Sequence record: MK295205
Reading direction: 5' to 3' (one strand)
DNA length: 64,000 nucleotides
DNA from: Shigella phage vB_SflM_004
Shown: positions 1 through 64,000 of the stretch, piece after piece
Layout of the letters: each line of letters opens with the position of its first letter
How positions within the stretch are numbered: position 1 is the stretch's first letter
The notes under the pieces: model-generated
The model's database searches: none
What the model was told of the DNA's origin: nothing
Seen by the model: only the letters and a program-made list of their open reading frames with translations
Position numbers and translations under genes: made by a program

Positions 1-32
1 TACTGCTACACTACCAAGTGACAGCAAAATTT

Positions 33-368
33 CTATCCAATATGCTTGCATGACTCACCTCTCATATTCTTGTAAAGGATAAAGCTTCTGTCATGGACGA
101 TACTTGTAGACACTGCAAAGTTACTTTCAAGCATCTGTTTGTTTGGATTGTAGAAGCTCTCTTTAAACTCGTCAAGTGCAAATTGGTGATTGTCTGGAAG
201 ACCTTTTACACAGACCTTTATTGTGATTGCTGCTGCAATCTTACCAGTCAGTTCTTCTTTAGCTGCTACTAAAATTTTGTTAAGGAACTTATGACCATTT
301 TCAGGCTTCTTAATGTTCTCCCAACGCTCTTCTAAGACAATGTTGATATTCATCTCTTTGATTTTCAT
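33..368 (-). CDS. hypothetical protein
   Basis: 111-aa ORF from track; start overlaps stop of upstream ORF (coupled); no recognisable motif. Confidence 0.4.
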   Translation of the reverse strand: MKIKEMNINIVLEERWENIKKPENGHKFLNKILVAAKEELTGKIAAAITIKVCVKGLPDNHQFALDEFKESFYNPNKQMLESNFAVSTSIVHDRSFILYKNMRGESCKHIG

Positions 369-580
369 AATCTGTTAGTGCCTTTGCAGGTTTTACGCCA
401 CTCTCTCCGAAGCTTTCTAATCTGGCGTTTAGTAGGTTTTGCAGGGAACTTATAGTCCATTACAAAGACTTGTCTATCCTCTCTGTAATCTTCTGAAAAC
501 CATAACTGCCAAGATGCTACACAATATCCACCAAAAAATCCAGTGCTATCTGTATAAAATAAATCTGTATTAAATCTCAT
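365..580 (-). CDS. hypothetical protein
   Basis: 71-aa ORF; GGAGAG Shine-Dalgarno-like sequence about 8 nt upstream of ATG. Confidence 0.4.
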   Translation of the reverse strand: MRFNTDLFYTDSTGFFGGYCVASWQLWFSEDYREDRQVFVMDYKFPAKPTKRQIRKLRREWRKTCKGTNRL

Positions 581-591
581 AACACTCTCCA

Positions 592-620
592 GAAATTAAA
601 AAGGCTCCCGTAGGAGCCTC
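592..620 (-). terminator. rho-independent terminator after NAMPT-like gene
   Basis: minus-strand hairpin GAGGCTCC-TACG-GGAGCCTC followed by T-run (plus strand aaaaaggctcccgtaggagcctc). Confidence 0.6.
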
Positions 621-633
621 TTATCATATACTT

Positions 634-2448
634 TTAAAGCTGCTTGTCAATATTATTTCGAATATCACCAAGAGTCGTGTAGCCGAACTGCTCAGAGTCG
701 CTAAAGACTAGACGTAAAGCACAAGCTGGATGCTCAAGTGCATCTGCAAAACTCTGGAATCCATAGCCATCTACAGCTTTCAGGTTCTCACCATCCCACA
801 TAGGGGCTACACCACCAAAAGCAGACTTCTTAATACCACTATCTGTTTTAGGGTCTTTTGCAAGCATAATCTCTTTACCACCAATGCTTGCAAGAGTTGC
901 TTTGACAGCAAATGCAAAGGTGTCACGAGTCATGTACTGGTAAGTGTAAGAACCTACACCAAACACTACGTTAGAACTTGCAAAACCCATTTCATACAAA
1001 CGCTTCAGTATTTCGTTTGCACGTTCCAACGTGATAGAGTCACCATAAATAAGTCCGATATGCTCATCCAGTACTTTAAAACCTTTAGAGTTGATAGTTC
1101 CTCCAAAGATGTTATACAGTGTCTTGATAGCTCCATCAATCTCCGCCACAGGACGTGTTACAACGTTTGCAGAACCAACCATATAAGCGTTTTTCAACAG
1201 CACTGTATCAGCAACTTCAAAGTCTTCTCTGTCAACAACCATTTCGTAGCCTTCTGACAGTAGCCATCCAGCAATACCATAATTGATGTTTTCAAGCTTC
1301 ATGTTCAGAACAGCATTCAACATTGTGTCGCTGGCTTCCAGCTTGCTTAAGTGTTCGTAATAAGCCTTTTTAGCACACTCTAAATGGATTGCTTTGTATC
1401 CTGTGACAATATGTACAGGGTCTCCAGAATCAGGACGAATTACCAGTTTGCCATTGCGTTCCATAATCTCTTTACGGAGTTCTGGTAATATAACTGATAC
1501 AGTTCTCCAGAAGTTATAAGTATCTGAAACAACACTTGCAATACCAGTTGGGTAAGTTTCTGTTAAGAAACGACGGAAGGTTTGTAACTCACCTTTAAAG
1601 CGTCTTTCTTCTAGCAAGTTGTCAGACTGTAACAGATGCCAATCATCAATCAACTCATTACCACCTTCCCAAGCAATGTTTGCACACATTACAGAATGTT
1701 CAGTGGCTGGTACAGAACTACCAATATCAGAAATTGGGTAAGCCTGTCCATAGATGCGTTTAGCCGTGTATACAGCAGGGAAGCTATCAGTTCCTTTAAA
1801 GCTGGTTAAGTGGCCTACAGCGTTAAATGCGTCATCAGTAAAGCCAGACATACCACGCATAGCAAAGTCATGGCACTGATAAGGCAAATGTAAGTCGTTG
1901 TCACAAGTAAGGTCAGACCACTTCTTACAGATGCGTTTGTAGTGCAATGCAATAGTTGCAATGGTACAAGCCTTCCAAATCTCAGCAGAGAAAGCATCTT
2001 CCAGATACCCAGCTACCCAGTGGAAACCTGAAACAGTGTTCTGGAAGACAATCATTGGTACACGCATAGGGACAACTGTGCCTTCTTCTACAGCGTATAC
2101 TTCAACTGGCAGATAACCTAAGTCGTGAAGTGCTTCCCAATGCTCTCGACCAATAGCATCTTTACCCAGAACTCCGTTCATGACTTCTAAGATTTCATCA
2201 ATTGCTTCTTTTTTGTCACGTTCGAAGAAGGTGGCGTTCCAGTGGTCTATCAGGTAATCTTTAACGAAACGTTGAATACCAAAAGCAACTACACCATCAA
2301 TTGCTAAGGGGCTGTTAAACCATTTGTCACTACGTGGTGTCAGGTTCAACATAAGATATTGCGTAGCATCTGGATACTGATATATATGTGATGCCTTGTA
2401 AGCATCTGCATTAAGACCTGCTGGTACTGCGTAAAGTGACTTACTCAT
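634..2448 (-). CDS. nicotinamide phosphoribosyltransferase family protein (NadV/NAMPT-like; possibly Namat-type)
   Basis: 604-aa ORF with NAMPT-family motifs: HDFAMRG, FKGTD, SVPATEHS, VVSDTYN, IRPDSGDP, VFGVGS, AKDPKTDSGIKKSAFGG. Confidence 0.8.
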   Translation of the reverse strand: MSKSLYAVPAGLNADAYKASHIYQYPDATQYLMLNLTPRSDKWFNSPLAIDGVVAFGIQRFVKDYLIDHWNATFFERDKKEAIDEILEVMNGVLGKDAIGREHWEALHDLGYLPVEVYAVEEGTVVPMRVPMIVFQNTVSGFHWVAGYLEDAFSAEIWKACTIATIALHYKRICKKWSDLTCDNDLHLPYQCHDFAMRGMSGFTDDAFNAVGHLTSFKGTDSFPAVYTAKRIYGQAYPISDIGSSVPATEHSVMCANIAWEGGNELIDDWHLLQSDNLLEERRFKGELQTFRRFLTETYPTGIASVVSDTYNFWRTVSVILPELRKEIMERNGKLVIRPDSGDPVHIVTGYKAIHLECAKKAYYEHLSKLEASDTMLNAVLNMKLENINYGIAGWLLSEGYEMVVDREDFEVADTVLLKNAYMVGSANVVTRPVAEIDGAIKTLYNIFGGTINSKGFKVLDEHIGLIYGDSITLERANEILKRLYEMGFASSNVVFGVGSYTYQYMTRDTFAFAVKATLASIGGKEIMLAKDPKTDSGIKKSAFGGVAPMWDGENLKAVDGYGFQSFADALEHPACALRLVFSDSEQFGYTTLGDIRNNIDKQL

Positions 2449-2466
2449 ATTTTATCTCTCTCTCTC

Positions 2467-2958
2467 TTAGTTATGTCTTGCAAACTCACCATGAAGTTCT
2501 ATTCGCTTTTTAATTACAGCTTCTTTTGCTTCTTCTACCGTTTTAAATCTTCCACAAAAGTATTCTTTATGGTAAAGCATGACTCTTGCTTTGTAAAGAC
2601 CTGTTTGTTTACAAAAACTTACACCCTTCACACCAGTTTTATTATTCTTGTATATACCCCTATTCCTCTGATTTTGTGACTTTGTGCTAAGTCTTAAATT
2701 CTCCAACTTATTATTAGATTTATCAAGGTCTATGTGGTCTATCTCATATCCACTTGGTATCTCACCTCCAGACATAATCCATGCAATATTATGTGCATAG
2801 TACCTCTTCTTATTTATCTGGACTTGGATATAACCCTTCTTAGACCTTGTGCCAGCAACATTACCAGCAATAGCGGTATTGCAAAGGGTTACTTTCCAAA
2901 TTAGTAAACCTGTCTCCGGTTCGTATATTAGGTATTTTTCGAAGTAACCCTTATCCAT
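2467..2958 (-). CDS. HNH homing endonuclease with AP2 DNA-binding domain
   Basis: 163 aa; HNH motif (AHNIAW...IDHIDLDKSNNKLENLRL) followed by AP2-like segment (TGVKGVSF...YKARV); sits between two metabolic genes. Confidence 0.7.
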   Translation of the reverse strand: MDKGYFEKYLIYEPETGLLIWKVTLCNTAIAGNVAGTRSKKGYIQVQINKKRYYAHNIAWIMSGGEIPSGYEIDHIDLDKSNNKLENLRLSTKSQNQRNRGIYKNNKTGVKGVSFCKQTGLYKARVMLYHKEYFCGRFKTVEEAKEAVIKKRIELHGEFARHN

Positions 2959-2966
2959 TTTAATAC

Positions 2967-3848
2967 CTAATCCAAATTTGCTACAGTAACTTGACCATAA
3001 TGTGTTAAACCACGGTCTTTATCTTCCCCTAAAGAGTTTGTAGTGTAGATGTGGTCAATACCATTGTCAAGAAGGTTTTCAACACCTTTAGAAAAGATAC
3101 CATGTGTTACATAGAGTTCCACACGTTTTGCACCTGCTTCACGAAGATGTTTAGCTGCTTCTATGAAGGTTCGTCCTCCATCACAAATATCATCCAGAAT
3201 CATGACGGTTTTATCTGTCAAATCAACATCATCAAGGATTCGTATACCAGTAATTTCACCAGTCTTAAGGTTACGTACTTTAGACATTGTGATGTATGGC
3301 TTATCCACCTCTTTAGCAGTCTCTGCAATCTTCTTAGCAGCACCTGCATCTGGGGCTACTAAGTAATCAACCAGTGGGTCATTTGCATAGTGGACTGCAA
3401 TTTCCTTTTGAGGAATACTCTGGAAGCAGTTAAACAGGTTATCTGGTACATAACTGTGAGGGTCAACTGCACAGACTGCACCAAACCCCATTGCATTAAC
3501 CTGTTTAGCAAAAACCTTCAAAGCTGCTGCATCACCTTTAAACATGTGACGGTCATATCGTGCATTTGGTAAGTAGTAAAAAATGACAGTCTTTAAGGCA
3601 TAGTCATGAGGGACTAAATCATCAATTGCTTCTTTAGCAAGTGCCACAGCAAACAATGTGTCCTTATCATAACCTTTCACAATCATAATCACATTGTTGA
3701 TAGATGATGCTGCATAAGCAGTAAAATCAACAAGCTCTTGTGAAAAGTGTCCACCAATCTCACCAGAAGGGAATTGAATGATGTTAAACTCTTCTTCATG
3801 AGTCCCTTTAGTCGGTGAATGAACTGTAACACGGATAGATGTTTTCAT
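2967..3848 (-). CDS. ribose-phosphate pyrophosphokinase family protein (Prs/PRPP synthetase-like; possibly Adps-type)
   Basis: 293 aa; PRPP-binding motif MILDDICDGGRTF, VDPHSY; GAGAGAGA SD-like sequence upstream. Confidence 0.8.
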   Translation of the reverse strand: MKTSIRVTVHSPTKGTHEEEFNIIQFPSGEIGGHFSQELVDFTAYAASSINNVIMIVKGYDKDTLFAVALAKEAIDDLVPHDYALKTVIFYYLPNARYDRHMFKGDAAALKVFAKQVNAMGFGAVCAVDPHSYVPDNLFNCFQSIPQKEIAVHYANDPLVDYLVAPDAGAAKKIAETAKEVDKPYITMSKVRNLKTGEITGIRILDDVDLTDKTVMILDDICDGGRTFIEAAKHLREAGAKRVELYVTHGIFSKGVENLLDNGIDHIYTTNSLGEDKDRGLTHYGQVTVANLD

Positions 3849-3860
3849 AGTTTCTCTCTC

Positions 3861-4139
3861 TCAATCAAAAGTTACGTTTGTTACTGCCATTGCAGATTTG
3901 CATTTTGCAGGGTCTACAACGTGATAAAGTACACTACAGTTACCTGTGCTGTCTGGTACAGGTTTAACCCATTGTTGCTTGACAGTTGGTTCTCCTAAGT
4001 CTTTGTAAGAGCCATCTGTAAAATTGTTTACCATCTCAAGTGCAATTGGTTCTGGGACATGACCACGTATCATGTACATTTCACAACCATTACCACCCTC
4101 ACTGACTAGTGGTAAAATCTCCCACTTTTCTTTAGCCAT
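3861..4139 (-). CDS. hypothetical protein
   Basis: 92-aa ORF in operon context. Confidence 0.4.
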   Translation of the reverse strand: MAKEKWEILPLVSEGGNGCEMYMIRGHVPEPIALEMVNNFTDGSYKDLGEPTVKQQWVKPVPDSTGNCSVLYHVVDPAKCKSAMAVTNVTFD

Positions 4140-4647
4140 TGTAAGTTGCCCTATAAACTGTCTCGAACTTCAACAGGAGAGATATTGCCAAATATGTATA
4201 GTTGTTGTCAAGCACATCTGGCATATTATTTTTGATATATTTCTCTTGCTCTTCATAGGTCATCTTAGGGGTGCTTAAAAGACTATCGCCTTGCCTCTGG
4301 TTATCAAGTTTAGTCTGGATAAACCAGTTTGCACAGTGATGTTCACCACCTTTTGTAACGGGTTTGTGATGACCTAATGTGAAGGATTGATTACCTGTGT
4401 ATCTGCAAAGTTTATTGAGAACTGTAATAGTGTTCTTCACAACAAAACATTCATACAGGTTGTCTATAGTGTAGTGTGGGTAATAGCGGAATAGTGCTCT
4501 TTCACGAGTACTATCACGATTCCAGAGAATCATGTGATTAGAGTTAGAAGGGTCGTATTGGTGGGAGTCGATGAACTCTTGACGTTCCTCAAAGCTGAGT
4601 CTTAGAACTGACATTGCAACCGAACGTTTCAGGTTTGACAGATACAT
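4132..4647 (-). CDS. hypothetical protein
   Basis: 171-aa ORF; no recognised motif. Confidence 0.45.
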   Translation of the reverse strand: MYLSNLKRSVAMSVLRLSFEERQEFIDSHQYDPSNSNHMILWNRDSTRERALFRYYPHYTIDNLYECFVVKNTITVLNKLCRYTGNQSFTLGHHKPVTKGGEHHCANWFIQTKLDNQRQGDSLLSTPKMTYEEQEKYIKNNMPDVLDNNYTYLAISLLLKFETVYRATYNG

Positions 4648-4698
4648 TTTATCTCCAAAATAAAAAGGGAACCTTTACAGTCCCCTTATAGTATCTGT

Positions 4699-5019
4699 TT
4701 ACTGAGCTACTTTCAAGATGCTTGTGAATGAGATTTCACTCTCATCCATAAACTCTTTTGCTTCTCCAGTAACTTTTACAAAGTTATCTAGGCAGATAAT
4801 CTTCTTATCTTTCTTGCTGTAGGTTAACTTAACCTTTTCAATATCTTTCTTAGGGCTTACCTCTTCATTGAAGAGTTTTACAGCCTCTTTGAATGGTAGA
4901 TATGAGCCGTCATTGTCACTGATGAATCCTGTACCACAGTAGTAGTAGTTATACTCTTTAGCCATAAACTGGCACAGTACGAAAATCTGTAATTTACGAG
5001 TGTTATAAACTTTGCTCAT
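4699..5019 (-). CDS. hypothetical protein
   Basis: 106-aa ORF. Confidence 0.4.
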   Translation of the reverse strand: MSKVYNTRKLQIFVLCQFMAKEYNYYYCGTGFISDNDGSYLPFKEAVKLFNEEVSPKKDIEKVKLTYSKKDKKIICLDNFVKVTGEAKEFMDESEISFTSILKVAQ

Positions 5020-5021
5020 GA

Positions 5022-5279
5022 TTATTTAGCCTTCTTGTTACGTTTACGGTTACGAGCTTTCTTAGCTGCCCGTTTAATAGCTGCTGCACCAGTTGGTCGA
5101 TGCGCTTGTTTTTTACCACCTTTGCCACGGCCTACATAGATACTTTTCATAATCTCATTAGCCAGCTTCTCATCCATCTTGAAGTTTTGCATGAGATGAG
5201 TCACATCAACACCAGTGAGCATACCTAGTGATGCCAGTGCTGCTTTTACTTTTGATTTAAAACTGTTCCAGAGTCCCAT
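5022..5279 (-). CDS. hypothetical small basic protein
   Basis: 85-aa ORF, K/R-rich C-terminus; overlaps 3' end of nrdG-like ORF by about 34 nt. Confidence 0.4.
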   Translation of the reverse strand: MGLWNSFKSKVKAALASLGMLTGVDVTHLMQNFKMDEKLANEIMKSIYVGRGKGGKKQAHRPTGAAAIKRAAKKARNRKRNKKAK

Positions 5280-6034
5280 TTCGTATCTCTCTCAATCTTT
5301 TCACAAAATGTTTTAAGTTCTTCTTCAGTGACACCAACAATACTGTCACCGACATTTAAATTTGTCGCGTAAAAGTTTGAGAAATGTGCTTTGTATTTTA
5401 CTTTAAATACTCCGGCGTCCTCAATCTGCTTCAAGGCTGTCATTCCAGTGGAATCAAATAGGCTTTTTGTGTAGTTTCTCCACTCTTCAAGAGTTTCTGG
5501 ATTGACTTTATAGCTACCAAACAGTGACATGTTACAAGCTACCATAACAATCTCACCACGTTTGAATCCACCATTTTCTGCTCGCCATTGACAATCACCT
5601 TGCCACCCATACTCTTTTCTCCAGAGGTTTTGGTTATCAGAACCGCGATAAGGTTTAACTGTTGGTTTAGATGAATCATACTTGCCGTCAATCACCACGT
5701 CAACATATTTCATCACATCTAAGTGAATTTTTTCGTGTAACTGAAAACCTGTCCAAAGCCATATAGACTTCTCTGGGTAAACTGTCTTAATACGTTTGCA
5801 AATGTTGGTGACCTCTCGAATATTTCTATCATCCAGAGGTTCTCCACCAAGTATTGACAATCCACTAACGGCATTATCACCCATTAATTGGATGATTCCA
5901 TAAAGGTTTGCATAAGTAAACTCTTTACCAGCATTAAACTTCCAAGATTCCCTGTTAAAGCAGCCTTCACAGTGGTGCTTACAACCAGCTACAAAGAGGC
6001 TTACACGAACCCCTTCACCATTAGCGTGTGTCAA
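5246..6034 (-). CDS. nrdG: anaerobic ribonucleotide reductase activating protein (NrdG-like) with C-terminal extension
   Basis: radical-SAM type cluster CKHHCEGCFN, GLSILGGEPLD, IWLWTGF, VDVVIDGKYD, RGSDNQ in first ~150 aa; ~110 extra C-terminal residues of unknown function; TTG start in track. Confidence 0.65.
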   Translation of the reverse strand: MTHANGEGVRVSLFVAGCKHHCEGCFNRESWKFNAGKEFTYANLYGIIQLMGDNAVSGLSILGGEPLDDRNIREVTNICKRIKTVYPEKSIWLWTGFQLHEKIHLDVMKYVDVVIDGKYDSSKPTVKPYRGSDNQNLWRKEYGWQGDCQWRAENGGFKRGEIVMVACNMSLFGSYKVNPETLEEWRNYTKSLFDSTGMTALKQIEDAGVFKVKYKAHFSNFYATNLNVGDSIVGVTEEELKTFCEKIERDTKWDSGTVLNQK

Positions 6035-6094
6035 ATGGTCGAATCTCCATGTAATTCATCTAGTTACCTCACCAATATTATTTAATTGTTTTAC

Positions 6095-6490
6095 TCATTC
6101 AAACACTACCTGACAAGGAACCTGTTTAGTAATAAATTCTTCACAGTGTTCTTTAATGAAGTTTTGTAATGGCACACAGTCTTGTGCGCAAGTCATTAGC
6201 ATAATGTACTCTGGATTCATGATATTTTCAAGACTGTAGAAGACAACATCACCAGATAGTTCGTGACCATCTTCTTCAGACCAAGTTCCAGTGACTACAG
6301 CTAATTTGTCAAGCAATTCATTAGGCAATGCTACACCGTCTTCTACGGAGTCACTTAGAACGTTGTCGCTGATGTACAATGTGAAGACCGTGTGGAATGT
6401 TGAGTATCTTACGTGATTCTTTTCGCAAGAGCCACACTCTGAGGCATAATCTTTAATCCACTCTAACTGTTTTTGGTTCAACTTAATCAT
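6095..6490 (-). CDS. hypothetical protein
   Basis: 131-aa ORF, several Cys. Confidence 0.45.
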   Translation of the reverse strand: MIKLNQKQLEWIKDYASECGSCEKNHVRYSTFHTVFTLYISDNVLSDSVEDGVALPNELLDKLAVVTGTWSEEDGHELSGDVVFYSLENIMNPEYIMLMTCAQDCVPLQNFIKEHCEEFITKQVPCQVVFE

Positions 6491-6533
6491 AATTTCACCT
6501 TAGTTGGTAATGCACTGAATGCTATAGCTAACC

Positions 6534-6806
6534 CTAAGAATGGTTTGAAGCATGACCATAAATCCATATTGTTTGGTTGTTATCACAAACATACAGGTAC
6601 TCTGTCCCGATTTGTGGGACGATGATTGTAGTGTTGCCTGATATGACTGTCATATAGTATAGGTAATTTCTACTCTGTGACGTTTGCTGACCATGATATG
6701 AGAAACCCCATTGTGGGTCTGAAAAACCCCACACCATAACACTAGCCCCAAAGAAGAAGACTAGAATATGTAGTATGTATATCAACGTTTTTGGTATTTT
6801 AAACAT
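6534..6806 (-). CDS. hypothetical membrane protein
   Basis: 90 aa with hydrophobic N-terminal segment ILHILVFFFGASVMVWGF. Confidence 0.4.
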   Translation of the reverse strand: MFKIPKTLIYILHILVFFFGASVMVWGFSDPQWGFSYHGQQTSQSRNYLYYMTVISGNTTIIVPQIGTEYLYVCDNNQTIWIYGHASNHS

Positions 6807-6960
6807 TTTAACTTATCTCTCAATTCACAATAAGAGAGTCCTAAAAAGAACCCTAGTAAGACAGAACCTATGAACAATCCAATAATATTCTCTGCCATAT
6901 CTAACATCCAATAAAAAAGGTGATGTAAGCTTATCAAGACCCACATCACCTTGTCAAGTT

Positions 6961-9105
6961 TTACATAGAGATTCTGTCACGAATCTCAGCGATTTTTGCA
7001 TCGTTCATTCGGGATTCACCTTTAATCTTAGTCCATCCAAGATACCCACACACCCTGTTAATCACAGAGATATCATGTGAATGGCAAACCTCACATTCCT
7101 CAACATCAGCCTTTGGTCTGTTACCACAATGCTCACAGATTGCTAAGTCAAAGTTAAGCCCCTGATAAAAACCTTTCAACATCCCTCTTGTAATACAACT
7201 TTTAAGTGCTGGTAAGTTTTCTGGGTTAGCTACTCTTACATACTGGATTCTGCCACCTCTACAGATATGGAAGAATGGCTCTTCTAAGTCCTGCTTCTCA
7301 AATGGTGAGATGTCTGCTGCAACATTCATATGGAAACTGTTTGTAAAGTATTCTTTGTCAGAAACACCTTTAATAACACCAAACATATCTCTGAACTGTT
7401 TTAACTGAGTTCCACAAAGTGATTCTGCTGGAGTGCCATAGACTGCATATAAGAAACCATCTTCATTTTTAAACTCTTCAGTCTTCATGTTGATGTATGC
7501 CAGAACATCGTATGCAAAACTATAGCTTCCAACTTCATGAAGTCGTTTACCTTCAGCAAGAACAGATAACTCATCAAGTGCAGTAACCCCAAAAGAAGCT
7601 GTGAAGGACTTCACGATATCCCAACCAACCTTATCAGTAGGTTTCTTAGTGCCTTTGTACAGACCGCCTTGTGTGAATGCAAGAGGGTTAGAACTTGCTG
7701 GCATATTAGCAATCATTTCGTAGCGTTTCTTGTGGAAGCTGCGAATCATCTCTAGGTACTTATCAAGCTCTTTCCAGAAGTCTAAACCATTCTCTTTAGA
7801 ATACTGGTAAATCATTGGCAAGTTCAAAGATACAGCACCAATGTTAGCACGACCAACATAGAACTCTTCCCCATCCTCATTAAGATATGGAGATAAGAAG
7901 GCTCTGCAACCCATCGGTGAAATCACCTTGCCAGAACGCTCAAAAGCCTCTGCTACAGCACCGTGACCAGATACACTTAAGAAATCTGGATACATTGCTT
8001 TAGAGCAACACTCAATAGCTTTACTGTACAGGTGACCTTGACAGATATTTTCATCATGTCTCTTCTGGTCATAGATATAAACCAGTTTAGGGAATACAAC
8101 AGGTTTTTTGCTCTTACCTTGTCCATTCATACGAACATCTAAGAGAGTACTTGCAATCATGTATTGTAGTCGGTTGTCTTCATTAGACATATCTGAGTCA
8201 AGTAGTCCGAATGTCAAAGTTGTGAATGCAAAATCACCACGGCTGCAAGGTACAGTGTTCAGTTTCATTTCAAGTGACTGAAAACCTTGAGTTAATTCAA
8301 TCTGTAGCTGCTCCATGACATAATTATGGTAATGTTCTTTAGGAATACCATAAGATGCTGCTTTCTCAGCATGGTAGCGTAGAGACTTCTTAGCATACGG
8401 TACAAGTACCTTATCAATCTCTGCTAAAGTAAAGCCGCCAAATTGCTGTGCAGTTGCTGAAAGAACTACATCACCAATAACCTGTAAGGCTGACAGTACA
8501 GACTTCGGTTCACAGTATTCGATGCCAGACATTTCAAAGCCACCTTTCAGTACTTTACCAATGTCAAACAGACAACAGTTGATACCACCAAAAATTAGGT
8601 CTCTTAAGTCATGGATGTAGATAAACCCTTTTTCAATGGCTTCAAGTTCCTCTGGTGTTAAATGGTACTGTTTAAAGATTTCTTTAGTCAGATAACCACG
8701 AATAATTGAGCCTTTTGTGGAAATTAAACTGCTGTCAAAGTTAGCATTTTCACGGTCACCTAAGAAGAGTGTGTCTCTAGTCTTTTGGTAAAGCTCATCC
8801 CAATTTTGAGCAACCTCTTTACGGTAATTTCTATATGTTGAGTAAGACTCATAAATCTCGTGATTGACTTCTGCCAAAGCACCCTCAACAATACTGTGAA
8901 TATCATTTACCGAGATTAGCAAATTATTCTGCTTAGTGGACTTTACCAGAATCCTCATAAATGCTGACTCAAGAGCTTGGGTAACATCTGGTGGAAGTTC
9001 TTTATACCCAACCCTGTTAGCTGACTTAGTTACTGCTGCTAAAACTTTTTTGATATCAGGTTCTTCAAGTGAGCCATTCTTTTTAATAATCTGTACTTTG
9101 TTCAT
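6961..9105 (-). CDS. nrdD: anaerobic ribonucleoside-triphosphate reductase NrdD
   Basis: 714 aa; C-terminal glycyl-radical motif RVCGYLG and Zn-ribbon CEHCGN...CEVCHSHD; N-terminal ATP-cone-like segment. Confidence 0.85.
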   Translation of the reverse strand: MNKVQIIKKNGSLEEPDIKKVLAAVTKSANRVGYKELPPDVTQALESAFMRILVKSTKQNNLLISVNDIHSIVEGALAEVNHEIYESYSTYRNYRKEVAQNWDELYQKTRDTLFLGDRENANFDSSLISTKGSIIRGYLTKEIFKQYHLTPEELEAIEKGFIYIHDLRDLIFGGINCCLFDIGKVLKGGFEMSGIEYCEPKSVLSALQVIGDVVLSATAQQFGGFTLAEIDKVLVPYAKKSLRYHAEKAASYGIPKEHYHNYVMEQLQIELTQGFQSLEMKLNTVPCSRGDFAFTTLTFGLLDSDMSNEDNRLQYMIASTLLDVRMNGQGKSKKPVVFPKLVYIYDQKRHDENICQGHLYSKAIECCSKAMYPDFLSVSGHGAVAEAFERSGKVISPMGCRAFLSPYLNEDGEEFYVGRANIGAVSLNLPMIYQYSKENGLDFWKELDKYLEMIRSFHKKRYEMIANMPASSNPLAFTQGGLYKGTKKPTDKVGWDIVKSFTASFGVTALDELSVLAEGKRLHEVGSYSFAYDVLAYINMKTEEFKNEDGFLYAVYGTPAESLCGTQLKQFRDMFGVIKGVSDKEYFTNSFHMNVAADISPFEKQDLEEPFFHICRGGRIQYVRVANPENLPALKSCITRGMLKGFYQGLNFDLAICEHCGNRPKADVEECEVCHSHDISVINRVCGYLGWTKIKGESRMNDAKIAEIRDRISM

Positions 9106-9123
9106 TATTGCCCCTTTACATGC

Positions 9124-9148
9124 TAAAAAGGTCTCCGAAGAGACCCTT
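9124..9148 (-). terminator. rho-independent terminator
   Basis: hairpin GGTCTC-TTCG-GAGACC flanked by A/T runs between 9154 ORF and nrdD start. Confidence 0.55.
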
Positions 9149-9153
9149 TCATT

Positions 9154-9360
9154 TTAAATCTTTTTAGAAAACTTTGAAACGAGTTTTCTTAGTTTTTCAG
9201 TGATGCCTAGCTGTATCTCTAATATTTCAAAGATAACCCATAGTAACATGGCTCCAAACAATGAACCTTGTTCAAAATCAGTAAATAGGTTAACAATGAG
9301 CATACCAATCACAATGGCTGGTGCATCAACAACCAAGCCTTCCCAAAGGCGTTTAAGCAT
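9154..9360 (-). CDS. small hydrophobic protein
   Basis: 68 aa, mostly hydrophobic (LVVDAPAIVIGMLIVNLF). Confidence 0.4.
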   Translation of the reverse strand: MLKRLWEGLVVDAPAIVIGMLIVNLFTDFEQGSLFGAMLLWVIFEILEIQLGITEKLRKLVSKFSKKI

Positions 9361-9595
9361 TATTCACCTCTGCCATAAAATTCTGTAGCGTTCCAACAGG
9401 TTTTAGATTTTGACCATCAGTTTTCATGATGAATGGCATCTGACGAACTGGCATCTGTGCAATATCCATCAGGTCTGACAGTTCATAGTCCTGCCCTAAC
9501 ATTCTCACAACATGGTCAATACCACGAGCTTTTGCAAAATTCTTTGCAGTCTCACACTGAGGGCATCCAGTTTTGGAGTAAATTACATAAGTCAT
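9353..9595 (-). CDS. glutaredoxin/NrdH-like redoxin
   Basis: 80 aa with CPQC active-site motif near N-terminus, immediately upstream of nrdB/nrdA. Confidence 0.7.
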   Translation of the reverse strand: MTYVIYSKTGCPQCETAKNFAKARGIDHVVRMLGQDYELSDLMDIAQMPVRQMPFIMKTDGQNLKPVGTLQNFMAEVNNA

Positions 9596-10668
9596 TAAGG
9601 AACCTCTAAAAATCCACTATTCAAATCATCTACAACAGTATTCAATAAATACGCACCGTTTTGTTGCTCCTGATTAGCATTCTGCTCTTTATCAATTTCC
9701 ATCTTCTTAATCATATACTTCAAAGGTGGTTCTTTAGGAGCTACAAAATCTCTGGGAATGCCAAACATATCATACAGTGGGGCAGCATTATAGTAAACCC
9801 ACTCATGAAGAAGTTTTGTATTTAAACCAACTACAGCACGTCCTTCGGAGAAGATATAATACGACCATTTTTCTTCACTTTCAACTACTTCATCTAAGAT
9901 TACTTTAATCTCTGGAAGAATTTGTTGGAAAGCTTTTTGCCACTCATCATCTCTTAAAGTTTCTTTTAAAACTTCAATATCAATTTTAGTGTGAAGGATT
10001 TCATCAAGCATAATTTTCTGGACAGCTTGAGCAATACCCTGAAATTTATCTTGAGCATCAAGTGCAAAAGTACATGCAAAGGATGCCATAAAGGATATTC
10101 CTTCAAGTGCAGTCACTGCAAATAAACCTTTTAGAATCACTTTATGGAAGTGCAAAGGGTCTTTGTCCAGAAGTGAGTCACGTACATAACCCAGTCGATA
10201 GTTTATACCTTCATCCAGTAATTCTTCAAGAACACGATTTACAGTTTTTAATCGGTCTTGTACAGCAATGTTCTGGTTAATCTCATCTAAGATTGTTTCA
10301 GGGTTTTTAATACATTGCCTTACAATCTCCGAGTAAGTCAGAGCGTGTAGGTTTTCAATCTCAGACTGCTTCATAATTGCAGTTGCATAAATGTCATCAG
10401 AGATGAATGGTGCAAAAGCAAACGCTAAACTCTTAGCAACTTGGGTATCTGCTTCCCACTGCCACTTAAGAATCTCAAGCATTACACCTGACATTGATGC
10501 TGGTACACTCTCAAAATCAAGACGTGATTGTTCAAAAGGAAACTCATCTTCTGACCAGTCTTGTGCTTTTTGTTGTTTATATAGCTCAAAGATTTTTGGG
10601 TAGTGTTTGTTAAGTGAGTCGAATGTCTTTCTCTCACCACCTAAAAAGATTGGGTGTTGGTTAATCAT
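9595..10668 (-). CDS. nrdB: ribonucleotide reductase small subunit NrdB (class Ia)
   Basis: R2 di-iron helices (EIENLHALTYSEI, LDEILHTKID); likely true start MINQHP at 10668, overlapping upstream stop as ATGA; track ORF extends to 10728. Confidence 0.85.
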   Translation of the reverse strand: MINQHPIFLGGERKTFDSLNKHYPKIFELYKQQKAQDWSEDEFPFEQSRLDFESVPASMSGVMLEILKWQWEADTQVAKSLAFAFAPFISDDIYATAIMKQSEIENLHALTYSEIVRQCIKNPETILDEINQNIAVQDRLKTVNRVLEELLDEGINYRLGYVRDSLLDKDPLHFHKVILKGLFAVTALEGISFMASFACTFALDAQDKFQGIAQAVQKIMLDEILHTKIDIEVLKETLRDDEWQKAFQQILPEIKVILDEVVESEEKWSYYIFSEGRAVVGLNTKLLHEWVYYNAAPLYDMFGIPRDFVAPKEPPLKYMIKKMEIDKEQNANQEQQNGAYLLNTVVDDLNSGFLEVP

Positions 10669-10922
10669 AATGTGATTTCTCCTTTCTTTATCATCTCTAA
10701 GGCTTGTTTTCTGTCTAAAACTTCCCAATTTTCTTTATTAAACATGTCATAAGGTCTTGCATAGATTTTACCATCTGCTGTAGAGATGTAAGAGACACCA
10801 GCGACCCATGAATCATCAGCCTGTTTTATCATCATATCTGTGCTACTCACATAGTACAGTGTTTTTCGAGGTTTGTGGAGCAAGTATATAGGTCGCTCGT
10901 GATTTGCTATCAAATCTTTCAT
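10665..10922 (-). CDS. hypothetical protein between nrdA and nrdB
   Basis: internal ATG (MKDLIANH) preceded by GGAGAAACT SD and a hairpin (GAGGGTCGTAAAAGACCCTC); translationally coupled to nrdB. Confidence 0.4.
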   Translation of the reverse strand: MKDLIANHERPIYLLHKPRKTLYYVSSTDMMIKQADDSWVAGVSYISTADGKIYARPYDMFNKENWEVLDRKQALEMIKKGEITL

Positions 10923-10977
10923 AGTTTCTCCAAAGTTAATTTTAGAGGGTCTTTTACGACCCTCATAGTTATTAAAA

Positions 10978-13212
10978 CTAAACACCACAACCCTCGCAAT
11001 AAGCATCTTGCAGTGCAGATTTACCTACACCGATGCGACTGTTAAGGTAGTACATGGTTTTCATACCTACCGAGTTGGCATAAACCATATACTTCAAAGC
11101 TTGAGCCAATGATACCTTCTTAGACTTTGCATAGTCAACATAGAAATCTGAAGAGATAGCTTGACCAGTGAACTTTTGAACAATTGCATAACAATCAATC
11201 AGGTCAAAGGTATCAATATCCCAAGCAATTTCATAGACATACTTCAACTCTTCATAATCTGGAACAATAAACAGTACGTTACCAGTTGCAGACTTTTTAG
11301 TTAAAATAAAGTCACGAATTGGGTACAATCCATTTGTTGTATTAGTCGCCAGTGAAGAACTCTCGTTAGGCATGTAAGCTTCTAATACAGAGTTGCGGAT
11401 GCCACCATTTTCTTTGATACGTTGTGCTAAGTCATCCCAATCATATCTTAGTTTTGCATCATGCTTCTCATCAATCTTCTTGTTAGCTGTCTTCGGAGGA
11501 ACCCAACCTTCAGGATACTTAGTGAACTTCATGTATTCGGGTACACCACGCTCTTTAGCAAGTCTTAGAGAAGCTTCATGCAGATAGTAAGAGTGCATCT
11601 CTGCAAGTTCGTGAAGCTTTGTCTTACCTGCTCTTGAAGAGTAGTTCACATAGTTTTTCGCAAGGTAATGAGCCACATTTGTAAGGCCAATCCCAACAGA
11701 GCGACGCTTCTGAACATGGTTGCGCATCGACGGATACGGATAATCCATAAGGTCAATAACGGAGTCAACCATTGCAAGAGCATAATAAGCAACGTCAGCG
11801 TATTCATCTTCTGAAATTCTCCCTGCAACCAAACTAGCTAGGAAGCAAAGAGCTACCTCACCATCCTCTTTCACAGCATCATCTCTGTAAAGGTCTGTCT
11901 CTTTCTCAAATCCGTACACTGGCAACACAATTTCCATACAAAGATTTGACATCTTCAAAGGCTCTTTAAATGGTGTATGTGTGTTTGCATTATTTGTGAA
12001 GAATGGATACACACGACCTGTTGCATAACGCTGCTGGATAAACAGTTTAGCAATTTCACGAGCCTTGACTCGTCTGTGTTTAACACCAGAATGTACTGCG
12101 TGACCAACTGCCATAGCAAACTCATCAGCAGATGCAGTGTAGAACATATCATAAAGTTTTGGTGCATCCTTGTAAGAGAATAGCAACCAATCTGTATCAT
12201 ACTGAACACACTGCCAGAAATAATCATTTGTACCAAATGAGTAGTCCATCTCGTTAATACGTTTAGAAGGAACCGTTGTAGGGTGCTTCAAACGCAGTAA
12301 ATCTTCAATCTGCGGGTCTAGAGCAGTGTAGAAGTTGTTAGCTGAACCACCACGACTCTTCTGTTTATTTGCCTCTACAGATGAACGTACAAGCTTGTAA
12401 TAAGGCAGTTTACCCATGTGTTCGATAGTGTTTTGACGGATACCATCACCAATAGTCCGAGTCTCCATCAGCATACCGATACCAGCTTGCTTTGTAGTCA
12501 TGTCATAAGCAACCTTTGCAGCAATACCAAGAGATTCAGCAGTATCGTTTGCCTTAATCAAACAGCATGACGCATAACCTGACTTAGTAGCACGTAAGCC
12601 ATTCAGATAAGGCGTAGGTGCGTTAATCTTCAGGTCAGATAGGTAAGTGTACAGCTTAATAACATCTTGCAGTCTACGGTGCTTTGGTTGCTTCTCAAAG
12701 GCTTTCATAGCCATACCCATAAACATAAATTGTGGTGACTCAAAAAGTCTTCCCGTTTTAATATCACGGATACCATATTTATCTCTGAACTGTTTCAACA
12801 CTGCATAGCCGTAAGAGATATCTTTTGAGTGCACAATGTACCCTTGCAGATATTCAAGCTCTTCCTGAGAATAGTCCATCTTCTCCCAAAGTCCTGCTCT
12901 CTCCATATTTTTAACGAAGGTAACCAGTGTAGGAACCTTAGTAAAGCCCCCAAAGGCTTCTTTGTAGATAATCCCCAGAAGTAGCCGCCCAGCCATGTCT
13001 GAGTACTCTTGAGTTTGCTTATCAACACAAACATCAATCATGGCTTGGTGCATCTCTTTTGTAGTGCAACCCTCATAGACACGCTTCATGGCTTCCATAG
13101 TGACTTCTGACCAGATGATTCCACGCTTATCTGCCCATGATGCCCACTTATTCAATCTTTCTGGGTCAAAGCTTACTACTGTACCGTTTGATTTTTTAAT
13201 TGTCTTAATCAT
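10978..13212 (-). CDS. nrdA: ribonucleotide reductase large subunit NrdA (class Ia)
   Basis: 744 aa; active-site NLCMEIVLP, C-terminal CEGCGV tail. Confidence 0.85.
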   Translation of the reverse strand: MIKTIKKSNGTVVSFDPERLNKWASWADKRGIIWSEVTMEAMKRVYEGCTTKEMHQAMIDVCVDKQTQEYSDMAGRLLLGIIYKEAFGGFTKVPTLVTFVKNMERAGLWEKMDYSQEELEYLQGYIVHSKDISYGYAVLKQFRDKYGIRDIKTGRLFESPQFMFMGMAMKAFEKQPKHRRLQDVIKLYTYLSDLKINAPTPYLNGLRATKSGYASCCLIKANDTAESLGIAAKVAYDMTTKQAGIGMLMETRTIGDGIRQNTIEHMGKLPYYKLVRSSVEANKQKSRGGSANNFYTALDPQIEDLLRLKHPTTVPSKRINEMDYSFGTNDYFWQCVQYDTDWLLFSYKDAPKLYDMFYTASADEFAMAVGHAVHSGVKHRRVKAREIAKLFIQQRYATGRVYPFFTNNANTHTPFKEPLKMSNLCMEIVLPVYGFEKETDLYRDDAVKEDGEVALCFLASLVAGRISEDEYADVAYYALAMVDSVIDLMDYPYPSMRNHVQKRRSVGIGLTNVAHYLAKNYVNYSSRAGKTKLHELAEMHSYYLHEASLRLAKERGVPEYMKFTKYPEGWVPPKTANKKIDEKHDAKLRYDWDDLAQRIKENGGIRNSVLEAYMPNESSSLATNTTNGLYPIRDFILTKKSATGNVLFIVPDYEELKYVYEIAWDIDTFDLIDCYAIVQKFTGQAISSDFYVDYAKSKKVSLAQALKYMVYANSVGMKTMYYLNSRIGVGKSALQDAYCEGCGV

Positions 13213-13230
13213 TTTTGAATCCTACAGATG

Positions 13231-13253
13231 AAAAGAGCCTCCGAAGAGGCTCC
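13231..13253 (-). terminator. rho-independent terminator
   Basis: hairpin GAGCCTC-TTCG-GAGGCTC followed by T-run on minus strand. Confidence 0.55.
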
Positions 13254-13258
13254 CTAGT

Positions 13259-13597
13259 TTAAATCTTGAAAATTTGCTCGTTCTGCCACATATCGTAAAA
13301 CTTATCACTTACCTTTGTGACTGAAGAAGTGTGCATACAATTCAGGGAGAACCATGATGATGTATTATCATCCATAAGTGTTTCAAGTTTTTGTGTGATA
13401 TTCACATCCATGTCTGCAACAACGTAATTACCTCGCATCTTGCAAACAATTCTTCCAAACAAGATTGCACTTCTGCCTCTTCGGTCGTCACAGTACATGA
13501 CTGTGTCCCCGTGCTTAACGTCTTGTCCGATACTATCAACACCTAATTTAGCACCTGAGATAATGTCATCATAAGATAGCTTTTTTGCTTTAGACAT
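13259..13597 (-). CDS. hypothetical protein
   Basis: 112-aa ORF. Confidence 0.45.
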   Translation of the reverse strand: MSKAKKLSYDDIISGAKLGVDSIGQDVKHGDTVMYCDDRRGRSAILFGRIVCKMRGNYVVADMDVNITQKLETLMDDNTSSWFSLNCMHTSSVTKVSDKFYDMWQNEQIFKI

Positions 13598-13922
13598 GGT
13601 ATTTCTCCAAGTTTCTTTTTAGATATAACCAACCATAGTCAGTTCTTTCTACACCCATGAAGAGTGGAGCCATTACAACTTTACCAAAAGTATTCCTGTG
13701 TTGACAGATTTCAAAAGAATACTCTTTCTCAATATCAATCCCGTATTTGTACAGAACTGCTTTTAAAACTTGTTCATTATCCAGAAGTGTATCTGGAGTC
13801 TCACCATACTTCTCAAGTAACGGGTCATTCATAAACACCGTCATAGAGATATTGTAGTTTGAGAAGTGGCTCTTCTGAGCCACACCTTCTTTATTAATGT
13901 TCTGTGAATCCATTATAACCAA
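13590..13922 (-). CDS. hypothetical protein
   Basis: 110-aa ORF. Confidence 0.45.
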   Translation of the reverse strand: MVIMDSQNINKEGVAQKSHFSNYNISMTVFMNDPLLEKYGETPDTLLDNEQVLKAVLYKYGIDIEKEYSFEICQHRNTFGKVVMAPLFMGVERTDYGWLYLKRNLEKYHV

Positions 13923-14649
13923 CCCCTTTTAACCAGCACTTCAGGTTATTAGCATCATAATTCAGTTTTGGGTATGAGGTTACATGGAACTGCTCACCAT
14001 CATAGTAGACAATATCTGCAATCCATAGTCCATTCTCTTTACAGAAATCTTTATCTGCTTTAGAGGTAATTGGATTAACTTCTACAAAACCATCTACACC
14101 CAAATCCTTTAAGCTACATACAATACCTTTGCAGATAACGCATGTCTCAGATACTACCACAAAAAGTTCTTGGCTTTCAAGTTCTACAATGTATTCACCA
14201 AGCTGAACTTTAGGGAGATTAGATTGCTTCATAATCTTCCCATCGGCTGCACGAACAATTGCATACCATTCTTTGCCATCAACTACTGACATTCTGATGA
14301 TACACTCTTGACCAGTACGCTTCTCAATATCTGCAAGACGTTTTAAAGCTTCTTCATAGTCGTCTGTGTACTTCAGGTCATTATTATGGCAAACAGCTTC
14401 CATAGCACCATTATGGTCATGTTGTGACAGGTAAATCAAACCGTCAAGAACATATTGCAAATCTGCCTGAGCATCCAGTGCCTCAATGGGGTCTTTCTCT
14501 TCAATTGCTTTTACAAGCTCTTTTGCTTCTTCAAGCATACACAGGGACTGGGATTTCAAAGATTCCCAATACTCATCACTGTAAGGTTGCTTTTGGGTGT
14601 TTCCGCAACGAAGATTCCAGTTTTTTACTGATTCTCTTGAGTTAAACAT
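13894..14649 (-). CDS. putative nucleotide pyrophosphohydrolase (MazG-like N-terminal domain)
   Basis: EEAKELVKAIEE...DAQADLQYVLDGL resembles MazG EExxE...D motifs; C-terminal half unassigned. Confidence 0.4.
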   Translation of the reverse strand: MFNSRESVKNWNLRCGNTQKQPYSDEYWESLKSQSLCMLEEAKELVKAIEEKDPIEALDAQADLQYVLDGLIYLSQHDHNGAMEAVCHNNDLKYTDDYEEALKRLADIEKRTGQECIIRMSVVDGKEWYAIVRAADGKIMKQSNLPKVQLGEYIVELESQELFVVVSETCVICKGIVCSLKDLGVDGFVEVNPITSKADKDFCKENGLWIADIVYYDGEQFHVTSYPKLNYDANNLKCWLKGVGYNGFTEH

Positions 14650-14887
14650 TCGGACTCCTTAAAAATCTGTTAACTTTTAGCTCTCGTGTTTCAATATATT
14701 CCAGATGCTCACGTAACTCTTGACGTTTAAGCATTAGGTGCTGCATTTGAGATTCAACAGCTTCAACCTCTTTAATTATTGACTCTCTGGCATTTGCAAG
14801 AATGCGCTCAAGTTCTTCAATCTTGCTGTCAACTTTTGCTACATGACTCACAGCTTTACTTTTGTTAAACATTTTATTCTCTCTCAA
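14642..14887 (-). CDS. hypothetical coiled-coil protein
   Basis: 81 aa, heptad-like charged sequence. Confidence 0.4.
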   Translation of the reverse strand: MRENKMFNKSKAVSHVAKVDSKIEELERILANARESIIKEVEAVESQMQHLMLKRQELREHLEYIETRELKVNRFLRSPNV

Positions 14888-14893
14888 TAGTTA

Positions 14894-15391
14894 TCAAGCA
14901 CAGTTTGCTTTCATTACCTTATGGATTCTTTTTTCAGCATCTTCATAAGTTTCTTTAGTAATAAACTTAATTGCTGCAATATTGGCATTGTAGAAGAGTC
15001 TGAGCTTAGAGTCAATCCTTTTTGTCATTACATCGAATTTATGTTGAAGGTTTGCTTCACCATAAACTAGACCACCTTTTGTGTAGTAGGTTTGAATAAT
15101 GTAAAAGTCAAAAAACTCTTTTCCAAAACTCTCAATATCTTTTTTAATATACTCAGAAGAAGTCTCATAAGTCATCCAATCACTTTCCTTAGTGACTACC
15201 TTCTTCCGAGTCTTACCAGCAACTTTTCTTTTGGTCACACTATTAAGCTGTTTCTTTCCAATATAGTATTGTCCGGTTTTCTTACAGTGTACTAAATAGA
15301 CAAAACCAAAATGTTTAGTGGGGTCAACTTCCCCACATAAAGATACCCAATGACCATAGGTGGGACAATTGCCAAATCCTTTAATCTTCAT
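14894..15391 (-). CDS. putative GIY-YIG-like nuclease
   Basis: FGFVYLVHCKKTGQYYIGKK resembles GIY...YIG motif; weak. Confidence 0.35.
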   Translation of the reverse strand: MKIKGFGNCPTYGHWVSLCGEVDPTKHFGFVYLVHCKKTGQYYIGKKQLNSVTKRKVAGKTRKKVVTKESDWMTYETSSEYIKKDIESFGKEFFDFYIIQTYYTKGGLVYGEANLQHKFDVMTKRIDSKLRLFYNANIAAIKFITKETYEDAEKRIHKVMKANCA

Positions 15392-15887
15392 TCATACACG
15401 GCTCCTGATTTGTGAACTCTCTGTGAAGTTCTTCTCTTTTCTTTCTAATTGCTTCTTTGGCATCATCAACGTTATCAAACAGACCAAGGAAATGTGTTAC
15501 ACCGTGAACCATAATCCTTGCTCTCCACTTCTGTGAAGCTTTGTTGAATGATACACCTTTTACACCAGATGTATTGTTGGAGTGTATTTTTCTATTCCAA
15601 CAATTTTCAGCTTGAGTGCAAACTCTCAAGTTCATTCTTCGGTTGTCATCAGTAATTCCGTTACGATGGTCTACACGGTCTGGTAAGAACCCCTCTGTGT
15701 AAAGAATGGCTAAATCATGAGCCATGTATGATTTTCTCTTTATGGTAATCCTGATATAACCCCTTTTATGGGGTGTTCCAGCAACTGAACCAATGACTGT
15801 CCTATTAGCCGATTTCTTCAACCAAGTAAAGACCCCTGTTTCGGGGTCATAATGAAGATACTCTTTAAGTGTCTGCTGAGTCAACAT
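15381..15887 (-). CDS. HNH homing endonuclease with AP2 domain (second copy)
   Basis: MAHDLAILYTEGFLPDRVDHRNGITDDNRRMNLRV (HNH) plus TSGVKGVSFNKASQKWRARI (AP2-like); paralogous to 2467-2958. Confidence 0.7.
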   Translation of the reverse strand: MLTQQTLKEYLHYDPETGVFTWLKKSANRTVIGSVAGTPHKRGYIRITIKRKSYMAHDLAILYTEGFLPDRVDHRNGITDDNRRMNLRVCTQAENCWNRKIHSNNTSGVKGVSFNKASQKWRARIMVHGVTHFLGLFDNVDDAKEAIRKKREELHREFTNQEPCMNED

Positions 15888-16911
15888 TTGGAGTCCAATT
15901 ATATTTCTTAAAAGAGAAATTATCTTTTGGATTTCTCTCTTGATATGCTATCCAGAAATGCTGTTCCATTAGTTCTAATGGTGTCTTTGTGACAGTCTGT
16001 CCATCCCATGACACATAGGTGTAAGACTCTTTTTTAGCATAGAGTTCATAGATAGCGTCAAGACACTCTTTATAGGTCTCTTTACCATCTAAAGCATTCA
16101 TCACAGCTACTTTGCCAGCACCTTTAAGGCCGAAGTAGTTGTCTGCATTATCTCCAGCAACAGCCTGATAACACAAAAATTTAAAACCTACACCAACAGT
16201 TTTTGCAGCTTTTGGTTTTGATTTGATAGGACAATCCCAGATATCACCAACATTATTATCAGCAATAAAAATTAGTGGTGACTTTTCATAAGTCATATCA
16301 ATACAATAAGTCCCTTCAGCTTGTCGAAGGTCTTTGTCAATACTCATAAGAGCAGCCTTCTTACCCATCTTTTCAGCTTTAGCAATTACGATGGAATCGG
16401 CTTCGAAGCCTCCCTTTAAGAGCTTGAACTCTGGTCTTGATAGAAGATATTCACGACAAGCAACTAAGTGTGTTGGTGTGACAGCCTCTTTACGGTTACC
16501 TTGATATTGGTGCTCAAGACCTTTAATGTCTTTATGTTTATGTACACCCTTCTCTGTTAAATAACCTACCCAAGTTCTTTCTTTACCAACAACCTTAAGC
16601 CATTCCTGAAGAACCTGCTGAGTAGCCATGATAGCTTCTTTTTCACTCTTAGCTTCTTTCCAAGTCTGTCTTTCCCATTCATCTTCATCAAATGTCAGGC
16701 CAAGTTCTTCCACAAGGATTCTCTGGTCTGCTAACCATCTTGCAGCATCTTTTGCATTATCAAATGGTTCAGATTCTTCTGCTGTGAGTTTATTGACATA
16801 TTTATATTTTGCTTTCTCAACTACACAAGCACCTTTATAGGCAATACTGTCAGAGTCAATAAAGACATGTGTAACTGAATCGGGAAGTTTTTTTAATGTG
16901 TACTTCTCCAT
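15865..16911 (-). CDS. 5'-3' exonuclease (T7 gp6-like, FEN family)
   Basis: colinear similarity to T7 gene 6 protein: FIDSDSIAYKGA, YQGNRK, SIDKDLRQ, AGDNADNYFGLKGAGK. Confidence 0.6.
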   Translation of the reverse strand: MEKYTLKKLPDSVTHVFIDSDSIAYKGACVVEKAKYKYVNKLTAEESEPFDNAKDAARWLADQRILVEELGLTFDEDEWERQTWKEAKSEKEAIMATQQVLQEWLKVVGKERTWVGYLTEKGVHKHKDIKGLEHQYQGNRKEAVTPTHLVACREYLLSRPEFKLLKGGFEADSIVIAKAEKMGKKAALMSIDKDLRQAEGTYCIDMTYEKSPLIFIADNNVGDIWDCPIKSKPKAAKTVGVGFKFLCYQAVAGDNADNYFGLKGAGKVAVMNALDGKETYKECLDAIYELYAKKESYTYVSWDGQTVTKTPLELMEQHFWIAYQERNPKDNFSFKKYNWTPNVDSADT

Positions 16912-16973
16912 TGTGACTCTCCATATGAAAAAGCCCCATACTAAGTACAGGGCTTTAAAGTAACTTTTAGATA

Positions 16974-17831
16974 TTAGTCTTCTGTATCGAAGTCTTCATC
17001 TTCTTCGTCATCTGGGTCTGGCAAGTCTTCATCGTCACCATCATCAGAATTATTCGAAGGTTTGTGGTCTGTTGCGTCTTCTTCAGTGATTTCACCGTTA
17101 TCTTCAACGCCGTCAAGACCAAGCATAGCCAGTTCGTCTTCATCCAGTTCAGGTTCACCGTTAGCACCATTACCGTCAGTGTAAGGCACAAGAGTATCAA
17201 TGATAAACTGTTCCTGAATAGGTTTTGTCAGGACATTGTTCTCAAAAGTGTAGAAGTGAGTAGAAAGAATCACACTACCAAAAGAACCGTTACCAACTGC
17301 AATATCTGGATGAATTACATCATAGTTTTTGTCATCTTCATGTTTGTCAGATGCTTGAGCTTTGATTTTCTTCATCGGTTGTTTAACAGCTACACGCTTA
17401 CCATTTACTTCTTCAATCAGCATTACAGGGAATGACTGTTTAGCTGTCCACACAGCACCATCTTTATAAGCTGCTGCACGACTTACTTTCAAGATGTAGT
17501 AAGTGTCTGCTTCAAATGGTGGTTTGCAACCAAACTTCTCTTCGAAGTCATCTGCATCAACTGCTTCAGTAGTAACTTTATCCCAACCTTCTGGGTTTTT
17601 CTTAGACTTAGTAAACTCTTTAAACAGCTTGTTACCATCTTCTGCCAGAATTGAAACACTGTAGTTACAGTCTTTGCCTGGGAATTTCTTATCAATGGAT
17701 TTACCTTTTCCCGGACGTGGTGAAGTGTTCAGGTAATAAAACCAGACATCTTTCAGAAGGTAACGCAGAGTTTGACGTTCAGTACCGTTGTACTTCTCTA
17801 CCGGAGCTTTCATTTTAACAACTTTAGACAT
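16974..17831 (-). CDS. putative single-stranded DNA-binding protein
   Basis: 285 aa with strongly acidic C-terminal tail (DDGDDEDLPDPDDEEDEDFDTED), position in replication module. Confidence 0.5.
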   Translation of the reverse strand: MSKVVKMKAPVEKYNGTERQTLRYLLKDVWFYYLNTSPRPGKGKSIDKKFPGKDCNYSVSILAEDGNKLFKEFTKSKKNPEGWDKVTTEAVDADDFEEKFGCKPPFEADTYYILKVSRAAAYKDGAVWTAKQSFPVMLIEEVNGKRVAVKQPMKKIKAQASDKHEDDKNYDVIHPDIAVGNGSFGSVILSTHFYTFENNVLTKPIQEQFIIDTLVPYTDGNGANGEPELDEDELAMLGLDGVEDNGEITEEDATDHKPSNNSDDGDDEDLPDPDDEEDEDFDTED

Positions 17832-18049
17832 TATTTAAACCTCTATCTCAATTTATGAAGAGTACCAATTCTAATTTGTTGATACTCTATTGTCAAACAT
17901 TAATTACTGGAAGTTGTGCTTATCTTTAGAAGCTGCTTTACGTGCAGTTTTTCCAGTTCTTACACGCTTCTCTTCATAGTATTTTGCTGGTTTACCAGCA
18001 GTGGCTTTTAAGGAATCCCCAAAAACTTGTTCAAATGCTTTAGAGTGTT

Positions 18050-18343
18050 TCATGATATTCTCCGATATACTTGATATTCAAACACATTTTCTTTAATTAT
18101 AAACAGCCAACCAATATTATGTTTAGGTATAGTAATGGTGACTGTGATTATGCTGTGATGGAACTTTTCCTCTACCTCAACGCCTCCATCACATTTCATG
18201 TAGAGCATTCTATAGAACCTATCAACCTTTGTCAAACACTCTTCCTGAAATTCATTTAAACTTTTTTCTTCAAAGAAGGGTATGAAACCCTCTCTTTTGT
18301 AACTATCACTCAGTTTCAAACGGGCAGTCATCTGCATCCTCAC
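18050..18343 (-). CDS. hypothetical protein
   Basis: 97-aa ORF; a further ~50-aa basic ORF (about 17893-18050) lies just downstream. Confidence 0.3.
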   Translation of the reverse strand: MRMQMTARLKLSDSYKREGFIPFFEEKSLNEFQEECLTKVDRFYRMLYMKCDGGVEVEEKFHHSIITVTITIPKHNIGWLFIIKENVFEYQVYRRIS

Positions 18344-20297
18344 TTAATACAGGTGGAATCGTTGAGCTTTGACGCTGTTCTTCAGTATAGACTTCACCAG
18401 TCTCACGGTCAAACACTTCATCCTCATAATGAGGTAAAGAGTCGTCATAATGGTCTTCAGCTTCACCAATACCAAACTGTTGACGAATATTTTCTGCTGC
18501 ACCATCAATGTCAACACCACATCCAGAAGCTTTGATAAGACGTCCTGTGTCTGGATTGTACCAAGTATGACCAGCAATACCTGTTGACTTACCATGACGA
18601 CGACACTTAGTTAACTTGATTTTTGTCAAGTTTTTCTTAACAGGGTCTGGGTCAACCTTATTACGCATTAACAGAATGTTGTTCATGGAAATCTGGAAAT
18701 ACGCACCAGAACCCTTAATATCTTCTTCAGAGATATCTCCACCTTCAGAGTTAGCTTTCTGACCACCTGCACTCTTACGAACGTGACAGACGTTTACCTG
18801 TGCATACTGGTAGCGTTTGCAACGACGCAATAGTTCAGACAAGACTTCCTCTTCATCCGTATCAGAACGTGACAGAGCCAATGTAATAGGGTCAAGAATA
18901 ATAATCTTACAGTCTAAACTGTTAACAAGATAGTCAACAAACTCCAGCAGGTTATCTTGGTCAATCGCCCCTTGATGGTCAACGATATGGATGCGACGAC
19001 CTTTTGAAAGCTCGGCGTGTGCTCCCTTTAATTCATCCCAATCTCGTTCATCATAAGGAATCTCAGAAATCTGCTTGCTCAGGTGGATTGCACAGAGCAT
19101 CTCCATCAACTCTTCATAGGTATCTTCTACAGGAATTACACCGATATTATAATCAGTTTCTTTCCAAGCTGAATAAATCATCTCACGAGTGTAAGCTGAC
19201 TTACCTACTGAAGATGGTGCTGCAATAGTCGTAATCTCACCTAAACCGTAACCACCGTAAGTTAGCCTGTTCAAGTCTCCGAAAGATTCTGGAAAAGGAA
19301 TCAATGGAATCTGACCACGATTCTTCATTGCCTCGAAACCATCTGCAAAGTTCTTGATACCAGCAGGGCAATAACGAGGTGCGTTGTAGATACGCTGCTT
19401 AAATCCTTCCAGAACTGTATCTTTCTCTTTATAGAACTTTGTCCACCATTCATTAAGGTCTTTTACACCTTCTGGATACTGGAATAAACGAACCTTCTCA
19501 ATAGGTAGGATGCCAGCAGCCTCTTTTGTTGCTTTAGCACCTGCTTCATCGTTATCAAAGCACAAGTAAATCTCATCAAATGATGTAATGTACTGATAGT
19601 TGTCTTTGATAGACTTAATGTTTGCACCTGATGGAACAGATACGTGACAGTAGTTCTTACGACGAGACTTGTCTTTAATTGCCAGAGAAGTCATGTAGAT
19701 TGCTGTAGCACACTCCATCTCACCTTCCCAGATGAATAGACGGTTGCCACCTTCTGGAGCAATCCATGAACCGAACATTGCCAGTTCACCTTTAATGTCT
19801 CCAACACCACCTGAAAAGTCTTTTAACTTACCACGTAGGTGTTCTTTTGGATGGTCTTCTGGGTAACGGTGACGAACACGGTAGCCAACATGTTCTAGCT
19901 TGCCATCTTCATTACGCTTGTAAGTCGGATAGAAATGTGCATCAATTTCACCATCACTGTCAATGTCAACCTTGATACCTAAGCGTTCAAGAACTTTTGC
20001 AGGAATCTTCCTGTCTTTCAAGTCCATTGCTTCAAGGTTTTCTTTTACATCGTCTAAATCCATTCCACGGAAAGTACGGTTTTTATTATCTGAACCAGTA
20101 GAATAAGTGCTCACAATCTGTCCTTTATCAAAATCCCACTCTGGGAAACCTTTATTACAACTAAAGCAAGTCATCGAATAAGAATCATCGTCGTGATGGT
20201 AGATTGAACCAGCATCTGATGAACCACAACGTGGACATGCACAATGACCAACAAACTGACCAGCCTCTTTCAATTTACGACCTTTAGACATTAGCAC
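18306..20297 (-). CDS. DNA primase-helicase (T7 gp4-like)
   Basis: N-terminal Zn-ribbon CPRCGSSD...CFSCNKG, TOPRIM-like centre, Walker A GLGEITTIAAPSSVGKSAYT. Confidence 0.85.
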   Translation of the reverse strand: MLMSKGRKLKEAGQFVGHCACPRCGSSDAGSIYHHDDDSYSMTCFSCNKGFPEWDFDKGQIVSTYSTGSDNKNRTFRGMDLDDVKENLEAMDLKDRKIPAKVLERLGIKVDIDSDGEIDAHFYPTYKRNEDGKLEHVGYRVRHRYPEDHPKEHLRGKLKDFSGGVGDIKGELAMFGSWIAPEGGNRLFIWEGEMECATAIYMTSLAIKDKSRRKNYCHVSVPSGANIKSIKDNYQYITSFDEIYLCFDNDEAGAKATKEAAGILPIEKVRLFQYPEGVKDLNEWWTKFYKEKDTVLEGFKQRIYNAPRYCPAGIKNFADGFEAMKNRGQIPLIPFPESFGDLNRLTYGGYGLGEITTIAAPSSVGKSAYTREMIYSAWKETDYNIGVIPVEDTYEELMEMLCAIHLSKQISEIPYDERDWDELKGAHAELSKGRRIHIVDHQGAIDQDNLLEFVDYLVNSLDCKIIILDPITLALSRSDTDEEEVLSELLRRCKRYQYAQVNVCHVRKSAGGQKANSEGGDISEEDIKGSGAYFQISMNNILLMRNKVDPDPVKKNLTKIKLTKCRRHGKSTGIAGHTWYNPDTGRLIKASGCGVDIDGAAENIRQQFGIGEAEDHYDDSLPHYEDEVFDRETGEVYTEEQRQSSTIPPVLSEDADDCPFETE

Positions 20298-20484
20298 CTC
20301 TTCGTTGTAGTTCTGCCTTCAATCCATTTTCAATCTTGTCAAGTTCATGGACTTCATCTGCAATCTCTTTCCTTCGTGATTCAACTCTCTTAAGACGTTC
20401 AATCATTACCTCATTGGAAAGAGATGAGAGTTCCACTAAACGATGGTCAATAACTTTGAAATTATCTTTTACTCTCATCTTCAT
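20284..20484 (-). CDS. hypothetical protein
   Basis: 66-aa ORF. Confidence 0.4.
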   Translation of the reverse strand: MKMRVKDNFKVIDHRLVELSSLSNEVMIERLKRVESRRKEIADEVHELDKIENGLKAELQRRGANV

Positions 20485-20492
20485 TCTCTCTT

Positions 20493-21236
20493 TTAAATTT
20501 TAAGGATAGCTCTTAGCTTGCTTTCAAGGTCTGCAAGAGTACCATTATTATGAATAATGTCACGCGCATATTTGGTAGAAATCCCATTTTCTGAAACATG
20601 TGACGAAACCTTATCCACATTGTCTCTTTTTACTTCAATAATTTGGTGTGCAAATCTGCTCAGCCACTCAGCTTCAGAGTCAAACCTTAAGTCACTGATT
20701 AAAACAACACCATCTTGATTCTTAAGTGAGCAAACGTCAAAGAAATTTGCCATTCGTTTTTCGAGGTCTTTAGCCCAGAATTTGTCACCCATAACTTTAC
20801 GGATAACTTCAGTGCCCCAAATCTGTTGAATCTGTCTTGATGAGAATTTATACTTTTTACTAAATCCCAGACGTGTTAATAGAGTCGGTTTAGCAACCTT
20901 CTTTAGTTCCATAATTAGTCGTCCGGTCAACTCTGACATGAGTTTGAAGTCATTATGGTAACTTTCACCTCTGAAGGTAAACTCCATAGCTTCTTTGACT
21001 TTGAACATCAGTTCATGGTATGATAAATCAAAAACCTGTGGAGTCTCTTTAGTTTCACCGTACAGGTCATTCCATGTCAAGTCAAATATCTTTGACGCAG
21101 ATAGCTTAAGATTGTCTGCATAGGCCATTACTGCAACATTGTATCCGTACTCATCCTCTAAGATGTTCTTCACAATAGAACATGAGGTATCTTTTCCAGA
21201 ACGTGCCTTTCCAGTAAATGCGATAATATTACTCAT
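20493..21236 (-). CDS. deoxynucleoside monophosphate kinase
   Basis: P-loop FTGKARSGKDT near N-terminus, resembling T4 gp1 dNMP kinase. Confidence 0.6.
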   Translation of the reverse strand: MSNIIAFTGKARSGKDTSCSIVKNILEDEYGYNVAVMAYADNLKLSASKIFDLTWNDLYGETKETPQVFDLSYHELMFKVKEAMEFTFRGESYHNDFKLMSELTGRLIMELKKVAKPTLLTRLGFSKKYKFSSRQIQQIWGTEVIRKVMGDKFWAKDLEKRMANFFDVCSLKNQDGVVLISDLRFDSEAEWLSRFAHQIIEVKRDNVDKVSSHVSENGISTKYARDIIHNNGTLADLESKLRAILKI

Positions 21237-21297
21237 TCTATCTCCCTTAATTACTAAAAAGCCCCCAACTAAGGAGGCTTGTAAGGTTTATAAAGAC

Positions 21298-22110
21298 TTA
21301 GTGCAGTTGGTCAGTATTAATCTGTGAATACTCTTTTTCAGCCATAGCCGAGATTTGCTTCACAAAATCATCGCCAAAGTTAATGCGAAGCTTCTCTTCA
21401 ATGATTGAAGCACCAATGTTCACCAAAACATCGTTGATTGCTTGCATACTTACACCACCAGTCATGCTCTCAATGAACTCAATGCTTGTACCCATCATCT
21501 GTGAAAGCTGGATTAGTGCAACGATATTCATCATCGTAGAGATGGCTGGAACCATCAATGCAACTTTCACCTGAAGTGGCTCTATGTCAGCTACAGAATC
21601 ATTTTTTACAGCTTCTTCCAAAGAATCTTTGGTTTGCTGGATAATCTCTTTGATTCGTGGGTTTAATTCCTCTACACCCCAATCAAGCTTTTCATATCGT
21701 GACAGCTTCTCTTCCATTCGTTTCTCAAGAGCAGCCATAACAGCACTCGTTGACGAAATTAATAGGTCAATTAGCTCATTATAATCTAAGAGCAGCAGTG
21801 AGTCTTTTTCTTCAGAGGTCATGGCAATATAGTCATTTTTCTGCATCTCATAAAAAATGAACTCTGCAAGGGCATCAACACCTACAACAATAGATGCTAA
21901 AGCAAGTGTTTTGTCACACAGCATCATGTTAACCTGTTCTGCAAAAGCACCGTTATCAGACTTGTCTTTAGGCATGTTATAGCTTGCAGGCATAAACTGT
22001 TCTGTGTAGTTATTTCCACGAAGAATCATAGCCATGCTTTCTACGGCATTGATTAAGAATGCTTCGTCAATACCTTTTTCTTCAAGCATTTGTTCTACAT
22101 TGATATTCAT
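21298..22110 (-). CDS. hypothetical protein
   Basis: 270-aa ORF. Confidence 0.45.
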   Translation of the reverse strand: MNINVEQMLEEKGIDEAFLINAVESMAMILRGNNYTEQFMPASYNMPKDKSDNGAFAEQVNMMLCDKTLALASIVVGVDALAEFIFYEMQKNDYIAMTSEEKDSLLLLDYNELIDLLISSTSAVMAALEKRMEEKLSRYEKLDWGVEELNPRIKEIIQQTKDSLEEAVKNDSVADIEPLQVKVALMVPAISTMMNIVALIQLSQMMGTSIEFIESMTGGVSMQAINDVLVNIGASIIEEKLRINFGDDFVKQISAMAEKEYSQINTDQLH

Positions 22111-22111
22111 A

Positions 22112-22534
22112 TTATTTCTCTCTCAGTTGGTTAAGTTTCTTTCTAGAACATTTTAAGTTTTCGGATGAAGAAAAGTCAAGTGTCTTTTCAGAACGTGGAT
22201 AGTAATGTCTATCCCAAGAAGTTTCAACATCATTAATCAGTGACGCTAGATTACACAGGTCTGTACCACTTTGCAACCTCTTTTTAAGAGAATCTAGTAA
22301 AGCAACTGTGTCTTTAGCTTTACGTCTCGCTGTAGCAACATCTTTCATATGCTCAAATACAGAGCATTTTAAGTCATCTTCATAGTTTTCAGACAACTCT
22401 ATTTCATGTTGTATATCAACCATTCTCCTGTGATGGTGAGCATATTCCCGTTGAGCAGCAATGTCAAGTTCTTCCAACTTCTGCAAAGCTCTAACAAAGT
22501 CAGCTATGTCTGGGTGAACAAACATTTTCTGCAT
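22112..22534 (-). CDS. hypothetical protein
   Basis: 140-aa ORF, first gene of leftward operon. Confidence 0.45.
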   Translation of the reverse strand: MQKMFVHPDIADFVRALQKLEELDIAAQREYAHHHRRMVDIQHEIELSENYEDDLKCSVFEHMKDVATARRKAKDTVALLDSLKKRLQSGTDLCNLASLINDVETSWDRHYYPRSEKTLDFSSSENLKCSRKKLNQLREK

Positions 22535-22791
22535 GTAAGCCTCTTTTAAGTAACTATTAAGTTTTAATCTTTTATCTTAACGTATTCTATACGTTATACT
22601 TTAAAGCTTTTTAAAAGCTATTAAATAATCTTTTAAGAGTTTTAAAGTATCTGTATAGTTAAACTGTTAAGTAACCTTTTAAGTAAAAACCCACTTCGCA
22701 AAGATTAACACCTTGTCAAGTACATTGTCAACTTGCTTTTTATAATTTTTTGCAGTAATGTATGAGGTTAATGATTTTAGAGGGAGTAAAA
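22535..22791. promoter_or_regulatory. AT-rich divergent intergenic region with TTGACA/TTGTCA boxes
   Basis: 257-bp non-coding gap between divergently oriented operons; contains CCTTGTCAAG and TTGTCAA motifs and TATAAT-like hexamers; exact promoters not resolved. Confidence 0.45.
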
Positions 22792-25491
22792 ATGGAAAAC
22801 GTAGATTTTAAAAACTTACATTTAGTTGGTGATACAGAAACTGATGGTTTACTCCTTGAGTTCACTAAAGTGCACGTAATGGCTTTCGCAGACTATAAAT
22901 CTGACGATGAAGAGCCACCTGTATGGGTCTTTACAGATGAGCCTATCCTCGGTCACAAATACACTAAGTACATCAAAGGTGGTTTACGTGAAGGTATTGA
23001 GTTTGCGTTAAAGGCAAAACGACTTTGCATCCACAATGGTCTAGGGTATGACTGGTGGGTTTTCAATCACATTGCACCTGATTTGTGGAACTTTGATAAT
23101 CCAAAGTGTAAGCCGTGGAGTAACTTCTTTCAGGATTCTCTTATCCAGTCTCGTGTTCAGTGGATGGATAGACCAACTCCAAAAGGTTATAAAGGTGCTC
23201 ATGGCTTGGCAGCATGGGGTGCTCGTGTTGGTGTCCGTAAACCAGAGATTGAGCATTGGGGTGTGTGGAATGCAGAAATCTTCACTCGTGTTGTAGAAGA
23301 TATCCGTATTAACGCCAAAACTAAACGTGCACTGGATAATGAATATCTGAAGCTAAAGAAGTGTGGTATAGACACTTATGAAACCTATATGCGAGCTAAA
23401 GAAACATCTTTCTGGATGAGTCAACAAGCTATCAATGGTTGGAAAGCTGATAAAGAGCTTATGGAGTTCCATGTAAAGGAACTTGACAAGTTGACCAATG
23501 AGCTTGCTTCAGAAGTTGAACCACATCTTCCTCCAACTATTAAGACTAAAGGTAAAGTTACTGGAGAAGAGTTTGCAAAAGCTTGGAATGAGTATGTTGA
23601 AACATTCGGTCATGCAGATGGACTGAAGAGAATTACCAAGTACCCTAAGACGAAGTACCGTCAGCAGGTACGTAACGGTGAGATGCAGACATATGAAATC
23701 AAGCCATTTGGTAAACCAACTACAAAGATTTTTAACATTGAAAAGAGAAATTGCTATACACCAACCAACTCTGTAACTGGTGAAGAGTACAAGGAAGGTT
23801 TTGTAGCAATGAAGGATGCTCGTGCAATTTGCAATGAGTTGAATGCAAAGATTGGTAAGAAATGCAAAGACTGGAAGCCAGTAAAAACAGTTAAAACTGT
23901 GAAGTACTATAATAGTCATGTTGTTAATCACTTTGAACTGGAGTCAAGTCGCTACACAGGATTGATTGATGCACCATATACACCAATTGAGTTTGAAGTT
24001 TCTCGTATGACTCAGGTAGCAGTTGTTAAAGACTACTTAAAATCAGTTGGTTGGATTCCAGATGACTGGAACTACAAGAAAGACTCAGATGGTCGCCCTG
24101 TAAAAGTTTGCCGTTTCAAAGACAACAAAAAGATGATTACAAAACATCCTAAGTGGCAGGAGATGGTTGAACGGTGTGGCTTGAGTTATGTTGAACATGA
24201 AGGTGTCCAGTACATTGAACATAACTGGTCTGTGAAGAAGTACACAGATTTGCTTGAGCCTTGCTTAATCCGTACTTCACCAAAACTTACTGAATCATCT
24301 TATGATACGATTGAAGGTGAGCTTGGACAGAAGATTGCTAAATACTATACTTTGATGCACCGACGCAGAACTATTGAGAACTCAAAGGATGATGAGAAAG
24401 GTTGGCTAAACCAGATTCGTCCAGATGGTCGCCTTAGTGCTGGTGCAATGGTGTTTGGTACTTCAACTGGACGTATGACACAATACGGTATTGTAAACGT
24501 ACCGTCTGGTGCTGCTGTCTATGGGGAACCAATGAGGGCAGTGTGGATTTGTGAAGAAGGTACTAACGTTGTCTCTGTAGACATGAACTCAGCCCAGCTA
24601 GTTCTCCTTTGTAACTTTATGGGTGACAAAGACTTCACCAAAGCGGTAACGCAAGGTAAAGAAGAGATTGAGTTTATTCGTCAAGAAGATGGACGCTATT
24701 ACTGCAAACACTTTGATGAGTACCTCAATCCAGATATTGATAAGTACCTTCGCTATGACTCTGAGAATGACCTGTACGTTGTCTATTCAGGGACTGATGC
24801 ACACACACTGAACAGTATTTACTTTAGCTTGAATGATGAGCAGGATATCTTGACTTGTCGAGCTACTCAGGATGAGAACCTTCTCCATGAGATTAGCAAG
24901 GGTCGTAAGAAAGCTAAGAATGGTATCTATGCACTGCTGTTCGGTGCAGGTGATGAGAAGTTTGCTAAGACAATTAAAGCTGCAACTACTCAGGAAGGTG
25001 CACTGACTAAACAGACTTACTTTATTCGTTTGCCTAAAATTAAGAAGCTGCTGGATGACTTGGAAGCTGACTACAAAGCAACTAAAAAGGCACTTGAAGA
25101 GGTATTTGGTAAGACTGCTGCAATATCTAAAGGGGGTTTTGTAAAGGTTGCTGGAGCTTGGTTGTGGTGTAAATCTCCACATAAGTTGTTGAATTATTTG
25201 CTCATGGGTTCAGAGGCTCAGATTCAAAATGAGGCAATTAACCTTGCTTGTAGAAGAGCATGTGAAGAAGGGTTGACAAAATTAAATGGACGAAAACCAG
25301 CAATTGGTGCTAGGCTTTTGCTGGCATACCACGATGAAAACAGTTGGGAATGCCCAGAAAGTATGACTCAAGAAGTTAAAGCCATAACTGACTGGATGTA
25401 TGGTCAGGCATCTAAGAATTTAGGTTTGAAGAGTGAGACGCTTGTAACTGGCACAGGTAAGGTTGGTAAGAGCTGGTTGGAAGTACATTGA
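22792..25491 (+). CDS. DNA polymerase, family A (T7 gp5-like)
   Basis: ATG at 22792 preceded by AGAGGGAG SD; motifs GDTETDGL (exo), RPDGRLSAGAMVFGTSTGRMT, KNGIYALLFGAGDEK, LLLAYHDENSWEC, C-terminal W..H. Confidence 0.9.
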   Translation: MENVDFKNLHLVGDTETDGLLLEFTKVHVMAFADYKSDDEEPPVWVFTDEPILGHKYTKYIKGGLREGIEFALKAKRLCIHNGLGYDWWVFNHIAPDLWNFDNPKCKPWSNFFQDSLIQSRVQWMDRPTPKGYKGAHGLAAWGARVGVRKPEIEHWGVWNAEIFTRVVEDIRINAKTKRALDNEYLKLKKCGIDTYETYMRAKETSFWMSQQAINGWKADKELMEFHVKELDKLTNELASEVEPHLPPTIKTKGKVTGEEFAKAWNEYVETFGHADGLKRITKYPKTKYRQQVRNGEMQTYEIKPFGKPTTKIFNIEKRNCYTPTNSVTGEEYKEGFVAMKDARAICNELNAKIGKKCKDWKPVKTVKTVKYYNSHVVNHFELESSRYTGLIDAPYTPIEFEVSRMTQVAVVKDYLKSVGWIPDDWNYKKDSDGRPVKVCRFKDNKKMITKHPKWQEMVERCGLSYVEHEGVQYIEHNWSVKKYTDLLEPCLIRTSPKLTESSYDTIEGELGQKIAKYYTLMHRRRTIENSKDDEKGWLNQIRPDGRLSAGAMVFGTSTGRMTQYGIVNVPSGAAVYGEPMRAVWICEEGTNVVSVDMNSAQLVLLCNFMGDKDFTKAVTQGKEEIEFIRQEDGRYYCKHFDEYLNPDIDKYLRYDSENDLYVVYSGTDAHTLNSIYFSLNDEQDILTCRATQDENLLHEISKGRKKAKNGIYALLFGAGDEKFAKTIKAATTQEGALTKQTYFIRLPKIKKLLDDLEADYKATKKALEEVFGKTAAISKGGFVKVAGAWLWCKSPHKLLNYLLMGSEAQIQNEAINLACRRACEEGLTKLNGRKPAIGARLLLAYHDENSWECPESMTQEVKAITDWMYGQASKNLGLKSETLVTGTGKVGKSWLEVH

Positions 25492-25568
25492 TGGTGTTGA
25501 AATGATGCTCATGGAAGAGTACCTTATACTATATATTGTATAGGAGACTTGTATGACTATTTCAGAAA

Positions 25569-25751
25569 TTGAAGTTCAACTGCAATGTGCTGGATATTCT
25601 CAAAGTGAGATTGAGGCTATGTGCATCATCATTTGCAGTAGCCATAAGCACCTCAAGCTTTCCAGAAATTCGTCTTAAGGTTGATATTTTTATTGCTGGA
25701 GGTAAGATTATCAAGGATAAGACAGGCTACCTTAAAGGTGAACGTCTATGA
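25569..25751 (+). CDS. hypothetical small protein
   Basis: 60-aa ORF (TTG start in track), stop overlaps next ATG (ATGA); C-terminal KIIKDKTGYLKGERL recurs in diverged copies at 40650 and 45830. Confidence 0.35.
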   Translation: MKFNCNVLDILKVRLRLCASSFAVAISTSSFPEIRLKVDIFIAGGKIIKDKTGYLKGERL

Positions 25752-25957
25752 GCCATCGTGGAAGAACTCATCTTGCCATGATGCAAGGTGCTTCAAAAGA
25801 GACTATCAAGAATCGGAAGAAAACTCTTTTTGACAGAATGAATAGACTCATTGATAATGCAAGCCTACCTAACTCTGAAAAGGTTTTCTTGAAAGGGAAT
25901 CTGAAGAGTATTGCACAGGAACTTATTGACATTGAATTTTGGAGACACCAAAAATGA
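25748..25957 (+). CDS. hypothetical small protein
   Basis: 69 aa; diverged copies of its 5' end with its RBS occur at 36520 and 40265. Confidence 0.45.
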   Translation: MSHRGRTHLAMMQGASKETIKNRKKTLFDRMNRLIDNASLPNSEKVFLKGNLKSIAQELIDIEFWRHQK

Positions 25958-26205
25958 CATACGCAGACGTTATTCAGCAACTTCACGACAACTGCTATAC
26001 CCCAGAGTTGATTCAGGAGATGTGTATTGTAGTGATGCCTAGCAAGTTCGTAAAAGCCTTTAGAAATGAAAATTTCACATCTGATGAGTTCTTTGAAATA
26101 AAAGACGGAAAGGTTGTATGTGAAATGGGTTACCCAATGGCTGCATGGTACAAGGGGGAACCTTGGCAGAAAACTGGATGGAGTATCTTTAATGAAACTT
26201 TATAG
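25954..26205 (+). CDS. hypothetical small protein
   Basis: ATG with GGAGACA SD, ATGA overlap with upstream stop; contains [11 protein letters not shown] segment repeated at 39573 and 40571. Confidence 0.45.
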   Translation: MTYADVIQQLHDNCYTPELIQEMCIVVMPSKFVKAFRNENFTSDEFFEIKDGKVVCEMGYPMAAWYKGEPWQKTGWSIFNETL

Positions 26206-26335
26206 CATTTGGGGAAGAGTTGGTGAAGGTTATGACTGGACTCTTCTTAAAACAAATGTTAAAAGTAACGAGATAGCTTACTACAAAATCTATTACCATA
26301 AAACTTTTAGAGAGGTAGAGTATCGTGAGCAATAA
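26192..26335 (+). CDS. hypothetical small protein
   Basis: internal ATG (MKLYSIWGRVGEGYDW) with GGATGGAG SD. Confidence 0.3.
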   Translation: MKLYSIWGRVGEGYDWTLLKTNVKSNEIAYYKIYYHKTFREVEYREQ

Positions 26336-26589
26336 AGAGCAAGAAGCTTTAGCAATCTTCAAGAGCGAAGACAAATCAATAGCTATTGGACTACGACCCC
26401 GAAACAGGGGTCAGACTATCAATGGTACTTAGATTTGTGTAAAATGAAATCTGTAGAGCCAGTTGATGAAACCCGATTCAAAGAACTGTATAATATCTGC
26501 CAAGAGGGTTATGAAGAACATTACGAAGGTTCTTTGAATCCTGTAAATTCAAAAGCTTCAGACTTATTTTACTTGGAAGTTTAGAGAGA

Positions 26590-26763
26590 GTAGTCCTACT
26601 GGTTGGATGTAACCCTTCTTATGAGAATAAGGATGCTTCTTACAGACTTCCTCCGGTATCACGAGGCAATAAGAACTTCAACTCTCGTGCCATTAGCAGG
26701 GATGTTATTGTAGTTCGCTGCCCAAATTCTCAAGACTACTACTTCTTACAAGTATGGAAAGAA
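26590..26763 (+). pseudogene. fragment of lipoprotein gene (paralog of 45889-46158) lacking a start codon
   Basis: translates to LLVGCNPSYENKDASY...IVVVRCPNSQ..., matching the 45889 lipoprotein; no in-frame start upstream. Confidence 0.4.
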
Positions 26764-26804
26764 TAGTCAGTCACATACTACTGTTTTTGATTGAGGATAT
26801 TAAT

Positions 26805-27011
26805 ATGCAGGTTCTTGTAAATTTTATCTATAAGTATGAAAACATCTTCAGTAACATGACTGTAGCACAACGTAATCCTGTTATACCACGAGAAGGAAAA
26901 AAGGCAGGAAATTATAGTTGGAACTACAAAGTTGAAGAAGTCAAACACAAATTCAAAGATGGTTATGACCACCAAGTTGTAAATGTGTATTTAAAAGGTA
27001 AGTGGCAATGA
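26805..27011 (+). CDS. hypothetical protein
   Basis: ATG (MQVLVNF) with GAGGAT SD. Confidence 0.4.
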   Translation: MQVLVNFIYKYENIFSNMTVAQRNPVIPREGKKAGNYSWNYKVEEVKHKFKDGYDHQVVNVYLKGKWQ

Positions 27012-27397
27012 GTGAAAAAAGGTTATTCAAAGAGTCCTACAGTAATCTGAAGATGGGTTATCAAGGCTACTCAATACCTTGGTATGAAGATAAGAAAAAA
27101 CAGTATTCAAACCCTTTTATATATCAACCTGTAAAACTCTCTGTACTGGAGTTTTGGCATGAAACTGGAGCTACGCCATACCAATTTGACAACATGGAAT
27201 ATGCGCGTATTTGTAAAAGTCTTGGTGCAAGACAAGTTGATAATATCATTGAACATTTGAAGGATTTGTATAAAGATTTTGCTGGATACTTATACGAGAA
27301 ACAGTTTGGGGAGTGCTTAAAATACCCAGATGGGCACTCGTTTTTCACAAAAGGTTGTCTTAATGGTAACATAAAAATTGCATACAAAGGCTTGTGA
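27008..27397 (+). CDS. hypothetical protein
   Basis: ATGA start/stop overlap with upstream ORF; 129 aa. Confidence 0.45.
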   Translation: MSEKRLFKESYSNLKMGYQGYSIPWYEDKKKQYSNPFIYQPVKLSVLEFWHETGATPYQFDNMEYARICKSLGARQVDNIIEHLKDLYKDFAGYLYEKQFGECLKYPDGHSFFTKGCLNGNIKIAYKGL

Positions 27398-27507
27398 GGC
27401 ACGTAATATGATTTTTATACTAGATTGAGACTACCATACCCAGATAGCTCCTTTTCCTTATCTAGCAATGCAATGACGCACTCTGGGAATATTGTTTCTG
27501 TTGAAAA

Positions 27508-28114
27508 ATGATAAACACAGATGGTCACAAGTCTGTTCAGTTATTGCTTGATGGTAAAGGCTACCAAGCTAACCGTCTAGCAATACTATATGTGGATGGA
27601 TACCTGCCTGATAAAACCTTAGAGCGTAATGCTGAACAGCAAGCTCCAGGTTGACCATAAGAATGGAGATGGTTGGGACAATAGGTCCAAGATAAGTCAT
27701 AAGAAATATTTGAAGTTCCCTGCTGACGCTCAACTTAAATTTAAGGGTTTCGTTGCAGGATTTCAAGAGATGCTGACTCAGAAAGCTTTTACAGCATATT
27801 CTCGTGAGAACACGGTATACAACATTCCTATAGAGTTGATTCCTGATGTTCTTCTTATGCTGAAACTGCACAAAGATGTTGAGGATTTCGATGGTGAGAT
27901 TTATGCTCATGGTTGGGACTTAGAAGATATTGTTTCGATGATTAAGAATGCTGACAATCCAGACCGTCACCTTCTTAAATTCTACTGGTATGATATCTGT
28001 GACAAGACTAAATCTTGGCCTGAGCGTCGTGAAGTTTCACCATTGTACAGCTTCACAAAACTCTTGCAATCGGTCAAGAAAGAAAACTCCTTCAACGAGT
28101 GTTGTCACCGTTAA
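27508..28114 (+). pseudogene. disrupted HNH-type endonuclease
   Basis: N-terminal fragment (GYQANRLAILYVDGYLPDKT) in one frame and HNH motif VDHKNGDGWDNR in another; junction coincides with a 25-bp fragment also present near 45760. Confidence 0.4.
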
Positions 28115-28137
28115 TACTCCGGGATTAAGCAAGATGC

Positions 28138-28147
28138 ACGGGGGGGG
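28138..28147. repeat. G10 homopolymer
   Basis: cacggggggggggtt; ten consecutive G in an otherwise AT-rich intergenic stretch. Confidence 0.8.
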
Positions 28148-28494
28148 GGTTAAATTAAAGTAACTGGTGTCAAAACTGATAAACGTGGTCATGGTAAGTT
28201 CGTTGTAGAGACTCTTCCTAACGTCCCTATCTGGGTTGCCAAAAGGTGTACAGAAGATAAGTAAAAGCCCTGAAGAGTTTATCGGGAAACCTTTAACTGT
28301 TCAGTTCCAGAAGATGAGTTTCGAGCAATGATACGTTTATTATCATTGGCTTACTTCACAAGTAAACTCTTAAGTATAACATACAAAGCCAAGGTAAAAA
28401 CTATCATCTTGGTATGTTTGACACACCGTAACTGACTTAGAAAATTTGGTGAGTATACTGAGCATCATAAACCAACGGGTACTCACCAACATCA

Positions 28495-28810
28495 CTTAAG
28501 AGTCTTTCTAAGGGGTTTTTAAGTGATGCTCGGTAAGGTTCGGTTCGGTTGGGTGTGGTATGGTGGTGTAAGGTGGTGTAAGGTGGTGTCAGGTGTAGTA
28601 TGGTGCGGTGAGGTTCGGTATGGGTAGTTAGTCTCAGCTACATTAAAATGAGACTTACCTTTTTAAAAGGTCTTTAATAGGGTCTTTTAATAAGGTGATG
28701 TGAGGTGGGGTCTGGTCTGGTTTGGTAAGGCGCGGTCTGGTTTGGTAAGGTAAGGCTCGGTAGGATGTATGGTAGTAGCCACGTTAAAAATCTACAGGCA
28801 TCTAAGAAAT
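28495..28810. repeat. array of two ~150-bp composite repeat units with GGT-periodic tracts
   Basis: units share an AT-rich leader (aaaaggtctttaa.agggtcttttaat), a 60-70 nt tract of GGT-containing ~7-nt periods and a 3' hairpin motif (agtctcagctacattaaaatgagact). Confidence 0.7.
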
Positions 28811-28853
28811 CTTCTGTTGAGGGTTCTTTACAAACAACTTAACAATTAACTAA

Positions 28854-29453
<600 letters not shown>

Positions 29454-29455
29454 TT

Positions 29456-29896
29456 ATGAATACAAAAGCATTAGCAGCAAAATTTAGTTACGGTGATACT
29501 GTATCACACTCTGAGATGGACACCTTCTTAGGTATTGTGAAGCCGACTTATCAAGGTGACATTGTTAAGTACGAAGATGAAATGAAAGCTTACGCACTTA
29601 CACGTCTAAACCGACTTGAGAAGTTTATTGAGAAGCTTCTTAAAGAAGAGAAGATTTATCTGGTCACTTCAATGGGTGTTGGTTATCGTGTGGTGGAACC
29701 TAAGCATCAAGCAACTATTGCAAAACGTAAAATGTCTGGTAAGATTGGTCGTGCTTTAAAACAAGCCACTCAAGCGATTGAGAATGTGAACACTATGGTA
29801 CTTAGCCATCAAGAACGTTCACGACTGATTGAACAGCAAAACCACTTAGCTGCTATGAAAGCTAACATTAATAAGCAACGTAGAAAACCTTTCTAA
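29456..29896 (+). CDS. hypothetical protein
   Basis: 146 aa, basic C-terminus; followed by a terminator. Confidence 0.5.
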   Translation: MNTKALAAKFSYGDTVSHSEMDTFLGIVKPTYQGDIVKYEDEMKAYALTRLNRLEKFIEKLLKEEKIYLVTSMGVGYRVVEPKHQATIAKRKMSGKIGRALKQATQAIENVNTMVLSHQERSRLIEQQNHLAAMKANINKQRRKPF

Positions 29897-29906
29897 GTTG
29901 ACTAGG

Positions 29907-29931
29907 TAGCCTCTTCGGAGGCTCCTTTTTA
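29907..29931 (+). terminator. rho-independent terminator
   Basis: hairpin GTAGCCTC-TTCG-GAGGCTCC followed by TTTTT. Confidence 0.65.
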
Positions 29932-30355
29932 AAAGGTCTTTAAACAGGGTCTTTTAATGAGGTAGTGTTCGGTCTGGTTAGGTCTGGTCTAGTTCGGTTT
30001 GGCAAGGTGGGGTTAGGTATGGGTAGTTAATCGGAGCTACATAAAAATTCGATTGCACCACTTAAGAGTCTTTAAATTATATTCGAAAGAGTATCTCATA
30101 GGGTTTTTAAGTGTTGTTTGGTATGGTACGGTTCAGTGGTGTATGGTTTGGTTCGGTGGTGTAAGGTGTGGTCCGGTAAGGTATGGGTAGTTAGTCTCAG
30201 CTACATTAAAATGAGACTTATCTTTTTAAAAGGTCTTTAAACAGGGTCTTTTAATGAGGCTGTGCTCGGTACGATTCGGTTGGGTCAGGTAAGGTTGGCG
30301 AGGTCAGGTCGGGTGCGGAAGGATGGCAGTAGCCTTATAAAAAATCTGCCAAATA
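29926..30355. repeat. array of three ~130-160-bp composite repeat units with GGT-periodic tracts
   Basis: same unit architecture as 28495-28810; both flavours of leader and 3' motif present. Confidence 0.7.
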
Positions 30356-30369
30356 AGCTATAAAATCTG

Positions 30370-30398
30370 TTGACAAGTCAGGTGTTATAGCTTATTTT
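30370..30398 (+). promoter_or_regulatory. sigma70-like promoter
   Basis: TTGACA, 17-nt spacer, TATTTT; about 45 nt upstream of the 30443 ORF. Confidence 0.4.
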
Positions 30399-30442
30399 TA
30401 TACTCAATGTAATACAAAATTTAATATAACTTTGAGGTCATT

Positions 30443-30826
30443 ATGAAAAAGATTTTATTAGCTTCTGCAATGGTTATGGCAATGAATTTACCAGTCAAGG
30501 CTATGAAGATGCCTGAAGCAAACTTTAACGGTGTTGCTTTAGAATCTTGTAAGATTGTACAGAAAATTGCTTCAAATGCTGGAGAGTTGACGAAACCATT
30601 ATCTGCTCCAACTGTTCAAGAAATGACTGATAAGATGGTTGACTACAACTACCATTTTATGGGAGATTACTATGACAGATTGGCAGATGAGATGGTTACC
30701 CAGAATGTTGATGTTCTTGACAGCAAAGGTATCGAAGCTGTAGAAGATGTGAAAGATAATTTTATGCGTGAGTCTTTCAAAGGTGTCCAATATTTTATTG
30801 AAAATCGTAACTGCATAGGTTTATAA
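30443..30826 (+). CDS. secreted/periplasmic protein of unknown function
   Basis: N-terminal signal peptide MKKILLASAMVMAMNLPVKA; TGAGGT SD; a start-less ~65-codon ORF follows in the +1 frame. Confidence 0.5.
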   Translation: MKKILLASAMVMAMNLPVKAMKMPEANFNGVALESCKIVQKIASNAGELTKPLSAPTVQEMTDKMVDYNYHFMGDYYDRLADEMVTQNVDVLDSKGIEAVEDVKDNFMRESFKGVQYFIENRNCIGL

Positions 30827-31026
30827 TCATGAAGAAGAACATCCCAGAAGCGGTTATGGTAAGATAATTGACGATACAGACGGCTTTACAGTTTACAGAG
30901 TTTGGGCTAATGATTTTTCAACCGTTGTAGAGTCTTTAGATAACTACATCAACGGGACTCGTGAAAACGTCAGAGCAACTAATCTTGATTCGTTAATAGA
31001 CACTTCTCGAAAGCGGAGAAAGAAAG

Positions 31027-31326
31027 ATGAATGAAGTCTTTGACCCTTATGCACCTCAAGATTCTTGGGAGGCTGATAGTGAGGCTGAAATGGAGAGTTA
31101 TATCTATCCAATGGATATTGAAGAGATGAAGGACTTTGTAGCCTTCCGATTCTCTAAAGAGGTTGAGAATCAGAAACTTTCTCAGGCTCAGGCAGCAATT
31201 ATTTGTGAAATCTCACAGAGTCGTGTTTCAAATATCATTAACGACCCTCAAAAGATTTCTTTAGAGTACATGCTTAATGCTTGTGCAAAACTTGGTGTAA
31301 ACTTTAACTTAAGGCTGGCAGATTAA
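31027..31326 (+). CDS. putative HTH DNA-binding protein
   Basis: LSQAQAAIICEISQSRVSNIIN resembles an XRE/Cro-type helix-turn-helix. Confidence 0.45.
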   Translation: MNEVFDPYAPQDSWEADSEAEMESYIYPMDIEEMKDFVAFRFSKEVENQKLSQAQAAIICEISQSRVSNIINDPQKISLEYMLNACAKLGVNFNLRLAD

Positions 31327-31452
31327 TATGAAACGTGAAAATGCAATCTTTAACGATAACTTTGCAATTGGCTTCTATGGTAAACCAACTCCGGCAGAGA
31401 AGCTTTATGGTAATGCAATTCTGGAGACCTTGAAAGAGGTTTAAGAGCTGGT

Positions 31453-31683
31453 ATGAGGTACATTGATGCAAACCGTGTAAGAGGTTATATGGCAATTGGC
31501 TCTGCAATCTCTAACATTAAGCTGGAGACTACCAGTGCTAAGAAGGTACGAGACCACTTCATCAAAGAGTTGTCAGAGATTGTGGATGGTGTTGATATCA
31601 AGGCTGTCTGGTTAGATGTTGAAGGTCACAACTACACCACTTTTGTATTTAAAAATGAGGATATCAAATGTCTCTTCCCTTAA
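31453..31683 (+). CDS. hypothetical protein
   Basis: 76-aa ORF; a 38-codon ORF at about 31327-31443 might be its frameshifted N-terminus. Confidence 0.35.
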   Translation: MRYIDANRVRGYMAIGSAISNIKLETTSAKKVRDHFIKELSEIVDGVDIKAVWLDVEGHNYTTFVFKNEDIKCLFP

Positions 31684-32060
31684 AACTTGATTTATACTTT
31701 GGTTACAGTGTATTACAGGGTAGCATACTTTCACTACCAAAGTCAGATTACCGTTGTGATTTAGGTTCTGTGAAACGTGCATCACACATGAACAGCAACA
31801 TTTTAGGCTTGCAGACACTTCACAGGTGGCTTGAGGAAGATGGGCATTTGAATGAGTATCTTCACCAACTCGAACTAGCCAAAGAAGAAGGGCATATGGG
31901 TTGGGATTTACTACCCCATCTGTACAAACCTGCAAGCCCTATGGAGATACGCTATAACGAACAAGCGATTGATAGTTATAACAAATATAATATAACTATT
32001 GGCTTAAAATCTTGGTTAGATTATGACAAATCATTATACAGACCATTGGAAAGCGTGTAG
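31668..32060 (+). CDS. hypothetical protein
   Basis: 130 aa; GAGGA SD upstream of ATG. Confidence 0.45.
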   Translation: MSLPLKLDLYFGYSVLQGSILSLPKSDYRCDLGSVKRASHMNSNILGLQTLHRWLEEDGHLNEYLHQLELAKEEGHMGWDLLPHLYKPASPMEIRYNEQAIDSYNKYNITIGLKSWLDYDKSLYRPLESV

Positions 32061-32212
32061 CAAAAGGTATTGCTTATGATGAAAAGGTTGACTGGAATAC
32101 ACAAAAGTGTATAAAATTCTTCAAGTACGATAATGACAAAGATACTTTTGTAGAGGTTTAACATGAAAATTGGAATTACCCTTTGCCAGCCCGAAACAGG
32201 GGTCTTAACATT

Positions 32213-32494
32213 ATGAAAGCTACAAATCATACTGAGAAGACATTCTTGATTGATACAAACTATGATGCAGGAACTATTGAGTTCATTGATGAAGACACTG
32301 CTGATTCCTTGTGTGTTCTTCCTGCTCACTTATTTACTCCAGAGCTACGTGAGAGTCGTTCTATTGAAGTTAATCTTGAGCCAAGTATTGAACTGTACTC
32401 AGATACACAGTATCCAAGAAGTTTTAAAGGATTGGCAGACCTCCACATAGTAGTAGGATGGTTATTGGAAGCCAAGCCGGAGGTGGTCATGTAG
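32213..32494 (+). CDS. hypothetical protein
   Basis: internal ATG (MKATNH) with AGGGG SD; upstream hairpin cccgaaacaggggtc. Confidence 0.4.
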   Translation: MKATNHTEKTFLIDTNYDAGTIEFIDEDTADSLCVLPAHLFTPELRESRSIEVNLEPSIELYSDTQYPRSFKGLADLHIVVGWLLEAKPEVVM

Positions 32495-32661
32495 TAACTG
32501 CTGAGTGTGAACAAGGCACTATCAAGCTGACAGGTGATTTTGGTTCTATGAGTTTCTTAGACTTTGTTCCAAAACACTTTGAAGACTTCCTGTCAAGTGA
32601 AGTTGATGACCTTGATTTCATACTAAAATTTGAACGCACTTTTAAGGTAAACAAAAAATGA
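32458..32661 (+). CDS. hypothetical protein
   Basis: 67-aa ORF; followed by a 41-codon Cys-rich ORF (about 32659-32784). Confidence 0.35.
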   Translation: MVIGSQAGGGHVVTAECEQGTIKLTGDFGSMSFLDFVPKHFEDFLSSEVDDLDFILKFERTFKVNKK

Positions 32662-32926
32662 AAATCTTAAGCGGAGTATCACAGTGTTACATGAATGATG
32701 GTGAGCCAGTTAAATGCTGCCATTGTGGAGGTGAGAACTTCCAAGGTGAAGTTTCAGAGATTGTCTCTGGCAATATCAATTAAGCGCACAAGGTCTGGTG
32801 TGTATATGCACACATTTTATCTTTTTGGGCTTATGGAAGTTATGAACCACAACCCCACCTTATTTACCATCCAAACAGGATTGTGAAGCGTGTTCTGAAC
32901 TGGTTCATTATCAAAGGATTTACAAA

Positions 32927-33366
32927 ATGATTAAGTTAATTTTTGCAAGTGGTATTAACGGGGAGTTTGGCACAGCTACTGGAATGCCTTGGCCTCGTAA
33001 TAAACAGATTTTAGGAAGCAGACTGTTAACCAGTTAGTCTTGATGGGTAGCGAAACTTGGAAGACTCTTGGGAGCAAGCCTTTGCCAAACCGTGAGAACA
33101 TTGTCTTGACAAACTCTCTTGACTTTTATGGTCTGGATTTTAAAGATGACTCTCATTGTAAAGCAAGAGTTAAGCCTGAAGCTTTTGGGGCTTTCCTGAA
33201 GTATATTGATAGCTCTATTGATGAAGATGTTTTAGTAATCGGTGGAGCCAATATCTTAATCTCAGCTTTGCCGTATGCTGACGTAGTTTTCCACAGCGTC
33301 ATTCAGGAAGTTACAGGACAGGTAATCACCGAATTGCTTGGTGGGTTTCTTCCAGTACTTGTATGA
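32927..33366 (+). pseudogene. dihydrofolate reductase, frameshifted
   Basis: N-terminus MIKLIFASGINGEFGTATGMPWPRNKQ in one frame stops at 33035; DHFR continues in the next frame from 33004 (DFRKQTVNQLVLMGSETWKTLGSKPLPNRENIVLT...VIGGANIL...LPYAD); one-base shift near 33000-33008. Confidence 0.6.
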
Positions 33367-33461
33367 CACAGATTTATTTGCTAAAGTACAGTCCAAACCT
33401 CTGGATGACAGGTAAGTGGCCTGACAAACACATTGACCACAAAGAAGAGGGCTTTTCTAAT

Positions 33462-34350
33462 ATGTCACAAGCAGATGTAAGCTACAAAGCTATTTTAAAC
33501 CATGTTTTATCAGTTGGTGAGTTGCGTAAAACCAGAACTGGCTCAGTGATTTCTACCTTTGCTCCACCTGAGTTCCGTTTTGATATGCGTAGTGGATTTC
33601 CATTAATCACCTCAAAACAAACGTTTATGCGTCAAGTCCTCGGTGAAGCATTATGGTTTATGAACGGTGAAAACCAACTAGGCCATTTGCGTTACAGAAC
33701 TTGGGGGGAGAATGACGGAGAGCGTTGGACTATCTGGACAGATGATTTTAAACGTTGGTTGAAAACAACCTATGCTACAGAGAATGATTGGCTGGAGGAC
33801 GCTGGAGGAAGAATCTATGGAGTCCAATGGAGAGCCTACGAAGGTCATGGTGGAGTTGTTGGAGATGGTTTGAATAACGCTTGGGACAATCTAAGAGAGG
33901 CCACAAAAGAACAGAACATGTCTAATAACGCATGGAATGCAGCAGATATATCAAGTAACTCTATGGCATTAGCACCTTGCCATGTACTTTTTCAGATTTA
34001 CATCTCGAACACTAATGAGGTAGATTTGAAATGGTATCAGCGCTCTTGTGATACGTTCTTAGGATTACCATTTAACATTGCTTCCTATGCCTTTATCTTG
34101 GAAGTGTTGTGTAAACTGACGGGGTATACACCGCGATATCTGATTGGTACTTATGGTGATACTCAAATCTATCAGAACCATATGTCGCAGGTTTTTCAGC
34201 TTCTTGGTAATGGAGACAACCTAGAACATCAATCAAGATTTGAAGTCTCTTGAAGACTTGAGACATATGACAGCAGATGACTTCCTAGGTGGGTTGAAAG
34301 GGTATAAACATGCTGGTAAGATTGAAGCACCTTTATCAGTAGGTAAGTAA
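33462..34350 (+). CDS. thymidylate synthase (apparent frameshift near 3' end)
   Basis: ThyA motifs RTGSVISTFAP, YGVQWRAY, catalytic ALAPCH, YQRSCDTFLGLPFNIASYA, GDTQIYQNH; conserved C-terminus (DDFLGGLKGYKHAGKIEAPLSV) is in a different frame after about 34240. Confidence 0.65.
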
Positions 34351-34447
34351 AAACTTAAAAGGTACAAGTAGAAGCAAGTCTGGTAAGTTGTTCTGTAATT
34401 GCTTGCAAAGCTGATATGGATAGCCCAGATTAACCATAACGGCAAGA

Positions 34448-34735
34448 CTATACATATAGGAACATACACAACTTTGCGTTCTCACCCTTAACATTCTCTA
34501 GCTGAACTTTCTGGTTCTCCATCCCTAATTGTAGGAGCTTCATATCAGATTGTAAATCACGAATAGCTGAATAGTTACCTTTTGAGTAACTATCCAACTG
34601 TTGTAACTTTGTGTTGATAGAAACTTCTTGCTTTCCGTCAGAGACCTGCATCGTAGTGTACATACCAATTACACTGAAAATACCTACAACGATTGCACCA
34701 ATATTGTTCTTGAAAGCATCTTCTAACCACTTCAT
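34448..34735 (-). CDS. hypothetical membrane protein
   Basis: 95 aa with one hydrophobic helix (IGAIVVGIFSVIGMY). Confidence 0.4.
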   Translation of the reverse strand: MKWLEDAFKNNIGAIVVGIFSVIGMYTTMQVSDGKQEVSINTKLQQLDSYSKGNYSAIRDLQSDMKLLQLGMENQKVQLENVKGENAKLCMFLYV

Positions 34736-34740
34736 TATTT

Positions 34741-34913
34741 CTCACCTTTAAAAGCCTTTTCCAAGGTATCAACAAATTCATCATCAATAGGTGTATCTGT
34801 TTTACTCGCAAGGTATCTTGCAAGCTTAAAGAACACTTTTTCAATCATGTATTCACTGAGAAGAGGAAGAAGAAGCCCATAAAGTTTCATGAGGATTGCT
34901 AGAATGGTCGGCA
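34741..34913 (-). CDS. small hydrophobic protein (below track size cut-off)
   Basis: 57-codon ORF MPTILAILMKLYGLLLPLL... read by eye; stop adjacent to next ATG. Confidence 0.3.
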
Positions 34914-34963
34914 TTTAATCACCTTACTTCTTGAGCCAAGATGGTGAGAATACCTATTAAGAA

Positions 34964-34992
34964 ATATTAACACCATCTTGTCAGTTAGTCAA
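34964..34992 (-). promoter_or_regulatory. sigma70-like promoter (leftward)
   Basis: minus-strand TTGACT, 17-nt spacer, TAATAT. Confidence 0.5.
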
Positions 34993-35000
34993 CAAGGTAA

Positions 35001-35957
35001 TTAAGCAGTTTTTACCCAAGCCATTAATTTAATAAAGGCGTTAGTAACATCAAATGCTGCACCAGAACCTGTACCACCAGTTGTACCACTTAATGTGTGG
35101 GCATGAGCACCAATTGTCACAGTGTGTGTATGGTCACCTACCCAACTTGTTCTCCCTGTCCAAGTTCTTGATGCGTAGAAGTTAACTGGTGTACCATAAG
35201 TGAACTGTGAACCAGTATAACCTCTAGAGGCTTGCGATGACATCTTACTACCACCTGCACCAGTCCCGTTCCATCTTACTGTGAAGCTGCTATTTGCAAC
35301 ATTATGGGCGTGACCACCCGCACCAGAGATTTCCATGTTACCTCTGTCATGGTCGTGAGCACCTTGAGCGTCTGTGTACTTAGTACCATAATCAAAGGTA
35401 GTGGTTGTTCCAGAGAAGCTGTGAGTATGACTTGGAAGATGACCTACAGCAATACTCTTAGAGTCTGAGCCACCTACAGAACCAACATCCTCACCAGTTG
35501 AAGAGGCAATTCTAATAGTTCTGAACTGACCATTTGATAGGTAAGCCCAAGTAGTTCCTGCAAATGCTGTATTAGGGTTTACATTCGATGCAAAGAACGT
35601 TACCATACCAACTGGATAGATTTTGTTAAGGTCTGTTGAGTTAGAAATAGCTGTTGCAATCTTCTGGTCAGTCTCTGCTTTAGTGTAAGCTCCAACATCT
35701 CCAGCAGAAGGTTTCTGTGCTTCCGTGAAAGTGTTGTAATCAATTACCACATAACCATCAACCGCATTAGCTGGCTTAGTAGATGACACAGTAGGAGCAG
35801 AATGGACAGTAATAACTGCACCATTGTTGTAGTTAAATTTAAACTGTGCAGTCGGTGTAGATGTACAAACTCCACGCATCATAGTTATCTCCACCAACTG
35901 AAACAGTACATACATCAACACCAACACCACTATCTGTACTTCTGTAAAGAACAGCAT
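35001..35957 (-). CDS. tail fibre protein, C-terminal His-rich domain
   Basis: repeated HxH motifs (HTHSFSG, HDHDRG, HAHNV, GDHTHTVTIGAHAHTLSG) as in long/short tail-fibre tips; N-terminal part of track ORF looks like out-of-frame read-in. Confidence 0.6.
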   Translation of the reverse strand: MLFFTEVQIVVLVLMYVLFQLVEITMMRGVCTSTPTAQFKFNYNNGAVITVHSAPTVSSTKPANAVDGYVVIDYNTFTEAQKPSAGDVGAYTKAETDQKIATAISNSTDLNKIYPVGMVTFFASNVNPNTAFAGTTWAYLSNGQFRTIRIASSTGEDVGSVGGSDSKSIAVGHLPSHTHSFSGTTTTFDYGTKYTDAQGAHDHDRGNMEISGAGGHAHNVANSSFTVRWNGTGAGGSKMSSQASRGYTGSQFTYGTPVNFYASRTWTGRTSWVGDHTHTVTIGAHAHTLSGTTGGTGSGAAFDVTNAFIKLMAWVKTA

Positions 35958-37553
35958 TTAGACCCGATGGGTTTGCATTTCCACTTCTCAATACTAGTTC
36001 ATTTTTGCAAAACTAAGTTGAACCAACGTTGAAACCTGTACCACCATAGAGTCTTAAAGTTGCTGTTGATGGTGTTTGTGGCATTGTTACAGTAGCAATT
36101 TTCACCCAACCACTGTCATAAGTTGTTGCATTCATAGCAGTAGCTCTTGAGAATACAGTATTAGCAACACTTTGTGTGTAGTACCTTGCATCAAAGTTAG
36201 ATACATCTGTAGGGATAACTTGACCTTCAACTCTTAAAGGTTTATTGAGATAAGCTACATCCCTTAACTCTAGATATGTATTCACTGACAAGGTGCTCAG
36301 GGAAGAGTACCTTAGTCTGCTACCTTCACCGTTACCAACATACCAACGTCGCATCAGTACTATCTTTTGCAATAACCCCGTTGCTATTCATTGGCTGGGT
36401 AGCTGTCCCACTTTGCAATGTGAAAGCAGCATCTGTAGTAACAATAGTTTGAGCACCTGTGAAAGTGTTTGCAGAGTTATTTCTTGCAAGACTACTTAAT
36501 AAAGAGCTTACAATATCTTATATAGGAGGACTTATGAGCCACCGTGGAAGAACCCATGCAGCGATGATGAAAGGTGCTTCAAAGGAGACACCAGATGAGT
36601 AGAGTCTCATAGTTGCACCTGTCATCTGGTTAAACAAGTTAACATCCTGCTTAGTCCCATCAGGTTGACCAAGATACCAAGACTCTGAACCAGAACCTGC
36701 GTAGGCTTGAACAAATACTGCACCGTTTGCTGTAGCTGGTTTCAATCTAAGCAAAGACCCATCAGAAATAATTGTCTGATAGTTTGTGAAGTTGTTTGCA
36801 CCTGAGAAGGTATTATTTTCAGTTAGTCTTGCAAATCTTTGGTCAGCAGCTATCAAAAATCGTAAGCAGAAGTTGTTTGAGAGAATGAACAGGTTAATTG
36901 ACAATTCATCTCTTTCAGGTTCTGAGAAGGTTTTTAACTAGGGAACCGGTCTTGTTGTTGTAGAAAATAACATCGTCACTTCCGAATCATTACCTACATA
37001 CCACCTATTAGCTCCAGTACTATCCTGGCTACAATAGCGGAGTATGCCTCACTTGCACCAGCAGGGGTCTTCAGTGTCATAGCTTCACCATTTGCTTGAA
37101 TAACTTGTTGGGAGGTAAAGATGTTATTTGCAGCTAGTCTTGAGTATCTTGCATCATTTTCCTCATTTGTTCTCATACCTAATTCATTAGGAGATGGTTT
37201 ATTAAGTGTGTGATAAACTGTTGCAGACCTTGAAGCATCTGCAATAGTTAGTCTAAGACCGTTTGAGTTAATTTTAAATCTTGAAAGGTAATCTGAAAAG
37301 CATTGCACAAGAACTTGTAGAATAAATCTTTTCCACCGTAAGTTAACTTAACAATACCCAGATTACCTGTCATATTCCCGCCAGCTAATTGCAAGAATCT
37401 TTCAAGTCTGAATGAAGCTAAGAAATTTGCATAGGTCATTTTACGGTCTTCATCACCTAGCATATCAGACCTTTTAATTACTCTCAAATGTAATAGGTCG
37501 TCTGAGCGAACTGTATCAATTGTGTTTAGTTCACTTAGTTTGTATTCAGCCAT
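35958..37553 (-). pseudogene. tail fibre gene N-terminal and central portions, fragmented
   Basis: N-terminus MAEYKLSELNTIDTV...LAGGNMTGNLGIVKL at 37553, then pieces in different frames (36994-37308, 36518-36904, 36013-36372) interleaved with three foreign fragments at about 36520-36595, 36840-36935, 37275-37315. Confidence 0.5.
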
Positions 37554-37598
37554 TTATCAATCCTCTTTATAGGGGCTGTGTAGCCCCTTTATAAATTT

Positions 37599-38788
37599 TT
37601 AAGCAACTCTCTTCCACACATAAACAACATAAGATGGTTGTTCAACACTGAAAGCTTGTCCACCACCAGATGCACCAGTTGTACCTGAGTGAGTGTGCTC
37701 AGAAGATTGAACTGTCACAGTACCACTGTGTGTATGTGAACCAATACCGACTGTGTGGCTGTGAGCACCAATACCGACTGTGTGGCTGTGGTCACCGGAT
37801 GCACCAGATGTAACATCTCCAATCGTCACAACGTGAGAGTGGTCACCTGCCCCATAAGTTGGTTGTGACGCATTACCAACACCTGCATCAGCCGTTGCCG
37901 TAATAGCATTCACACCACGTCCACCAACGTTCTGTACAAGAGCTTGGTGAGTGTGATTGCCAGAGTTGTTTGTATTCCTTGAACCATAGTCAAAAGTACT
38001 GGTATACTTAGTTCCATAGTCAAAGTCACTTGTAGATTTTGTACCATAATCAAACACACTCGTTGTCTTATTTCCGTGGTCGAAACTTGAAGCTGACGCA
38101 CTATTACCATGCGTGTGTCCACCACCAGTTAACAATACAGAGTGTGTGTGACTTGGAATGTTATTTTGAGAAAGTGCTACAGATGCACTACCAAAATTAG
38201 TTTCAACTGGTCTTGTGTCAGAATCATAACCAACTAATGCTCTACCTTTAGAGACAAGTTCCCAAGTACCACCACAAAGTAAATATGTAGATGGGTTTGC
38301 AGGGTTAACTGACAAATGGATAGTACCAATTGGGTAACTATTCTGGATAGCTCTATAAAGAGCATTCACAGCTTTTGCAGTAGCATACTTATCAGCATCT
38401 TCAGAGTAAGAGTTTGAATAAGTCCAGTATTGAATATTGGAGACATCTACCTGAATCTTGTTAGTATTGTGAGGGTTGTTCTTATCATTGATGTGGTTCT
38501 GAATAAGAGTATTAACTTCATCACTTGATAGAATATTAAGGTTCTGCCTAGCCTCTTCAACACTAACCACGTCTGACAAGTTATTAGCAGCCATTAATTG
38601 GAGTGCGTTAACAACATTACCAAGTTCTACGTGAACCTTTGTAACGCCGTGTGGGTTATTTCTTAAAGATGCGTGTGGAGCAAGTAATTGCTCAAGTGTG
38701 CAACGCTTATCCTCAAAAAAATGACACTTGTGTCAATAGGTAAAGAGGCTTGAGGCAATGCACTAATTTGAATTTCACCAACTGCCAT
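37599..38788 (-). CDS. tail fibre protein (frameshift at A7 tract)
   Basis: N-terminus from ATG at 38788 (MAVGEIQISALPQASLPIDTSVIF) continues in +1 frame after plus-strand A7 run at 38715-38721 into ...NNLSDVVSVEEARQNLN... and His-rich C-terminus; track reports only 37599-38594. Confidence 0.6.
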
Positions 38789-38790
38789 TA

Positions 38791-39189
38791 TTAGCTCCCT
38801 TTATATTCGTATGTGTAAAGGTTAGTCGTGCTAGTGGGTGCAGTTCCTGTTACTGTGTCAATTAATTCCCAACCATTGGAAACTAAATCAGGTTGCTCCG
38901 TAGCAAATGAACGAACCTCTCCAACCGTACCATTTACTTTGTTAAGCAAATAGTTAATAATATAGTTAAACCACTGGCGACCCATAGGCTCTCCCCTTAA
39001 TAGGCCAGTGGCTTGAATTTCTGGAGGTGGTAATACTTTAAGCTGGTTACTCCCTTCTTGTTGTGATTTATCTTTTCTACCTTTGACGATTTGAGCAACT
39101 TCTGCCATAATACCATAATCGCCACCAGTTACCATTTCTTTACCAGCAATAAAATAGTCACTGCTATTGTTTGTCTTGCTGACTTTCAT
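38791..39189 (-). CDS. hypothetical structural protein
   Basis: 132-aa ORF directly upstream of tail fibre gene. Confidence 0.4.
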
Positions 39190-39601
39190 ATAATCTTTAC
39201 TGGTACTTCCACCAGTTTTGTCAACTCTAAAGTAACCATCCCTAATACCAGCATCTGCAAAGCTACCAAGCTTGTTAGCCTCCAGAGAACCACCTGTGTT
39301 GTTCGTAATAAGACCCTTGTTAGTGTCTGTAACAAACCAGTTGTTGTTCTCATCAGTAATTGCCAGACGTTATTCAGCAACTTCTACAGGAGTCCACGCA
39401 GTACCATTTAGCGTAATATCTCTTATGATAACTGCTACACTAATAGTTGCCAGAGTTAATTCAGGAGATGTGTATGCTGTATCTACAACGTTGTTTCGAG
39501 TGTTTACACGAACAACAATACCACCCGTCATAGGTGTGATATGTTCAAAGATTTGACTAAACGTTGCATTGTAGTGATGCCTAGCAAGTTCGTAAAAGCC
39601 T

Positions 39602-40174
39602 TTAACAGTGACACTTTAAGGTCTGCACCAAATGCACGAATACCAGCAGGTTTTGTGTCCCAGATTGCTTGTGCGATGTTAACATTCTTATTGTTGAAAG
39701 AAGAAGCCCATAAAGCTTACTGTGAAGCCCATCATAATTTGTAGTCTCTGTGTCGTTCTCTACACCAGAAGCATCAGATACACCTTGAACCCTCTTGACA
39801 GCAGCTACAATAGCATCTAAAGTACCTACACCAGTAACGGCTAAGGATTCTAGATAACGCTGTCTAAGTTCTGTATCAGTTTCTTCGTTACGACCTGCTG
39901 TTAAATCGTATCTGTTAAATACCCCATCAAGACCATCTACAGTCGTTTCAATCTCAATAAAAACTCCACGGAGAGTTTGCAAAACTCCAGTTTCTTCAGC
40001 TACAACGTCACTAATTGATACAATCTTTGTAAATGTTAGGAAGGTCGTTGCAGTTACAACCATAGGGTTTGTTCTTGCAATGATATCTCCAGTATCTTTA
40101 TAGATTCTCAGAAGAGAACCGTCATTGATGACTTCAGCTTTTGCTGCAATACCACCATTGATAGAGTCTGCCAA
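39602..40174 (-). CDS. putative tail/baseplate protein, 3' end disrupted
   Basis: 190-aa ORF; C-terminal ~45 codons read through an inserted fragment (39565-39740) homologous to the 25954 gene. Confidence 0.35.
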
Positions 40175-40244
40175 GTGTTGTAACAGAGTCGTAATGGTAT
40201 CTGAGCTTGTAGGATGGTAAGAGTACTAAGTTGACAAGGTGCCC

Positions 40245-40750
40245 TTATACAATATCTTATATAGGAGGGCTTATGAGCCACCGTGGAAGAACCCATGCAG
40301 CGATGATGAAAGGTGCTTCAAAGGAGACTATCAAGAATCGTAAGCAGAAGTATTTCAAATGTGGTGTCATCTGTTGTTACTTTATTCTTTTGAGATGTTT
40401 GAGAGAATGAACAGGCTAATTGACAATTCATCTCTTTCAGGTTCTGAGAAGGTTTTCTTGAAAGGTAATCTGAAAAGCATTGCACAAGAACTTATTGACA
40501 TTGAGTATTGGAGACATCAAAAATGACACTTGCAGACGTTATTCAGCTCCAGAGTTAATTCAGGAATGTCCATTGTAGTCATGCCTAGCAAGTTCGTAAA
40601 AACCTTTAACAACGACGCTTTAAGGTCTACACACATCCTTATCGTGATTGCAAAAGACCGTACTGGAGTACTCAAAGGTGAACGTATTGATATTCTGGAG
40701 TCTGGGGAAGTGTTGGTAAAGGTTTTGACTGGACACTTCTTCGTGATTCC
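40245..40750. repeat. degraded mosaic copy of the small-gene cassette at 25700-26260
   Basis: colinear ~85 percent identical segments including the RBS and start of the 25748 gene, the SEKVFLKGNLKSIAQELIDIE segment, VVMPSKFVK segment and KDRTGVLKGERI segment, with internal indels. Confidence 0.7.
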
Positions 40751-40852
40751 TTAAAAGTTCTGGTATAAAAACACAAAAGGGGAAGACCTTTTACAGTCTC
40801 CCCCTTATTAGGATTTGTCAAACGTTAAACGTAGTGATTGTTGAAGTGTAGT

Positions 40853-41257
40853 CTAACTTCTCACAACCAAAAATCCAAGTTTTAGAGTTCTGGTCACGTC
40901 CAAGTTCAATCTGTGGAAGCTCTTGCAACCAAGCATTATTACCAGAACTGAACCGGATGGGTCATAAATTACGAAGTTAGATGAAATGTCTTCTTCAAGT
41001 TCCATGTCATCTTGTTTAGCTTGAATTGCAGAAAGCATCTGGTTAGATAGAGAAGTCTGCATTAGCTCAATCTCAATCGTACCTGTTTTATCTGCGTTTC
41101 TTGTCAGAGCTACTTGACCACCTGCACCTACAACTGGCGTAACAAGTGGAGAAGTTCTCTGAAGACGTAAGAATGAGTCTGGTGCAAAACCTTCAATGGC
41201 AATGCCATTCCAGCTACAAACTACATCTTTAGGGGAATATTGCTGATACATAGCCAT
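40853..41257 (-). CDS. hypothetical structural protein
   Basis: 134-aa ORF in tail module; 3' end possibly frameshifted. Confidence 0.4.
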   Translation of the reverse strand: MAMYQQYSPKDVVCSWNGIAIEGFAPDSFLRLQRTSPLVTPVVGAGGQVALTRNADKTGTIEIELMQTSLSNQMLSAIQAKQDDMELEEDISSNFVIYDPSGSVLVIMLGCKSFHRLNLDVTRTLKLGFLVVRS

Positions 41258-41272
41258 TCCTATTTACTCCTA

Positions 41273-41581
41273 TTATTCGTAAGCCACTGTGCCTTTCAAG
41301 TCCACATCCAAGATTGCCCCTGCTAAGATACCGTGGAAGGTAATGTCTTTCAGGATACGAGCTTTCTTATCTGCAAGTGATACTTGTGAGGCTTTAGGAA
41401 CAGTAACGGTATAAGTAGACAAAAAGTTTCTGTTAACTGCTCTCTGAAGAGATGTTTCAATGACCTGACGAACACGAGTAATACCTGTATCATCATAAGT
41501 AATCTTACCACCCTTCTGATTAATTAGCAAGTCTCTTAGAGAAGTTTTCAAGTCTGATTCAAGCCAATCGACATCACTCAT
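41273..41581 (-). CDS. hypothetical structural protein
   Basis: 102-aa ORF. Confidence 0.4.
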   Translation of the reverse strand: MSDVDWLESDLKTSLRDLLINQKGGKITYDDTGITRVRQVIETSLQRAVNRNFLSTYTVTVPKASQVSLADKKARILKDITFHGILAGAILDVDLKGTVAYE

Positions 41582-41584
41582 TAT

Positions 41585-41929
41585 TTAAAAACATACACCA
41601 CCAGAAGTGATACCTCTACGCACTACGAGAGGTAGACTATCGTGAACAATAAGGTTACAGCTACGTGCATCAAGTGCTGACTTCTGAATGCTTGTCAGAG
41701 GTCTCTTGTTAGCTGGCTGCATAGATGCTGCTACACCAGTTAACTGAGCATTACCCCAAGCAATAGAACCTGCATCGTATGGAGCACCATAAGCAATGTA
41801 AGCCATTTCTGGGTAGTCAAAGCTTGCTGTGTGATGCCATAGACATACTGTACGAGTGTACTTACTCTTAGAGAGTTGTGTGAAAGCAATGGTTGCAGAA
41901 GCCAGTTCAGTTCCTTGCAGAGCTTTCAT
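41585..41929 (-). CDS. hypothetical structural protein
   Basis: 114-aa ORF. Confidence 0.4.
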   Translation of the reverse strand: MKALQGTELASATIAFTQLSKSKYTRTVCLWHHTASFDYPEMAYIAYGAPYDAGSIAWGNAQLTGVAASMQPANKRPLTSIQKSALDARSCNLIVHDSLPLVVRRGITSGGVCF

Positions 41930-42129
41930 GTCATTGCTTGCCTTGGAGTAATTTTTCTATCTGGCTGTAATCCCTCATTGCAGTAACGAACTGTGAAGTT
42001 CTGTCTTCAGTTGCAATAAAGTACCAATCAGTTGAGTACGTTTCAATTGCAGCCAGAGCTACAGAAGCACTATCAGCAGTTGTTGCAGAGATTGAAAGAG
42101 TCTGTGCAGTTGTTGTAACTCTTACGAGG

Positions 42130-42375
42130 ACAAAAACGCTTCTTATAGCCTCCCACCAGAGATGCAAGATTGCAGAGTCTATAAGTTACATGGTGATGCC
42201 ATAAGCAATAGCCCCTGTATCAAGCACCGAGACATTGTTGTTGTCAGGTGTCCAAACTGTGGTACTCATCTCTAACCTTTGTTTTAGCTCAAGCATAATG
42301 CTGTGAGCACCTTTACCATTTACAGTAATTAATACTGGAATCTGAAAAGCAATTCAAACAACAACATCTTACACG
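42130..42375. repeat. diverged fragment of the lipoprotein gene (45990-46090) between structural genes
   Basis: shared strings cctcccaccagagatgcaagattgcagagt and ttacatggtgatgc.ataagca. Confidence 0.6.
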
Positions 42376-42381
42376 AATTTA

Positions 42382-42669
42382 TCAAGAACCCAACCATAAG
42401 GTGTGACAGCATCTTGACAGTAAACTGTAATAAACGGTTGGTCTGGTTGCTATGGCAAAAATGATTCTTGTATCTGTTAGTCTGATACCTTCAGGTAAAA
42501 CAATCTGTGTACCATTCTTTACAGAACCCTTAATATAAGGTTGAATATTACCTTTGCAGGGAATGTCAACAATATCTTCAGAAGCTACCCAATCACCATC
42601 GTTATTGTAATAACCATCTTCAGATACTTTGCGTTTCACTACAAAGCTGTGTCTGTTTAAGAGTCTCAT
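42382..42669 (-). CDS. hypothetical head-tail protein, 3' end disrupted
   Basis: 95-aa ORF whose last ~20 codons run into the inserted fragment. Confidence 0.35.
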   Translation of the reverse strand: MRLLNRHSFVVKRKVSEDGYYNNDGDWVASEDIVDIPCKGNIQPYIKGSVKNGTQIVLPEGIRLTDTRIIFAIATRPTVYYSLLSRCCHTLWLGS

Positions 42670-42953
42670 TTTTTAATACCTTTCTTAGTAGAAATTTTAT
42701 AAGCAAGGTTATCTCGTAAATCCCCAGTTTCTACAAGAGGTGCGTTGAAACCTTTTTGTTTAATTGTAGAAGGAGCGTTAGGAGGGAGGATAGCAGTATT
42801 ACCAAAGCCTCTCTTAATTGCCTTTTGAGCATTCTTTGCAAATGCCTCTAAAGTTTCTGAGGGGTCTGTATTAAGACTATTTAGTTGCTTATAGAGATTC
42901 TTCTTAGTCTGCTCTAACAAGGTCTGTCTGTGTAACATCATAGTAATTAGCAA
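42666..42953 (-). CDS. hypothetical structural protein
   Basis: 95-aa ORF. Confidence 0.4.
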   Translation of the reverse strand: MLITMMLHRQTLLEQTKKNLYKQLNSLNTDPSETLEAFAKNAQKAIKRGFGNTAILPPNAPSTIKQKGFNAPLVETGDLRDNLAYKISTKKGIKK

Positions 42954-42971
42954 GGATTACGACGACGCATG

Positions 42972-43283
42972 TCAATCACACACTGCATAAGGGAGGCCAC
43001 TAACAGAGCTTTTAACTAGGTCGTCATATACAGCTTTAAGAGATTTGAATCTGGAAGAGTTACGTAAGTAAACACCACCAACCTTCTCATCTCCCATCTT
43101 GGCTACTTGAAAGAGTAAATATTTAAGAGCTTTGATGGCTGCTTTCTTTTCATCCTTTCCAGATTCTTGGTAGAACCACTCTAGCACCGATTGGTCAATG
43201 AGGATTTCACTGTTATTGAGTGAGGTGCTCAAGATGGAAGTCCTAGTAAAAGGGTTATTAGCGGGGTCGCCTGTATAACACAT
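42972..43283 (-). CDS. hypothetical structural protein
   Basis: 103-aa ORF downstream of capsid gene. Confidence 0.4.
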   Translation of the reverse strand: MCYTGDPANNPFTRTSILSTSLNNSEILIDQSVLEWFYQESGKDEKKAAIKALKYLLFQVAKMGDEKVGGVYLRNSSRFKSLKAVYDDLVKSSVSGLPYAVCD

Positions 43284-43304
43284 TATAACCCTCCTTTCAA
43301 GTTA

Positions 43305-44447
43305 TTACTCAGCGTCTGAACGAACGTCAACAAGCAGTTGAGGACGTGTGCAGTATGGCAGCATGTAAGAGTGAGCTTCGAAGTCAATACCTTCGTCACG
43401 GTCTTTCTCATATTCGAACACATACAGTTCCTGACCCAGAGTGTTTGCATAACCCATCTTAGGACATGGAGCTATATCTACTGTTATGATGTTGTTCACT
43501 CCACTCAACATTGCTACGTTAGGGAATGCGTGACCTACACCTACAGTTGAAGCATCAACACCATCGATGCTAACCAGAGTATGAGTCTTACCACGCTTAT
43601 CTTTGAACTTACCGTTGTACTGTACGAATACACAACCGTAGTAGAAACGGTTCATGTGAGCCTGAACACCGTCAGTTCCACCAGTTCTCAGAGAACCAGT
43701 AATCTGTTGCCAAGCAAGCGGAGTCTGCTGTGCAAGGTATGCGTCACGAATCTTAGGATGCTTGATAAGCTTGCTGAAGAAAGTTCTGTCAACAACGATG
43801 TGAATTTCTTCACCGTTGATTACAGTACCTCAACGTAATCCAATAGTTCCACGAGAAGGTTCGATATCAGAGTTCGGGTTGTCCAAGTCGAAGTAGATAG
43901 TCTTCTTAGTTACGTCGAACTGCTTGTACAGGTCTGCGTACAGAACACCGTTAGCATCGATAACTTTACCCTTCAGAGCTTGCATGAACAGGAACTCACG
44001 AGTAATATCGGAGTTGGTTCGAATCGTCATCAGCTTCTTAGCACGTACAACTGCTTCAGTAGTCAGTTCATTTGCAGTGCCTGGCTGACGAACACCCTGA
44101 ATCTCATCAGGAGTGATGCTTTCAACTTCCTTGAAGTACATCATTGGGAAGCTAATCTGACGAACACGCTCAGGAGCGCTAGTCTCAGCTTTACGGCTAG
44201 TACGGTCTAGATAAGACAGTTGCAGGTCTGCGTAGAAGTTAACGATACATACAGAGTCTGCCTGAGCTTCTTCACCTGCTGCGACCTTAGTACCATCAGC
44301 TTTCAGGGTTGGACTTACACTGTATTCTGTGCTGGCTACTGGAGCGTACTCTTTACGAGAGTGACCAGTTGGGGTGATTTCTTCCCAAAGGAAAGCATCA
44401 TTCATAAGTTCTCTGTTACCTAAATGTGTAAAACCTTGATATGCCAT
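43305..44447 (-). CDS. major capsid protein (lambda gpE-like) with in-frame TGA
   Basis: track ORFs 43830-44447 and 43305-43655 are in the same frame, separated only by TGA at 43830-43832 and 58 stop-free codons; combined ~380 aa with E-like C-terminal pattern. Confidence 0.55.
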
Positions 44448-44459
44448 TATTTGTGTTCC

Positions 44460-45407
44460 TTATTTCTTGATAAGAGTATTCAAAGCATTCTGGAGAGCCA
44501 GTTTGCGTTGGTCAGCGTTAGCATTAGCACTTGCTTCTGGAGCGGTATCTTTACCGTCATCCACTTCTGCTTCGCCGTTATTGCCAAGTTCTTCCATAGC
44601 GTTTGAGTGTTCCAGAACAGCACCAGCCGCTTCTTTCAGCTTAGTGATTTCAGAATCCTTCTCAGACATGGCAGAAGCATGGGACGCGATAGTTTCATTA
44701 AGTTTCTGGTTAGCACCTTCCATAACATTCATAAACAGAACACTCAGAGGGTTATCAAGACCAGCACCTAAAATAGCTGTTGCAGCTTCTTTTGCGTCAA
44801 ATCCAAAAGCTTCAGCAGATGCAGAAATCTTACCAGTTAAATCTGTAAGTGCTGCTTCCTGTTCCTTAGCTTTCATTTGAGCAACCTGAAGACGCAGAGC
44901 TTCTAGTTCTTGCTTTTCTTGTTCAGTCATTTCTTCACCTGAATTGTTTGTGTTTAAACTTACAGGAGCTTCTTCAGAACCTTGTAAGTAATTTAAGAAA
45001 TCATCTTGAGACATGATAGAATTAATTAAACCAAGTTCAAGAGCTTCCTGAGCAGAATAAACATTTGCCTCAGTATTCTTTACAGCTTCTTCAGAGATAT
45101 TACGTGAGTCTGCAACAAAACTAGTAAAAGTTTCGTAGGTGTCATCAATTCTCTTTTGAAGTCTATTCTTGCTTTCTTCTGATATTGCTGGTGATGGAGA
45201 ACCCATACCTTTAAATTCACCAGCCTTAATAACGTTAATTGTAACGCCATTCTTTTCAAGTGATTGACGTAGAGATTGGTGGACCATAATTACACCGATT
45301 GAACCAACATCTGCATCTGGTGATGCAATAATTTCTTCAGCAGAAGATGCAAGAGCATATGCAGCAGAGCAAGCAAACTCATCTACATAAGCAATAATTT
45401 TCTTTTT
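44460..45407 (-). CDS. prohead protease (S49/SppA-like) fused to scaffold-like domain, 5'-truncated
   Basis: protease-like sequence KKIIAYVDEFACSAAYALASSAEEIIASPDADVGSIGV...NVIKAGEFKGMGSP runs upstream of first ATG (45287) without a start codon and is cut by a stop at about 45480; C-terminal half is Ala/Glu/Lys-rich coiled coil. Confidence 0.55.
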   Translation of the reverse strand, partial: KKKIIAYVDEFACSAAYALASSAEEIIASPDADVGSIGVIMVHQSLRQSLEKNGVTINVIKAGEFKGMGSPSPAISEESKNRLQKRIDDTYETFTSFVADSRNISEEAVKNTEANVYSAQEALELGLINSIMSQDDFLNYLQGSEEAPVSLNTNNSGEEMTEQEKQELEALRLQVAQMKAKEQEAALTDLTGKISASAEAFGFDAKEAATAILGAGLDNPLSVLFMNVMEGANQKLNETIASHASAMSEKDSEITKLKEAAGAVLEHSNAMEELGNNGEAEVDDGKDTAPEASANANADQRKLALQNALNTLIKK

Positions 45408-45418
45408 GCTAAGAGAAA

Positions 45419-45610
45419 ATGAACAAAGAAGATAAGCATAAAAATGCTGTACGAACTCCTGATGGAAAGGTTCAATCCTTCATCCTGACAGTTGGTGGAA
45501 AACCGTTTCGTTGCCACTGCGGAGCAAACTGTTTTCATAAACCAGATAAAAATGATTTAGAGCTTTACGCATGTAATGCTTGCAATACTTGGTATCACTC
45601 AGAGGAATAA
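45419..45610 (+). CDS. hypothetical Cys-rich small protein
   Basis: 63 aa, CHCGANCF...CNACNTW; its 3' part recurs at 49420-49470. Confidence 0.35.
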   Translation: MNKEDKHKNAVRTPDGKVQSFILTVGGKPFRCHCGANCFHKPDKNDLELYACNACNTWYHSEE

Positions 45611-45885
45611 AATGACAATACTGTACAAACAAAATAAAGATGGCTCTTTTAACATCTGGTCATGTACTGCTGTAGGTGACAAGGTTATTACAACCTCGGT
45701 AAAGAAAATGGCAAGATGAAGAGTATACAGCAGAACCTAAAAACATCGGTAAAAAGAATGAGCGTAACGCTGAACAGCAAGCTCTCTTTGAAGTTGCTGC
45801 TAAGTATAAAAAGCAGGTTGACCGCTAAGATTGCAAAAGACCGTACTGGAGTACTCAAAGGTGAACGTATTGATATTCTGGAGTT
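45540..45885. repeat. chain of short fragments copied in order from loci at 49420-51960 and 40640
   Basis: exact or near-exact 23-50-nt matches to 49420-49470, 49725-49750, 50105-50135, 51185-51235, 51428-51455, 51925-51958, 40640-40695, in the same order. Confidence 0.7.
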
Positions 45886-45888
45886 GCT

Positions 45889-46158
45889 ATGAAGAAAATG
45901 TACAGTCTCTGGGGAAGTATTATGTGGAAAGCAGTAATTGCGCTTGGTGTTGTTTTTCTATCTGGCTGCAACCCTTCTTATGAAGATAAAAATGCTTCTT
46001 ACAGTCTCCCACCAGAGATGCAAGATTGCAGAGTATACAAGTTACATGGTGATGCTATAAGCAGAGATATTGTTGTTGTCAGATGTCCAAACTCCCAAAC
46101 AACAACATCTTATAGCTATGGCAAAAATGGTCAATCACACACTACGGTTATTGAGTGA
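45889..46158 (+). CDS. putative lipoprotein
   Basis: signal peptide with lipobox VFLSGC; 89 aa; degraded paralog at 26590-26763. Confidence 0.5.
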   Translation: MKKMYSLWGSIMWKAVIALGVVFLSGCNPSYEDKNASYSLPPEMQDCRVYKLHGDAISRDIVVVRCPNSQTTTSYSYGKNGQSHTTVIE

Positions 46159-46699
46159 GGTTTTTTCTATCAAGAACTCGATACTGCTTCTCTGAAAGAT
46201 TTGCAAACTTACAGAAACGACGAACAAAACGCATGTGTCGTGATTTTACTCGTGGTAACCATTTTGCTGCCAGAGCAGACGTGTTAGGGTCTAACAGTGC
46301 AGCTTCTAAATGCTTGAAAGCATCTGTTTCGTAACGTGTACCAACAAAGATTTTGAAGTCGTCGTAACGACCTAAGTCAGAAATCTTATCCATGATACGC
46401 AATACTTGGAACTCATCAAGTATACCATCAGAGATTGCCTTGGTAAGAGTATAACGGAACGCTTTGCGCTCTCCCATACCTTCTCGTGCATCTCGCATGT
46501 GTAACAGGATTCGAACTGCTACATCAATGTCTTCTCGCATAGCCTTGTAAAACAAGTTTGGAAGACTCTCTACATTTGACCTGCTTGAACCAGCAGCTTT
46601 GTAGAAATCTACCAGTGCAGACATTGAAGAGGTGTGGTTAACAGCACCGTTTTCAGTTAAACCTGCATGTAGATGCGAGTGTTTAAATAATTCGCTCAT
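46148..46699 (-). CDS. hypothetical protein (possibly N-terminal fragment of a larger gene)
   Basis: 183 aa; GLTENGAV...RILLHMRDAREGMGERKAFR is reminiscent of TROVE/DUF2828-type N-termini (weak, from memory); ORF ends where the lipoprotein block begins. Confidence 0.35.
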   Translation of the reverse strand: MSELFKHSHLHAGLTENGAVNHTSSMSALVDFYKAAGSSRSNVESLPNLFYKAMREDIDVAVRILLHMRDAREGMGERKAFRYTLTKAISDGILDEFQVLRIMDKISDLGRYDDFKIFVGTRYETDAFKHLEAALLDPNTSALAAKWLPRVKSRHMRFVRRFCKFANLSEKQYRVLDRKNLTQ

Positions 46700-46951
46700 A
46701 TTAATTCTCTCTCGTTAGAATGTTTTGGTGAGACAGACTCTAACGTTTGATTCAGAACCTGTCAACACCTTTTTATTATTTTTTCAGAGTTGCTACAGCA
46801 GAGAACGTTGGTTTGTTTTCCTGTGGCTTATCTCCACCTTTCTCACCGCTATTCTTACTGTCTGCTGCAATGGCTTTCATCTCACCTGCTGAGTGAGTCA
46901 TGATAGTCTTACCAGCTTCCATCATTGACTTCAGGTTTACGTTATCAACCG

Positions 46952-47146
46952 TCAAACCAAACTCTTGAGCTTGTTCGCATTGCTGGTAACAACTGCCTCA
47001 AACAGCTTTGCAGCATACTCTGCTGAGTTGTCAATAGTCAACTGTGCCTTGACCAGTGAACTTTTGTTACGAGAACCCTTTGGTCTTCCAGATGGGTTAC
47101 CTGATTGGCCTTTCTTGAACTGGCCTTTGTTAGTTCGTTTAGTCAT
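46952..47146 (-). CDS. hypothetical protein with GNPxGRPKG N-terminal motif
   Basis: KGQFKKGQSGNPSGRPKGSRNK; reading frame appears to shift downstream (46760-46950). Confidence 0.35.
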   Translation of the reverse strand: MTKRTNKGQFKKGQSGNPSGRPKGSRNKSSLVKAQLTIDNSAEYAAKLFEAVVTSNANKLKSLV

Positions 47147-47322
47147 TTCTTCACCTCTTTTAAGACTTCTTAAAAGGCTTTTAAGATAAGAGATAGATAT
47201 CCAGAAAGATATCTGTTTAAATAGCCTTTTTAGAAGAGTCTTTTAAGTAATCTTCTAAGTGTTTTATTAGGCTACACGTTGTCAAGAGGAATGTCAAGTA
47301 AATTTTTTAGTTGCAATACTTC

Positions 47323-47351
47323 TTGACTTGTTGTATGGATTACTGTACCAT
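47323..47351 (+). promoter_or_regulatory. sigma70-like promoter
   Basis: TTGACT, 17-nt spacer, TACCAT; precedes AAGGAGA SD and ATG at 47396. Confidence 0.4.
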
Positions 47352-47395
47352 CTTACTAAAGCTGTAGGTCTGCCTTTATCTACAAAGGAGACTTA

Positions 47396-47557
47396 ATGAG
47401 AAACAACACGAAATCGAAGACAGGTAATAATACCAATCACTGTAAGGAATCAAAGCGGGTAGAATTACTCTATTACAAATCCTCTGAAATTGGTTTGTAC
47501 CTATACTTTCAAAATTATAGACGACAAGAGGATTATTTATGTGTAGCTCCCAACTAG
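47396..47557 (+). CDS. hypothetical small protein (below track cut-off)
   Basis: 53 codons, strong SD AAGGAGA 7 nt upstream. Confidence 0.35.
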   Translation: MRNNTKSKTGNNTNHCKESKRVELLYYKSSEIGLYLYFQNYRRQEDYLCVAPN

Positions 47558-47772
47558 AAATCACAGATATTATTGATTTATACCAAACTGCAAAGAGTCA
47601 TGGGTATATCACTTCAATTGGAAAGAATAAGCACTATGATGCACTAACTGGTATGTATTTCAGAGCAATAGCTCAATCTAGTGAACAGGTTCTAATGGTT
47701 TCTTCCAGTGAATTTGCTTCATTTCTCTATTGCAGCAAGATTATCAATCGTAGGAGAACTGATAAATGTTAA
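47539..47772 (+). CDS. hypothetical protein
   Basis: 77-aa ORF. Confidence 0.4.
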   Translation: MCSSQLEITDIIDLYQTAKSHGYITSIGKNKHYDALTGMYFRAIAQSSEQVLMVSSSEFASFLYCSKIINRRRTDKC

Positions 47773-48134
47773 ACGTGAGTTTTAATTATAATGGTGATGG
47801 GTCTGTATCAATCACTTCACCATATTCTGATGACCTTCTTAAATGGTTGGACTTACACTGTGGAAGAGGTATGCACTACGTACCTAATTCATTTAAACAG
47901 AAAACAATTGCAAATAACTTGATGCGTGTTACTGTTCAGTCAATGAACCCAGATTATAACATTGATGGTGAAAGCCCATATTCACTTATGGCTTTAGGTG
48001 CTAATAGTGAATTTAAACTGGTGTGTCATGATTCAGAAACATTCTTCAAAGTATTCTCAAATCTTATCCACAATGCTAAATACAGTTATGTAGCTGGTTC
48101 AGCATCATTCCAGCAAACTACACATGTGTTATGA
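47766..48134 (+). CDS. hypothetical protein
   Basis: 122-aa ORF. Confidence 0.45.
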   Translation: MLNVSFNYNGDGSVSITSPYSDDLLKWLDLHCGRGMHYVPNSFKQKTIANNLMRVTVQSMNPDYNIDGESPYSLMALGANSEFKLVCHDSETFFKVFSNLIHNAKYSYVAGSASFQQTTHVL

Positions 48135-48352
48135 TTGATAACCTCAGAGAGTCTGAAGATACTTCCACAGAGATTTCTTTCGATGTGAACACCTCTCCAG
48201 AGTCCACTCCAAGTAATGACTTCGACATGAACTATGCGTTATCTCTGAGTAAGAAATCTGATTTCATTGAGTACGTCAATGGATTTGGATTTAAGTTGGA
48301 TGAGACAATGAATCTCAAAAAACTTAAAAACATGCTTAAGACTATGGCTTAA
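48131..48352 (+). CDS. hypothetical acidic protein
   Basis: 73-aa ORF. Confidence 0.4.
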   Translation: MIDNLRESEDTSTEISFDVNTSPESTPSNDFDMNYALSLSKKSDFIEYVNGFGFKLDETMNLKKLKNMLKTMA

Positions 48353-48360
48353 GTTTTATA

Positions 48361-48381
48361 GGGGCTGATGCCCCTTTAATT
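48361..48381 (+). terminator. putative terminator
   Basis: hairpin GGGGC-TGAT-GCCCC followed by TTTAATT. Confidence 0.45.
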
Positions 48382-48398
48382 ATTTATAAGGATATTTA

Positions 48399-48743
48399 AT
48401 GAAAGCTAAGAGTGGAAAAGACTTTTATTGCTTCCTACAATCTTATGTCCAAAGTGTTCAAGAAGGTGACAGGTATAATCTTGATGATGTACTTCCGACA
48501 CCCTTAACATGGCGTGATAGCAAATGGCCTGAGAAGGATATCAACCCTACCGAAACATATTCCGAATACACACCTAAAATTCCTCTACCAGATACTGAAG
48601 AACTTCTTTACCCAATGTTTCATATCGTTGGTCTTGGTACATTTTTGATGGATATTCATAAGTTTGATGTTGCTGGCGATGTTTCTCCGCATCACAAAGG
48701 CTATTTTAGACTAAACGCACATTTAGAGGCTAAAAAGAAATGA
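48399..48743 (+). CDS. hypothetical protein (tandem paralog A)
   Basis: 114 aa; shares RY(N/D)...LP(T/L)..WPE.DI...YTP...EELLY with next gene. Confidence 0.45.
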   Translation: MKAKSGKDFYCFLQSYVQSVQEGDRYNLDDVLPTPLTWRDSKWPEKDINPTETYSEYTPKIPLPDTEELLYPMFHIVGLGTFLMDIHKFDVAGDVSPHHKGYFRLNAHLEAKKK

Positions 48744-48994
48744 TTAAAGCAAAGACTTACCCAGACTTCAAAGAGTTTGTTAAAGACTTTGTAGCGAATG
48801 TTAAAGCTGGCAAAAGATACGACTTCAGAAAGTATCAAGAGGCCGTTCTGCCTCTGACATATAGCTCACCGTGGCCTGAGTCTGATATCCCTGAAGTCTA
48901 CACACCAGATTATACAGTTCCATTTAGTGAAGAACTTTTATATTCAGTTGGTGCTCAGATGAGGACTGCTGACTTCTTCATGGATTGGTGGTAA
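48740..48994 (+). CDS. hypothetical protein (tandem paralog B)
   Basis: 84 aa; ATGA overlap with paralog A. Confidence 0.45.
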   Translation: MIKAKTYPDFKEFVKDFVANVKAGKRYDFRKYQEAVLPLTYSSPWPESDIPEVYTPDYTVPFSEELLYSVGAQMRTADFFMDWW

Positions 48995-49139
48995 GAGAAA
49001 ATGACTGTAGAAGATGACACAGTTTATTGTGAATGGTTGGCAAGGGTTAAACCTTTCTCCATGCTTAATGCAAAATTTAAGAACGCAATCACACCTCCAG
49101 TTCTTACAGAACAACTGACCAAACTGATGGTGAGCTTGA

Positions 49140-49470
49140 AACATTCATTCTTCGTGTTGATGGTACTGGTGCAACTGGTTATCAGTGGAAGAAAGGTGCA
49201 TCAAACATCTCTGGAGCAACCTCTGCAACATATACTAAGAATGGCGTAGTCCCTACTGATAGCTATTCCGGTGTCGTTGTGGGTCAAACTGTTTCTCCAA
49301 CACTGCTACAGTAACTGTGAATGCACTGCCTGTGATTACACAGCAACTAACCAAGAGATTACAGAGGGAGATACACTTACCCTTAGTATTGTAGCAACTG
49401 GTGCAACTGGTCACAAACCAGATAAAAATGACTTAGAGCTTTACGCATGTAATGCTTGCAATACTTGCAT
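49140..49470 (+). pseudogene. fragments of an Ig-like domain protein
   Basis: out-of-frame pieces DGTGATGYQWKKGASNISGATSATYTKNG and TVNALPVITQQLTNQEITEGDTLTLSIVATGATG typical of bacterial Ig-like repeats; no intact ORF. Confidence 0.4.
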
Positions 49471-49512
49471 CTCAATCTTCCAAGGTAGTTATTAATGCAG
49501 TAGGAGCATAAA

Positions 49513-49957
49513 ATGCAACTCTCAAGTAAAGGCTTAGAAGCCATTAAGTTCTTTGAAGGGTATCACTCAGAGGTTAAAAATGACAATTCTGTAATCCCTA
49601 CAATTGGTTATGGTACAATTCGTATCAACGGAAGACCTGTTACGATGGGGATGAAGATTACTGCCGAGCAAGCTGAACAATATCTCCTTGCAGATGTTGA
49701 GAACTATGTAGGTGCACAAACAAAATAAAGACGGCTCTTTTAACGTAGAATGAGTTTGATGCACTTGTTGTAGAGACTTACAACATTGGCATCGGTGCTA
49801 TGCAGGATTCAACTTTTATCAAGCGTCATAATGCTGGTAACAAAGCTGGTCATGCGCAGTGGTGGAACAAGATTACAGTGAATGGTCAAAAAGTAACTTC
49901 CAAGGGTCTACAAAATAGACGTAGTTTGGAAGCCAAGATTTACCTTGACGCTGTTTA
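49513..49957 (+). pseudogene. lysozyme (GH24 type) interrupted at 49720-49750
   Basis: N-terminus LEAIKFFEGY...PTIGYGT...ITAEQAEQYLL in frame 1; conserved C-terminus (NEFDALVVETYNIGIGAMQDSTFIKRHNAGN...) resumes in another frame after a ~27-nt foreign segment that recurs near 45630. Confidence 0.55.
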
Positions 49958-49974
49958 TCCAAAATAGTAGATTA

Positions 49975-49999
49975 AGAGGCTCCTTCGGGAGCCTTTTTT
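49975..49999 (+). terminator. rho-independent terminator
   Basis: hairpin GAGGCTCC-TTCG-GGAGCC followed by TTTTTT. Confidence 0.65.
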
Positions 50000-50005
50000 A
50001 TTTCT

Positions 50006-50416
50006 ATGGAGAAAACTATGAAACTTTGGGCTGATGATGTTGGGACTTTTAAGTACACAAGAAGTGGTATGAAGGTTCGTATTGCAGGAACCAAGTTGAT
50101 TGCTGTAGGTGACAAAGTTATTACAACCTTTACTGTAGAGCTTGTTGAGCTGTCGCCTATCACAATGGCTAACAAAGGCTTCTTTGCTGGTGAACTGTAC
50201 AACGTGGATGACAATGGTATGTTCTCACCTTTAGGTGAAAGTTCTCTTGATATTATTTCAGAACACCCCTTGACAAGAGAGCAGTTATCAGGTTACTATA
50301 AATTTCTACTTGAGAAGCAGAAGGAAGTACACAATCGTGAGGCTATTTACCATAACAATGAGTGTATCAAACTTCTGGATAAAATTGAGAAAGCTGAGAG
50401 AGGTTTTTATGAATAA
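50006..50416 (+). CDS. hypothetical protein
   Basis: 136-aa ORF. Confidence 0.45.
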   Translation: MEKTMKLWADDVGTFKYTRSGMKVRIAGTKLIAVGDKVITTFTVELVELSPITMANKGFFAGELYNVDDNGMFSPLGESSLDIISEHPLTREQLSGYYKFLLEKQKEVHNREAIYHNNECIKLLDKIEKAERGFYE

Positions 50417-50738
50417 CGAGATTCAAGTAAAGGTTGACACATTTGGTCATGATGGCGATGTATATCGTGGCTTGGCAAAAGCAATCATCTTCCAAGAAGA
50501 CGGGAGACTGAAGTTGCAGTTTGAATCAGGAAGCATCTTAGAACACAGTGGCGATGATGCAGATGGTTGTCCAATTTTTGGATGGTTTGACCTGAATTTT
50601 CATCTTTATGCAATCCACTACCCAGATGGTGGAGAAGACTGGACAACTCAATCTATCTTTGATGAACTGAATGGTGTACCTTGTTTCAGAACCAACCCTT
50701 CTAACTTTCACCTTCATCAAAGAAGAAAAAGTTGGTGA
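50409..50738 (+). CDS. hypothetical protein
   Basis: internal ATG (MNNEIQVKV) overlapping upstream stop. Confidence 0.4.
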   Translation: MNNEIQVKVDTFGHDGDVYRGLAKAIIFQEDGRLKLQFESGSILEHSGDDADGCPIFGWFDLNFHLYAIHYPDGGEDWTTQSIFDELNGVPCFRTNPSNFHLHQRRKSW

Positions 50739-50783
50739 TATCTCCGTAACAGAAGCTTTGCAAGTTACACAGGTAATCTGATA

Positions 50784-51077
50784 ATGAGTAAAGTACAGGT
50801 TATTTTCCCTATTTGTGACTTCTCACTAGAGCCTGAGTTTGACCTGTACGAAGAACTTACTGATGATGTTATCTGGGGTGTAGTATCAAAGGCCATTAAG
50901 AAACTCTATGGTGGCCTTTTAAACCCAAACAATGCAAAGGTATCTACAAAGCAAGTATCTGAACCGTACACCAGTTATGATGCTGAGAAACGTAAGTTTG
51001 AGATTACTTGCTATGACCTTCTTGTTTCTGAGAACAAAATCAACTACTTCTTCGTCAGAGAATATGCAGATGCTTAA
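50784..51077 (+). CDS. hypothetical protein
   Basis: 97-aa ORF. Confidence 0.4.
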   Translation: MSKVQVIFPICDFSLEPEFDLYEELTDDVIWGVVSKAIKKLYGGLLNPNNAKVSTKQVSEPYTSYDAEKRKFEITCYDLLVSENKINYFFVREYADA

Positions 51078-51414
51078 GCTCCACATCGTTGTTTATAAGA
51101 ATTTCGCAGATATACAAGAAGCCCTGTCATCAAAACTTGACAGGTCTTATCAAAGACTCTTTGTGATGTTTGACATGGTTGACGGTAAAGAAAATGGCAA
51201 GATGATGTTTGAAGAGTATACAGCAGAACCTAAAAGCCAAGACTCGGTGACAATCTTCGTAAAACATGATTTGTCATCTAAGAACATTGGTCTGCTGGAG
51301 TTCTATATCTTTAAAGCTACAGGTATGCGTGGCGAAAACATAAAAGTGGACTCTATAGAGGTTTTTGAGAAACCTAACACACCACTTAAAAAGTATTTAG
51401 TGAGGAAGTTATAG
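51064..51414 (+). CDS. hypothetical protein
   Basis: internal ATG (MQMLKLHIVV). Confidence 0.4.
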   Translation: MQMLKLHIVVYKNFADIQEALSSKLDRSYQRLFVMFDMVDGKENGKMMFEEYTAEPKSQDSVTIFVKHDLSSKNIGLLEFYIFKATGMRGENIKVDSIEVFEKPNTPLKKYLVRKL

Positions 51415-51557
51415 TATGAGTGTACACATCGGTAAAAAGAATGAGCGTAATGCTCCACAAGTAACACTGGTACAACACTTTGGAAACATTCAAGGTGTAC
51501 TGGCTGCATTTCAACCATCTATCACATCACCTGCAAAAGTTGCCAAATTGACTATGG

Positions 51558-51896
51558 ATGGAACAGCATATTGAAGAAGTTCAATACTTTAAATTCACAG
51601 ATAAAGAGGTTGATGAGGCACTTCTGAAGTACCGTTTAGACCTTGAGAAAGACATTAACCACCAAGAGCTTGTAACACTGTTTGGTGACCTTCACAAGCT
51701 TCTTGAAAAGGTTATGAAGCGCACATACTACATGAATAATGGTTCAATCGTCACCACTCTGATTTCACCGTTCACTGATGAGGTGATTTTGACAGATGAT
51801 AAGCAGTTCTTTGTCATGACTGCCTCAAGCTCAGATTGGTGGATGAAGAACACAGGTATGAAGACGATACTGCTTCAAGCTCAGATTGGTGGATGA
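51558..51896 (+). CDS. hypothetical protein
   Basis: 112-aa ORF; 3' end lies in a tandem duplication. Confidence 0.4.
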   Translation: MEQHIEEVQYFKFTDKEVDEALLKYRLDLEKDINHQELVTLFGDLHKLLEKVMKRTYYMNNGSIVTTLISPFTDEVILTDDKQFFVMTASSSDWWMKNTGMKTILLQAQIGG

Positions 51897-51920
51897 AGAA
51901 CACAGGAATGAAGACGATAG
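51828..51920. repeat. tandem direct duplication of ~46 bp
   Basis: ctcaagctcagattggtggatgaagaacacagg.atgaagacgata occurs twice back to back. Confidence 0.8.
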
Positions 51921-51975
51921 CTCTCTTTGAAGTTGCTGCTAAGTATAAAAAGCAAGTTGCTGCCTAGAAAATATG

Positions 51976-52004
51976 CTTGACAGTAATATCTAGAATTTTG
52001 TATG
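51976..52004 (+). promoter_or_regulatory. sigma70-like promoter
   Basis: TTGACA, 17-nt spacer, TATGAT. Confidence 0.55.
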
Positions 52005-52081
52005 ATGGGAGCTATCGAAAGGTAGTTCCCTTTTTTATTGGAGAGATAAAACCGTCAAAGTTAAAGAGTCAGATAAAGGTT

Positions 52082-52471
52082 ATGCTTACACAAAAGAGTC
52101 CAGCCCAAAGAACTAAGGCATTTGTTACGTATGTGTCTGATAGCGGGGTAGTATACTTTAGACCTGTGAAGAATATGCACTTCAAGTTGTACCCAGATTC
52201 ACCAAATCCCTTAGAAGGTCACTTGTGGGCTGGTAAAATCTATTCAACTGCTGATATTGAAAACTTAACCTTCACAGGAAGCTTCAGAAAGATTCTGGGT
52301 ATTGCCTTGGCAGACACTGGTATCGTTAAAGATGAAGATGCACAGAATACTGAGAAGGTAACTTTTGAGGCAACTCCGACTCTGAAGAAAGAGGCAACTC
52401 CAAAGGTTAGAACGATTGATGTTACTATAGAGGCTCCTACACACAGACTTTCAAACTCACGTTGTAGATAA
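52082..52471 (+). CDS. hypothetical protein
   Basis: internal ATG (MLTQKS) downstream of the promoter; track ORF starts inside the promoter. Confidence 0.4.
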   Translation: MLTQKSPAQRTKAFVTYVSDSGVVYFRPVKNMHFKLYPDSPNPLEGHLWAGKIYSTADIENLTFTGSFRKILGIALADTGIVKDEDAQNTEKVTFEATPTLKKEATPKVRTIDVTIEAPTHRLSNSRCR

Positions 52472-52523
52472 TGCTGAGGAGTACTTTAAACAGTTCTGTA
52501 ATCCTAATCCACACCACCATAAC

Positions 52524-52748
52524 TTGATTCCACCACAAAAGAAATTCAACTCAATGTTGACTAGTACTTGTGAAGATGCTAAAAAGAATGTGGAAGAACT
52601 AAAAGAAGCAATCAGTGTCACAGACCATGTGGTTAATAAGAATGACATTGAGTACACAGTAAGAATGATGTTAAAAGCTGGTTTCACACCTTATCAGATT
52701 GCTGAAGAGATTCAAAGGCAATTCTACAACGCAATGGTGAAAGAATGA
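52524..52748 (+). CDS. hypothetical protein
   Basis: 74-aa ORF. Confidence 0.4.
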   Translation: MIPPQKKFNSMLTSTCEDAKKNVEELKEAISVTDHVVNKNDIEYTVRMMLKAGFTPYQIAEEIQRQFYNAMVKE

Positions 52749-52922
52749 AAAGATGTACAGCTTCAGACGAGCTAAGAAGACTAAACAGTGTTATGGCAAA
52801 ATTGCCAGAGGTGATATCTTAGTATGTACTGAAGAATCACTTAAGAACGTTACTCCCAGAGGTAAAGTCCTGCAAAGACTTGTTGACCTTGAGTGGAACA
52901 AAAGATTGAGAGGGATTGAACA

Positions 52923-53309
52923 ATGATTTACGAAGATTCAAGAGACCAGATTTCTTATGAGAAATCAAGACACCATGTATCTTTCAAGATTGTGAAAGCA
53001 AATGGTGAAGAAGGAACTATTTCACACTTCGGAGGTGAAAATTGGTTTGCGCATGATGCTGCAAAGGTTAGCCATGCAAAGTATCTGAAGGCTTTCTACA
53101 GAGACTTCCCTGCTGATTACAACGAGCTTATCAATCTGGAAAATAAATGTAGAAGTGCTGAGCATAATACAAGAGGGTGGGCAGGGATAGCAATCATGTT
53201 ATCTGTATTCCTTGCTATGATTTGTGTAATCTCCTTCGGTGGCATGTACATGCAGGATTTAACGTTTAATCAAGCTCAACCGAAACTTGATGGTGTCCGA
53301 TTCCAATAG
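52923..53309 (+). CDS. hypothetical membrane protein
   Basis: 128 aa with C-terminal transmembrane segment GWAGIAIMLSVFLAMICVISFGGMYM. Confidence 0.45.
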   Translation: MIYEDSRDQISYEKSRHHVSFKIVKANGEEGTISHFGGENWFAHDAAKVSHAKYLKAFYRDFPADYNELINLENKCRSAEHNTRGWAGIAIMLSVFLAMICVISFGGMYMQDLTFNQAQPKLDGVRFQ

Positions 53310-53491
53310 TTGGTATCAGCCTCTCGTGTTGGAGAATGACGACTTACAAGAAGAGAATTGTAGGATTTCAAGGCAATTTTGAAGAGGTCAGTAGAGAATG
53401 CAACCTTGAGTATTGGCAGTGTATTTACAGCATATTCTCGTGAAAATACTAACAAGGCAATCTTAAAAGATGCCTATGGAGAAACTAAGTA

Positions 53492-53722
53492 ATGATTAGA
53501 ACACCTGTCAAGCCTTTTGGCTTTAACACTCTGGAAGAGTTTACAAAATCCCTACTGAAAGGCTTCTACAACGAACAGCCAGTAACAGTGATTAAGTCTG
53601 ACTTGTCAGAACTTCTTGATATGGTTATCAAGGCAACTTCTGAGAAGGAACCTGAGCAGGAACCTAAGAAGAAAGATAAAAAGGCTTCTTCAAAGAAAGA
53701 TAAAGAATCTGTTGAAGAGTAA
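53492..53722 (+). CDS. hypothetical protein
   Basis: 76 aa, Lys/Glu-rich tail. Confidence 0.4.
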   Translation: MIRTPVKPFGFNTLEEFTKSLLKGFYNEQPVTVIKSDLSELLDMVIKATSEKEPEQEPKKKDKKASSKKDKESVEE

Positions 53723-53765
53723 TCTGTCAAGGGGTGTAAAAGCCCCTGTTTAGAGGTAGCGAAAA

Positions 53766-54209
53766 ATGGAACTAAAGAAATTTGAAATTGTGTCTCTTGT
53801 CAATTATACAACAAGAGAACGTGTAGCCCTAGGTACAGTCAGAGAGATTGACCACAGCCGTTACCCATTTTCAATAGAACTTGCTAATGATTTCAAAATT
53901 GGAGAGGGTGATGATGAAATGTCCTTTAAGTGTGGAGAGATTATCACTTTTGATAATGACCTTCTCTACAGAGGTATAGCACATGCTGACCACAAAGGTT
54001 TTGATATCCAGATTGCAATGTTTGATGAGAAAGATGTAAGTGGGGTTTGCACATATAGTATCCTTCAAGAAGATATTGCTAAAGAAATCTTAGAAATGTC
54101 TGTTAAGATTGATAATGCACTGGAGCCGTTGCTTCCATACTTAAAATCTGGTAAGTTATCTAGACAAGCACTTTTGAATATCATTGATATAAAAATTTCT
54201 AAAGGTTGA
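53766..54209 (+). CDS. hypothetical protein
   Basis: 147-aa ORF. Confidence 0.45.
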   Translation: MELKKFEIVSLVNYTTRERVALGTVREIDHSRYPFSIELANDFKIGEGDDEMSFKCGEIITFDNDLLYRGIAHADHKGFDIQIAMFDEKDVSGVCTYSILQEDIAKEILEMSVKIDNALEPLLPYLKSGKLSRQALLNIIDIKISKG

Positions 54210-54313
54210 CTAATACCTGACATTATGGCAATGTTAAAGGTATCCATCCTCCAAAGGGTGGTTGGAAAGATAACACTTTCTACATCGTTGAAGTTGCTTA
54301 CAAGCCACTTAAC

Positions 54314-54508
54314 ATGATTCATAAAGCAATGTTCTACACAGGGCTCCACAAAGATGTTGATGAATTTGATGGTTACAACTGGCTTATGAATGGTGGTTAT
54401 GAAGAACTTTGCAATATTCAAGAAGCTTATTACTTGAAAGCTATTGCAGAGTTACCTGACGAGTTTCAAATTGAGAGAGATGAGGATTGGAAAGATGAAG
54501 AATGTTAA
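54314..54508 (+). CDS. hypothetical protein
   Basis: 64-aa ORF. Confidence 0.35.
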   Translation: MIHKAMFYTGLHKDVDEFDGYNWLMNGGYEELCNIQEAYYLKAIAELPDEFQIERDEDWKDEEC

Positions 54509-54959
54509 AGAGGTAGTGCGTAAAGCTTTGCTTAACAACGGAACTAAAGATGATATGTACAAAGATATCGTTGCAGAATTTGGTTGTTCAAGACATGCTG
54601 CAAAGGTTCTTCTTCATAGCTTTATCTGGGAGTGTTCAGAAGCTTACATGGTTCATGCAGCTTTTTCAGAATCTCACTTACAAGCCGATAAAGACTTGTT
54701 AGCACCATATGACTTACGTGAACAAGAGCATGAAAGTGCCATTAAAACAAACACTGTGTACATGATTAGAGACACTCATACAGATTTGGTAGTAGCAACT
54801 ATCAAGATTGAGAGGGAAGTTCCTGATTGTGGTTTTGAAGGTGATATTAATAGTGCAGATTTAGACACGGTATTCAGTCGTGGTGGAAGATGGTTGGTAG
54901 GTTATGATGGTTATATCACAGTTGATTACCAACGTTCAAAGTATCAGATTAAAGTGTGA
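54495..54959 (+). CDS. hypothetical protein
   Basis: internal ATG (MKNVKEV) overlapping upstream stop. Confidence 0.4.
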   Translation: MKNVKEVVRKALLNNGTKDDMYKDIVAEFGCSRHAAKVLLHSFIWECSEAYMVHAAFSESHLQADKDLLAPYDLREQEHESAIKTNTVYMIRDTHTDLVVATIKIEREVPDCGFEGDINSADLDTVFSRGGRWLVGYDGYITVDYQRSKYQIKV

Positions 54960-55327
54960 TTATGGGACACCTACTGAAGAAGAGTTGGAAGAACTTAACA
55001 GATATGGTTCCCCATCTGAAGAGGAAGAGAAAGAACTCCGAAGAATGGGAAGCAATTACTAAGAAATGTTTTAAGGATTTGATAGAGATGAAAAAGTTTA
55101 ACTTAAAAGAAGTTGAAGGTAACTACTTAGTACTTGACTGGGGTGATATTCGGGAAGCACTCTCCGAAGAAAATCTTGACTGGTTCGAACAAATTATCGT
55201 TAATCGACTTAAGATGGAACGAGAAGATTCAGGTAAAGAGCCACTTGAAGGTATCTTTGTCAAGAAATCTTATCCGTTCTTTGAAGATACTTTGAAGAGA
55301 GATTTATGCTCATGGGTGGGACTGTAA
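54956..55327 (+). CDS. hypothetical protein
   Basis: 123-aa ORF. Confidence 0.4.
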   Translation: MIMGHLLKKSWKNLTDMVPHLKRKRKNSEEWEAITKKCFKDLIEMKKFNLKEVEGNYLVLDWGDIREALSEENLDWFEQIIVNRLKMEREDSGKEPLEGIFVKKSYPFFEDTLKRDLCSWVGL

Positions 55328-55679
55328 AGAGTTCTCTATGATTTCTCTTGGTGGACAACAAATGCTGGTTATAGAAGATATTGTCTCTAAACCAACAAAG
55401 GTGTTTGTATCAAGGTCACAGGTAAAGAAGAATTTGTTGAATATGACATACTCAGACACATTATAGATGGTTTGGGTGTTGTACAAAAATGAAGACAATT
55501 CTGACAGACACTTGCTCAAGTTTTACGATTCAGGTAAGAGAACGTCATAGTGGGTTCACACACTTCTTCCAGACTTCTAAAACTTCATTGCAAGCCATGC
55601 TTAGTGAATTGATGTAAGACTATACAGCCCCTTAAAATGGATTCGATAGAATCTATCTCATAGGGGCTTTTTATTGAGT

Positions 55680-57300
55680 AAATTTACGAAATTTATAATT
55701 TTTATAAAATTTGGGATTCACTCCGTTCATCTTGGGTCACCATGATATTGGTACGATATCTGTGACAGTACTAAGACATGGCCTGAGCGTAGTCTCTATA
55801 TAGTATTATATAGTATCTATATACTAAACACTCTTCTAACAAGCCCTCTTAACAACCTATACAATCACCTTAATAACCTCTTCCTAGCCCCTTAGAAGCC
55901 CCTATACTCATCTTAATCTCTAGGTAAACGATAGTACCCTATATAGCAGAATCACTAGATATTATTGAGACTTATATAGACTGTTATATAGCACTAAACA
56001 GGTATTCCCTGTAAAGGCTTATCCTACAAGGTCTAACACGGTACTAACAAGGTCTCTTATAAGCCTGTTAATTCCTGTTTTATATAAGATAGTGTATAGA
56101 TAGTTATTCAGAATTATAAAATTTTTATAAAATAGACTAGGTAGGTCACCATTGAATGACTTTAGAGACGGGAAAAATATCTGTCTAGTTGATTCGGTAG
56201 AATCTACCTCATGATGTATATCTGCTTGGTAGCCCTTAACAGCCCTGTAAAGTTGTTCCTGTTAAGTCTCGAAATATCATTAACAATCTCTTAACAACTC
56301 TTCCAAGTTCGTTCAGAGTTCTTAACAGTCTCTTAACAGAACTAACAAGAGCTTAACAAGTCCTTAACAGTCAATACATAGTCTTTACAGAGGCTTAACA
56401 GATGACTAACAAGTTGCTAAATAGTAAATTCTTGGGAAGAGTTTGATGAAGCTCATGATAAGTGGGTTAACAAGTTCTAAACCTTTTTAACAAGCTATTA
56501 ACATGGTCACTATCTCTTGGTCTATAGTTCCCTTCCCTTCTTAGTGATTCTCTATAAAGCCCTCTTAAAAGCTCTCTGTAGCTCTGTATAGCCTCTTCTA
56601 AGATTCTCCCTAGTAACTACACCCCAACTACCTGTATAGCTCTTTATAGGGCTTTCTAGAGGCTAAGTTTGAAGGTGCAATGTACCGTTCAATCTCTGAA
56701 GAATCTTTCTACGAGGATTTAACAAGGGGCTAACAAGTCTCTAATAAGCATAACTATGTTGTCACCGTTCATACTTCTTGATTAAACACAAGAAGATGCA
56801 CACTTTTACGTTACTTTTAAGCATCTTTTACGTTACTTTTAAGCTCTTTTTAGACTCCATAGAAGAGTTTAAAGTGACTATCAAGCCCCTGTTTAACCAT
56901 TCACAAGATTCTATCCAGCTTATAAGCTTATACCCTTATAAGATTCTTTTAAGGCTCTAGAAAGCTCTATAAAGGGCTTTTAAGAGTAGGTTAATATGAT
57001 TGCTTAAGATGAGATGATAAGCCCGTATAGAGCGTTATAGAGCGTTTTAGAGATTGCCCTTCCCTTTCGGGTTATGGGCTTATATTTAAGTTGATTTGAT
57101 AAGAGGATATAGAGTAAGCTATAGAGTTATTGTTCTAAATGTATGAGATAGGTTCTATCAAGGTAACTCATTACCTGAATCACTATCGAATCAATGGTAT
57201 GAGTCTAACTTGTTAGATGAATCGTTCAAGATTCTAGGAAGGGTTTAGATAGACGTTAAAAAGCCCCATCTAAGGGGCTGTAAAGGTGTCAAGACCGATA
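55680..57300. repeat. 1.6-kb non-coding region dense in short repeated words
   Basis: no ORF of 60 codons or more on either strand for ~1.2 kb; more than 15 copies of CTTAACA(A/G)-type words, clusters of TATATAG/TATAAAG, 20-bp direct repeat ttacgttacttttaagc x2, paired aatttataatttttataaaat motifs about 420 bp apart. Confidence 0.7.
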
Positions 57301-57318
57301 AGCCGTTGCGGCGACTTG

Positions 57319-57570
57319 TTAGTTATTGAAGCCGTCAACTTCATAGTAAAGCGTGATAAGAGAATCACCCCAATAGTAAGAGGATTTGCCATCCTTTAAG
57401 ACTTCTTGTTTTACTTCTTTCCAGAACCACTCAGATTGATTGTGGTCATGGCAAGTTCGTTGTAGAGACATATCAACCATGCCAAAAACATCGCCAGTTC
57501 CAACCATATCAAATTTAACATCTAATACATGGAAGCCAAAATTGTTAACAGTTGCGTGGATAGTAGCCAT
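57319..57570 (-). CDS. hypothetical small protein
   Basis: 83 aa; preceded by conserved leader element. Confidence 0.45.
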   Translation of the reverse strand: MATIHATVNNFGFHVLDVKFDMVGTGDVFGMVDMSLQRTCHDHNQSEWFWKEVKQEVLKDGKSSYYWGDSLITLYYEVDGFNN

Positions 57571-57640
57571 TTTCAGATTCTCCAGTTTAGGATTGTTTAG
57601 GTTCTAAATAGTAGGGGCTTTTACACCCCTTGTCAACACT
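57571..57640 (-). promoter_or_regulatory. conserved leader element (SD-containing), copy 1
   Basis: minus-strand ...AACAATCCTAAACTGGAGAATCTGAAAATG. Confidence 0.55.
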
Positions 57641-57936
57641 TATTAGATAACTTTCTTATAAGAGTTACCAGATAAGATATAGTTAGTAACTGAGTGATTT
57701 AGTAAGTCTACACCAGTGATAACTACCGTTTCTTCATTTTTTCTTTCTTCGTGCTCTTTTTTCATCTCTTCCTAACGTCTAGCACCAAATTTACTAATCA
57801 TACGCTGTTCAAAATTCATCTTTCTAGTCTCCAGTTTAGGAATTTAGGTTAGTGGGGAAGTCTCCCTCCCCGTTGAAAGTAATATTAATTCATTGCGGCG
57901 TATGTTGCAAGTCTTTTGTAGATGTCTCATGGAAGA

Positions 57937-58149
57937 CTACTCATGAGAAGAAACAGTATACTTTACAATTGCTTCAGATTTAGTTAGACCAAAATGGCTT
58001 ACGATTTCACCATTCATGAATCCAACTACCTCATAAGATTCTGCGATGATTTCCCCGTTAAACCAGTCACTTTCTATACGTTTGCAAAGTTGGATATCTT
58101 CTTTGTCAGTACCAATCTGTAACAGGATAGTGATTTCTGCGTTATTCAT
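57937..58149 (-). CDS. hypothetical small protein
   Basis: 70 aa. Confidence 0.45.
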   Translation of the reverse strand: MNNAEITILLQIGTDKEDIQLCKRIESDWFNGEIIAESYEVVGFMNGEIVSHFGLTKSEAIVKYTVSSHE

Positions 58150-58214
58150 TTCATAACTCCAGTTTAGGACTTTATTTAGTGGGGAAGGTTATTCCCTCCC
58201 CGTTGATGAGTACT
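58150..58214 (-). promoter_or_regulatory. conserved promoter/leader element, copy
   Basis: minus strand: TTGACG, 17 nt, TAAAGT, then hairpin CGGGGAGGGA..TCCCC, then CCTAAACTGGAG SD region and ATG. Confidence 0.55.
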
Positions 58215-58742
58215 TTATAGAGTTCTGATGATTTCGTCAAGCTCTTTTTCCATATCTTTTACAGATTTTTCGTGTAGTTTAATCATATCATTCAATGCTT
58301 GCCCTAACTGTAAGTTAAAATCACTGTCTTTTGTCTCGCTTAGATAGATGTTTTCTACGTCGTAAAGCTTGCAAGGGTGGCAACCTGTACCCATCGCCAT
58401 AATCCCATGTGCCAACGGCATGATATACATGTTATGGGACTTGATAGAGCGCTCATAAGCCATTTTAAAGCGGTTTAACTCTTCTTTTGATGATTTGATG
58501 CAATGTTCACAAAGTTCTGCGACTAGTGCCATAAAATCAGGGAGGATTGTTGCAACAGCTTGCATAAAGTTTTCTGCTGTTACTACCTTAACGTTTTGGC
58601 GATGTACATAATACTTTTTATCTTGTCCCTTAGTGACAACAGCAAACAATTTATCGTTGCAACGAAATTCGAAAGTGTCTTTTACAGGTTTAGTCATTAC
58701 AGCATTAGAGCGGATATGGTTGATTGCTTGAAACTTATTCAT
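58215..58742 (-). CDS. hypothetical protein
   Basis: 175-aa ORF. Confidence 0.45.
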   Translation of the reverse strand: MNKFQAINHIRSNAVMTKPVKDTFEFRCNDKLFAVVTKGQDKKYYVHRQNVKVVTAENFMQAVATILPDFMALVAELCEHCIKSSKEELNRFKMAYERSIKSHNMYIMPLAHGIMAMGTGCHPCKLYDVENIYLSETKDSDFNLQLGQALNDMIKLHEKSVKDMEKELDEIIRTL

Positions 58743-58807
58743 TTTAGATTCTCCAGTTTAGGAATTTTGTTTTAGTGGGGAAGTCTCCCTCCCCGTTGAT
58801 GAATACT
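58743..58807 (-). promoter_or_regulatory. conserved promoter/leader element, copy
   Basis: minus strand: TTGCAA, 17 nt, TAAAGT, hairpin GGGGAGGGAGACTTCCCC, CCTAAACTGGAGAATCTAAAATG. Confidence 0.55.
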
Positions 58808-58948
58808 TTACTTGTTTTGATTCTGTATTGCAAGTAGTTTTTTATCAAAAAGTTTATCTGAGATTTCACCAATGGTGAGCATTGCTAATGGCAACACAAC
58901 AGAAACAATCATACCGCAAAGGATAGGGTTTTTAATGATATCTAACAT
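58808..58948 (-). CDS. small hydrophobic protein (below track cut-off)
   Basis: 46 codons MLDIIKNPILCGMIVSVVLPLAML...; ATG immediately follows the conserved leader. Confidence 0.35.
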   Translation of the reverse strand: MLDIIKNPILCGMIVSVVLPLAMLTIGEISDKLFDKKLLAIQNQNK

Positions 58949-59144
58949 TTAGTGATTCTCCAGTTTAGGAAGTTGCCTTTTGAAGATACTATATAGAATT
59001 GCTTAGTGTCTTGCAAGTACTTTTTTCGCTTATCTATAAAGAATCTTTTAAGTGAATCCCTTTTAGATAAACCCCCTCGAACAAATCTATCAATGTCAAG
59101 GGGTATTGTCAACAGTTTTTTCAAAGATTTTTGTAAGTCATTGA

Positions 59145-59486
59145 TTAGCTTATAAAGATTTTTTCTGGCTTAACGTAGGTTAATGCTTGTTTTTTAAGCA
59201 AATCAGACCAAATCAAAGCGGCAATGTGACTATAGCCCTTTTCTCTTAGTTCCCGCATAGCTTCTTTGCGAGTCTCAAAACGTGTAGCATAGTGTTCAGT
59301 GTTAAGGGTAGTTTTGTTGCCGTCATTGTCAACATGTACAACCTGCATTACTTGGAAAGGGCTTACATCTTCCCCCCTGTTCCATTGCTCAAAGTATTTG
59401 AGGCACTGCATAGGTGTCATTTTGTCGCTAACCTGAGTAGACCAAGACGAATTTTCTTTATCGGTGATAATTGTTACATAGGCCAT
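59145..59486 (-). CDS. hypothetical protein
   Basis: 113 aa. Confidence 0.45.
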   Translation of the reverse strand: MAYVTIITDKENSSWSTQVSDKMTPMQCLKYFEQWNRGEDVSPFQVMQVVHVDNDGNKTTLNTEHYATRFETRKEAMRELREKGYSHIAALIWSDLLKKQALTYVKPEKIFIS

Positions 59487-59571
59487 TTTCAGATTCTCCA
59501 GTTTAGGATTGTTGGTAAAGCTCTTTATCTGGGGCTTAAGATACTAGCTTTTAAACCCCATGTAAAGCACT
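59487..59571 (-). promoter_or_regulatory. conserved leader element, copy
   Basis: CCAACAATCCTAAACTGGAGAATCTGAAAATG with upstream hairpin GGGGTTT..AAGCCCC. Confidence 0.5.
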
Positions 59572-59769
59572 TTAATAAATTCTATCCATCAGATTATTCA
59601 CGGCCATAATTGCATTATCTTTGAAGTGTGGATGACTGCTATTCTGTGAGAATAGTATTTCTCCATTGTATACTATTTTTAGGTCTATCTTTGAACCTTC
59701 CATGTTAAGGTTACACTCTACACCTTTTAAACACCACAAGGTAGAAAGTTTTTGCATCAGTGATAACAT
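59572..59769 (-). CDS. hypothetical small protein
   Basis: 65 aa. Confidence 0.4.
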   Translation of the reverse strand: MLSLMQKLSTLWCLKGVECNLNMEGSKIDLKIVYNGEILFSQNSSHPHFKDNAIMAVNNLMDRIY

Positions 59770-59860
59770 TTTAGATTCTCCAGTTTAGGATTGTTGGTAA
59801 AGCTCTTTATCTGGGGCTTATCTTATCTAACTATAAACCCCATGTAAAGTACTTTATTAG
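59770..59860 (-). promoter_or_regulatory. conserved leader element, copy
   Basis: near-identical to the 59487-59571 copy. Confidence 0.5.
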
Positions 59861-60397
59861 TTATTTGTAGTAATAATATGTAAACTCATTTATCAGGCTT
59901 CCATCCTCATCATTATACTGCTTATGACTAGCCAGATAACCGCCATTAGCTAGAATTTCATCAATCAACTTTTTAGCGTCATCGTTGGGAATCCTAACAG
60001 GTTTACTAAACGGCTGTAAATAGGTACGACGAACATTTGAGAATTTAAAATCAATGGTTTTTACGTTAAGAACTTGCAACATTTTTTGAATCTCCAGTTT
60101 AGGATTGTTGGGATGTTTCCCGTTGATGAATACTTTACTTTCTTGCGCAGTCTTCAAGTGATTCTGGAAAACACCATAATCATGAGTCCTTTTATTTTCT
60201 AACATGACACCTAATTGTGACTCTTGTAAGGCTATAGCTGCTAAAGGGATTCCCCAACCTTTTCCCATCTGTCCTTCGCCATAGTTATATGCTTTTAACA
60301 TATTTACTTTCTGACTGATTGTAAGTTCTGGACAGTCAGATGCTGTAGCTAAATGTGCTGTAAAGAATAAGCACAAACCTAAAACAAATTTCTTCAT
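59861..60397 (-). CDS. secreted protein with lytic transglycosylase-like motif
   Basis: signal peptide MKKFVLGLCLFFTAHLATA; AIALQES...GVFQ resembles SLT-domain catalytic motif; a copy of the conserved leader lies in frame inside the ORF at about 60083-60130. Confidence 0.45.
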   Translation of the reverse strand: MKKFVLGLCLFFTAHLATASDCPELTISQKVNMLKAYNYGEGQMGKGWGIPLAAIALQESQLGVMLENKRTHDYGVFQNHLKTAQESKVFINGKHPNNPKLEIQKMLQVLNVKTIDFKFSNVRRTYLQPFSKPVRIPNDDAKKLIDEILANGGYLASHKQYNDEDGSLINEFTYYYYK

Positions 60398-60458
60398 TTG
60401 CACTCCTATTTTGTTAAACATGCAGACAATTATACATCATCCTGCACATTTTTCAAAT

Positions 60459-60481
60459 AAAAAAGGCTGCCGAAGCAGCCC
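60459..60481 (-). terminator. rho-independent terminator after rIIB
   Basis: minus-strand hairpin GGGCTGC-TTCG-GCAGCC followed by TTTTTT. Confidence 0.65.
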
Positions 60482-60497
60482 TTTAGGAATTTACTTA

Positions 60498-61619
60498 TTA
60501 TACTTCACGTTTACGCTGAGAAATCAGTTCACCAGCAGTCCCTACAACTACATGAAGTGCTTCTGAACCATCCCACTCTTTGATGACTTCACGGCGACTA
60601 TTCACAATCGCTGCAACTTCATAACGTGAAGCTCGCATTTTCATATCGTTGTAGTCAGTTGGTACTGAAACAACATCACGAGGATGAACACGAACTTTCA
60701 GGATAGTGTCACCAGAGAAGCTAGTTACATAGTCCCAAGCCCCAACATGCAGACCCTGAGAGCATGTTACATGACGGTTATTATCAACCATCCAACGTGG
60801 CATCTCAACAATGTTACCCAAATCGTTTGGAACTTTGCAGGTACGAGAGTCAAACAGTTTATCACTACGAGTTGTGACTTTCTTCCAACCGATGATATAA
60901 CCTTCTTCATCAATTTCAACATCAAGGTGTGATACAAAGCCCCAAAGCTGTTCTACAGAGTCTTTTGATGGGTTTTCCATCAGTTTTTCGAAGAATGCAA
61001 TCAGACGGGTAAAGCCTTCATCACCTTTCTTCATCATGTCCAGAATACGGTCTACCAGAGTTGAACGCATTTGAACAGCACCGTAGTACAGGTTATCACC
61101 TTTAATGGTCACAGCACCCTGAGTAAAGTTCTCAATGGATTTGCGAATATTCATCAGTTCAAAGGCTTTCTTGTACTCACCTGATACAACAGCCATAACA
61201 ATTTCAGTGTAGTTAGGGTGAGTTGATTCAACAATCTCTGACTCTGCACCGAAAGTCATGATAACCGAGTCACCAGTAATCATGTATTCAATCTGACTAT
61301 TATTCTGCATTGCTTCGTGCAGAGCATTTACAGGTTCTGCTTTGACTGCTTCTTTAACAGCTTTTGCAACAGGTTTCTGAGTAGCTACCTTTTTAGTTGC
61401 TTTAGCTTTCTTAGCACCCTTTGCAATATCTTTCAAAGTCTTCGCAGGTTTTGCTTTGGTTTTCCCTGTCAGTAAAGTTGCTTCATGACGCTCTACAGCA
61501 CGACCTACAGAACGAGTTGAAGTATTGTACTTCAGAGCAATTGCAGTTTTGGTAAGTTTACCTTCTTTAACCAGTGCGTAGATTTCTGCGTCGATTTGTG
61601 CTTTAGTCTTAGTAGTCAT
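60498..61619 (-). CDS. rIIB: rIIB-like protein
   Basis: colinear similarity to T4 rIIB as recalled: LVDRILDMMKKGDEGF, PRWMVDNNRHVTCSQGLHV, VRVHPRDVVSVPTDYNDMKMR; Lys/Ala-rich linker after N-terminal domain. Confidence 0.8.
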   Translation of the reverse strand: MTTKTKAQIDAEIYALVKEGKLTKTAIALKYNTSTRSVGRAVERHEATLLTGKTKAKPAKTLKDIAKGAKKAKATKKVATQKPVAKAVKEAVKAEPVNALHEAMQNNSQIEYMITGDSVIMTFGAESEIVESTHPNYTEIVMAVVSGEYKKAFELMNIRKSIENFTQGAVTIKGDNLYYGAVQMRSTLVDRILDMMKKGDEGFTRLIAFFEKLMENPSKDSVEQLWGFVSHLDVEIDEEGYIIGWKKVTTRSDKLFDSRTCKVPNDLGNIVEMPRWMVDNNRHVTCSQGLHVGAWDYVTSFSGDTILKVRVHPRDVVSVPTDYNDMKMRASRYEVAAIVNSRREVIKEWDGSEALHVVVGTAGELISQRKREV

Positions 61620-61662
61620 TTTAATATCTCTCTTTGTTGTTTAAAGTTACTTAGTGGTTCGT

Positions 61663-61691
61663 ATTCTAAGGGGCTTTTCAGCCCCTGTCAA
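61663..61691 (-). promoter_or_regulatory. sigma70-like promoter for rIIB
   Basis: minus strand TTGACA, 17-nt spacer (itself a hairpin GGGGCT-GAAA-AGCCCC), TAGAAT; about 40 nt upstream of rIIB ATG. Confidence 0.55.
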
Positions 61692-61708
61692 ACTCCTTGT
61701 CAAATACT

Positions 61709-64000
61709 TTAATCGTAAATTGTAGTCCCTTCTGGAACACACTTCACATCAAAGCCTAAGAACTTACTCACTTCGATGGGTGACACTTTATTCCAATCTA
61801 AATGAGAAAGCAAGAAGTTTTCTTGTTTTCTTTTTGAAAGGTAGTTTGTCACCTTAATAACCATACGGTCACCAGCTTTCTTAATTTTCTTGTACAGCTT
61901 TGTATCATTGTCAAGGCACTCTTTCAAAGTTTGCAACCGACTAATAGTGTAAGTGTATGCAAACTGTGCAGCAACGTATTGGATTTTACCGAACATTGCC
62001 TCTACAGCCTCTTCATTACCTTCTAGGAAGATAGTTTTGTTTGTATCCCGTGAATAGCAATAACCACGAGAAATCTTCCTATTATTGAATGTAAAGTTTC
62101 TGGCAATAATCCAGCTACTTGTAAGGTCAAGAACACCATTCATGTAGATGCGTGTCATATACCTGTTATGATTAATCCAATGAACATCAGTTAAGCTGTC
62201 GTTCAAGAGCTTCTCATCTACTTCAATCCAGTCTTCTGGTATCTTTTTCCAATTTGCTTTTCGGAAAACATAGACTGTCTTCCCAATAACATTAGCAACT
62301 GACTTAGCTACATCCTCTGGAGATGAGCAAAAACATCTACCATCAACTGTGTCACCTACTGCCTTAATATAAAGCTGAGACTCTTCAATTGTGTCTAAGT
62401 CCTCTGACACCTCTTTGTAGGAGGCTACACCTTCTGCTGGAACAGCTTTCCAGAGTTTTACAACACCTCTTACAGCTTCTTTACGCTGGTAATGGTGTTC
62501 CTTATCAGACATTTTCACAATCTTTAACAAGCTTTTATCAAGTTTGTGCAGATTGATTAAGTCATCTAACTCTTTTTCAGTCGAGAATACAAACACAATA
62601 CCATTGTATCTGTGAAACAGGCTTGACTCACTGGCGTAGTCTCGACATGCACCACGCAGAATCTGATTGCGGCCTACAGTCTTCTCAGTTCCGTTTTTAT
62701 TGCGACGGTCATTAATCACAAACAAAAACTGTTCAATTTGGCTTTTACGCATTGCACCAAAGATATTGAACATGCTCGCCTCTTGAGTGTAGGAAAGTGC
62801 TGTTGCACGAATCTTACTCTCTAAAGAGTTGAACTTAACATAAGCAACTGGATTGTATAGGTAGTCCACTTTAGGAATGTTGTTTCCTTTACTGTCAACC
62901 TTAATATTACCTTTGCCGTCACGTTCATAGATGACTGAGCCGTCTTCTGCGTAGATAATTCCACGACGAATGTTTAACAATTCTTCTTCCAGAGAGTCAA
63001 GCTTAACACCTCCCCACTCTAGCTTTGGACACACAGCATTAAACATCTCTCGTGAGTTCAAACGTAACTCTGCATAAGCCTGTGCAGCATCCATAAGTGT
63101 AGGTTGGCTATTAACTCCCTTAATAACATCCCTTGTAATTGCTTCAGTTATCTTTTTGGTAGCCTCAATGATGACATTTTTTGTCGTGTCATTCATCTGC
63201 AATGCTTCACGAGAAGCTGCAATAGCGACTGAACCAATAGGCATGTAGATGTTTACAAGGTCTACGCTCCTACGGAAAAATTCTGGCAAGATTTTGAAGA
63301 AATCATCACCAAGTAATGCTTCCATGTTAACAGGGTAGGCAATGTTACCCATCACCACATTAAATTCTGTCCTGTTACCACTAGAACGCCAGCTTTGCTT
63401 ATGAATCATGGCATCATAAACACCCTCTTCACGGGCAATGACGTTCATATCTGCTAATACATCGTCGTACACAATATTACTTTCTGGTTTTACAGCAAAG
63501 TATGAGTACACATTCCCAGCTTCTTCAAAGAACTTTGAGATACGGTGGTCAGCAACTGCCACACGTACAGCTAAACCATTAGGTTCTTTTGTTGGGTTAG
63601 TTGTCAGCTTAGTTACTTGAGGAATACCATTCTCAAGATAAACAGAGTACTTATTAACAACACCATCAACATAGCTAGATACTGTGAATGACTGAGCAAT
63701 TGCAAATGGTGACTTTGAGCCGATACCCATTGCACCAATGTAATCATTAGAGTCATTCTTCGTAGAAGCTCCGTAGTTCAGATACAAACTCATAACTTTA
63801 TCATGAGTCAATCCAGTTCCAAAATCACGAACTTCGAAGTAAGGCTCAAAACGAGTAGGTAAATGCACATGGAATGGGATGTTCTCTTTTCCAGCTTCTT
63901 TCTGAGCATCTACTGCGTTACATGACAGTTCACGAATCACTGCTCGCTCTTTAAATGTATATACACCAGAACTCAGAAGGCTGAACATTTCAGGTGTCAT
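61709..64000 (-). CDS. rIIA: rIIA-like protein (N-terminus beyond window edge)
   Basis: GHKL-type ATPase motifs near the N-terminal end (ELSCNAVDA, VRDFGTGL, GAMGIGSKS) as in T4 rIIA; ORF is open to the window boundary. Confidence 0.75.
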   Translation of the reverse strand: MTPEMFSLLSSGVYTFKERAVIRELSCNAVDAQKEAGKENIPFHVHLPTRFEPYFEVRDFGTGLTHDKVMSLYLNYGASTKNDSNDYIGAMGIGSKSPFAIAQSFTVSSYVDGVVNKYSVYLENGIPQVTKLTTNPTKEPNGLAVRVAVADHRISKFFEEAGNVYSYFAVKPESNIVYDDVLADMNVIAREEGVYDAMIHKQSWRSSGNRTEFNVVMGNIAYPVNMEALLGDDFFKILPEFFRRSVDLVNIYMPIGSVAIAASREALQMNDTTKNVIIEATKKITEAITRDVIKGVNSQPTLMDAAQAYAELRLNSREMFNAVCPKLEWGGVKLDSLEEELLNIRRGIIYAEDGSVIYERDGKGNIKVDSKGNNIPKVDYLYNPVAYVKFNSLESKIRATALSYTQEASMFNIFGAMRKSQIEQFLFVINDRRNKNGTEKTVGRNQILRGACRDYASESSLFHRYNGIVFVFSTEKELDDLINLHKLDKSLLKIVKMSDKEHHYQRKEAVRGVVKLWKAVPAEGVASYKEVSEDLDTIEESQLYIKAVGDTVDGRCFCSSPEDVAKSVANVIGKTVYVFRKANWKKIPEDWIEVDEKLLNDSLTDVHWINHNRYMTRIYMNGVLDLTSSWIIARNFTFNNRKISRGYCYSRDTNKTIFLEGNEEAVEAMFGKIQYVAAQFAYTYTISRLQTLKECLDNDTKLYKKIKKAGDRMVIKVTNYLSKRKQENFLLSHLDWNKVSPIEVSKFLGFDVKCVPEGTTIYD

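Follow-up and report, generated by a model that had tools for sequence, protein, structure and literature searches.

A probable NARP1 anti-defence gene pair, adps and namat, in the Felix O1-like Shigella phage vB_SflM_004

The adps and namat genes of Shigella phage vB_SflM_004 (sequence record MK295205) very probably constitute the NARP1 anti-defence pathway of this Felix O1-like phage. The window analysed, which is the whole stretch of 64,000 nucleotides from the 85,887-bp genome, was recognized as Felixounavirus. The system is already known and no new principle is involved, as the earlier note on this DNA had anticipated when it spoke of a known class of system; the pair is orthologous to the founding NARP1 operon of phage Bas63. 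The main value therefore lies in the correct annotation of the pair as NARP1 counter-defence. The GenBank labels of the two genes are 'nicotinamide phosphoribosyltransferase' and 'ribose-phosphate pyrophosphokinase'.

In the proposed mechanism, a NAD+-depleting defence of the host (with SIR2-, TIR- or SEFIR-type effectors) would break NAD+ down to ADP-ribose and nicotinamide. Adps would then transfer pyrophosphate from ATP onto ADP-ribose (ADPR) to give ADPR-pyrophosphate (ADPR-PP), and Namat would replace the pyrophosphate with nicotinamide, forming NAD+ directly, without an NMN intermediate or host salvage enzymes.

A tandem arrangement of a 604-aa NAMPT-like and a 293-aa Prs-like gene with a homing endonuclease between them had been noticed earlier, and both the ORFs and the Pfam matches agree with it. 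Three intact ORFs, all on the minus strand, were confirmed from the ORF listing with translations, and their order of transcription is adps, HNH, namat. Adps lies 518 nt upstream of namat on the same strand, and the HNH gene alone stands between them. The 3.2-kb segment 634-3848 matches 256 phage records, mostly at 90-98% nucleotide identity, and because it is annotated alike in those records the ORF arrangement is not a chance pattern. The features of the locus are as follows.

2967..3848, minus strand: adps, putative Prs-like ADP-ribose pyrophosphokinase of 293 aa, the leading gene of the pair (ORF, Pfam, orthology with Bas63 gene 79)
2467..2958, minus strand: putative free-standing HNH homing endonuclease, 163 aa, in the adps-namat spacer (Pfam and PHROG)
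634..2448, minus strand: namat, putative nicotinamide ADP-ribose transferase (Nampt-like), 604 aa (orthology with Bas63 gene 80, phmmer, Foldseek)
922..954, minus strand: Namat selectivity-clamp helix motif (SCH), GSYTYQYMTRD, aa 499-509 (translation)
2320..2325, minus strand: stacking pair K42-W43 of the Namat selectivity-clamp loop (SCL) (alignment and translation)
1135..1398, minus strand: inserted α/β subdomain of Namat, Ounavirinae-specific, aa 351-438
1613..1645, minus strand: 33-nt in-frame segment of namat (…DWHLLQSDNL…) (alignment with relatives)
599..622, minus strand: terminator-like hairpin just 3' of the namat stop codon (consensus scan: 10-bp stem, then T-run)
4665..4687, minus strand: terminator-like hairpin, possible upstream boundary of the transcription unit (consensus scan)
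3861..4647, minus strand: two conserved ORFs upstream of adps, of 171 aa (4132-4647) and 92 aa (3861-4139)

The closest characterized counterpart is the pair bas63_0079/0080 of Bas63 (Escherichia phage JohannRWettstein), which is of the same genus and has the same clamp residues. The neighbourhoods are also alike, with nrdG, four small genes (including those of 171 and 92 aa), adps, namat, further small genes and rIIA. NARP1 was defined via the deletion of genes 79-80 in this Felixounavirus, and on cells expressing SIR2-HerA the plaque count of the mutant was about 20-fold lower (Osterman et al., bioRxiv 10.1101/2024.02.11.579819). Since Bas63 Adps could not be purified (Osterman et al.), what is known of the chemistry in vitro comes from the SpβL1 homologues, to which the window proteins are 35% or 32% (Adps) and 46% (Namat) identical. 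By analogy with the Bas63 and SpβL1 experiments, the vB_SflM_004 pair would be expected to have the enzymatic activities, and to confer the anti-defence phenotype, seen there.

For the Prs-like protein, Pfam reports Pribosyltran and Pribosyl_synth. It barely passes the broad NCBIfam subfamily model ribP_PPkin (119.4 against a cut-off of 113) and falls far below every canonical Prs equivalog cut-off in NCBIfam (for example, 104 against 296). It is 78% identical to Bas63 gene 79 across 293/293 aa without a gap, and the N-terminal half is the most divergent part (61-80% nucleotide identity). With SpβL1 Adps, the 35% identity holds for a 195-aa BLASTP alignment (99.8 bits) and the 32% for MAFFT, while the identity with E. 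coli Prs is 26%. The catalytic Lys of the flexible loop is kept as K190 in TMSKVRN (codon 3279-3281), equivalent to K162 in SpβL1 and K197 in B. subtilis Prs. Judged by these pairwise identities and model cut-offs, the protein appears to belong to the phage-specific clade of Adps proteins within the Prs family; Bas63 Adps is one of the query sequences of this clade (Osterman et al.). In PADLOC, Adps gave only weak phosphoribosyltransferase-domain matches (PsyrT/ShosT, ~1e-6); a defence role was rejected here, as the matches reflect the common PRT fold. The profile phrog_12872 (547 positions) matches Adps with its first half and Namat with its second half, suggesting the existence of Adps-Namat fusion proteins.

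The NAMPT-like protein matches Pfam NAPRTase (1.9e-33) and NAMPT_N and passes NCBIfam NF006629 with 466.7 bits (cut-off 405). It is 94% identical to Bas63 gene 80 over the full length. Its phmmer E-values are 1e-127 to Namat (9w5w/9w5x) versus 1e-40 to 1e-50 to Nampt. The AF2 model has a pLDDT of 92.6, and the top Foldseek matches are 'Crystal structure of Namat' entries with a TM of 0.95, so that Namat structures outrank NadV and human NAMPT in both the sequence and the fold searches. The SpβL1 residues D13, Y15, F189, R192, D215 and R306 are kept as D15, Y17, F195, R198, D221 and R338, and D308, G360, D361, G390, S391 and R399 as D340, G469, D470, G499, S500 and R508; the catalytic His is conserved as H251 in PATEH. 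All NAD+ contacts seen in the SpβL1 crystal are identical or conservatively replaced, the sole changes being S190 to A and A362 to S, and both are common to Bas63, with which every contact is identical.

The selectivity clamp separates Namat from its relatives. The SCH of the window protein, GSYTYQYMTRD, with Tyr as its third and seventh residues, fits the published Namat-specific definition, whereas the equivalent segments of Xcc Nampt (GGALLQKVDRD) and HdNadV (GAQTYQRNTRD) are without the two aromatic clamp residues. The SCL pair K42-W43 is identical to that of Bas63, which is the example given for loops with Lys or Tyr at the third position, where the next residue stacks on the adenine (PMC12774641). 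SpβL1 NARP1 (PDB 9w5w/9w5x; NAR 2026, PMC12774641) shares the two-gene pathway, the catalytic residues, the SCH and the fold with the window pair; in its SCL, however, Arg40 stacks directly, and the window Namat uses Lys-Trp. With a Namat-type core, both clamp elements and an adjacent Adps gene, the 604-aa protein is, on its sequence, best read as a Namat.

The earlier note had also taken the length of this protein as a pointer to Namat, and here it was mistaken. In the PDB, the chain of SpβL1 Namat has 491 aa, about as many as those of HdNadV (495 aa) and human NAMPT (491 aa). The 604 aa of the window Namat are accounted for by insertions of the Ounavirinae lineage at aa 258-289 and 351-438, chiefly by the latter, and neither exists in SpβL1 Namat. 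The second insertion is an α/β subdomain of ~88 aa that is well folded in the AF2 model, and no structural relative of it was detected. Its role could be to dock Adps, so that the labile ADPR-PP is channelled, or to regulate the enzyme; SpβL1 Namat shows no stable Adps binding.

A second possible addition to the pathway lies outside the operon. NARP1-AP (with the Macro-domain Adpp) and NARP1 with RyDEP have the same Adps/Namat core with an additional gene within the operon; there it is an ADPR-processing enzyme, whereas in the window it is the homing endonuclease. Neither a Macro ADPR-1P phosphatase nor a RyR glycosidase was found in the operon, and no Macro or RyR match was given by Pfam for the inserted gene or for the two ORFs on each side of the operon. 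A Macro-domain 'phosphatase' is encoded ~8 kb from the NARP1 genes in relatives such as Bas63 (Bas63_0095) and Moogle (Moogle116), and tblastn with these two proteins found nothing in the 64-kb window. The Bas63/Moogle protein could be a dispersed Adpp that extends the pathway to ADPR-1P (a split NARP1-AP). We consider it rather unlikely that the Ounavirinae module exceeds the two-enzyme core in these ways, that is, through the Namat subdomain and a distal Macro-domain protein acting as dispersed Adpp.

Ordinary salvage was weighed against NARP1. Here the Prs-like protein would make PRPP, the Nampt-like protein would make NMN, and host NadR or PncC/NadD would complete NAD+. The Pfam, PHROG and GenBank annotations all read the pair in this manner, and 'NadV plus Prs' is the classical annotation of the pair in Felix O1. 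Moreover, Namat enzymes keep a measurable Nampt activity on PRPP in vitro (PMC12774641), so that some NMN synthesis is possible. The experiments on the homologues nevertheless speak against salvage. In a ΔpncC ΔnadR host, wild-type Bas63, with the orthologous operon, still overcomes SIR2-HerA; during infection ADPR-PP builds up, and it is seen only in infected cells that carry the defence (Osterman et al.). SpβL1 Adps converts ADPR and gives no product with ribose-5-phosphate, and when PRPP and ADPR-PP were given together to SpβL1 Namat, NAD+ was the sole product (Osterman et al.). The window proteins point the same way, since the Prs-like protein stays under every canonical Prs equivalog cut-off and the adenine clamp, which is specifically needed for the ADPR-PP reaction (PMC12774641), is present in the window Namat. 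We therefore regard salvage as highly improbable.

A poorly functioning NARP1 module would be another explanation. The HNH gene could have a polar effect on Namat, or a poor assembly could have introduced sequence errors. Beyond ~25.5 kb the vB_SflM_004 record is a patchwork in which structural genes are truncated, and its assembly quality is doubtful outside the operon region. In addition, namat has a 33-nt in-frame segment (1613-1645) that other Felixounaviruses are without, on account of which the window Namat has 604 rather than 593 aa. The segment is missing from Bas63 (whose 593-aa Namat is without these 11 residues), Tf and pinkbiff, and was spanned by 0/216 of the records matched by blastn; a 606-aa member of the Namat cluster differs in its start only. 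However, its peptide is present in Mooglevirus Namat (SDWHLLQSDNLLD). A private insertion or an assembly artefact was therefore rejected, and the segment is a natural Moogle-type allele. It sits in a surface loop of low confidence (pLDDT 63-67 in the AF2 model).

The inserted gene itself leaves the two enzyme reading frames intact. The 163-aa protein matches Pfam HNH_3 (1.6e-19) and, in an AP2-like DNA-binding region, AP2 weakly; it matches PHROG profiles as well. The gene is absent from Bas63, Tf, PK6 and DE17, which have a 45-nt spacer where the window has this 492-nt gene, and it occurs at the adps-namat junction in about one third of the matching phage records (60/174), Felix O1 included; pinkbiff has it too. 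All 18 fixed differences between HNH-containing and HNH-free alleles lie in or beside the insertion site. They occupy the ~12 alignment columns that precede it, what is left of the spacer, and the ~130 columns that follow; none was found among the hundreds of other variable sites in the alignment. From this pattern, the gene appears to be a mobile HNH homing endonuclease, present or absent at a fixed intergenic site and with co-converted flanks. It would be a selfish element that invaded the adps-namat spacer and takes no part in the pathway chemistry. The insertion could in principle lower Namat expression, but the likely ribosome-binding site of Namat, a GA-rich AGAGAGA that directly precedes the start codon, is still there. 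We think an impaired module very unlikely, since none of the three ORFs is truncated or frameshifted, the HNH-containing arrangement is kept in those 60 records, and the 33-nt segment, which falls in a surface loop, is natural allelic variation.

The weakest alternative, which we think extremely unlikely, is a NARP2-type system, where a true Nampt would work with an Nmnat from another part of the phage genome, as it does in Vibrio phage KVP40. About 20% of phage Namat/Nampt homologues do form a separate clade without Adps and ~22 kb of the genome lie beyond the window, but that clade is defined by the absence of the Adps gene that is adjacent here, the SCH motif is of the Namat and not the NadV type, and no Nmnat or Nudix domain appears in the window ORFs screened or among the Bas63 annotations. 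NARP2 (KVP40 Nampt plus Nmnat) and bacterial NadV (HdNadV, PDB 9ke8) share the homologous phosphoribosyltransferase fold and the nicotinamide chemistry with the window pair. Unlike it, they work on PRPP with no Adps as partner, depend on an Nmnat, and are without the two SCH aromatic residues.

The Pfam screen covered 30 window ORFs (29 of at least 140 aa, with a few shorter ORFs close to the operon), and no Nmnat (CTP_transf_like), NadR, Nudix, Macro or RyR domain was found among them. Likewise, no Nmnat, NadR or Nudix gene for an alternative NAD+ route is reported among the annotations of the complete Bas63 genome. The earlier observation that no Nmnat-like gene is visible nearby thus stands. 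Its preference for the Adps/Namat over the Nampt/Nmnat type is supported by this result, by the orthology with Bas63 genes 79-80 and by the clamp signature.

If the pair functions as NARP1, the phage and its ~250 close relatives, several of which are used for phage therapy or typing of Salmonella, E. coli and Shigella, are predicted to plate on SIR2-HerA, type I Thoeris, DSR1/2 or SEFIR hosts. The same phages are predicted not to plate on aRES hosts.

The 171-aa and 92-aa ORFs upstream of adps have no Pfam or PADLOC matches. Both match PHROGs of unknown function, with a weak HNH-like match for the 171-aa ORF (E = 6e-4). They were rejected as pathway components for want of informative homology in Pfam, PHROG and PADLOC; in Bas63, the phenotype was obtained by deleting genes 79-80 only (Osterman et al.). 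The two ORFs may be co-transcribed with adps. Since the promoter and terminator scans gave consensus matches only, the five-gene transcription unit is to be read as a putative one. Both ORFs are conserved in Bas63 (genes 77-78) and in Moogle, and Moogle has an annotated terminator at the place equivalent to the hairpin at 4665-4687.

All three genes of the operon are on the minus strand, so the order of transcription is Prs-like, HNH and then NAMPT-like. The ORF listing places them exactly at the coordinates of the earlier note. The features considered here are as follows.

4687-4665, minus strand: upstream terminator-like hairpin (predicted; Moogle has an annotated terminator at this position)
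3861-4647, minus strand: two conserved ORFs of 171 aa and 92 aa, between the upstream hairpin and adps
2967-3848, minus strand: adps, Prs-like, 293 aa (ORF listing; Pfam Pribosyltran and Pribosyl_synth)
2467-2958, minus strand: HNH gene, 163 aa (ORF listing; Pfam HNH_3, 1.6e-19, and weak AP2)
634-2448, minus strand: namat, NAMPT-like, 604 aa (ORF listing; Pfam NAPRTase and NAMPT_N)
1613-1645, minus strand: 33-nt in-frame segment of namat, the source of 11 residues (604 aa vs the usual 593 aa of Felixounavirus)
622-599, minus strand: downstream terminator-like hairpin (predicted)

By exact-sequence look-up, the Adps, HNH and Namat proteins are AZV01425-27 of vB_SflM_004 (genome of 85,887 bp). 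Against NCBIfam, the 293-aa protein scores far under all canonical Prs equivalog cut-offs and barely above that of the broad ribP_PPkin subfamily model (119.4 vs 113 bits), the 604-aa protein is above the cut-off of NF006629 (466.7 vs 405 bits), and the 163-aa HNH protein has no match. The 3.2-kb stretch is matched by 256 phage records, nearly all from Felixounavirus (Felix O1-like) phages of Escherichia, Salmonella and Shigella; nucleotide identity is 90-98% for most of them and the gene calls are alike.

NAD+ reconstitution pathway 1 (NARP1) was defined from a 'Prs + Nampt' two-gene operon of BASEL-collection phages (Osterman et al., bioRxiv 10.1101/2024.02.11.579819). In that work, Bas63 (JohannRWettstein) without genes 79-80 gave ~20-fold fewer plaques on SIR2-HerA-expressing cells, wild-type Bas63 still overcame SIR2-HerA in a ΔpncC ΔnadR host, and ADPR-pyrophosphate was seen only in defence-carrying cells infected with wild-type Bas63. 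The biochemistry came from the SpβL1 enzymes: Adps makes ADPR-PP from ADPR and ATP, and Namat combines ADPR-PP with nicotinamide to give NAD+, ADPR-PP being preferred over PRPP (bioRxiv 10.1101/2024.02.11.579819). Bas63 (MZ501086.1) is a Felixounavirus, and its genes 79 and 80 have the same genomic neighbourhood as adps and namat in the window. Gene 79 is 78% identical to the window Adps over 293/293 residues without a gap, and gene 80 is 94% identical to the window Namat. The window Adps is 35% identical to SpβL1 Adps over a 195-aa BLASTP alignment (99.8 bits; 32% by MAFFT) and 26% identical to E. coli Prs, and its K190 is the conserved equivalent of the SpβL1 Adps lysine inactivated by K162A. 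These comparisons show that the window operon is orthologous to the one from which NARP1 was first defined, so the system is not new. From the published Bas63 and SpβL1 work we infer that the window genes would carry out the same two enzymatic reactions and confer the counter-defence phenotype.

Namat and Nampt have a common catalytic core, to which Namat adds an adenine 'selectivity clamp' in two parts, one of them a loop supplying a stacking residue (NAR 2026, PMC12774641). In the window Namat, both the clamp helix motif (SCH, GSYTYQYMTRD, aa 499-509) and the clamp loop (SCL, K42-W43) are the same as in Bas63, and the NAD+ contacts of the SpβL1 crystal structure are all identical or conservatively replaced. 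At the SCH site, in contrast, Xanthomonas Nampt has GGALLQKVDRD and Haemophilus NadV has GAQTYQRNTRD. With phmmer against PDB, the window Namat matches 9w5w/9w5x at 1e-127, and E-values for Nampt enzymes are 1e-40 to 1e-50. The closest superposition of its AlphaFold2 model (46 homologues; pLDDT 92.6, pTM 0.91) is with 'Crystal structure of Namat' (TM 0.95 on target); HdNadV ranks second and human NAMPT third. The preference of the earlier note for the Adps/Namat type, a known class, is thus supported by the Bas63 orthology, clamp residues, fold and gene context.

Two further observations concern homologues. Those of 495-496 aa on Klebsiella, Cronobacter and Kosakonia chromosomes (P0114, P0116, P0137 and P0148), ~45-48% identical, carry the full clamp motif GS[FY]TYQYNTRD despite the label 'nicotinate phosphoribosyltransferase', which fits the reported bacterial NARP1 homologues. 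The profile phrog_12872 (547 positions, 'nicotinamide phosphoribosyl transferase') matches Adps at positions 37-224 and Namat at 253-534, which implies a putative fused Adps-Namat protein in some phages.

Protein length, also taken earlier as a sign of the Adps/Namat type, did not hold up as a Namat trait: SpβL1 Namat has 491 aa. Aligned with it, the window Namat contains two inserted stretches, aa 258-289 and aa 351-438, the larger of which is confidently predicted to be a compact α/β subdomain in both full and cropped models. The long form (582-610 aa) is common to Ounavirinae-like phage homologues down to ~45% identity (phiSUSP1, Yersinia P778, Pectobacterium Arno162 and Salmonella SB18), while the ~495-aa Klebsiella and Cronobacter homologues keep the Namat motif and have neither insertion. 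The 33-nt segment, which maps to a low-confidence surface loop of the AlphaFold2 model, is spanned by none of 216 blastn-matched records and is missing in Bas63, Tf and pinkbiff. The same peptide is present in Mooglevirus Namat, and it is therefore a natural allele.

The earlier note saw no Nmnat-like gene nearby, and the Pfam scan, which covered 30 window ORFs (29 of them of 140 aa or more) and the operon neighbours, detected no domain of the Nmnat/CTP_transf_like, NadR, Nudix, Macro or RyR type; ~22 kb of the genome lie beyond the window. The complete Bas63 genome annotation has no Nmnat, NadR, Nudix, Macro or RyR entry (cf. Bas63_0095). Therefore, NARP2 (Nampt + Nmnat), NARP1-AP (NARP1 with a Macro-domain Adpp) and the RyDEP variant (NARP1 with a RyR-domain gene) are inapplicable to the visible sequence. 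Bas63_0095 (L008:26178-26963, Bas63 sequence) and Moogle116 (L013:38504-39298, Moogle sequence), annotated 'putative phosphatase', are proteins of 261-264 aa with an N-terminal Macro domain (PF01661, ~1e-7), located ~8 kb from NARP1 past rIIA, rIIB and pnk. The NARP1-associated Adpp phosphatase was originally found within ±2 genes, and because these two fall outside that range they could be a dispersed NARP1-AP; tblastn did not find this protein in the window. The MazG-like PRA-PH pyrophosphohydrolase domain (5.8e-6) of a 251-aa protein at 13894-14649 and the dNMP kinase at 20493-21236 belong to ordinary nucleotide-metabolism genes.

The HNH gene in the adps-namat spacer is mobile. The spacer is 45 nt long in Bas63, Tf, PK6 and DE17 (HNH-); in its place the window, pinkbiff, D4, BPS15Q2, Felix O1 and Moogle carry the HNH gene of 492 nt (HNH+). 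Of 174 matching records, 60 have an unbroken Adps/HNH junction. An alignment of Felixounavirus alleles (five HNH+, four HNH-) gave 18 fixed differences between the two groups, every one within the insertion or adjoining it: they occupy the final ~12 columns ahead of it, what remains of the spacer, and ~130 columns that follow it in the Namat start region. Hundreds of further sites vary across the shared 2.7 kb, and none of them is fixed between the groups. The flank variants (window 2320-2448 and 2967-2980) are common to the window, pinkbiff, D4, Felix O1 and BPS15Q2 and missing from all four HNH- alleles (Bas63, Tf, PK6 and DE17); the Namat N-terminus is MSKSL…ASHIYQYPDATQYLML in HNH+ vs MTKSL…SGHVYQYPSATEYLMF in HNH-. 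The flank differences are a co-conversion or target-immunity signature, a pattern to be expected of a homing endonuclease whose flanks have been co-converted and resist cleavage. Both enzyme ORFs are left intact, and despite the insertion a GA-rich region (AGAGAGA), likely the ribosome-binding site, is kept directly 5' of the Namat start codon.

Elsewhere, two endonuclease genes sit side by side at 14894-15887, as in Moogle: one is GIY-YIG SegE-like (165 aa) and the other is a second HNH_3 gene (168 aa). The thymidylate synthase ORF (33363-34253) has an internal HNH_3 fragment below cut-off (aa 167-186, E = 3.9e-5). NrdD, split by a homing endonuclease gene in Bas63, is unbroken in the window (6961-9105, 714 aa). 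The vB_SflM_004 genome is rich in selfish endonucleases.

The NARP1 region falls in the clean part of the window, whose collinearity with Felixounaviruses ends past ~25.5 kb. From 25500 to 64000 the sequence is Moogle-like (87-99% identity; 100% at 60148-61694, rIIB), with multi-kb gaps (terminase, portal and tape-measure genes are missing) and frameshifts in thyA, dhfr and tail-fibre genes. Compared with Bas63 ThyA, the C-terminus of the thymidylate synthase continues in a different frame, DNA-ligase fragments are scattered at ~27.7, 45.6, 51-53 and 56.7 kb, and rIIB/rIIA at the right end would join the left end. The deposited record annotates the 'major capsid protein' (205 aa) and the 'protease' (275 aa) in truncated form, which makes the record itself suspect. 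The likely explanation for these irregularities is that two Ounavirinae phages were mixed or poorly assembled.

The two terminator-like hairpins enclose the 171-aa and 92-aa ORFs, adps, the HNH gene and namat, five ORFs in all. Together with the annotated upstream terminator of Moogle, this suggests a putative single transcription unit from the 171-aa ORF to Namat. No informative homology was found for the two upstream ORFs, the 171-aa one having a weak HNH-like match (E = 6e-4); they may be co-transcribed with NARP1.

What the first reader, a model, noticed from the sequence alone, without database searches (positions are those of the whole stretch)
5246..6034. NrdG-like activase with ~110-residue C-terminal extension
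The radical-SAM core occupies roughly the first 150 residues; the remaining residues have no match I recognise. This could be a domain fusion or a read-through into a formerly separate gene.
Basis: partly seen in the sequence, partly recalled or inferred. Interest (0 to 1): 0.4.

Follow-up and report, generated by a model that had tools for sequence, protein, structure and literature searches.

The report
Frameshift-made nrdG plus neighbour chimera
The long "NrdG with an extra tail" is two normally separate neighbouring phage genes run together by a one-base change that removes the stop codon, in a sequence full of similar defects, so it is not a new kind of enzyme.

Summary
The 262-codon ORF at 5246..6034 (minus strand, TTG start) is really there. 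Residues 4-153 are a class III ribonucleotide reductase activase (NrdG: TIGR02491 184 bits, cutoff 126). The last 109 residues are not an NrdG domain. They are the body of the small gene (phrog_5082, function unknown) that lies just downstream of nrdG in every relative I read (9 loci), as a separate 89-125 aa ORF overlapping nrdG by 38 nt in the +1 frame.

Two lesions make the chimera:
- At 5576, GT is replaced by A. This destroys the nrdG TAA stop and shifts into the neighbour's frame. It sits exactly at the edge of a 215-nt block identical to phage Moogle.
- At 6026, an extra C cuts off the conserved ATG and first 11 codons (MNYMEIRPFDT, now a 12-codon stub at 6059..6021). That is why the ORF starts at TTG.

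Neither lesion occurs in the phage records that match these sites (217 and 33), IMG/VR or JGI metagenomes. No fused protein exists among NrdG or phrog_5082 homologues.

The window is also unreliable: from about 25 kb on it has about 160 frame-breaking indels, split endolysin/DHFR/thymidylate synthase genes, and no terminase, portal, tape measure or tRNA genes. The read-through reading is right. It is most likely a sequence defect or decayed gene, and of low interest.

The parts
5246..6034 (-). The reported 262-aa ORF (TTG start, TAA stop). It is a chimera of the nrdG core and the body of the downstream phrog_5082 gene.
   Evidence: phrog_626 on residues 2-150, profile 10-163 of 164; phrog_5082 on residues 163-247, profile 14-98 of 98.
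5576..6034 (-). NrdG part (ORF residues 1-153). Residues 4-153 correspond to residues 12-161 of the relatives' NrdG at 97% identity. It keeps the CX3CX2C motif (C18, C22, C25) and the GGEP motif.
   Evidence: TIGR02491 184.4 bits against a cutoff of 126.1; profile positions 11-153 of 154; sequence.
6021..6059 (-). Orphaned ancestral 5' end of nrdG. It holds the conserved ATG and 11 codons (MNYMEIRPFDT), then R and TAA, and is out of frame with the core. The strong GGTGAGG Shine-Dalgarno sequence lies just upstream.
   Evidence: translation; relatives start MNYMEIRPFDTANGEG.
6026..6026 (-). Lesion 1: an extra C (GACACA[C]GC where relatives have GACACAGC). This is a +1 insertion in codon 12 of nrdG.
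   Evidence: Alignments; gap list; absent from all 217 matching phage records, IMG/VR and JGI metagenomes.
5576..5576 (-). Lesion 2: the junction reads CAGA-A-AATGG where the Moogle type reads CAGA-GT-AATGG. This is a net loss of 1 nt (13 nt against the Felix type). It removes the nrdG TAA stop and puts the nrdG frame into the downstream gene's frame.
   Evidence: unique among phage records, IMG/VR and metagenomes.
5249..5575 (-). The 'extension' (ORF residues 154-262). It is the body of the phrog_5082 small protein, which is normally a separate 89-125 aa gene.
   Evidence: The AlphaFold model has pLDDT 84.9: a long helix plus a small beta-barrel.
5361..5575 (-). Block that is 215/215 nt identical to Citrobacter phage Moogle, inside a Felix O1-type background. 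The flanks are 92-94% identical to P54 and only 60-80% to Moogle. Its left edge is lesion 2.
5539..5610 (-). Orphaned 5' end of the phrog_5082 gene. The conserved ATG lies inside the 3' end of nrdG (MGGKVIVNGEQ...). It is now out of frame with its body and stops after 23 codons.
   Evidence: family N-termini.
5246..5545 (-). Possible internal-start version of phrog_5082 (ATG, 99 aa, MVACNMSLF...), with GGTGAG 6 nt upstream. It could still give the free small protein if the sequence is real.
   Evidence: Some annotators use the equivalent internal Met (P0127 and P0129). The more distant family members lack the segment that holds this Met.
6961..9105 (-). Intact nrdD (714 aa), the glycyl-radical enzyme that NrdG activates. 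It gives the genomic context.
   Evidence: PF13597 profile 1-560 of 562, plus ATP-cone.

Best explanation
The ORF is not an activase with a new C-terminal domain. It is a reading-frame chimera of two adjacent genes that are separate and overlapping in every relative examined. One is nrdG (161 aa). The other is the Ounavirinae-specific small gene phrog_5082 (89-125 aa), whose ATG lies 38 nt inside the 3' end of nrdG, in the +1 frame.

Shown: a GT-to-A change at 5576 (net -1 nt) removes the nrdG TAA and cancels that +1 offset, so the nrdG frame runs into the neighbour's body. An extra C at 6026 separates the conserved ATG and its first 11 codons from the core, so the longest ORF starts at a TTG.

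Inferred: these lesions are defects of this particular sequence, meaning an error, a chimeric join or decay. They are not an evolved fusion. If the DNA were real, the canonical NrdG and the canonical small protein would both be lost. At best a weakly initiated product, missing the first 11 residues and carrying a C-terminal fusion, would be made.
For: - Relatives keep two genes. All 9 loci read have nrdG of 161 aa followed by an overlapping separate ORF.
- The ORF hits two separate PHROG families, each lacking its N-terminus. TIGR02491 lacks profile positions 1-10 here but not in relative P0001.
- DNA alignments show exactly two frame-changing differences. The orphaned starts translate as expected.
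- No fused homologue was found. The best 120 of 3392 NrdG hits cover at most 58% of the query and are 149-197 aa. The 9 + 8 phrog_5082 clusters are 47-125 aa. The top 40 phage records need 2-3 frames to cover the query.
- Both lesions are absent from the phage records, IMG/VR and JGI metagenomes.
- Lesion 2 sits exactly at the edge of a 215-nt block 100% identical to Moogle.
- The window is generally damaged. Against Sf17, 25-60 kb has 202 indels, 159 of them not a multiple of 3. Endolysin, DHFR, thymidylate synthase and many other genes are frame-split at 87-97% local identity. Terminase, portal, tape measure and baseplate hub are absent. There are no tRNA genes.
Against: - The first 25 kb of the window is otherwise clean. 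About 35 conserved genes are each in one frame at 84-100% identity, so the local error rate is low. Two lesions in one 450-nt stretch could therefore be genuine mutations.
- nrdG is likely dispensable in aerobic culture (general knowledge from T4), so a real phage could tolerate these changes.
- A GGAG lies 10 nt upstream of the TTG, and a GGTGAG lies 6 nt upstream of an internal ATG at 5545. Some expression is therefore conceivable.
- There are no reads, so error and mutation cannot be told apart directly.
Confidence: 0.8

Rival explanations
1. The mutations are genuine and belong to a real phage. nrdG, and perhaps its neighbour, is simply a pseudogene, tolerated because the anaerobic reductase system is not needed under the propagation conditions.
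For: - The surrounding 25 kb is clean and nrdD is intact.
- The lesions are not homopolymer-type sequencing errors.
- Natural Felix/Moogle-type mosaics at this locus exist, for example Ro111lw and FSL SP-107.
Against: - The same window lacks or breaks essential genes: terminase and portal are absent, and endolysin and capsid are broken. As written it is not a viable phage genome, which weakens any 'real isolate' reading.
- The lesions are unique among hundreds of relatives.
Confidence: 0.13
2. This is a real, functional fusion. A TTG-initiated NrdG joined to the phrog_5082 domain is made and works. That would make it a 'Rosetta stone' showing that the small protein acts with the activase.
For: - The two genes are always adjacent and overlap, which suggests translational coupling.
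- The tail folds as an autonomous domain with pLDDT 84.9.
- The CX3CX2C and GGEP motifs are intact.
Against: - The fusion is seen nowhere else.
- The N-terminal 10 conserved positions of NrdG are lost, including the conserved Asp of the FDTANGEG stretch.
- The start is a weak TTG behind a 12-codon decoy ORF that has the strong Shine-Dalgarno sequence.
- The context is a damaged sequence.
Confidence: 0.05
3. Programmed recoding is at work. A +1 frameshift at the 5' lesion and termination or frameshifting at the 3' junction would restore the normal products.
For: None beyond the fact that each lesion shifts the frame by a single nucleotide.
Against: - There is no slippery sequence or homopolymer at either site: ACA-CGC-TAA, and CAG-AAA-ATG in the relevant frames.
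- Relatives encode the proteins without any shift, so there is no conservation of a recoding site.
Confidence: 0.01
4. The tail is a known accessory C-terminal domain of NrdG-type activases, such as an extra ferredoxin-like domain.
For: Some radical-SAM activases are longer. PFL-AE, for example, is 245 aa.
Against: - The tail has no Pfam or NCBIfam hit and no PDB sequence match.
- It matches phrog_5082, a stand-alone protein family.
Confidence: 0.01

Closest known systems
Felixounavirus NrdG, the anaerobic ribonucleoside-triphosphate reductase activating protein (161 aa; e.g. cluster P0001, phages REP5, P54, wV8)
   Same: Residues 4-153 are 96-98% identical. They have the same CX3CX2C radical-SAM cluster motif and GGEP motif. 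The position downstream of nrdD is the same.
   Different: Here the first 11 codons are in another frame because of the extra C at 6026. The TAA stop is gone, so the frame continues for 109 more codons.
Citrobacter phage Moogle gp12 (CPT_Moogle12, YP_009145655.1), a 106-aa hypothetical protein of phrog_5082
   Same: 215 nt (window 5361-5575) are identical to Moogle. The position, overlapping the 3' end of nrdG, is the same.
   Different: In Moogle it has its own ATG and ribosome binding site and is read in the +1 frame relative to nrdG. Here its first 12 codons are out of frame and its body is read as a continuation of nrdG. The last ~40 codons are Felix-type, with the longer tail ...EKIERDTKWDSGTVLNQK.
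E. coli / T4-type NrdG and pyruvate formate-lyase activating enzyme (PDB 3C8F/3CB8)
   Same: The N-terminal part belongs to the same family of radical-SAM glycyl-radical activases.
   Different: Those enzymes have no domain related to the tail. The tail has no detectable relative outside Ounavirinae-type phages.

Membership tests
NrdG (class III RNR activase; TIGR02491 / PF13353 / phrog_626) | Profile score above the curated cutoff | tested here: met
   TIGR02491 scores 184.4 bits against a cutoff of 126.1. Fer4_12 E = 4.3e-42. phrog_626 E = 2.4e-61.
NrdG (class III RNR activase; TIGR02491 / PF13353 / phrog_626) | CX3CX2C [4Fe-4S] motif and GGE SAM-binding motif | tested here: met
   Read directly from the translation: C18-KHH-C22-EG-C25 and ILGGEPL.
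NrdG (class III RNR activase; TIGR02491 / PF13353 / phrog_626) | Complete N-terminus (profile positions 1-10, MNYMEIRPFD in relatives) in frame with the core | tested here: not met
   The profile match starts at position 11 here and at position 1 in P0001. The missing codons lie at 6059..6021 in another frame.
NrdG (class III RNR activase; TIGR02491 / PF13353 / phrog_626) | Single-domain protein of about 150-170 aa ending at its own stop | tested here: not met
   The ORF is 262 aa. The relatives' TAA is destroyed at 5576. The best 120 homologues are 149-197 aa.
NrdG (class III RNR activase; TIGR02491 / PF13353 / phrog_626) | Encoded next to nrdD | tested here: met
   nrdD lies at 6961..9105 and is intact.
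NrdG (class III RNR activase; TIGR02491 / PF13353 / phrog_626) | Generates the glycyl radical on NrdD | not testable with these tools
   This needs biochemistry.
phrog_5082 (Ounavirinae small protein downstream of nrdG, function unknown) | Profile match | tested here: met
   E = 3.5e-38, residues 163-247, profile positions 14-98 of 98. Identity to family members is 55-85%.
phrog_5082 (Ounavirinae small protein downstream of nrdG, function unknown) | Own start codon (MGGKVIVNGEQS...) inside the nrdG 3' end, in frame with the body | tested here: not met
   The ATG at 5610 now reads only 23 codons, to a stop at 5539. All long-form family members keep it in frame.
Evolved gene fusion (Rosetta-stone type) | The same in-frame join recurs in independent genomes | tested here: not met
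   none found.
Programmed ribosomal frameshift | A slippery site conserved among relatives | tested here: not met
   Neither lesion has a slippery heptamer, homopolymer or prfB-like site. Relatives need no shift.

The most novel reading that the evidence does not exclude
The DNA is genuine and the TTG-initiated NrdG-phrog_5082 polypeptide is made and active. The fusion would then be natural 'Rosetta stone' evidence that this hypervariable, always-adjacent Ounavirinae orphan protein (a helix plus a small SH3-like barrel) works physically with the class III reductase activase. It might, for example, be a partner that docks it to NrdD or to a host reductant.
Probability: 0.04. Interest if true: 0.45.

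Novelty: not a real feature. Interest (0 to 1): 0.08.

Why it matters
It matters mainly as a caution.
- This ORF should be annotated as two disrupted genes (nrdG and the phrog_5082 neighbour), not as a novel long activase.
- Beyond about 25 kb the window should not be trusted for gene-level inference.
- One small positive by-product: the conserved 38-nt overlap of nrdG with a fast-evolving small gene across Ounavirinae hints at co-expression with the anaerobic reductase system. That could be tested in a real phage.

Tried and rejected
- **First structure prediction.** The tail with 10 close homologues gave pLDDT 40 and was unusable. Adding four more diverged members, taken from an exhaustive profile search, raised it to 84.9.
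- **No family or structure match for the tail.** Pfam and NCBIfam found nothing. A PDB profile search found nothing below E = 0.2.
- **Looking for the source.** The exact 262-aa protein is not on record in the assemblies index.
- **Chance hit.** A degenerate junction pattern hit one Henriciella MAG contig. The flanks are unrelated and about 0.14 hits were expected by chance, so I rejected it.
- **Literature.** One search on Felixounavirus plus the anaerobic reductase found one unrelated phage description.
- **Programmed frameshifting.** Considered and rejected, because there is no slippery site.
- **Homopolymer-type sequencing error for the window's indels.** Considered and rejected. Only 8 of 78 single-base indels in 25-60 kb lie in homopolymers, and neither nrdG lesion does.

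Full report
**1. The observation**

The ORF is present as described: 5246..6034 on the minus strand, 262 aa. Its start codon is TTG. Only the N-terminal part looks like an activase:
- Pfam Fer4_12 covers residues 4-137.
- NCBIfam TIGR02491 (NrdG equivalog) scores 184.4 bits against a cutoff of 126.1, over residues 4-140.
- phrog_626 covers residues 2-150.

The radical-SAM CX3CX2C motif (C18, C22, C25) and the GGEP motif can be read directly in the translation. An intact nrdD (714 aa; PF13597 plus ATP-cone) lies 0.9 kb upstream on the same strand at 6961..9105.

**2. What the window is**

The region is a Felix O1-like myovirus (Ounavirinae). The 1.5 kb around the ORF matches 245 phage records, the best at about 90% identity.

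In every relative whose annotation or gene calls I read, nrdG is 486 nt (161 aa). The next gene starts 38 nt before the nrdG stop, in the +1 frame, and encodes a separate hypothetical protein of 89-125 aa. The nine loci were P54, REP5, Moogle, pEC-M719-6WT.1, ESh21, one ENA metagenome contig, and the three P0131 loci L012 (BPS15Q2), L013 and L014.

**3. Anatomy of the chimera**

DNA alignments and a gap census against REP5 show two frame-changing differences in this window.

(a) An extra C at 6026: GACACA[C]GC where all relatives have GACACAGC.
- The conserved start is still present at 6059..6021: ATG-MNYMEIRPFDT, behind a GGTGAGG ribosome binding site.
- It now reads MNYMEIRPFDTR-stop.
- The rest of nrdG is in the +1 frame. 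The longest ORF therefore begins at a TTG, and its first three residues (M/L-T-H) are frameshift products.
- Accordingly TIGR02491 matches from profile position 11 here, but from position 1 in the 98%-identical relative P0001.
- tblastn of the REP5 NrdG aligns only its residues 12-161, at 97%.

(b) At 5576 the window reads CAGA-A-AATGG. Moogle-type phages read CAGA-GT-AATGG, and Felix-type phages carry 13 more bases.
- The change destroys the nrdG stop (GAG TAA becomes GAA AAT).
- The net loss of one base exactly cancels the +1 offset between the two genes, so the nrdG frame continues into the neighbour's body.
- The neighbour's own start (ATG at 5610, MGGKVIVNGEQ...) now runs into a stop after 23 codons.

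PHROG scanning summarises this. The ORF is phrog_626 (profile 10-163 of 164) followed by phrog_5082 (profile 14-98 of 98), so each part lacks its N-terminus.

**4. The junction is also a mosaic boundary**

Window 5361-5575 is 215/215 identical to Citrobacter phage Moogle. The flanks are Felix-type: 92-94% to P54 but only 60-80% to Moogle. Lesion (b) lies exactly at the left edge of this block.

Natural mosaics with a Felix-type nrdG and a Moogle-type neighbour exist (Ro111lw, FSL SP-107). They keep the GAG-TAG/TAA stop and the two-gene arrangement.

**5. Is the fusion seen anywhere else?**

No.
- Of 3392 NrdG homologues in a 5.8-billion-protein collection, the best 120 cover at most 58% of the query and are 149-197 aa. 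The three closest clusters (about 780 member sequences) are all 161 aa.
- The tail alone finds nine clusters of 96-125 aa.
- An exhaustive profile search of 1.84 billion representatives finds eight proteins of 47-106 aa, none with a radical-SAM part.
- A translated search of 50,697 phage records shows the top 40 covering the query only in 2-3 pieces, that is in different frames. All of them start at query residue 4.
- Short queries centred on each lesion were also tried. 217 records match the 5' site and none at 99% or better; the listed best place 47 nt against the 48-nt query. Twelve records cover 80% or more of the junction query, all at 88% identity or less; the eight listed span all 49 nt with a one-base gap.
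- Exact junction strings are absent from IMG/VR and JGI metagenomes.
- One hit in a bacterial MAG is a chance match with unrelated flanks.

**6. What the tail is**

It belongs to a very small family restricted to Ounavirinae-type contigs.
- It is always found directly after nrdG.
- Its N-terminus (encoded in the overlap) and its C-terminal TEEEL..FC.K motif are conserved. The middle is highly variable.
- There is no Pfam, NCBIfam or PDB sequence match.
- With a sufficiently diverse alignment, AlphaFold gives a confident autonomous domain: pLDDT 84.9, pTM 0.72, a long helix packed on a small beta-barrel.

It is therefore a stand-alone small phage protein of unknown function, not an NrdG domain.

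**7. Reliability of the window**

This bears directly on whether the lesions mean anything. Window 1-25 kb and 60-64 kb are collinear with REP5 at 87-96% identity (92-96% over 1-25 kb). About 35 conserved genes there are each in a single frame. Within the first 25 kb, the nrdG locus is the only conserved gene pair broken.

From about 25 kb to 60 kb the sequence is Mooglevirus-like (Sf17, Moogle), but heavily damaged:
- It has 202 indel events against Sf17. Of these, 159 are not a multiple of three. Only 8 of the 78 single-base events lie in homopolymers.
- Endolysin, DHFR, thymidylate synthase and many other genes are split between frames, although each piece is 87-97% identical to Sf17.
- Capsid, protease, sheath and ligase are truncated.
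- Terminase, portal, tape measure, baseplate hub and the whole tRNA cluster are missing.
- Short out-of-place copies of the small-gene region occur between structural genes.

The window starts at REP5 coordinate 53,435 and ends at 53,205. In effect it is a whole 85-90 kb genome map squeezed into about 64 kb. As written it cannot be a propagating phage genome. I cannot tell from the sequence whether it is a poor or chimeric assembly, a defective genome or an artificial sequence.

**8. Mechanism and likelihoods**

Shown: the 262-aa ORF is created by the two lesions, and the read-through is into a formerly separate gene.

Inferred: no new function is implied. If the DNA were real, ribosomes loading at the strong ancestral ribosome binding site would translate a 12-codon stub. 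The core could only start at the TTG, which has a GGAG 10 nt upstream. That product would lack the conserved N-terminal residues and carry the neighbour's domain. The free neighbour could arise only from an internal ATG at 5545. The distant family members do not have the segment holding this Met, which argues that the start in the overlap is the genuine one.

My estimates are:
- about 0.8 that the lesions are defects of this sequence;
- about 0.13 that they are real inactivating mutations in a dispensable gene;
- about 0.05 that a functional fusion is made;
- about 0.01 for recoding, since there is no slippery site.

**9. Comparison with known families, and verdict**

The N-terminal part is a member of NrdG by score and motifs. 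It fails two structural criteria: a complete N-terminus and its own stop codon. The tail is a member of phrog_5082 but lacks its start. An evolved fusion is not supported, because there is no recurrence.

The feature is best filed as not a real biological feature and scored low.

Noticed in passing
window 25000-60000 (whole window for the map): The window covers a complete Ounavirinae genome map (REP5 53,435, round the map, to 53,205) in only 64 kb. Terminase, portal, tape measure, baseplate hub and spike are absent. Capsid, protease, sheath and ligase are truncated. The region has 202 indels against Sf17, 159 of them not a multiple of 3 and mostly outside homopolymers. As written it is not a viable phage genome, and its origin is unclear: a poor or chimeric assembly, a defective genome or an artificial sequence.
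   Followed up: partly
window 1-64000: ARAGORN finds no tRNA gene at all. REP5 and Sf17 carry more than 20 tRNAs in a cluster.
   Followed up: yes
window 49513-49967: The endolysin (GH24 lysozyme) is split into a 71-aa ORF (49513..49728) and a 55-aa ORF (49800..49967) in different frames. The pieces are 87% and 94% identical to the Sf17 endolysin.
   Followed up: partly
window 32846-34344: Dihydrofolate reductase is read in frames 2, then 1, then 2. The last ~40 residues of thymidylate synthase are in another frame. Each piece is 74-97% identical to Sf17.
   Followed up: partly
L003:1491-1811, L002:3660-4037, L012:3001-3270 and window 5249-5610: phrog_5082 behaves like a hypervariable cassette. 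Its first 12 codons lie inside the 3' end of nrdG (a 38-nt overlap in all 9 loci read) and its C-terminal TEEEL..FC.K motif is conserved, but the middle diverges to about 30% identity and varies in length. The AlphaFold model shows a helix plus a small SH3-like barrel. The function is unknown, and co-expression with the anaerobic reductase genes is plausible.
   Followed up: partly
window 2467-2958 and 15381-15887: Two HNH_3 homing-endonuclease-type ORFs (163 and 168 aa) sit where REP5 has none. One lies between the PRPP synthetase and NAMPT genes, where BPS15Q2 (L012) also has one. The other lies between the REP5 'NAD synthetase' and RNase H homologues.
   Followed up: partly
window 6961-9105 versus L002:1-1913 and L006:1-1948: nrdD is one uninterrupted 714-aa gene here, as in P54 and Moogle. 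In REP5 and in an ENA metagenome contig it is split in two, with an HNH_3 ORF between the halves in the ENA contig (an intron- or intein-like insertion).
   Followed up: no
window 40225-40693, 45407-46165, 36509-36589: Out-of-place copies of the small-gene region that normally lies near the ligase (REP5 79.2-80.7 kb) are inserted between structural genes. An 81-nt segment is repeated at 98.8% identity (36509-36589 and 40248-40328).
   Followed up: no
window 6500-6960: The small genes between nrdD and the 131-aa ORF differ from REP5 in length and frame (ORFs 6534..6806 and 6782..6949). This region is also variable among natural relatives (P54 against REP5), so it may be ordinary variation.
   Followed up: no
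window 14664: A single-base deletion relative to REP5 lies about 13 codons before the end of a small conserved ORF (homologue of REP5 68064..68312) and changes its C-terminus. Outside the 5-7 kb nrdD-nrdG region, where the nrdG lesions and the variable small genes lie, it is the only uncompensated frame change inside a gene in the first 25 kb.
   Followed up: no
window 1612-1645: There is an in-frame 33-nt insertion in the nicotinamide phosphoribosyltransferase gene relative to REP5.
   Followed up: no

Follow-up and report, generated by a model that had tools for sequence, protein, structure and literature searches.

Dispersed small-gene fragments in the Shigella phage vB_SflM_004 sequence are ordered pieces of one Felixounavirus segment and probably trace an alignment or consensus merge

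The window analysed here is a 64,000-nt stretch of Shigella phage vB_SflM_004 (MK295205; window positions are marked w where needed), which reads as a Felix-O1-like (Ounavirinae) "genome" squeezed into 64 kb. Its features are listed in Table 1. The left-hand Felixounavirus-type block is colinear with vB_EcoM_ULIM8 (ULIM8; 95.5%), every large ORF in it is intact, and synonymous changes far outnumber non-synonymous ones (54:1 in the primase, 38:3 in NrdA). From 25.5 to 61.7 kb the sequence is a Mooglevirus-type scaffold. The resident region after the polymerase gene is 96% identical to KPS64 27463-27936 from w25496 and 90.6% identical to Sf15 as far as w27509. The main part of the scaffold consists of colinear pieces that map onto KPS64 31925-79397. 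A natural repeat-flanked gp45/gp46 module is found at w28433-30316, and a 51-nt tandem duplication is also present in the window. Past the end of the donor pieces described below, the scaffold is clean again at rIIB, which has no indels relative to KPS64 and a synonymous:non-synonymous ratio of 60:14; rIIA has no indels relative to ULIM8 (102:39). On a circular map, the rIIA end is contiguous with the left-hand block, the window ending at ULIM8 11500 and starting at ULIM8 11731.

Table 1. Features of the window and near-exact or diverged repeat pairs found by self-BLAST. L006 is the phiWec172 donor locus.
Feature	Window position	Strand	Description
Felixounavirus-type block, clean	1-25493		Early and replication genes up to the stop of the 909-aa DNA polymerase
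Resident post-polymerase region	25496-28430	+	Mooglevirus-type cassette, lipoprotein-like gene, Sf15 gp62 homologue, DNA ligase
Pass 0	26381-28427	+	KPS64-gp36-like HNH endonuclease gene pieces written over the resident cassette/ligase region
Mooglevirus-type scaffold	30317-60147		Mosaic of KPS64-, Sf15- and Moogle-like sequence; large blocks gone, most genes broken
Ghost-thread pass 1	31449-39628	+	L006 4606-5525, ~25 pieces; polymerase end, entire HNH endonuclease gene, first part of the Felixounavirus cassette
Tiny donor piece	31575		L006 4626-4638
Tiny donor piece	31782		L006 4639-4652
Tiny donor piece	33005		L006 4791-4802
Ghost-thread pass 2	39698-45828	+	L006 5065-6047 = ULIM8 36940-38383; HNH 3' end, whole cassette with lipoprotein gene, ligase 5' end
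Ghost-thread pass 3	45827-57963	+	L006 5546-6810 = ULIM8 37299-39143; remainder of the cassette, nearly entire DNA ligase gene
rIIB, intact, Mooglevirus-type	60148-61694	-	94.6% nt and 97% aa identity to KPS64
rIIA, intact, Felixounavirus-type	61709-64000	-	6.2% divergence from ULIM8, only 79% identity to KPS64
Repeat pair	36509-36589 = 40248-40328		98.8%
Repeat pair	36871-36934 = 40393-40456		96.9%
Repeat pair	37279-37316 = 40456-40493		100%
Repeat pair	39567-39628 = 40571-40632		90%
Repeat pair	40646-40701 = 45829-45884		100%
Repeat pairs	25747-25819, 25829-25978 and 26002-26062 vs 40272-40608		83-90%
Repeat pair	26023-26062 = 39565-39604		97.5%
Repeat pair	42120-42207 = 45976-46063		89.8%
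Repeat pair	26604-26796 ~ 45963-46160		72%

The scaffold is extensively damaged. KPS64 positions 41126-41849, 42465-48972, 50333-51126, 51322-51632, 52122-52473, 53719-54069, 55262-66082 and 79397-88675 are missing from it. The tape measure, portal and terminase (TerL) genes, gp63-70, gp80-85 and gp115-136 are absent from the scaffold, and the window contains no tRNAs. Most of the genes that remain at 25.5-60 kb are frameshifted; DHFR, ThyA, lysozyme, MCP, sheath, protease and baseplate J are each frameshifted or truncated. The synonymous:non-synonymous ratio is ~1:1 in the scaffold, compared to a clean sequence with natural synonymous bias in the flanking 29 kb. Sequencing-error models fail, as the patches that look "noisy" copy another gene exactly and no errors are seen in the first 25 kb.

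An earlier note on this DNA had described cassette fragments recurring within and between structural genes, and had proposed BLAST of the window against itself at word size 11 as a check. This search reproduced the recurring fragments, with E-values of 1e-8 to 1e-35 that place the repeats well beyond chance. Two versions of the cassette were also confirmed: the resident copy (25,496-26,900) is Mooglevirus-type (96% to KPS64), and those scattered elsewhere match the Felixounavirus type (97-100% to ULIM8 or phiWec172). As had been claimed, fragments lie inside structural genes and coincide with frame breaks; the homologues affected are those of tail-fibre, baseplate, sheath, capsid and protease genes, and most frame breaks at 25.5-60 kb coincide with donor pieces. 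The "lipoprotein" label is reasonable given the LSGC/LVGC lipobox in the gp42-like ORF. Terminal inverted repeats and target-site duplications are absent from the two largest blocks, and no transposase or integrase homologue appeared in the window because it maps nearly wholly onto Ounavirinae genes. One label changed: at 45760 and 55745 the supposed HNH fragments derive instead from the DNA ligase gene (ULIM8 38299-38327 and 38751-38795). The fragments do recur, but the ~10 sites originally listed are too few, as more than 70 pieces are spread over 26.4-58.0 kb.

What had gone unnoticed is the strict order of the pieces. The fragments, numbering more than 70 and 8-430 nt long, are in many cases 100% identical to natural phages and are consecutive parts of one ~2.5-kb Felixounavirus segment carrying the polymerase end, an HNH endonuclease gene, the small-gene cassette and DNA ligase. 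This segment is the expected natural sequel to the window's own polymerase gene, and the left-hand block is its natural upstream neighbour. It is laid down in three overlapping passes across 31.4-58.0 kb, with an earlier KPS64-type HNH pass at 26.4-28.4 kb. In this earlier pass, pieces of KPS64 26980-27397 ascend at w26381, 26568, 27513, 27647, 28043, 28220 and 28390 and alternate with ligase pieces, and the resident ligase is fragmented. Pass 1 crosses homologues of gp50-52, DHFR, ThyA, holin, tail-fibre and gp61; its 20 BLAST-detectable pieces ascend in donor order with donor gaps of ~0 and window gaps of 28-2043 nt, and the donor bases absent from these pieces lie in the expected intervals as exact matches of 10-15 nt. 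Two of its pieces that are contiguous in the donor, 33400-33445 and 33860-33927, are 100% identical over 46 nt to the HNH gene in TH10 and others and over 68 nt to a natural HNH gene, respectively. Pass 2, crossing baseplate, sheath, capsid and protease homologues, ascends without a break from ULIM8 36940 to 38383. Long contiguous donor blocks coincide with large scaffold deletions: those of pass 2 (40243-40744, 42119-42258 and 45407-45828) fall exactly at the deletions of KPS64 42465-48972, 50333-51126 and 55262-66082. Pass 3 runs through the gp90-gp108 region and through non-coding sequence at 55.5-57.3 kb with at least 21 ascending pieces, many of them at 100% (e.g. 50100-50129, 51182-51230, 51426-51454 and 51919-51959), and the piece at 51184-51233 substitutes an equal length of gp99. 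The phiWec172-type HNH gene (L006 4623-5135) is found as more than 15 pieces from w31449 to w36314 and again at w39698-w40267, with no intact ORF in the window. The fragments are thus successive, non-overlapping pieces of one donor on one strand and in donor order, rather than the many separate dispersal events that had been implied. Near-exact repeat pairs occur where two overlapping passes put down one donor stretch twice, and the ~85% pairs are the Felixounavirus version compared with its resident Mooglevirus homologue.

Order, completeness and register were quantified using phiWec172 L006 4606-6810 as the donor. All 50 BLAST-detectable pieces in w31449-57963 were on the plus strand and none on the minus strand. 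The longest increasing subsequence comprised 42 of the 50, compared to 11.3 on average and at most 17 in 10,000 shuffles, and ULIM8 as donor gave the same ordered series. Successive pieces are ~0-10 nt apart in the donor vs 30-2800 nt in the window. Almost every donor base is retained, and many "missing" bases lie in the interval expected for them, in exact pieces of 8-18 nt. KPS64, ULIM8 and w1-25400, searched as controls, gave 1-2 stray donor matches each, compared to 49-54 for w28.6-58 kb. Exact substitution of a piece's own length of KPS64-aligned scaffold was observed for 17 of 38 pieces (median absolute difference 1 nt), and the in-register overwriting is visible in individual alignments. 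Interior in-register identity between the pieces and the scaffold that they replaced was 53.6%, against a null of 26.1% (sd 1.9), and the tiny pieces match the replaced scaffold at 8-13 of 12-18 nt. Junction microhomology is 0-3 nt, and no phage database records spanning the tested junctions were found. Some scaffold indels fall outside the identified pieces; natural divergence may account for these, as may further rows or pieces that escaped recognition.

The window therefore combines the traits of a merge artefact: an ordered same-strand donor that is almost complete, in-register replacement of equal length, placement driven by similarity, and an incoherent genome, with genes lost, that is absent from relatives. 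This anatomy suggests that the dispersed fragments are the trace of an alignment/consensus merge and not of DNA mobility (probability about 0.88), and we infer that the merge arose at an alignment/consensus step in assembly, finishing or sequence construction. A ~30-kb Felixounavirus sequence, running from rIIA through the polymerase, HNH, cassette and ligase genes, would have been combined with an incomplete Mooglevirus-type scaffold. Its final ~2.5 kb could not have aligned in place because the scaffold lacks an HNH endonuclease gene at that site, and would have been stretched as a gapped alignment row across ~26 kb of unrelated scaffold, with the aligner putting residues down in small blocks at chance matches. 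Wherever the row held a base the scaffold base would have been overwritten, and columns without data would have been discarded. Such a merge would leave patches that are ordered, confined to one strand and of equal length and that frameshift host genes, with donor sequence contiguous at scaffold gaps and fragments duplicated where donor rows overlap (three passes). It would also give a non-viable 64-kb "genome", and judged on its sequence this "genome" is non-viable. An HNH gene follows the polymerase in phiWec172, Meda and TH10 and is absent in ULIM8 and Sf15, and it was probably this presence/absence polymorphism that derailed the alignment. If the merge reading is true, the fragments are not a genuine biological feature. 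The anatomy indicates that the junctions are chimeric artefacts, the outcome that the earlier note had named as fatal to its own account.

An autoregressive generative model could instead have written the window, or it could be another deliberate synthetic product, in which a real Felixounavirus stretch is followed by blended Mooglevirus/Felixounavirus sequence. The abrupt quality change at the polymerase stop, the blend of two genera and several Mooglevirus lineages, and the 51-nt tandem duplication would suit this origin, which we nevertheless consider unlikely: the donor is emitted nearly complete and in order with each piece resuming at the next base, overwriting is of equal length and in register with placement that tracks similarity, and clean sequence returns at the right-hand end (rIIB, rIIA). 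An ordered donor, in-register overwriting and similarity-based placement are traits that belong to dynamic-programming alignment rather than to token sampling. The in-register identity (53.6% vs 26%) rules out random synthetic overwriting. Mis-assembly of a mixed phage sample at the graph or overlap stage (de Bruijn or long-read chimera), with no alignment-consensus step, is highly improbable. It would account for a two-genus chimera whose joins fall between genes (at the polymerase stop and between rIIB and rIIA) and for large missing blocks, as low-coverage assemblies show, but de Bruijn joins require shared k-mers and the junction overlaps are just 0-3 nt, pieces of 8-50 nt are below any read length, and graph traversal does not yield ordered equal-length overwriting.

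We regard as very remote the prospect of a real molecule, a defective chimera generated in a mixed Felixounavirus and Mooglevirus infection through dozens of successive copy-choice or MMBIR-like template switches and then sequenced. More than 140 switches would be required, using a single strand and pieces down to 8 nt, and each return must hit both the exact next donor base and the in-register scaffold position; we know of no polymerase that keeps two independent registers. Without packaging and head genes the product could not propagate. These demands weigh against the relatedness of the two genera, the plausibility of co-infection in Enterobacteriaceae hosts and the resemblance of 0-3 nt junction microhomology to illegitimate recombination. 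Biological dispersal by a mobile element, PeSL-like regulatory cassettes or homing-endonuclease-driven gene conversion is scarcely credible: although the donor includes an HNH homing endonuclease gene, and several HNH genes and natural repeat-flanked modules (e.g. w28433-30316) occur in Ounavirinae, the "copies" do not repeat one unit but are different parts that follow one another along a 2.5-kb sequence, they substitute for sequence instead of inserting, they keep a single orientation throughout, most lie within ORFs and not at intergenic promoter/terminator sites, the largest blocks lack terminal inverted repeats and target-site duplications, and the HNH gene is shredded into more than 15 pieces without an intact ORF.

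Several known systems share some of these features. PeSL mobile regulatory cassettes mediate modular shuffling in T4-type phages and are copies of one promoter/stem-loop motif, located between genes, that swap whole gene cassettes (Arbiol et al. 2010, PMC2839356; Comeau et al. 2014, PMC4122927). The window resembles them in having short repeats tied to small early genes of a large virulent myovirus without a transposase, and by analogy the gp45/gp46 module may be PeSL-like. In contrast, the window pieces are all different, have no common motif, lie inside structural ORFs and destroy genes by equal-length replacement, and do not class as PeSLs. Nor are they a transposable or MITE-like element, being different pieces that replace sequence, with no inverted repeats or target-site duplications at the largest blocks. 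In homing, an intact endonuclease gene is inserted next to its target and homologous flanks are converted. The donor does start with an HNH endonuclease gene of variable presence, but this is cut into more than 15 ordered pieces across 5 kb and flanked by non-homologous genes, unlike homing or co-conversion mosaicism. MMBIR/FoSTeS (chromoanasynthesis) joins a handful of segments at one breakpoint in either orientation, with sequence added or deleted. The short templated segments and joints with little or no microhomology are similar, and 0-3 nt is compatible with, although not diagnostic of, this process; more than 70 ordered, in-register, single-orientation, equal-length replacements across 26 kb set the window apart from it. 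In reference-guided assembly and finishing, a global aligner can smear an unalignable insertion, which is then merged, over gap regions. The scale here is unusual for such mis-alignment artefacts (~2.5 kb over ~26 kb, in three overlapping rows and a separate HNH row), but the window has in common with them an ordered one-strand donor row, small blocks on fortuitously similar columns, in-register overwriting, loss of uncovered columns that compresses the genome, and a frameshift at every switch.

In sequence, the window belongs to the Felix-O1-like myoviruses (Ounavirinae). It is colinear with the Felixounavirus vB_EcoM_ULIM8 over positions 2-26062, at 95.5% identity. Mooglevirus genomes, for example KPS64, Sf15 and Moogle, match best (~86-93%) past the polymerase stop (25,493). 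This Mooglevirus-type sequence, here called the scaffold, extends to rIIB (60148-61694), and rIIA (61709-64000) is of Felixounavirus type once more. The top phage records reached only 96% for the left part and ~89% for the rest, and the exact polymerase and rIIB proteins were not on record. A junction 41-mer had no match in viral_contigs or metagenome_contigs, and a polymerase 41-mer had none in viral_contigs, metagenome_contigs or genome_contigs. The circular map is almost closed, with the window starting at ULIM8 11731 and ending at ULIM8 11500; therefore a whole "genome" fits in 64 kb, compared to 86-90 kb in relatives, and the source would appear to be a "complete genome" of ~64.2 kb.

When the window was compared with itself by blastn at word size 11, the repeats listed in the earlier note reappeared; that note had described small-gene fragments scattered into and between structural genes. 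Near-exact pairs are given in the table. The post-polymerase cassette at 25747-26062 paired at 83-90% with 40272-40608, 36533-36589 and 39565-39604. Repeats of a lipoprotein-like gene, a label in keeping with the LSGC/LVGC lipobox in its ORF, were found at 26590-26800, 42102-42266 and 45922-46164. The same comparison tied 45535-45820 to 49411-51959 by ordered short matches, piece after piece, a relationship that had gone unremarked. The supposed HNH fragments at 45760 and 55745 proved to be pieces of DNA ligase instead.

The DHFR/ThyA region aligned to KPS64 at ~99.5% identity, broken by "garbled" patches of 25-70 nt in which the window is unlike both KPS64 and ULIM8, even at positions where both genera agree. 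When searched against all phage records, two of these patches were found to be exact pieces of a Felixounavirus HNH endonuclease gene; their 46 and 68 nt matched at 100% in phages that include Meda, TH10 and those of phiWec172 type. They lie 414 nt apart in the window and are directly contiguous in the HNH gene. Uncorrected long-read errors and pseudogene decay were rejected, as the DHFR/ThyA patches are near-exact (up to 100%) copies and the first 25 kb shows no comparable noise. Natural scaffold divergence covers part of the mismatch (the sheath region is 90% Moogle-like) but not the patches that correspond to donor pieces.

In phiWec172, the gene order runs from the polymerase end through HNH and the cassette to ligase. 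With this phiWec172 locus (L006) as the donor reference, the whole phenomenon became one thread: L006 4606-6810 was found within 31449-57963 of the window as 50 BLAST-detectable pieces of 19-302 nt, all on the plus strand, with 100% identity in 20/50 and at least 95% in 34/50. ULIM8 as the donor gave a still more complete cassette part and also explained deviant patches in the sheath gene. The donor is the sequence naturally expected downstream of the window's own Felixounavirus polymerase gene. As controls, two natural genomes (KPS64 and ULIM8) and positions 1-25400 of the window yielded 1-2 stray donor matches, compared to 49-54 matches of the same donors at 28.6-58 kb. No phage record spanned the tested piece/scaffold junctions.

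The pieces follow donor order. The longest increasing subsequence comprised 42 of the 50, whereas 10,000 shuffles averaged 11.3 and never exceeded 17; no minus-strand donor matches were found. The thread is laid out in three successive, overlapping passes, with boundaries at 31.4, 39.7, 45.8 and 58.0 kb, each almost contiguous in the donor. Inside a pass, the next piece starts at or a few bases from the previous donor end, and successive pieces are separated in the window by 30-2800 nt of scaffold. Many donor bases uncovered by these pieces occur as exact 8-18-nt pieces in the right interval and order, of which chance would supply mostly 0.01-0.3 per gap; the donor is kept essentially entire as an ordered subsequence. 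The near-exact pairs arise because one donor stretch was laid down twice, in overlapping passes. Passes 1 and 2 account for the pairs of 36.5-39.6 kb with 40.2-40.7 kb, and passes 2 and 3 for that of 40646-40701 with 45829-45884 and for the ordered matches between 45535-45820 and 49411-51959. In the ~85% pairs, one member is the Felixounavirus donor and the other is the Mooglevirus homologue resident at 25.5-26.9 kb. In an earlier run, pass 0, KPS64 26980-27397 (a KPS64-gp36-like HNH gene) is ordered over 26381-28427, where its pieces alternate with those of the resident ligase. A 51-nt tandem duplication at 51819-51919, directly preceding a ligase piece, looks like a second Mooglevirus row 50 columns out of register; copy 2 matches KPS64 71898-71947 at 100% and copy 1 at 96%.

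Coordinates of near-exact repeat pairs, donor passes and examples of tiny donor pieces
Feature	Window position	Counterpart	Strand	Identity	Source
Near-exact pair	36509-36589	window 40248-40328		98.8%	self-blastn
Near-exact pair	36871-36934	window 40393-40456		96.9%	self-blastn
Near-exact pair	37279-37316	window 40456-40493		100%	self-blastn
Near-exact pair	40646-40701	window 45829-45884		100%	self-blastn
Pass 1	31449-39628	L006 4606-5525	+		
Pass 2	39698-45828	L006 5065-6047	+		
Pass 3	45827-57963	L006 5546-6810	+		
Tiny piece	31575	L006 4626-4638			
Tiny piece	31782	L006 4639-4652			
Tiny piece	33005	L006 4791-4802			
Tiny piece	53106	L006 6148-6159			

Scaffold was replaced by the pieces, not inserted into. 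Among 38 pieces within KPS64-aligned scaffold, the replaced length equalled the piece's own length exactly for 17, and the median absolute difference was 1 nt. The pieces sit where the scaffold resembles them, with an in-register interior identity of 53.6% compared to a null of 26.1% (sd 1.9), and the tiny pieces agree with the scaffold at 8-13 of 12-18 positions. The long contiguous donor blocks (39565-39628, 40243-40744, 42119-42258 and 45407-46161) fall exactly on the large scaffold deletions KPS64 41126-41849, 42465-48972, 50333-51126 and 55262-66082, as if donor residues spread across columns without coverage had there been pushed together. The thread is an ordered, single-strand, near-lossless donor in blocks down to 8 nt, overwriting equal lengths at fortuitous similarity and closing up where the scaffold has no data. 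Because these properties match those of a gapped dynamic-programming alignment row merged column-wise into another sequence, we consider the finding to be a chimera of computational origin, in which a consensus or merge was misaligned during assembly, finishing or sequence construction (probability about 0.88); the actual pipeline behind the merge is one that we infer. What set this off was probably the HNH gene that follows the polymerase in the Felixounavirus sequence but is missing at that site from the Sf15-like scaffold. Its presence or absence would have made the region unalignable, and the aligner would have smeared the donor downstream. To our knowledge, no transposition, homing, gene-conversion or template-switch mechanism has the properties of this thread. 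A generative-model or deliberately synthetic origin would likewise be non-biological and is unlikely, as near-lossless ordered emission and similarity-driven, in-register placement favour alignment; random synthetic overwriting is ruled out by that placement. A chimera from a de Bruijn-graph assembler is more doubtful still, given junction overlaps of only 0-3 nt and pieces shorter than reads.

The Felixounavirus part is clean, with every large ORF intact and synonymous to non-synonymous ratios of 54:1 for primase/helicase, 38:3 for NrdA and 128:23 for polymerase. Across 25.5-60 kb, nearly all genes are damaged and the ratio drops to ~1:1 (capsid 21:23, protease 20:20, lysozyme 9:24). Frameshifted or truncated genes include DHFR, ThyA, lysozyme, gp50-52, gp92, gp97, gp100, gp101 and gp103 and, among structural genes, those for capsid protein, protease, sheath, baseplate J and both tail fibres; most frame breaks coincide with donor pieces. 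Missing from the window are gp63-70 (including tape measure), gp80-85 (including portal and large terminase) and gp115-136, and the whole window has no tRNA genes, compared to a cluster of 22-26 in the relatives KPS64 and ULIM8. The scaffold is clean again (rIIB) after the thread ends at 57,963, 114 nt before the ligase stop. The ORF-coverage profile was not discriminating, since natural relatives also show ORF-poor stretches. As a phage genome, the window is not viable. In another reading, the window represents a real DNA molecule: with a Felixounavirus and a Mooglevirus infecting one cell, a replication or recombination machine would have alternated dozens of times between two templates, keeping a separate register on each, and so have made an ordered, "interleaved" chimeric genome. 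This is highly improbable, as it would take over 140 switches while two registers were kept independently, and the product would be unable to propagate. Least credible is dispersal by a mobile element, a PeSL-like process (PMC2839356, PMC4122927) or homing endonucleases, which fails all the defining features tested, and the two largest donor blocks had no terminal inverted repeats or target-site duplications. Collectively, these results confirm the observation of dispersed fragments and do not support its biological reading: the fragments are not a real biological feature.

The computational chimera offers no new mobile element and no new recombination mechanism, and its value lies in quality control. 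Roughly 36 of the 64 kb form a composite of two phage genera that is not viable, and any gene calls, "novel small ORFs", repeat families or recombination events inferred for 25.5-60 kb would be spurious. An ordered, same-strand donor subsequence that overwrites equal lengths at chance similarity is a signature suited to automatic flagging. The public records MG969405 (59.7 kb), MG969406 (109 kb) and OQ834936 (69.8 kb) are of aberrant length for the 86-90-kb Felix-O1-like group and might carry similar assembly problems.

The real biology near the fragments, namely HNH presence/absence, the gp45/gp46 module and intergenic repeats, is ordinary for these phages. The annotation of phiWec172 (L006 1656-5135) splits the polymerase into two ORFs (1656-3839 and 4069-4623) with an ~270-nt insert between them and an HNH ORF directly after the second, compared to one 909-aa ORF in the window (22762-25491). 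This suggests a mobile insert/HNH polymorphism at the 3' end of the Felixounavirus polymerase. The clean Felixounavirus block of the window also contains two intact, free-standing HNH endonuclease ORFs on the minus strand (2467-2958 and 15381-15887; 163 and 168 aa). These distant kin of KPS64 gp36 (31-39% at the amino-acid level) are ordinary homing-endonuclease genes. Between small minus-strand genes at 57560-60140 lies a natural family of ~30-95-nt intergenic repeats (for example, 59484-59574 and 59767-59856, 90%). Members of this family are also numerous at 77-84 kb of KPS64 and at the genome ends of ULIM8, and they probably represent promoter/terminator units. At 28433-30316, intact gp45/gp46 homologues (198 and 146 aa) are bounded by ~145-nt direct repeats (28553-28695 and 30116-30259, 84%). 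This module is found in KPS64 and ULIM8 and not in Sf15 or phiWec172. It has the look of a natural presence/absence cassette bounded by repeats and recalls PeSL-mediated shuffling.

Follow-up and report, generated by a model that had tools for sequence, protein, structure and literature searches.

Is a run of ten consecutive guanines in the middle of a phage sequence a place where copying slips to some purpose, or is it a flaw in the sequence itself? Both possibilities, a slippage-prone tract and a sequencing artefact, had been suggested for such a run in the sequence recorded for Shigella phage vB_SflM_004, of which the whole stretch analysed here, 64 kb long, is referred to as the window. 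Exactly ten consecutive G are present, as the original prediction had it, though at positions 28140-28149 of the plus strand, which is 2 nt to the right of the 28138-28147 first given. The run (G10 below) is the only homopolymer of more than 7 nt in the 64 kb. A base-composition model leads one to expect ~0.003 runs of ten or more G in the window, dinucleotide-preserving shuffles lead one to expect 0.01, and in Citrobacter phage Moogle (all 88 kb) and 50 kb of Michonne, taken together, G runs reach 5 nt at most and C runs 6. Though present in the string, G10 is clearly anomalous for the Ounavirinae lineage.

Its surroundings had been described as an AT-rich intergenic region directly downstream of a decayed HNH gene. 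The GC content of 28001-29000 is 0.41 as against ~0.39 for the window, so that AT-rich is not apt, and in all relatives the run aligns within the coding sequence of the DNA ligase, so that intergenic is not either. It does follow HNH sequence in a superficial sense, but pieces of that gene lie on both sides of it, interleaved with pieces of the ligase gene. No terminator-like site was found around G10; promoter-like consensus matches exist in the region with none of them tied to it, and the folding of the region is not better than that of shuffled sequences (z = 0.27).

The site in the ligase gene

G10 sits within what is left of the ATP-dependent DNA ligase gene of Ounavirinae, at codons ~286-290 of Moogle gp42, where the ligase codons specify ...KKMH-TQEF-KVTG.... 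In the relatives (Moogle, Sf15, ULIM8 and ekra) the site consists of AAGATGCAC, then either ACACAGGAGT or ACTGAAGAGT, and then TTAAAGTAACTGG. Which of the two ten-nucleotide variants is present goes with the genus, ACACAGGAGT being that of Mooglevirus and ACTGAAGAGT that of Felixounavirus, and the right flank that follows the ten nucleotides begins TTAAAGT and is inside the ligase coding sequence. The window has AAGATGCAC, GGGGGGGGGG, TTAAA and TTAAAGTAACTGG in succession. The run at 28140-28149 (plus strand) stands in for exactly the 10 nt by which AAGATGCAC and TTAAAGTAACTGG are separated in the ligase gene, and next to it are a 5-nt deletion, just upstream, and a duplication of TTAAA, just downstream.

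The replacement is part of a longer deterioration. Positions 28083-28154 (plus strand) are a degenerate copy, ~70 nt long, of ligase nucleotides ~800-868, and G10 is contained in it. Besides G10, the 5-nt deletion and the TTAAA duplication, this copy has clustered substitutions and, through a change of TCA to TAA at 28112-28114, a premature stop codon which closes the ligase frame 26 nt upstream of the run. At ~82% identity to the ligase gene it is the poorest match to a template anywhere between 27.3 and 28.45 kb. The errors in it pile up toward G10, after which there is a false start, TTAAA, and then verbatim ligase.

Might the run, or the degraded sequence to its left, have come from somewhere other than the ligase gene? 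Such a third source was sought by exact matching in IMG/VR, GTDB genomes and JGI metagenomes, with no match, and for the left flank it is rejected because BLAST against 50,697 phage records finds for the 57 nt left of G10 only ligase genes, at no more than 82% identity, in 155 phage records. Searches for the run itself gave no run of eight or more G between the ligase flanks in IMG/VR, and no exact occurrence of G10 with its flanks in IMG/VR, GTDB genomes or JGI metagenomes. That G10 stands inside ligase-derived sequence, and that none of the relatives examined has a G run at the site, are direct observations.

What remains of the ligase gene

The ligase of the relatives is gp42 in Moogle, which matches PF01068 and PF14743, and gp63 in Sf15. 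At its own locus in the window it survives as excerpts, all on the plus strand. The first is a mere 25 nt, at 27622-27646, with the codons for ERNAEQQA, and it lies between two HNH pieces. The longest, at 27686-28035, corresponds to amino acids 99-215 of the Moogle protein. Positions 27733-27748 within it are taken up by a 16-nt piece of the HNH gene, through which the ligase has lost its KxDG adenylation motif (KLDG becoming KFKG) and its frame is shifted. Directly after G10 and its TTAAA comes 28155-28221, 66 of whose 67 nucleotides are identical to Moogle nucleotides 869-935, and further on 28268-28317 is identical at all 50 positions to Moogle nucleotides 996-1045. These three larger blocks are 91-100% identical to the Moogle and Sf15 ligase genes, and synteny is kept, with the blocks flanked by the same upstream and downstream genes as in the relatives. 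Of the 5' part, the first 98 codons are missing except for the 25-nt snippet; ~50 codons have been deleted from the interior, stops and frame shifts are present, and downstream of G10 the gene is overwritten twice more by HNH pieces. It takes 7 HSPs to recover it with tblastn. Homology and position thus identify a ligase gene at this locus, and an intact reading frame with a KxDG nucleotidyltransferase domain is not there.

None of the open reading frames of the window's ligase/HNH locus has a Pfam match. The one that runs from 27629 to 28114 (plus strand), of 161 codons, is a chimera that passes from an HNH motif into ligase, from there into out-of-frame HNH-derived DNA and finally into garbled ligase; it too is without a Pfam match and is absent from public protein collections.

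Some way upstream, the reading frame at 27002-27397 is a gene of the Sf15 gp62 type, which occurs in only a few Mooglevirus genomes (Sf15, ESh20, SFPB and 3HA14) and in those that have one is placed between gp61 and the ligase. Stretches of 28 and 17 nt in it are overwritten by the spacer and ribosome-binding region that in Moogle lie upstream of the ligase, and therefore the gp62-type frame is shifted and its protein truncated.

The HNH thread

What had been called a decayed HNH gene matches a homing-endonuclease gene of the HNH type, present in some Felixounavirus genomes right after the DNA polymerase gene. It is found between DNA polymerase and ligase in XTG1 (ANZ52137), ekra and Mushroom, and the XTG1 protein matches the Pfam families HNH_3 (PF13392) and AP2. 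Around the ligase locus it is present as seven pieces. The first (27510-27621, plus strand) is nucleotides 183-294 of the XTG1 gene, and nucleotides 295-333, coding for QVDHKNGDGWDNR, follow at 27647-27685 (plus strand), on the other side of the 25-nt ligase snippet. The third is the 16-nt piece inside the ligase excerpt, already described. The fourth, at 28043-28082 (plus strand), is nucleotides 351-390, with the codons for CTASQNSCNRSRK; the fifth, at 28223-28267 (plus strand), is nucleotides 390-434, with those for LPKGVQKISK. The last two, both also on the plus strand, are nucleotides 435-456 at 28318-28339 and nucleotides 457-494, coding for QGKNYHLGMFDTP, at 28390-28427. Joined together, the seven give 312 nt that are contiguous in the XTG1 gene and 96% identical to it, with no loss, and they encode INTDGHKSVQLLLDGKGYQANRLAILYVDGYLPDK.LQVDHKNGDGWDNR...LPKGVQKISKRFRAMIRLQGKNYHLGMFDT.

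The thread is far longer than these seven. At least 16 pieces, each of 17-112 nt, together make up the complete 564-nt XTG1-type gene in its proper order, and they extend from 25463, the natural position, overlapping the stop of the polymerase gene, to ~39986. Most of the dispersed pieces are 100% identical to their source, and they overwrite stretches of other genes. A contiguous reading frame with an HNH motif, inserted as one block, is not what is found. The same search applied to the real Moogle genome found no dispersed HNH pieces.

A patchwork from 25.4 to ~60 kb

How general is this interleaving? Jumping alignment of 25400-28450 against the XTG1 HNH gene and the Sf15, Moogle and ULIM8 loci resolves the region into ~45 blocks from four GenBank phages, and most of the blocks are 100% identical to one template. 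Verbatim blocks include 366/366, 318/318 and 157/157 from Sf15 and 161/161 and 149/149 from Moogle, and those that adjoin the degenerate stretch with G10 are 96-100% identical to real phages. Between the HNH pieces the excerpts of the ligase locus are in order, with stretches skipped. The junctions are blunt, only 0-2 nt being common to both templates at each switch. In several places what is put in has the length of what is taken out: Moogle sequence overwrites Sf15 sequence 28 nt for 28 and 17 for 17, an HNH piece overwrites 24 nt of Moogle with 24, and near-equal exchanges of 78 for 79 and of 222 for 221 nt are also present.

Three ways of generating mosaics were considered for these junctions and rejected. 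A strain chimera arising in a de Bruijn graph is ruled out by junctions that share only 0-2 nt. Microhomology-mediated template switching is ruled out by the same junctions together with blocks 100% identical to present-day genomes. A purely position-wise, index-matched crossover of two parents fits the equal-length overwrites between Sf15 and Moogle, but fails on the HNH thread, in which nothing is lost from piece to piece even as unequal lengths of the main thread are skipped.

Further along there is a second copy of the ligase gene, of ULIM8 (Felixounavirus) type and 96-100% identical to it, in ~17 ordered pieces from 45612 to 57959, placed within late and early genes to which it is unrelated. 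Nucleotides 1-221 of it are at 45612-45824, and the thread restarts at 49716. One of its pieces, at 56757-56804 (plus strand), is an intact version (CCHRSYFLIKHKKMHT) of the sequence found degraded immediately upstream of G10, and is 98% identical to ULIM8 ligase nucleotides 814-861. In the real Moogle genome the same search found only the single ligase locus and no dispersed ligase pieces.

Near the far end of the patchwork, the 1547 nt at 60148-61694, in the rIIB region, are 100.0% identical to Moogle 86449-87995, with blocks on either side that are 71-83% identical to Moogle. This suggests a verbatim copy of a database sequence.

Not everything unusual in this part of the window need be viewed in the same light. 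At 28520-28770 and 30050-30365, in the gaps that follow the ligase locus and gp44, there are GGT-rich degenerate tandem repeats with periods of 10, 20 and 25 (for instance GTAAGGTGGT, 3.8 copies). Their homologues in Moogle are at 30.2-30.5 and 31.6-32.0 kb, and in the Felixounavirus records of dune, garuso and heid a 'repeat_region' is annotated under matches to this part of the window. They appear to be a natural, if unexplained, feature of Ounavirinae and not part of the artefact. Similarly, 57800-60140 holds a family of repeated intergenic elements of ~90 nt with many matches in Michonne 76-84 kb at 80-98% identity; these are probably promoter/terminator spacers that recur along the array of small early genes, natural to the subfamily.

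Gene content of the window

By megablast the window is that of an Ounavirinae phage. Over its first 25 kb the identity to Felixounavirus genomes, vB_EcoM_ULIM8 among them, is 96%, with reading frames intact, and elsewhere the best phage match is no higher than 93%. Around G10 the nearest sequences are of Mooglevirus (Moogle at 93%, Shigella phage Sf15 at 91%). Since real Moogle also has regions of small reading frames, the coverage of reading frames per bin discriminates only weakly, and gene-by-gene tblastn was used instead. It finds the genes from rIIA through DNA polymerase intact, in 61.7-64 kb together with 1-25.5 kb. The intact module (1-25400 plus 61709-64000), ~96% identical to Felixounavirus genomes, comprises rIIA, NAMPT, PRPP synthetase, NrdD, NrdAB, exonuclease, helicase and DNA polymerase. 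The window's DNA polymerase protein is absent from the public protein collection.

The breakdown sets in at ~25.4 kb, precisely where the DNA polymerase gene ends, and it is here that some real genomes have the HNH gene and others lack it. From 25.5 to 60 kb the genes are fragmented, with the tail fibre gene in 9 HSPs, the ligase gene, as mentioned, in 7 and DHFR in 3, and the capsid, protease and baseplate genes are truncated. For the tape measure, the portal-like gp80, the large terminase and PNK, tblastn gives no match in the window, and its tRNA genes number 0, as against 21 annotated in Moogle and 25 in Michonne. The full gene order of an 88-kb genome, from rIIA round to rIIA, is squeezed into 64 kb. 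Large silent jumps relative to Moogle and Michonne are seen in 40227-46173, that from 45409 to 46173, for example, skipping from Moogle 55555 to 66066.

The essential morphogenesis genes and the tRNA cluster of a viable Ounavirinae genome are thus not all to be found. With neither terminase nor portal, tape measure or tRNAs, the window cannot be the sequence of a propagating phage. Directly observed, like the place of G10 in the ligase gene, are the patchwork with its blunt junctions, the overwrites of equal length and the essential genes that have been lost.

What could have produced the run

In our judgement G10 is probably non-biological filler in a sequence that was composed from, and not inherited from, real phage genomes. 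As we envisage it, such a composition would deliver an undisturbed Felixounavirus replication module as far as ~25.4 kb, where the polymerase gene ends, and from there on a riffle of verbatim excerpts. A Mooglevirus main thread, of Sf15 or Moogle type, would be overwritten at intervals by successive pieces of the Felixounavirus HNH gene and later by pieces of a Felixounavirus ligase gene. Two or more continuations would have become mixed past the point at which genomes are polymorphic for the HNH gene, and the overwriting would have chopped up the ligase gene at its own locus. G10 would then take the place of 10 nt where the copying of the template is poorest, and would be without function.

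From its anatomy alone the composing process would seem to have been computational, and we infer that G10 is a degenerate or default output of it. It may have been sampling from a generative sequence model that had memorised these genomes; other candidates are a consensus taken column by column from a poor multiple alignment and a simulation that cuts and pastes. In detail, not one of the three explains why the filler should be G, nor why the HNH thread is lossless while the main thread skips ahead, and the first 25 kb look entirely natural. The earlier suspicion of an artefact is supported; where it was too narrow was in having base-calling error in mind, as the whole neighbourhood from 25.4 to ~60 kb, with G10 in it, is a non-natural patchwork.

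A version closer to base-calling error, and in our view an unlikely one, is that a real contig suffered at the bench or in assembly. G10 would be the poly-G tail of a read from a two-colour Illumina instrument, or else a 10-base gap placeholder at a mis-join. On NextSeq and NovaSeq poly-G is a documented two-colour artefact, the lack of signal being called as G (PMC6129281). The replacement of exactly 10 template nucleotides, in the worst-copied stretch, is in keeping with such an origin. Ten for ten is compatible with dark cycles, but the 5-nt deletion and the TTAAA duplication adjacent to it are not. Poly-G, moreover, belongs at the tails of reads and the ends of contigs, whereas G10 is internal and the ligase gene resumes in order on both sides of it. 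In graph assembly a switch requires a shared k-mer. Blunt switches without any, of which there are dozens among verbatim excerpts of four phages, would be left unexplained, and so would the ordered dispersal of HNH and ligase sequence over tens of kb.

Could nature have done it? A homing endonuclease gene might have invaded the ligase region, with repair by template switching between co-infecting phages turning the ligase gene into a pseudogene and with G10 as non-templated filler at a junction. Real Felixounavirus genomes do have an HNH gene between DNA polymerase and ligase, Ounavirinae are mosaic, and the annotation of phage ekra has the ligase split into two CDS. However, what would have to be accounted for is more than 40 switches in 3 kb, blunt and without microhomology, overwrites that are equal in length, and the same pattern over 35 kb. 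The blocks are 100% identical to present-day GenBank genomes of two genera, and since they are verbatim no time has elapsed for the drift expected of a pseudogene. With terminase, portal, tape measure and tRNAs lost there would also be no propagation. We hold natural decay of this kind to be quite improbable.

Lower still in our estimation, and very improbable indeed, is a functional slippage-prone tract, either a contingency locus or a site of programmed frameshifting, by which a gene downstream of it or overlapping it would be switched. Ten G are long enough for slippage in replication or transcription, and their presence by chance is highly improbable. Yet no relative has a G run at the site, there being neither conservation nor a shorter precursor, and as the relatives have ACACAGGAGT or ACTGAAGAGT there, G10 cannot have grown from a shorter run by slippage. 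No intact reading frame passes through G10 or follows it, those through or close to it being spurious or chimeric, and with a stop upstream and HNH overwrites downstream no change in its length can restore the ligase frame. The lack of promoter- or terminator-like context tied to it, and of any special fold, is likewise against this proposal. A contingency tract in an intact gene or promoter, with a homologous tract of variable length in relatives, is therefore not what the site presents on either count, and the slippage suggested in the original prediction, with no G run in relatives and no intact gene or promoter to switch, falls with it.

The idea that the interleaving is real DNA, that of a phage or a defective element derived from one, with segmented HNH and ligase genes reassembled by unscrambling at the DNA or RNA level and with G10 marking a segment boundary, would if true be an unprecedented scrambled-gene architecture in a virus, and we give it next to no credence.

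Why an unimportant run matters

As biology G10 is unimportant: it has no structural context, no counterpart of it is conserved and there is no gene on which it could act. Its importance is for quality control, as it led to the recognition that ~25.4-~60 kb of the window is not a faithful natural genome. Other findings in ~25.4-60 kb, be they 'decayed' genes, odd reading frames, duplicated fragments or missing modules, need to be read again as features of a patchwork.

Comparison with known systems

G10 and its flanks derive from the Ounavirinae ligase gene, whose blocks are in the correct order and 91-100% identical; unlike the ligase gene of those phages, that of the window is broken (N-terminal loss, KFKG, a deletion, stops and frame shifts) and has no Pfam match. 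The HNH sequence has the identity (96-100%) and the natural start position of the Felixounavirus gene (XTG1 ANZ52137; PF13392 plus AP2), but instead of one gene there are at least 16 ordered pieces over ~14 kb, interleaved with other genes.

As to arrangement, the scrambled genes of ciliates (Oxytricha MDS/IES) come to mind. There too the segments of genes alternate while the order within each gene is kept. The resemblance is one of pattern only, as the window has no pointer repeats (0-2 nt being shared at junctions), its context is that of a phage, its segments are verbatim copies of database sequences and no unscrambling machinery is present.

For the run as such, the phase-variable homopolymer tracts of bacteria and some phages are comparable in being runs of G or C of ~8-13 nt, a slip-prone length, but G10 has no gene to switch, no conservation and no precursor, and is set in non-functional chimeric sequence. 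With the poly-G of two-colour sequencing (PMC6129281) it has in common that it is an isolated G run with no counterpart in relatives, in a stretch of poor fidelity; G10 differs from it in being internal and short, and in lying inside a patchwork that sequencing chemistry cannot explain. The homopolymer that a sequence generator emits as degenerate output is like G10 in those same respects, an isolated run of G without counterpart in relatives, in a stretch that is poorly copied.
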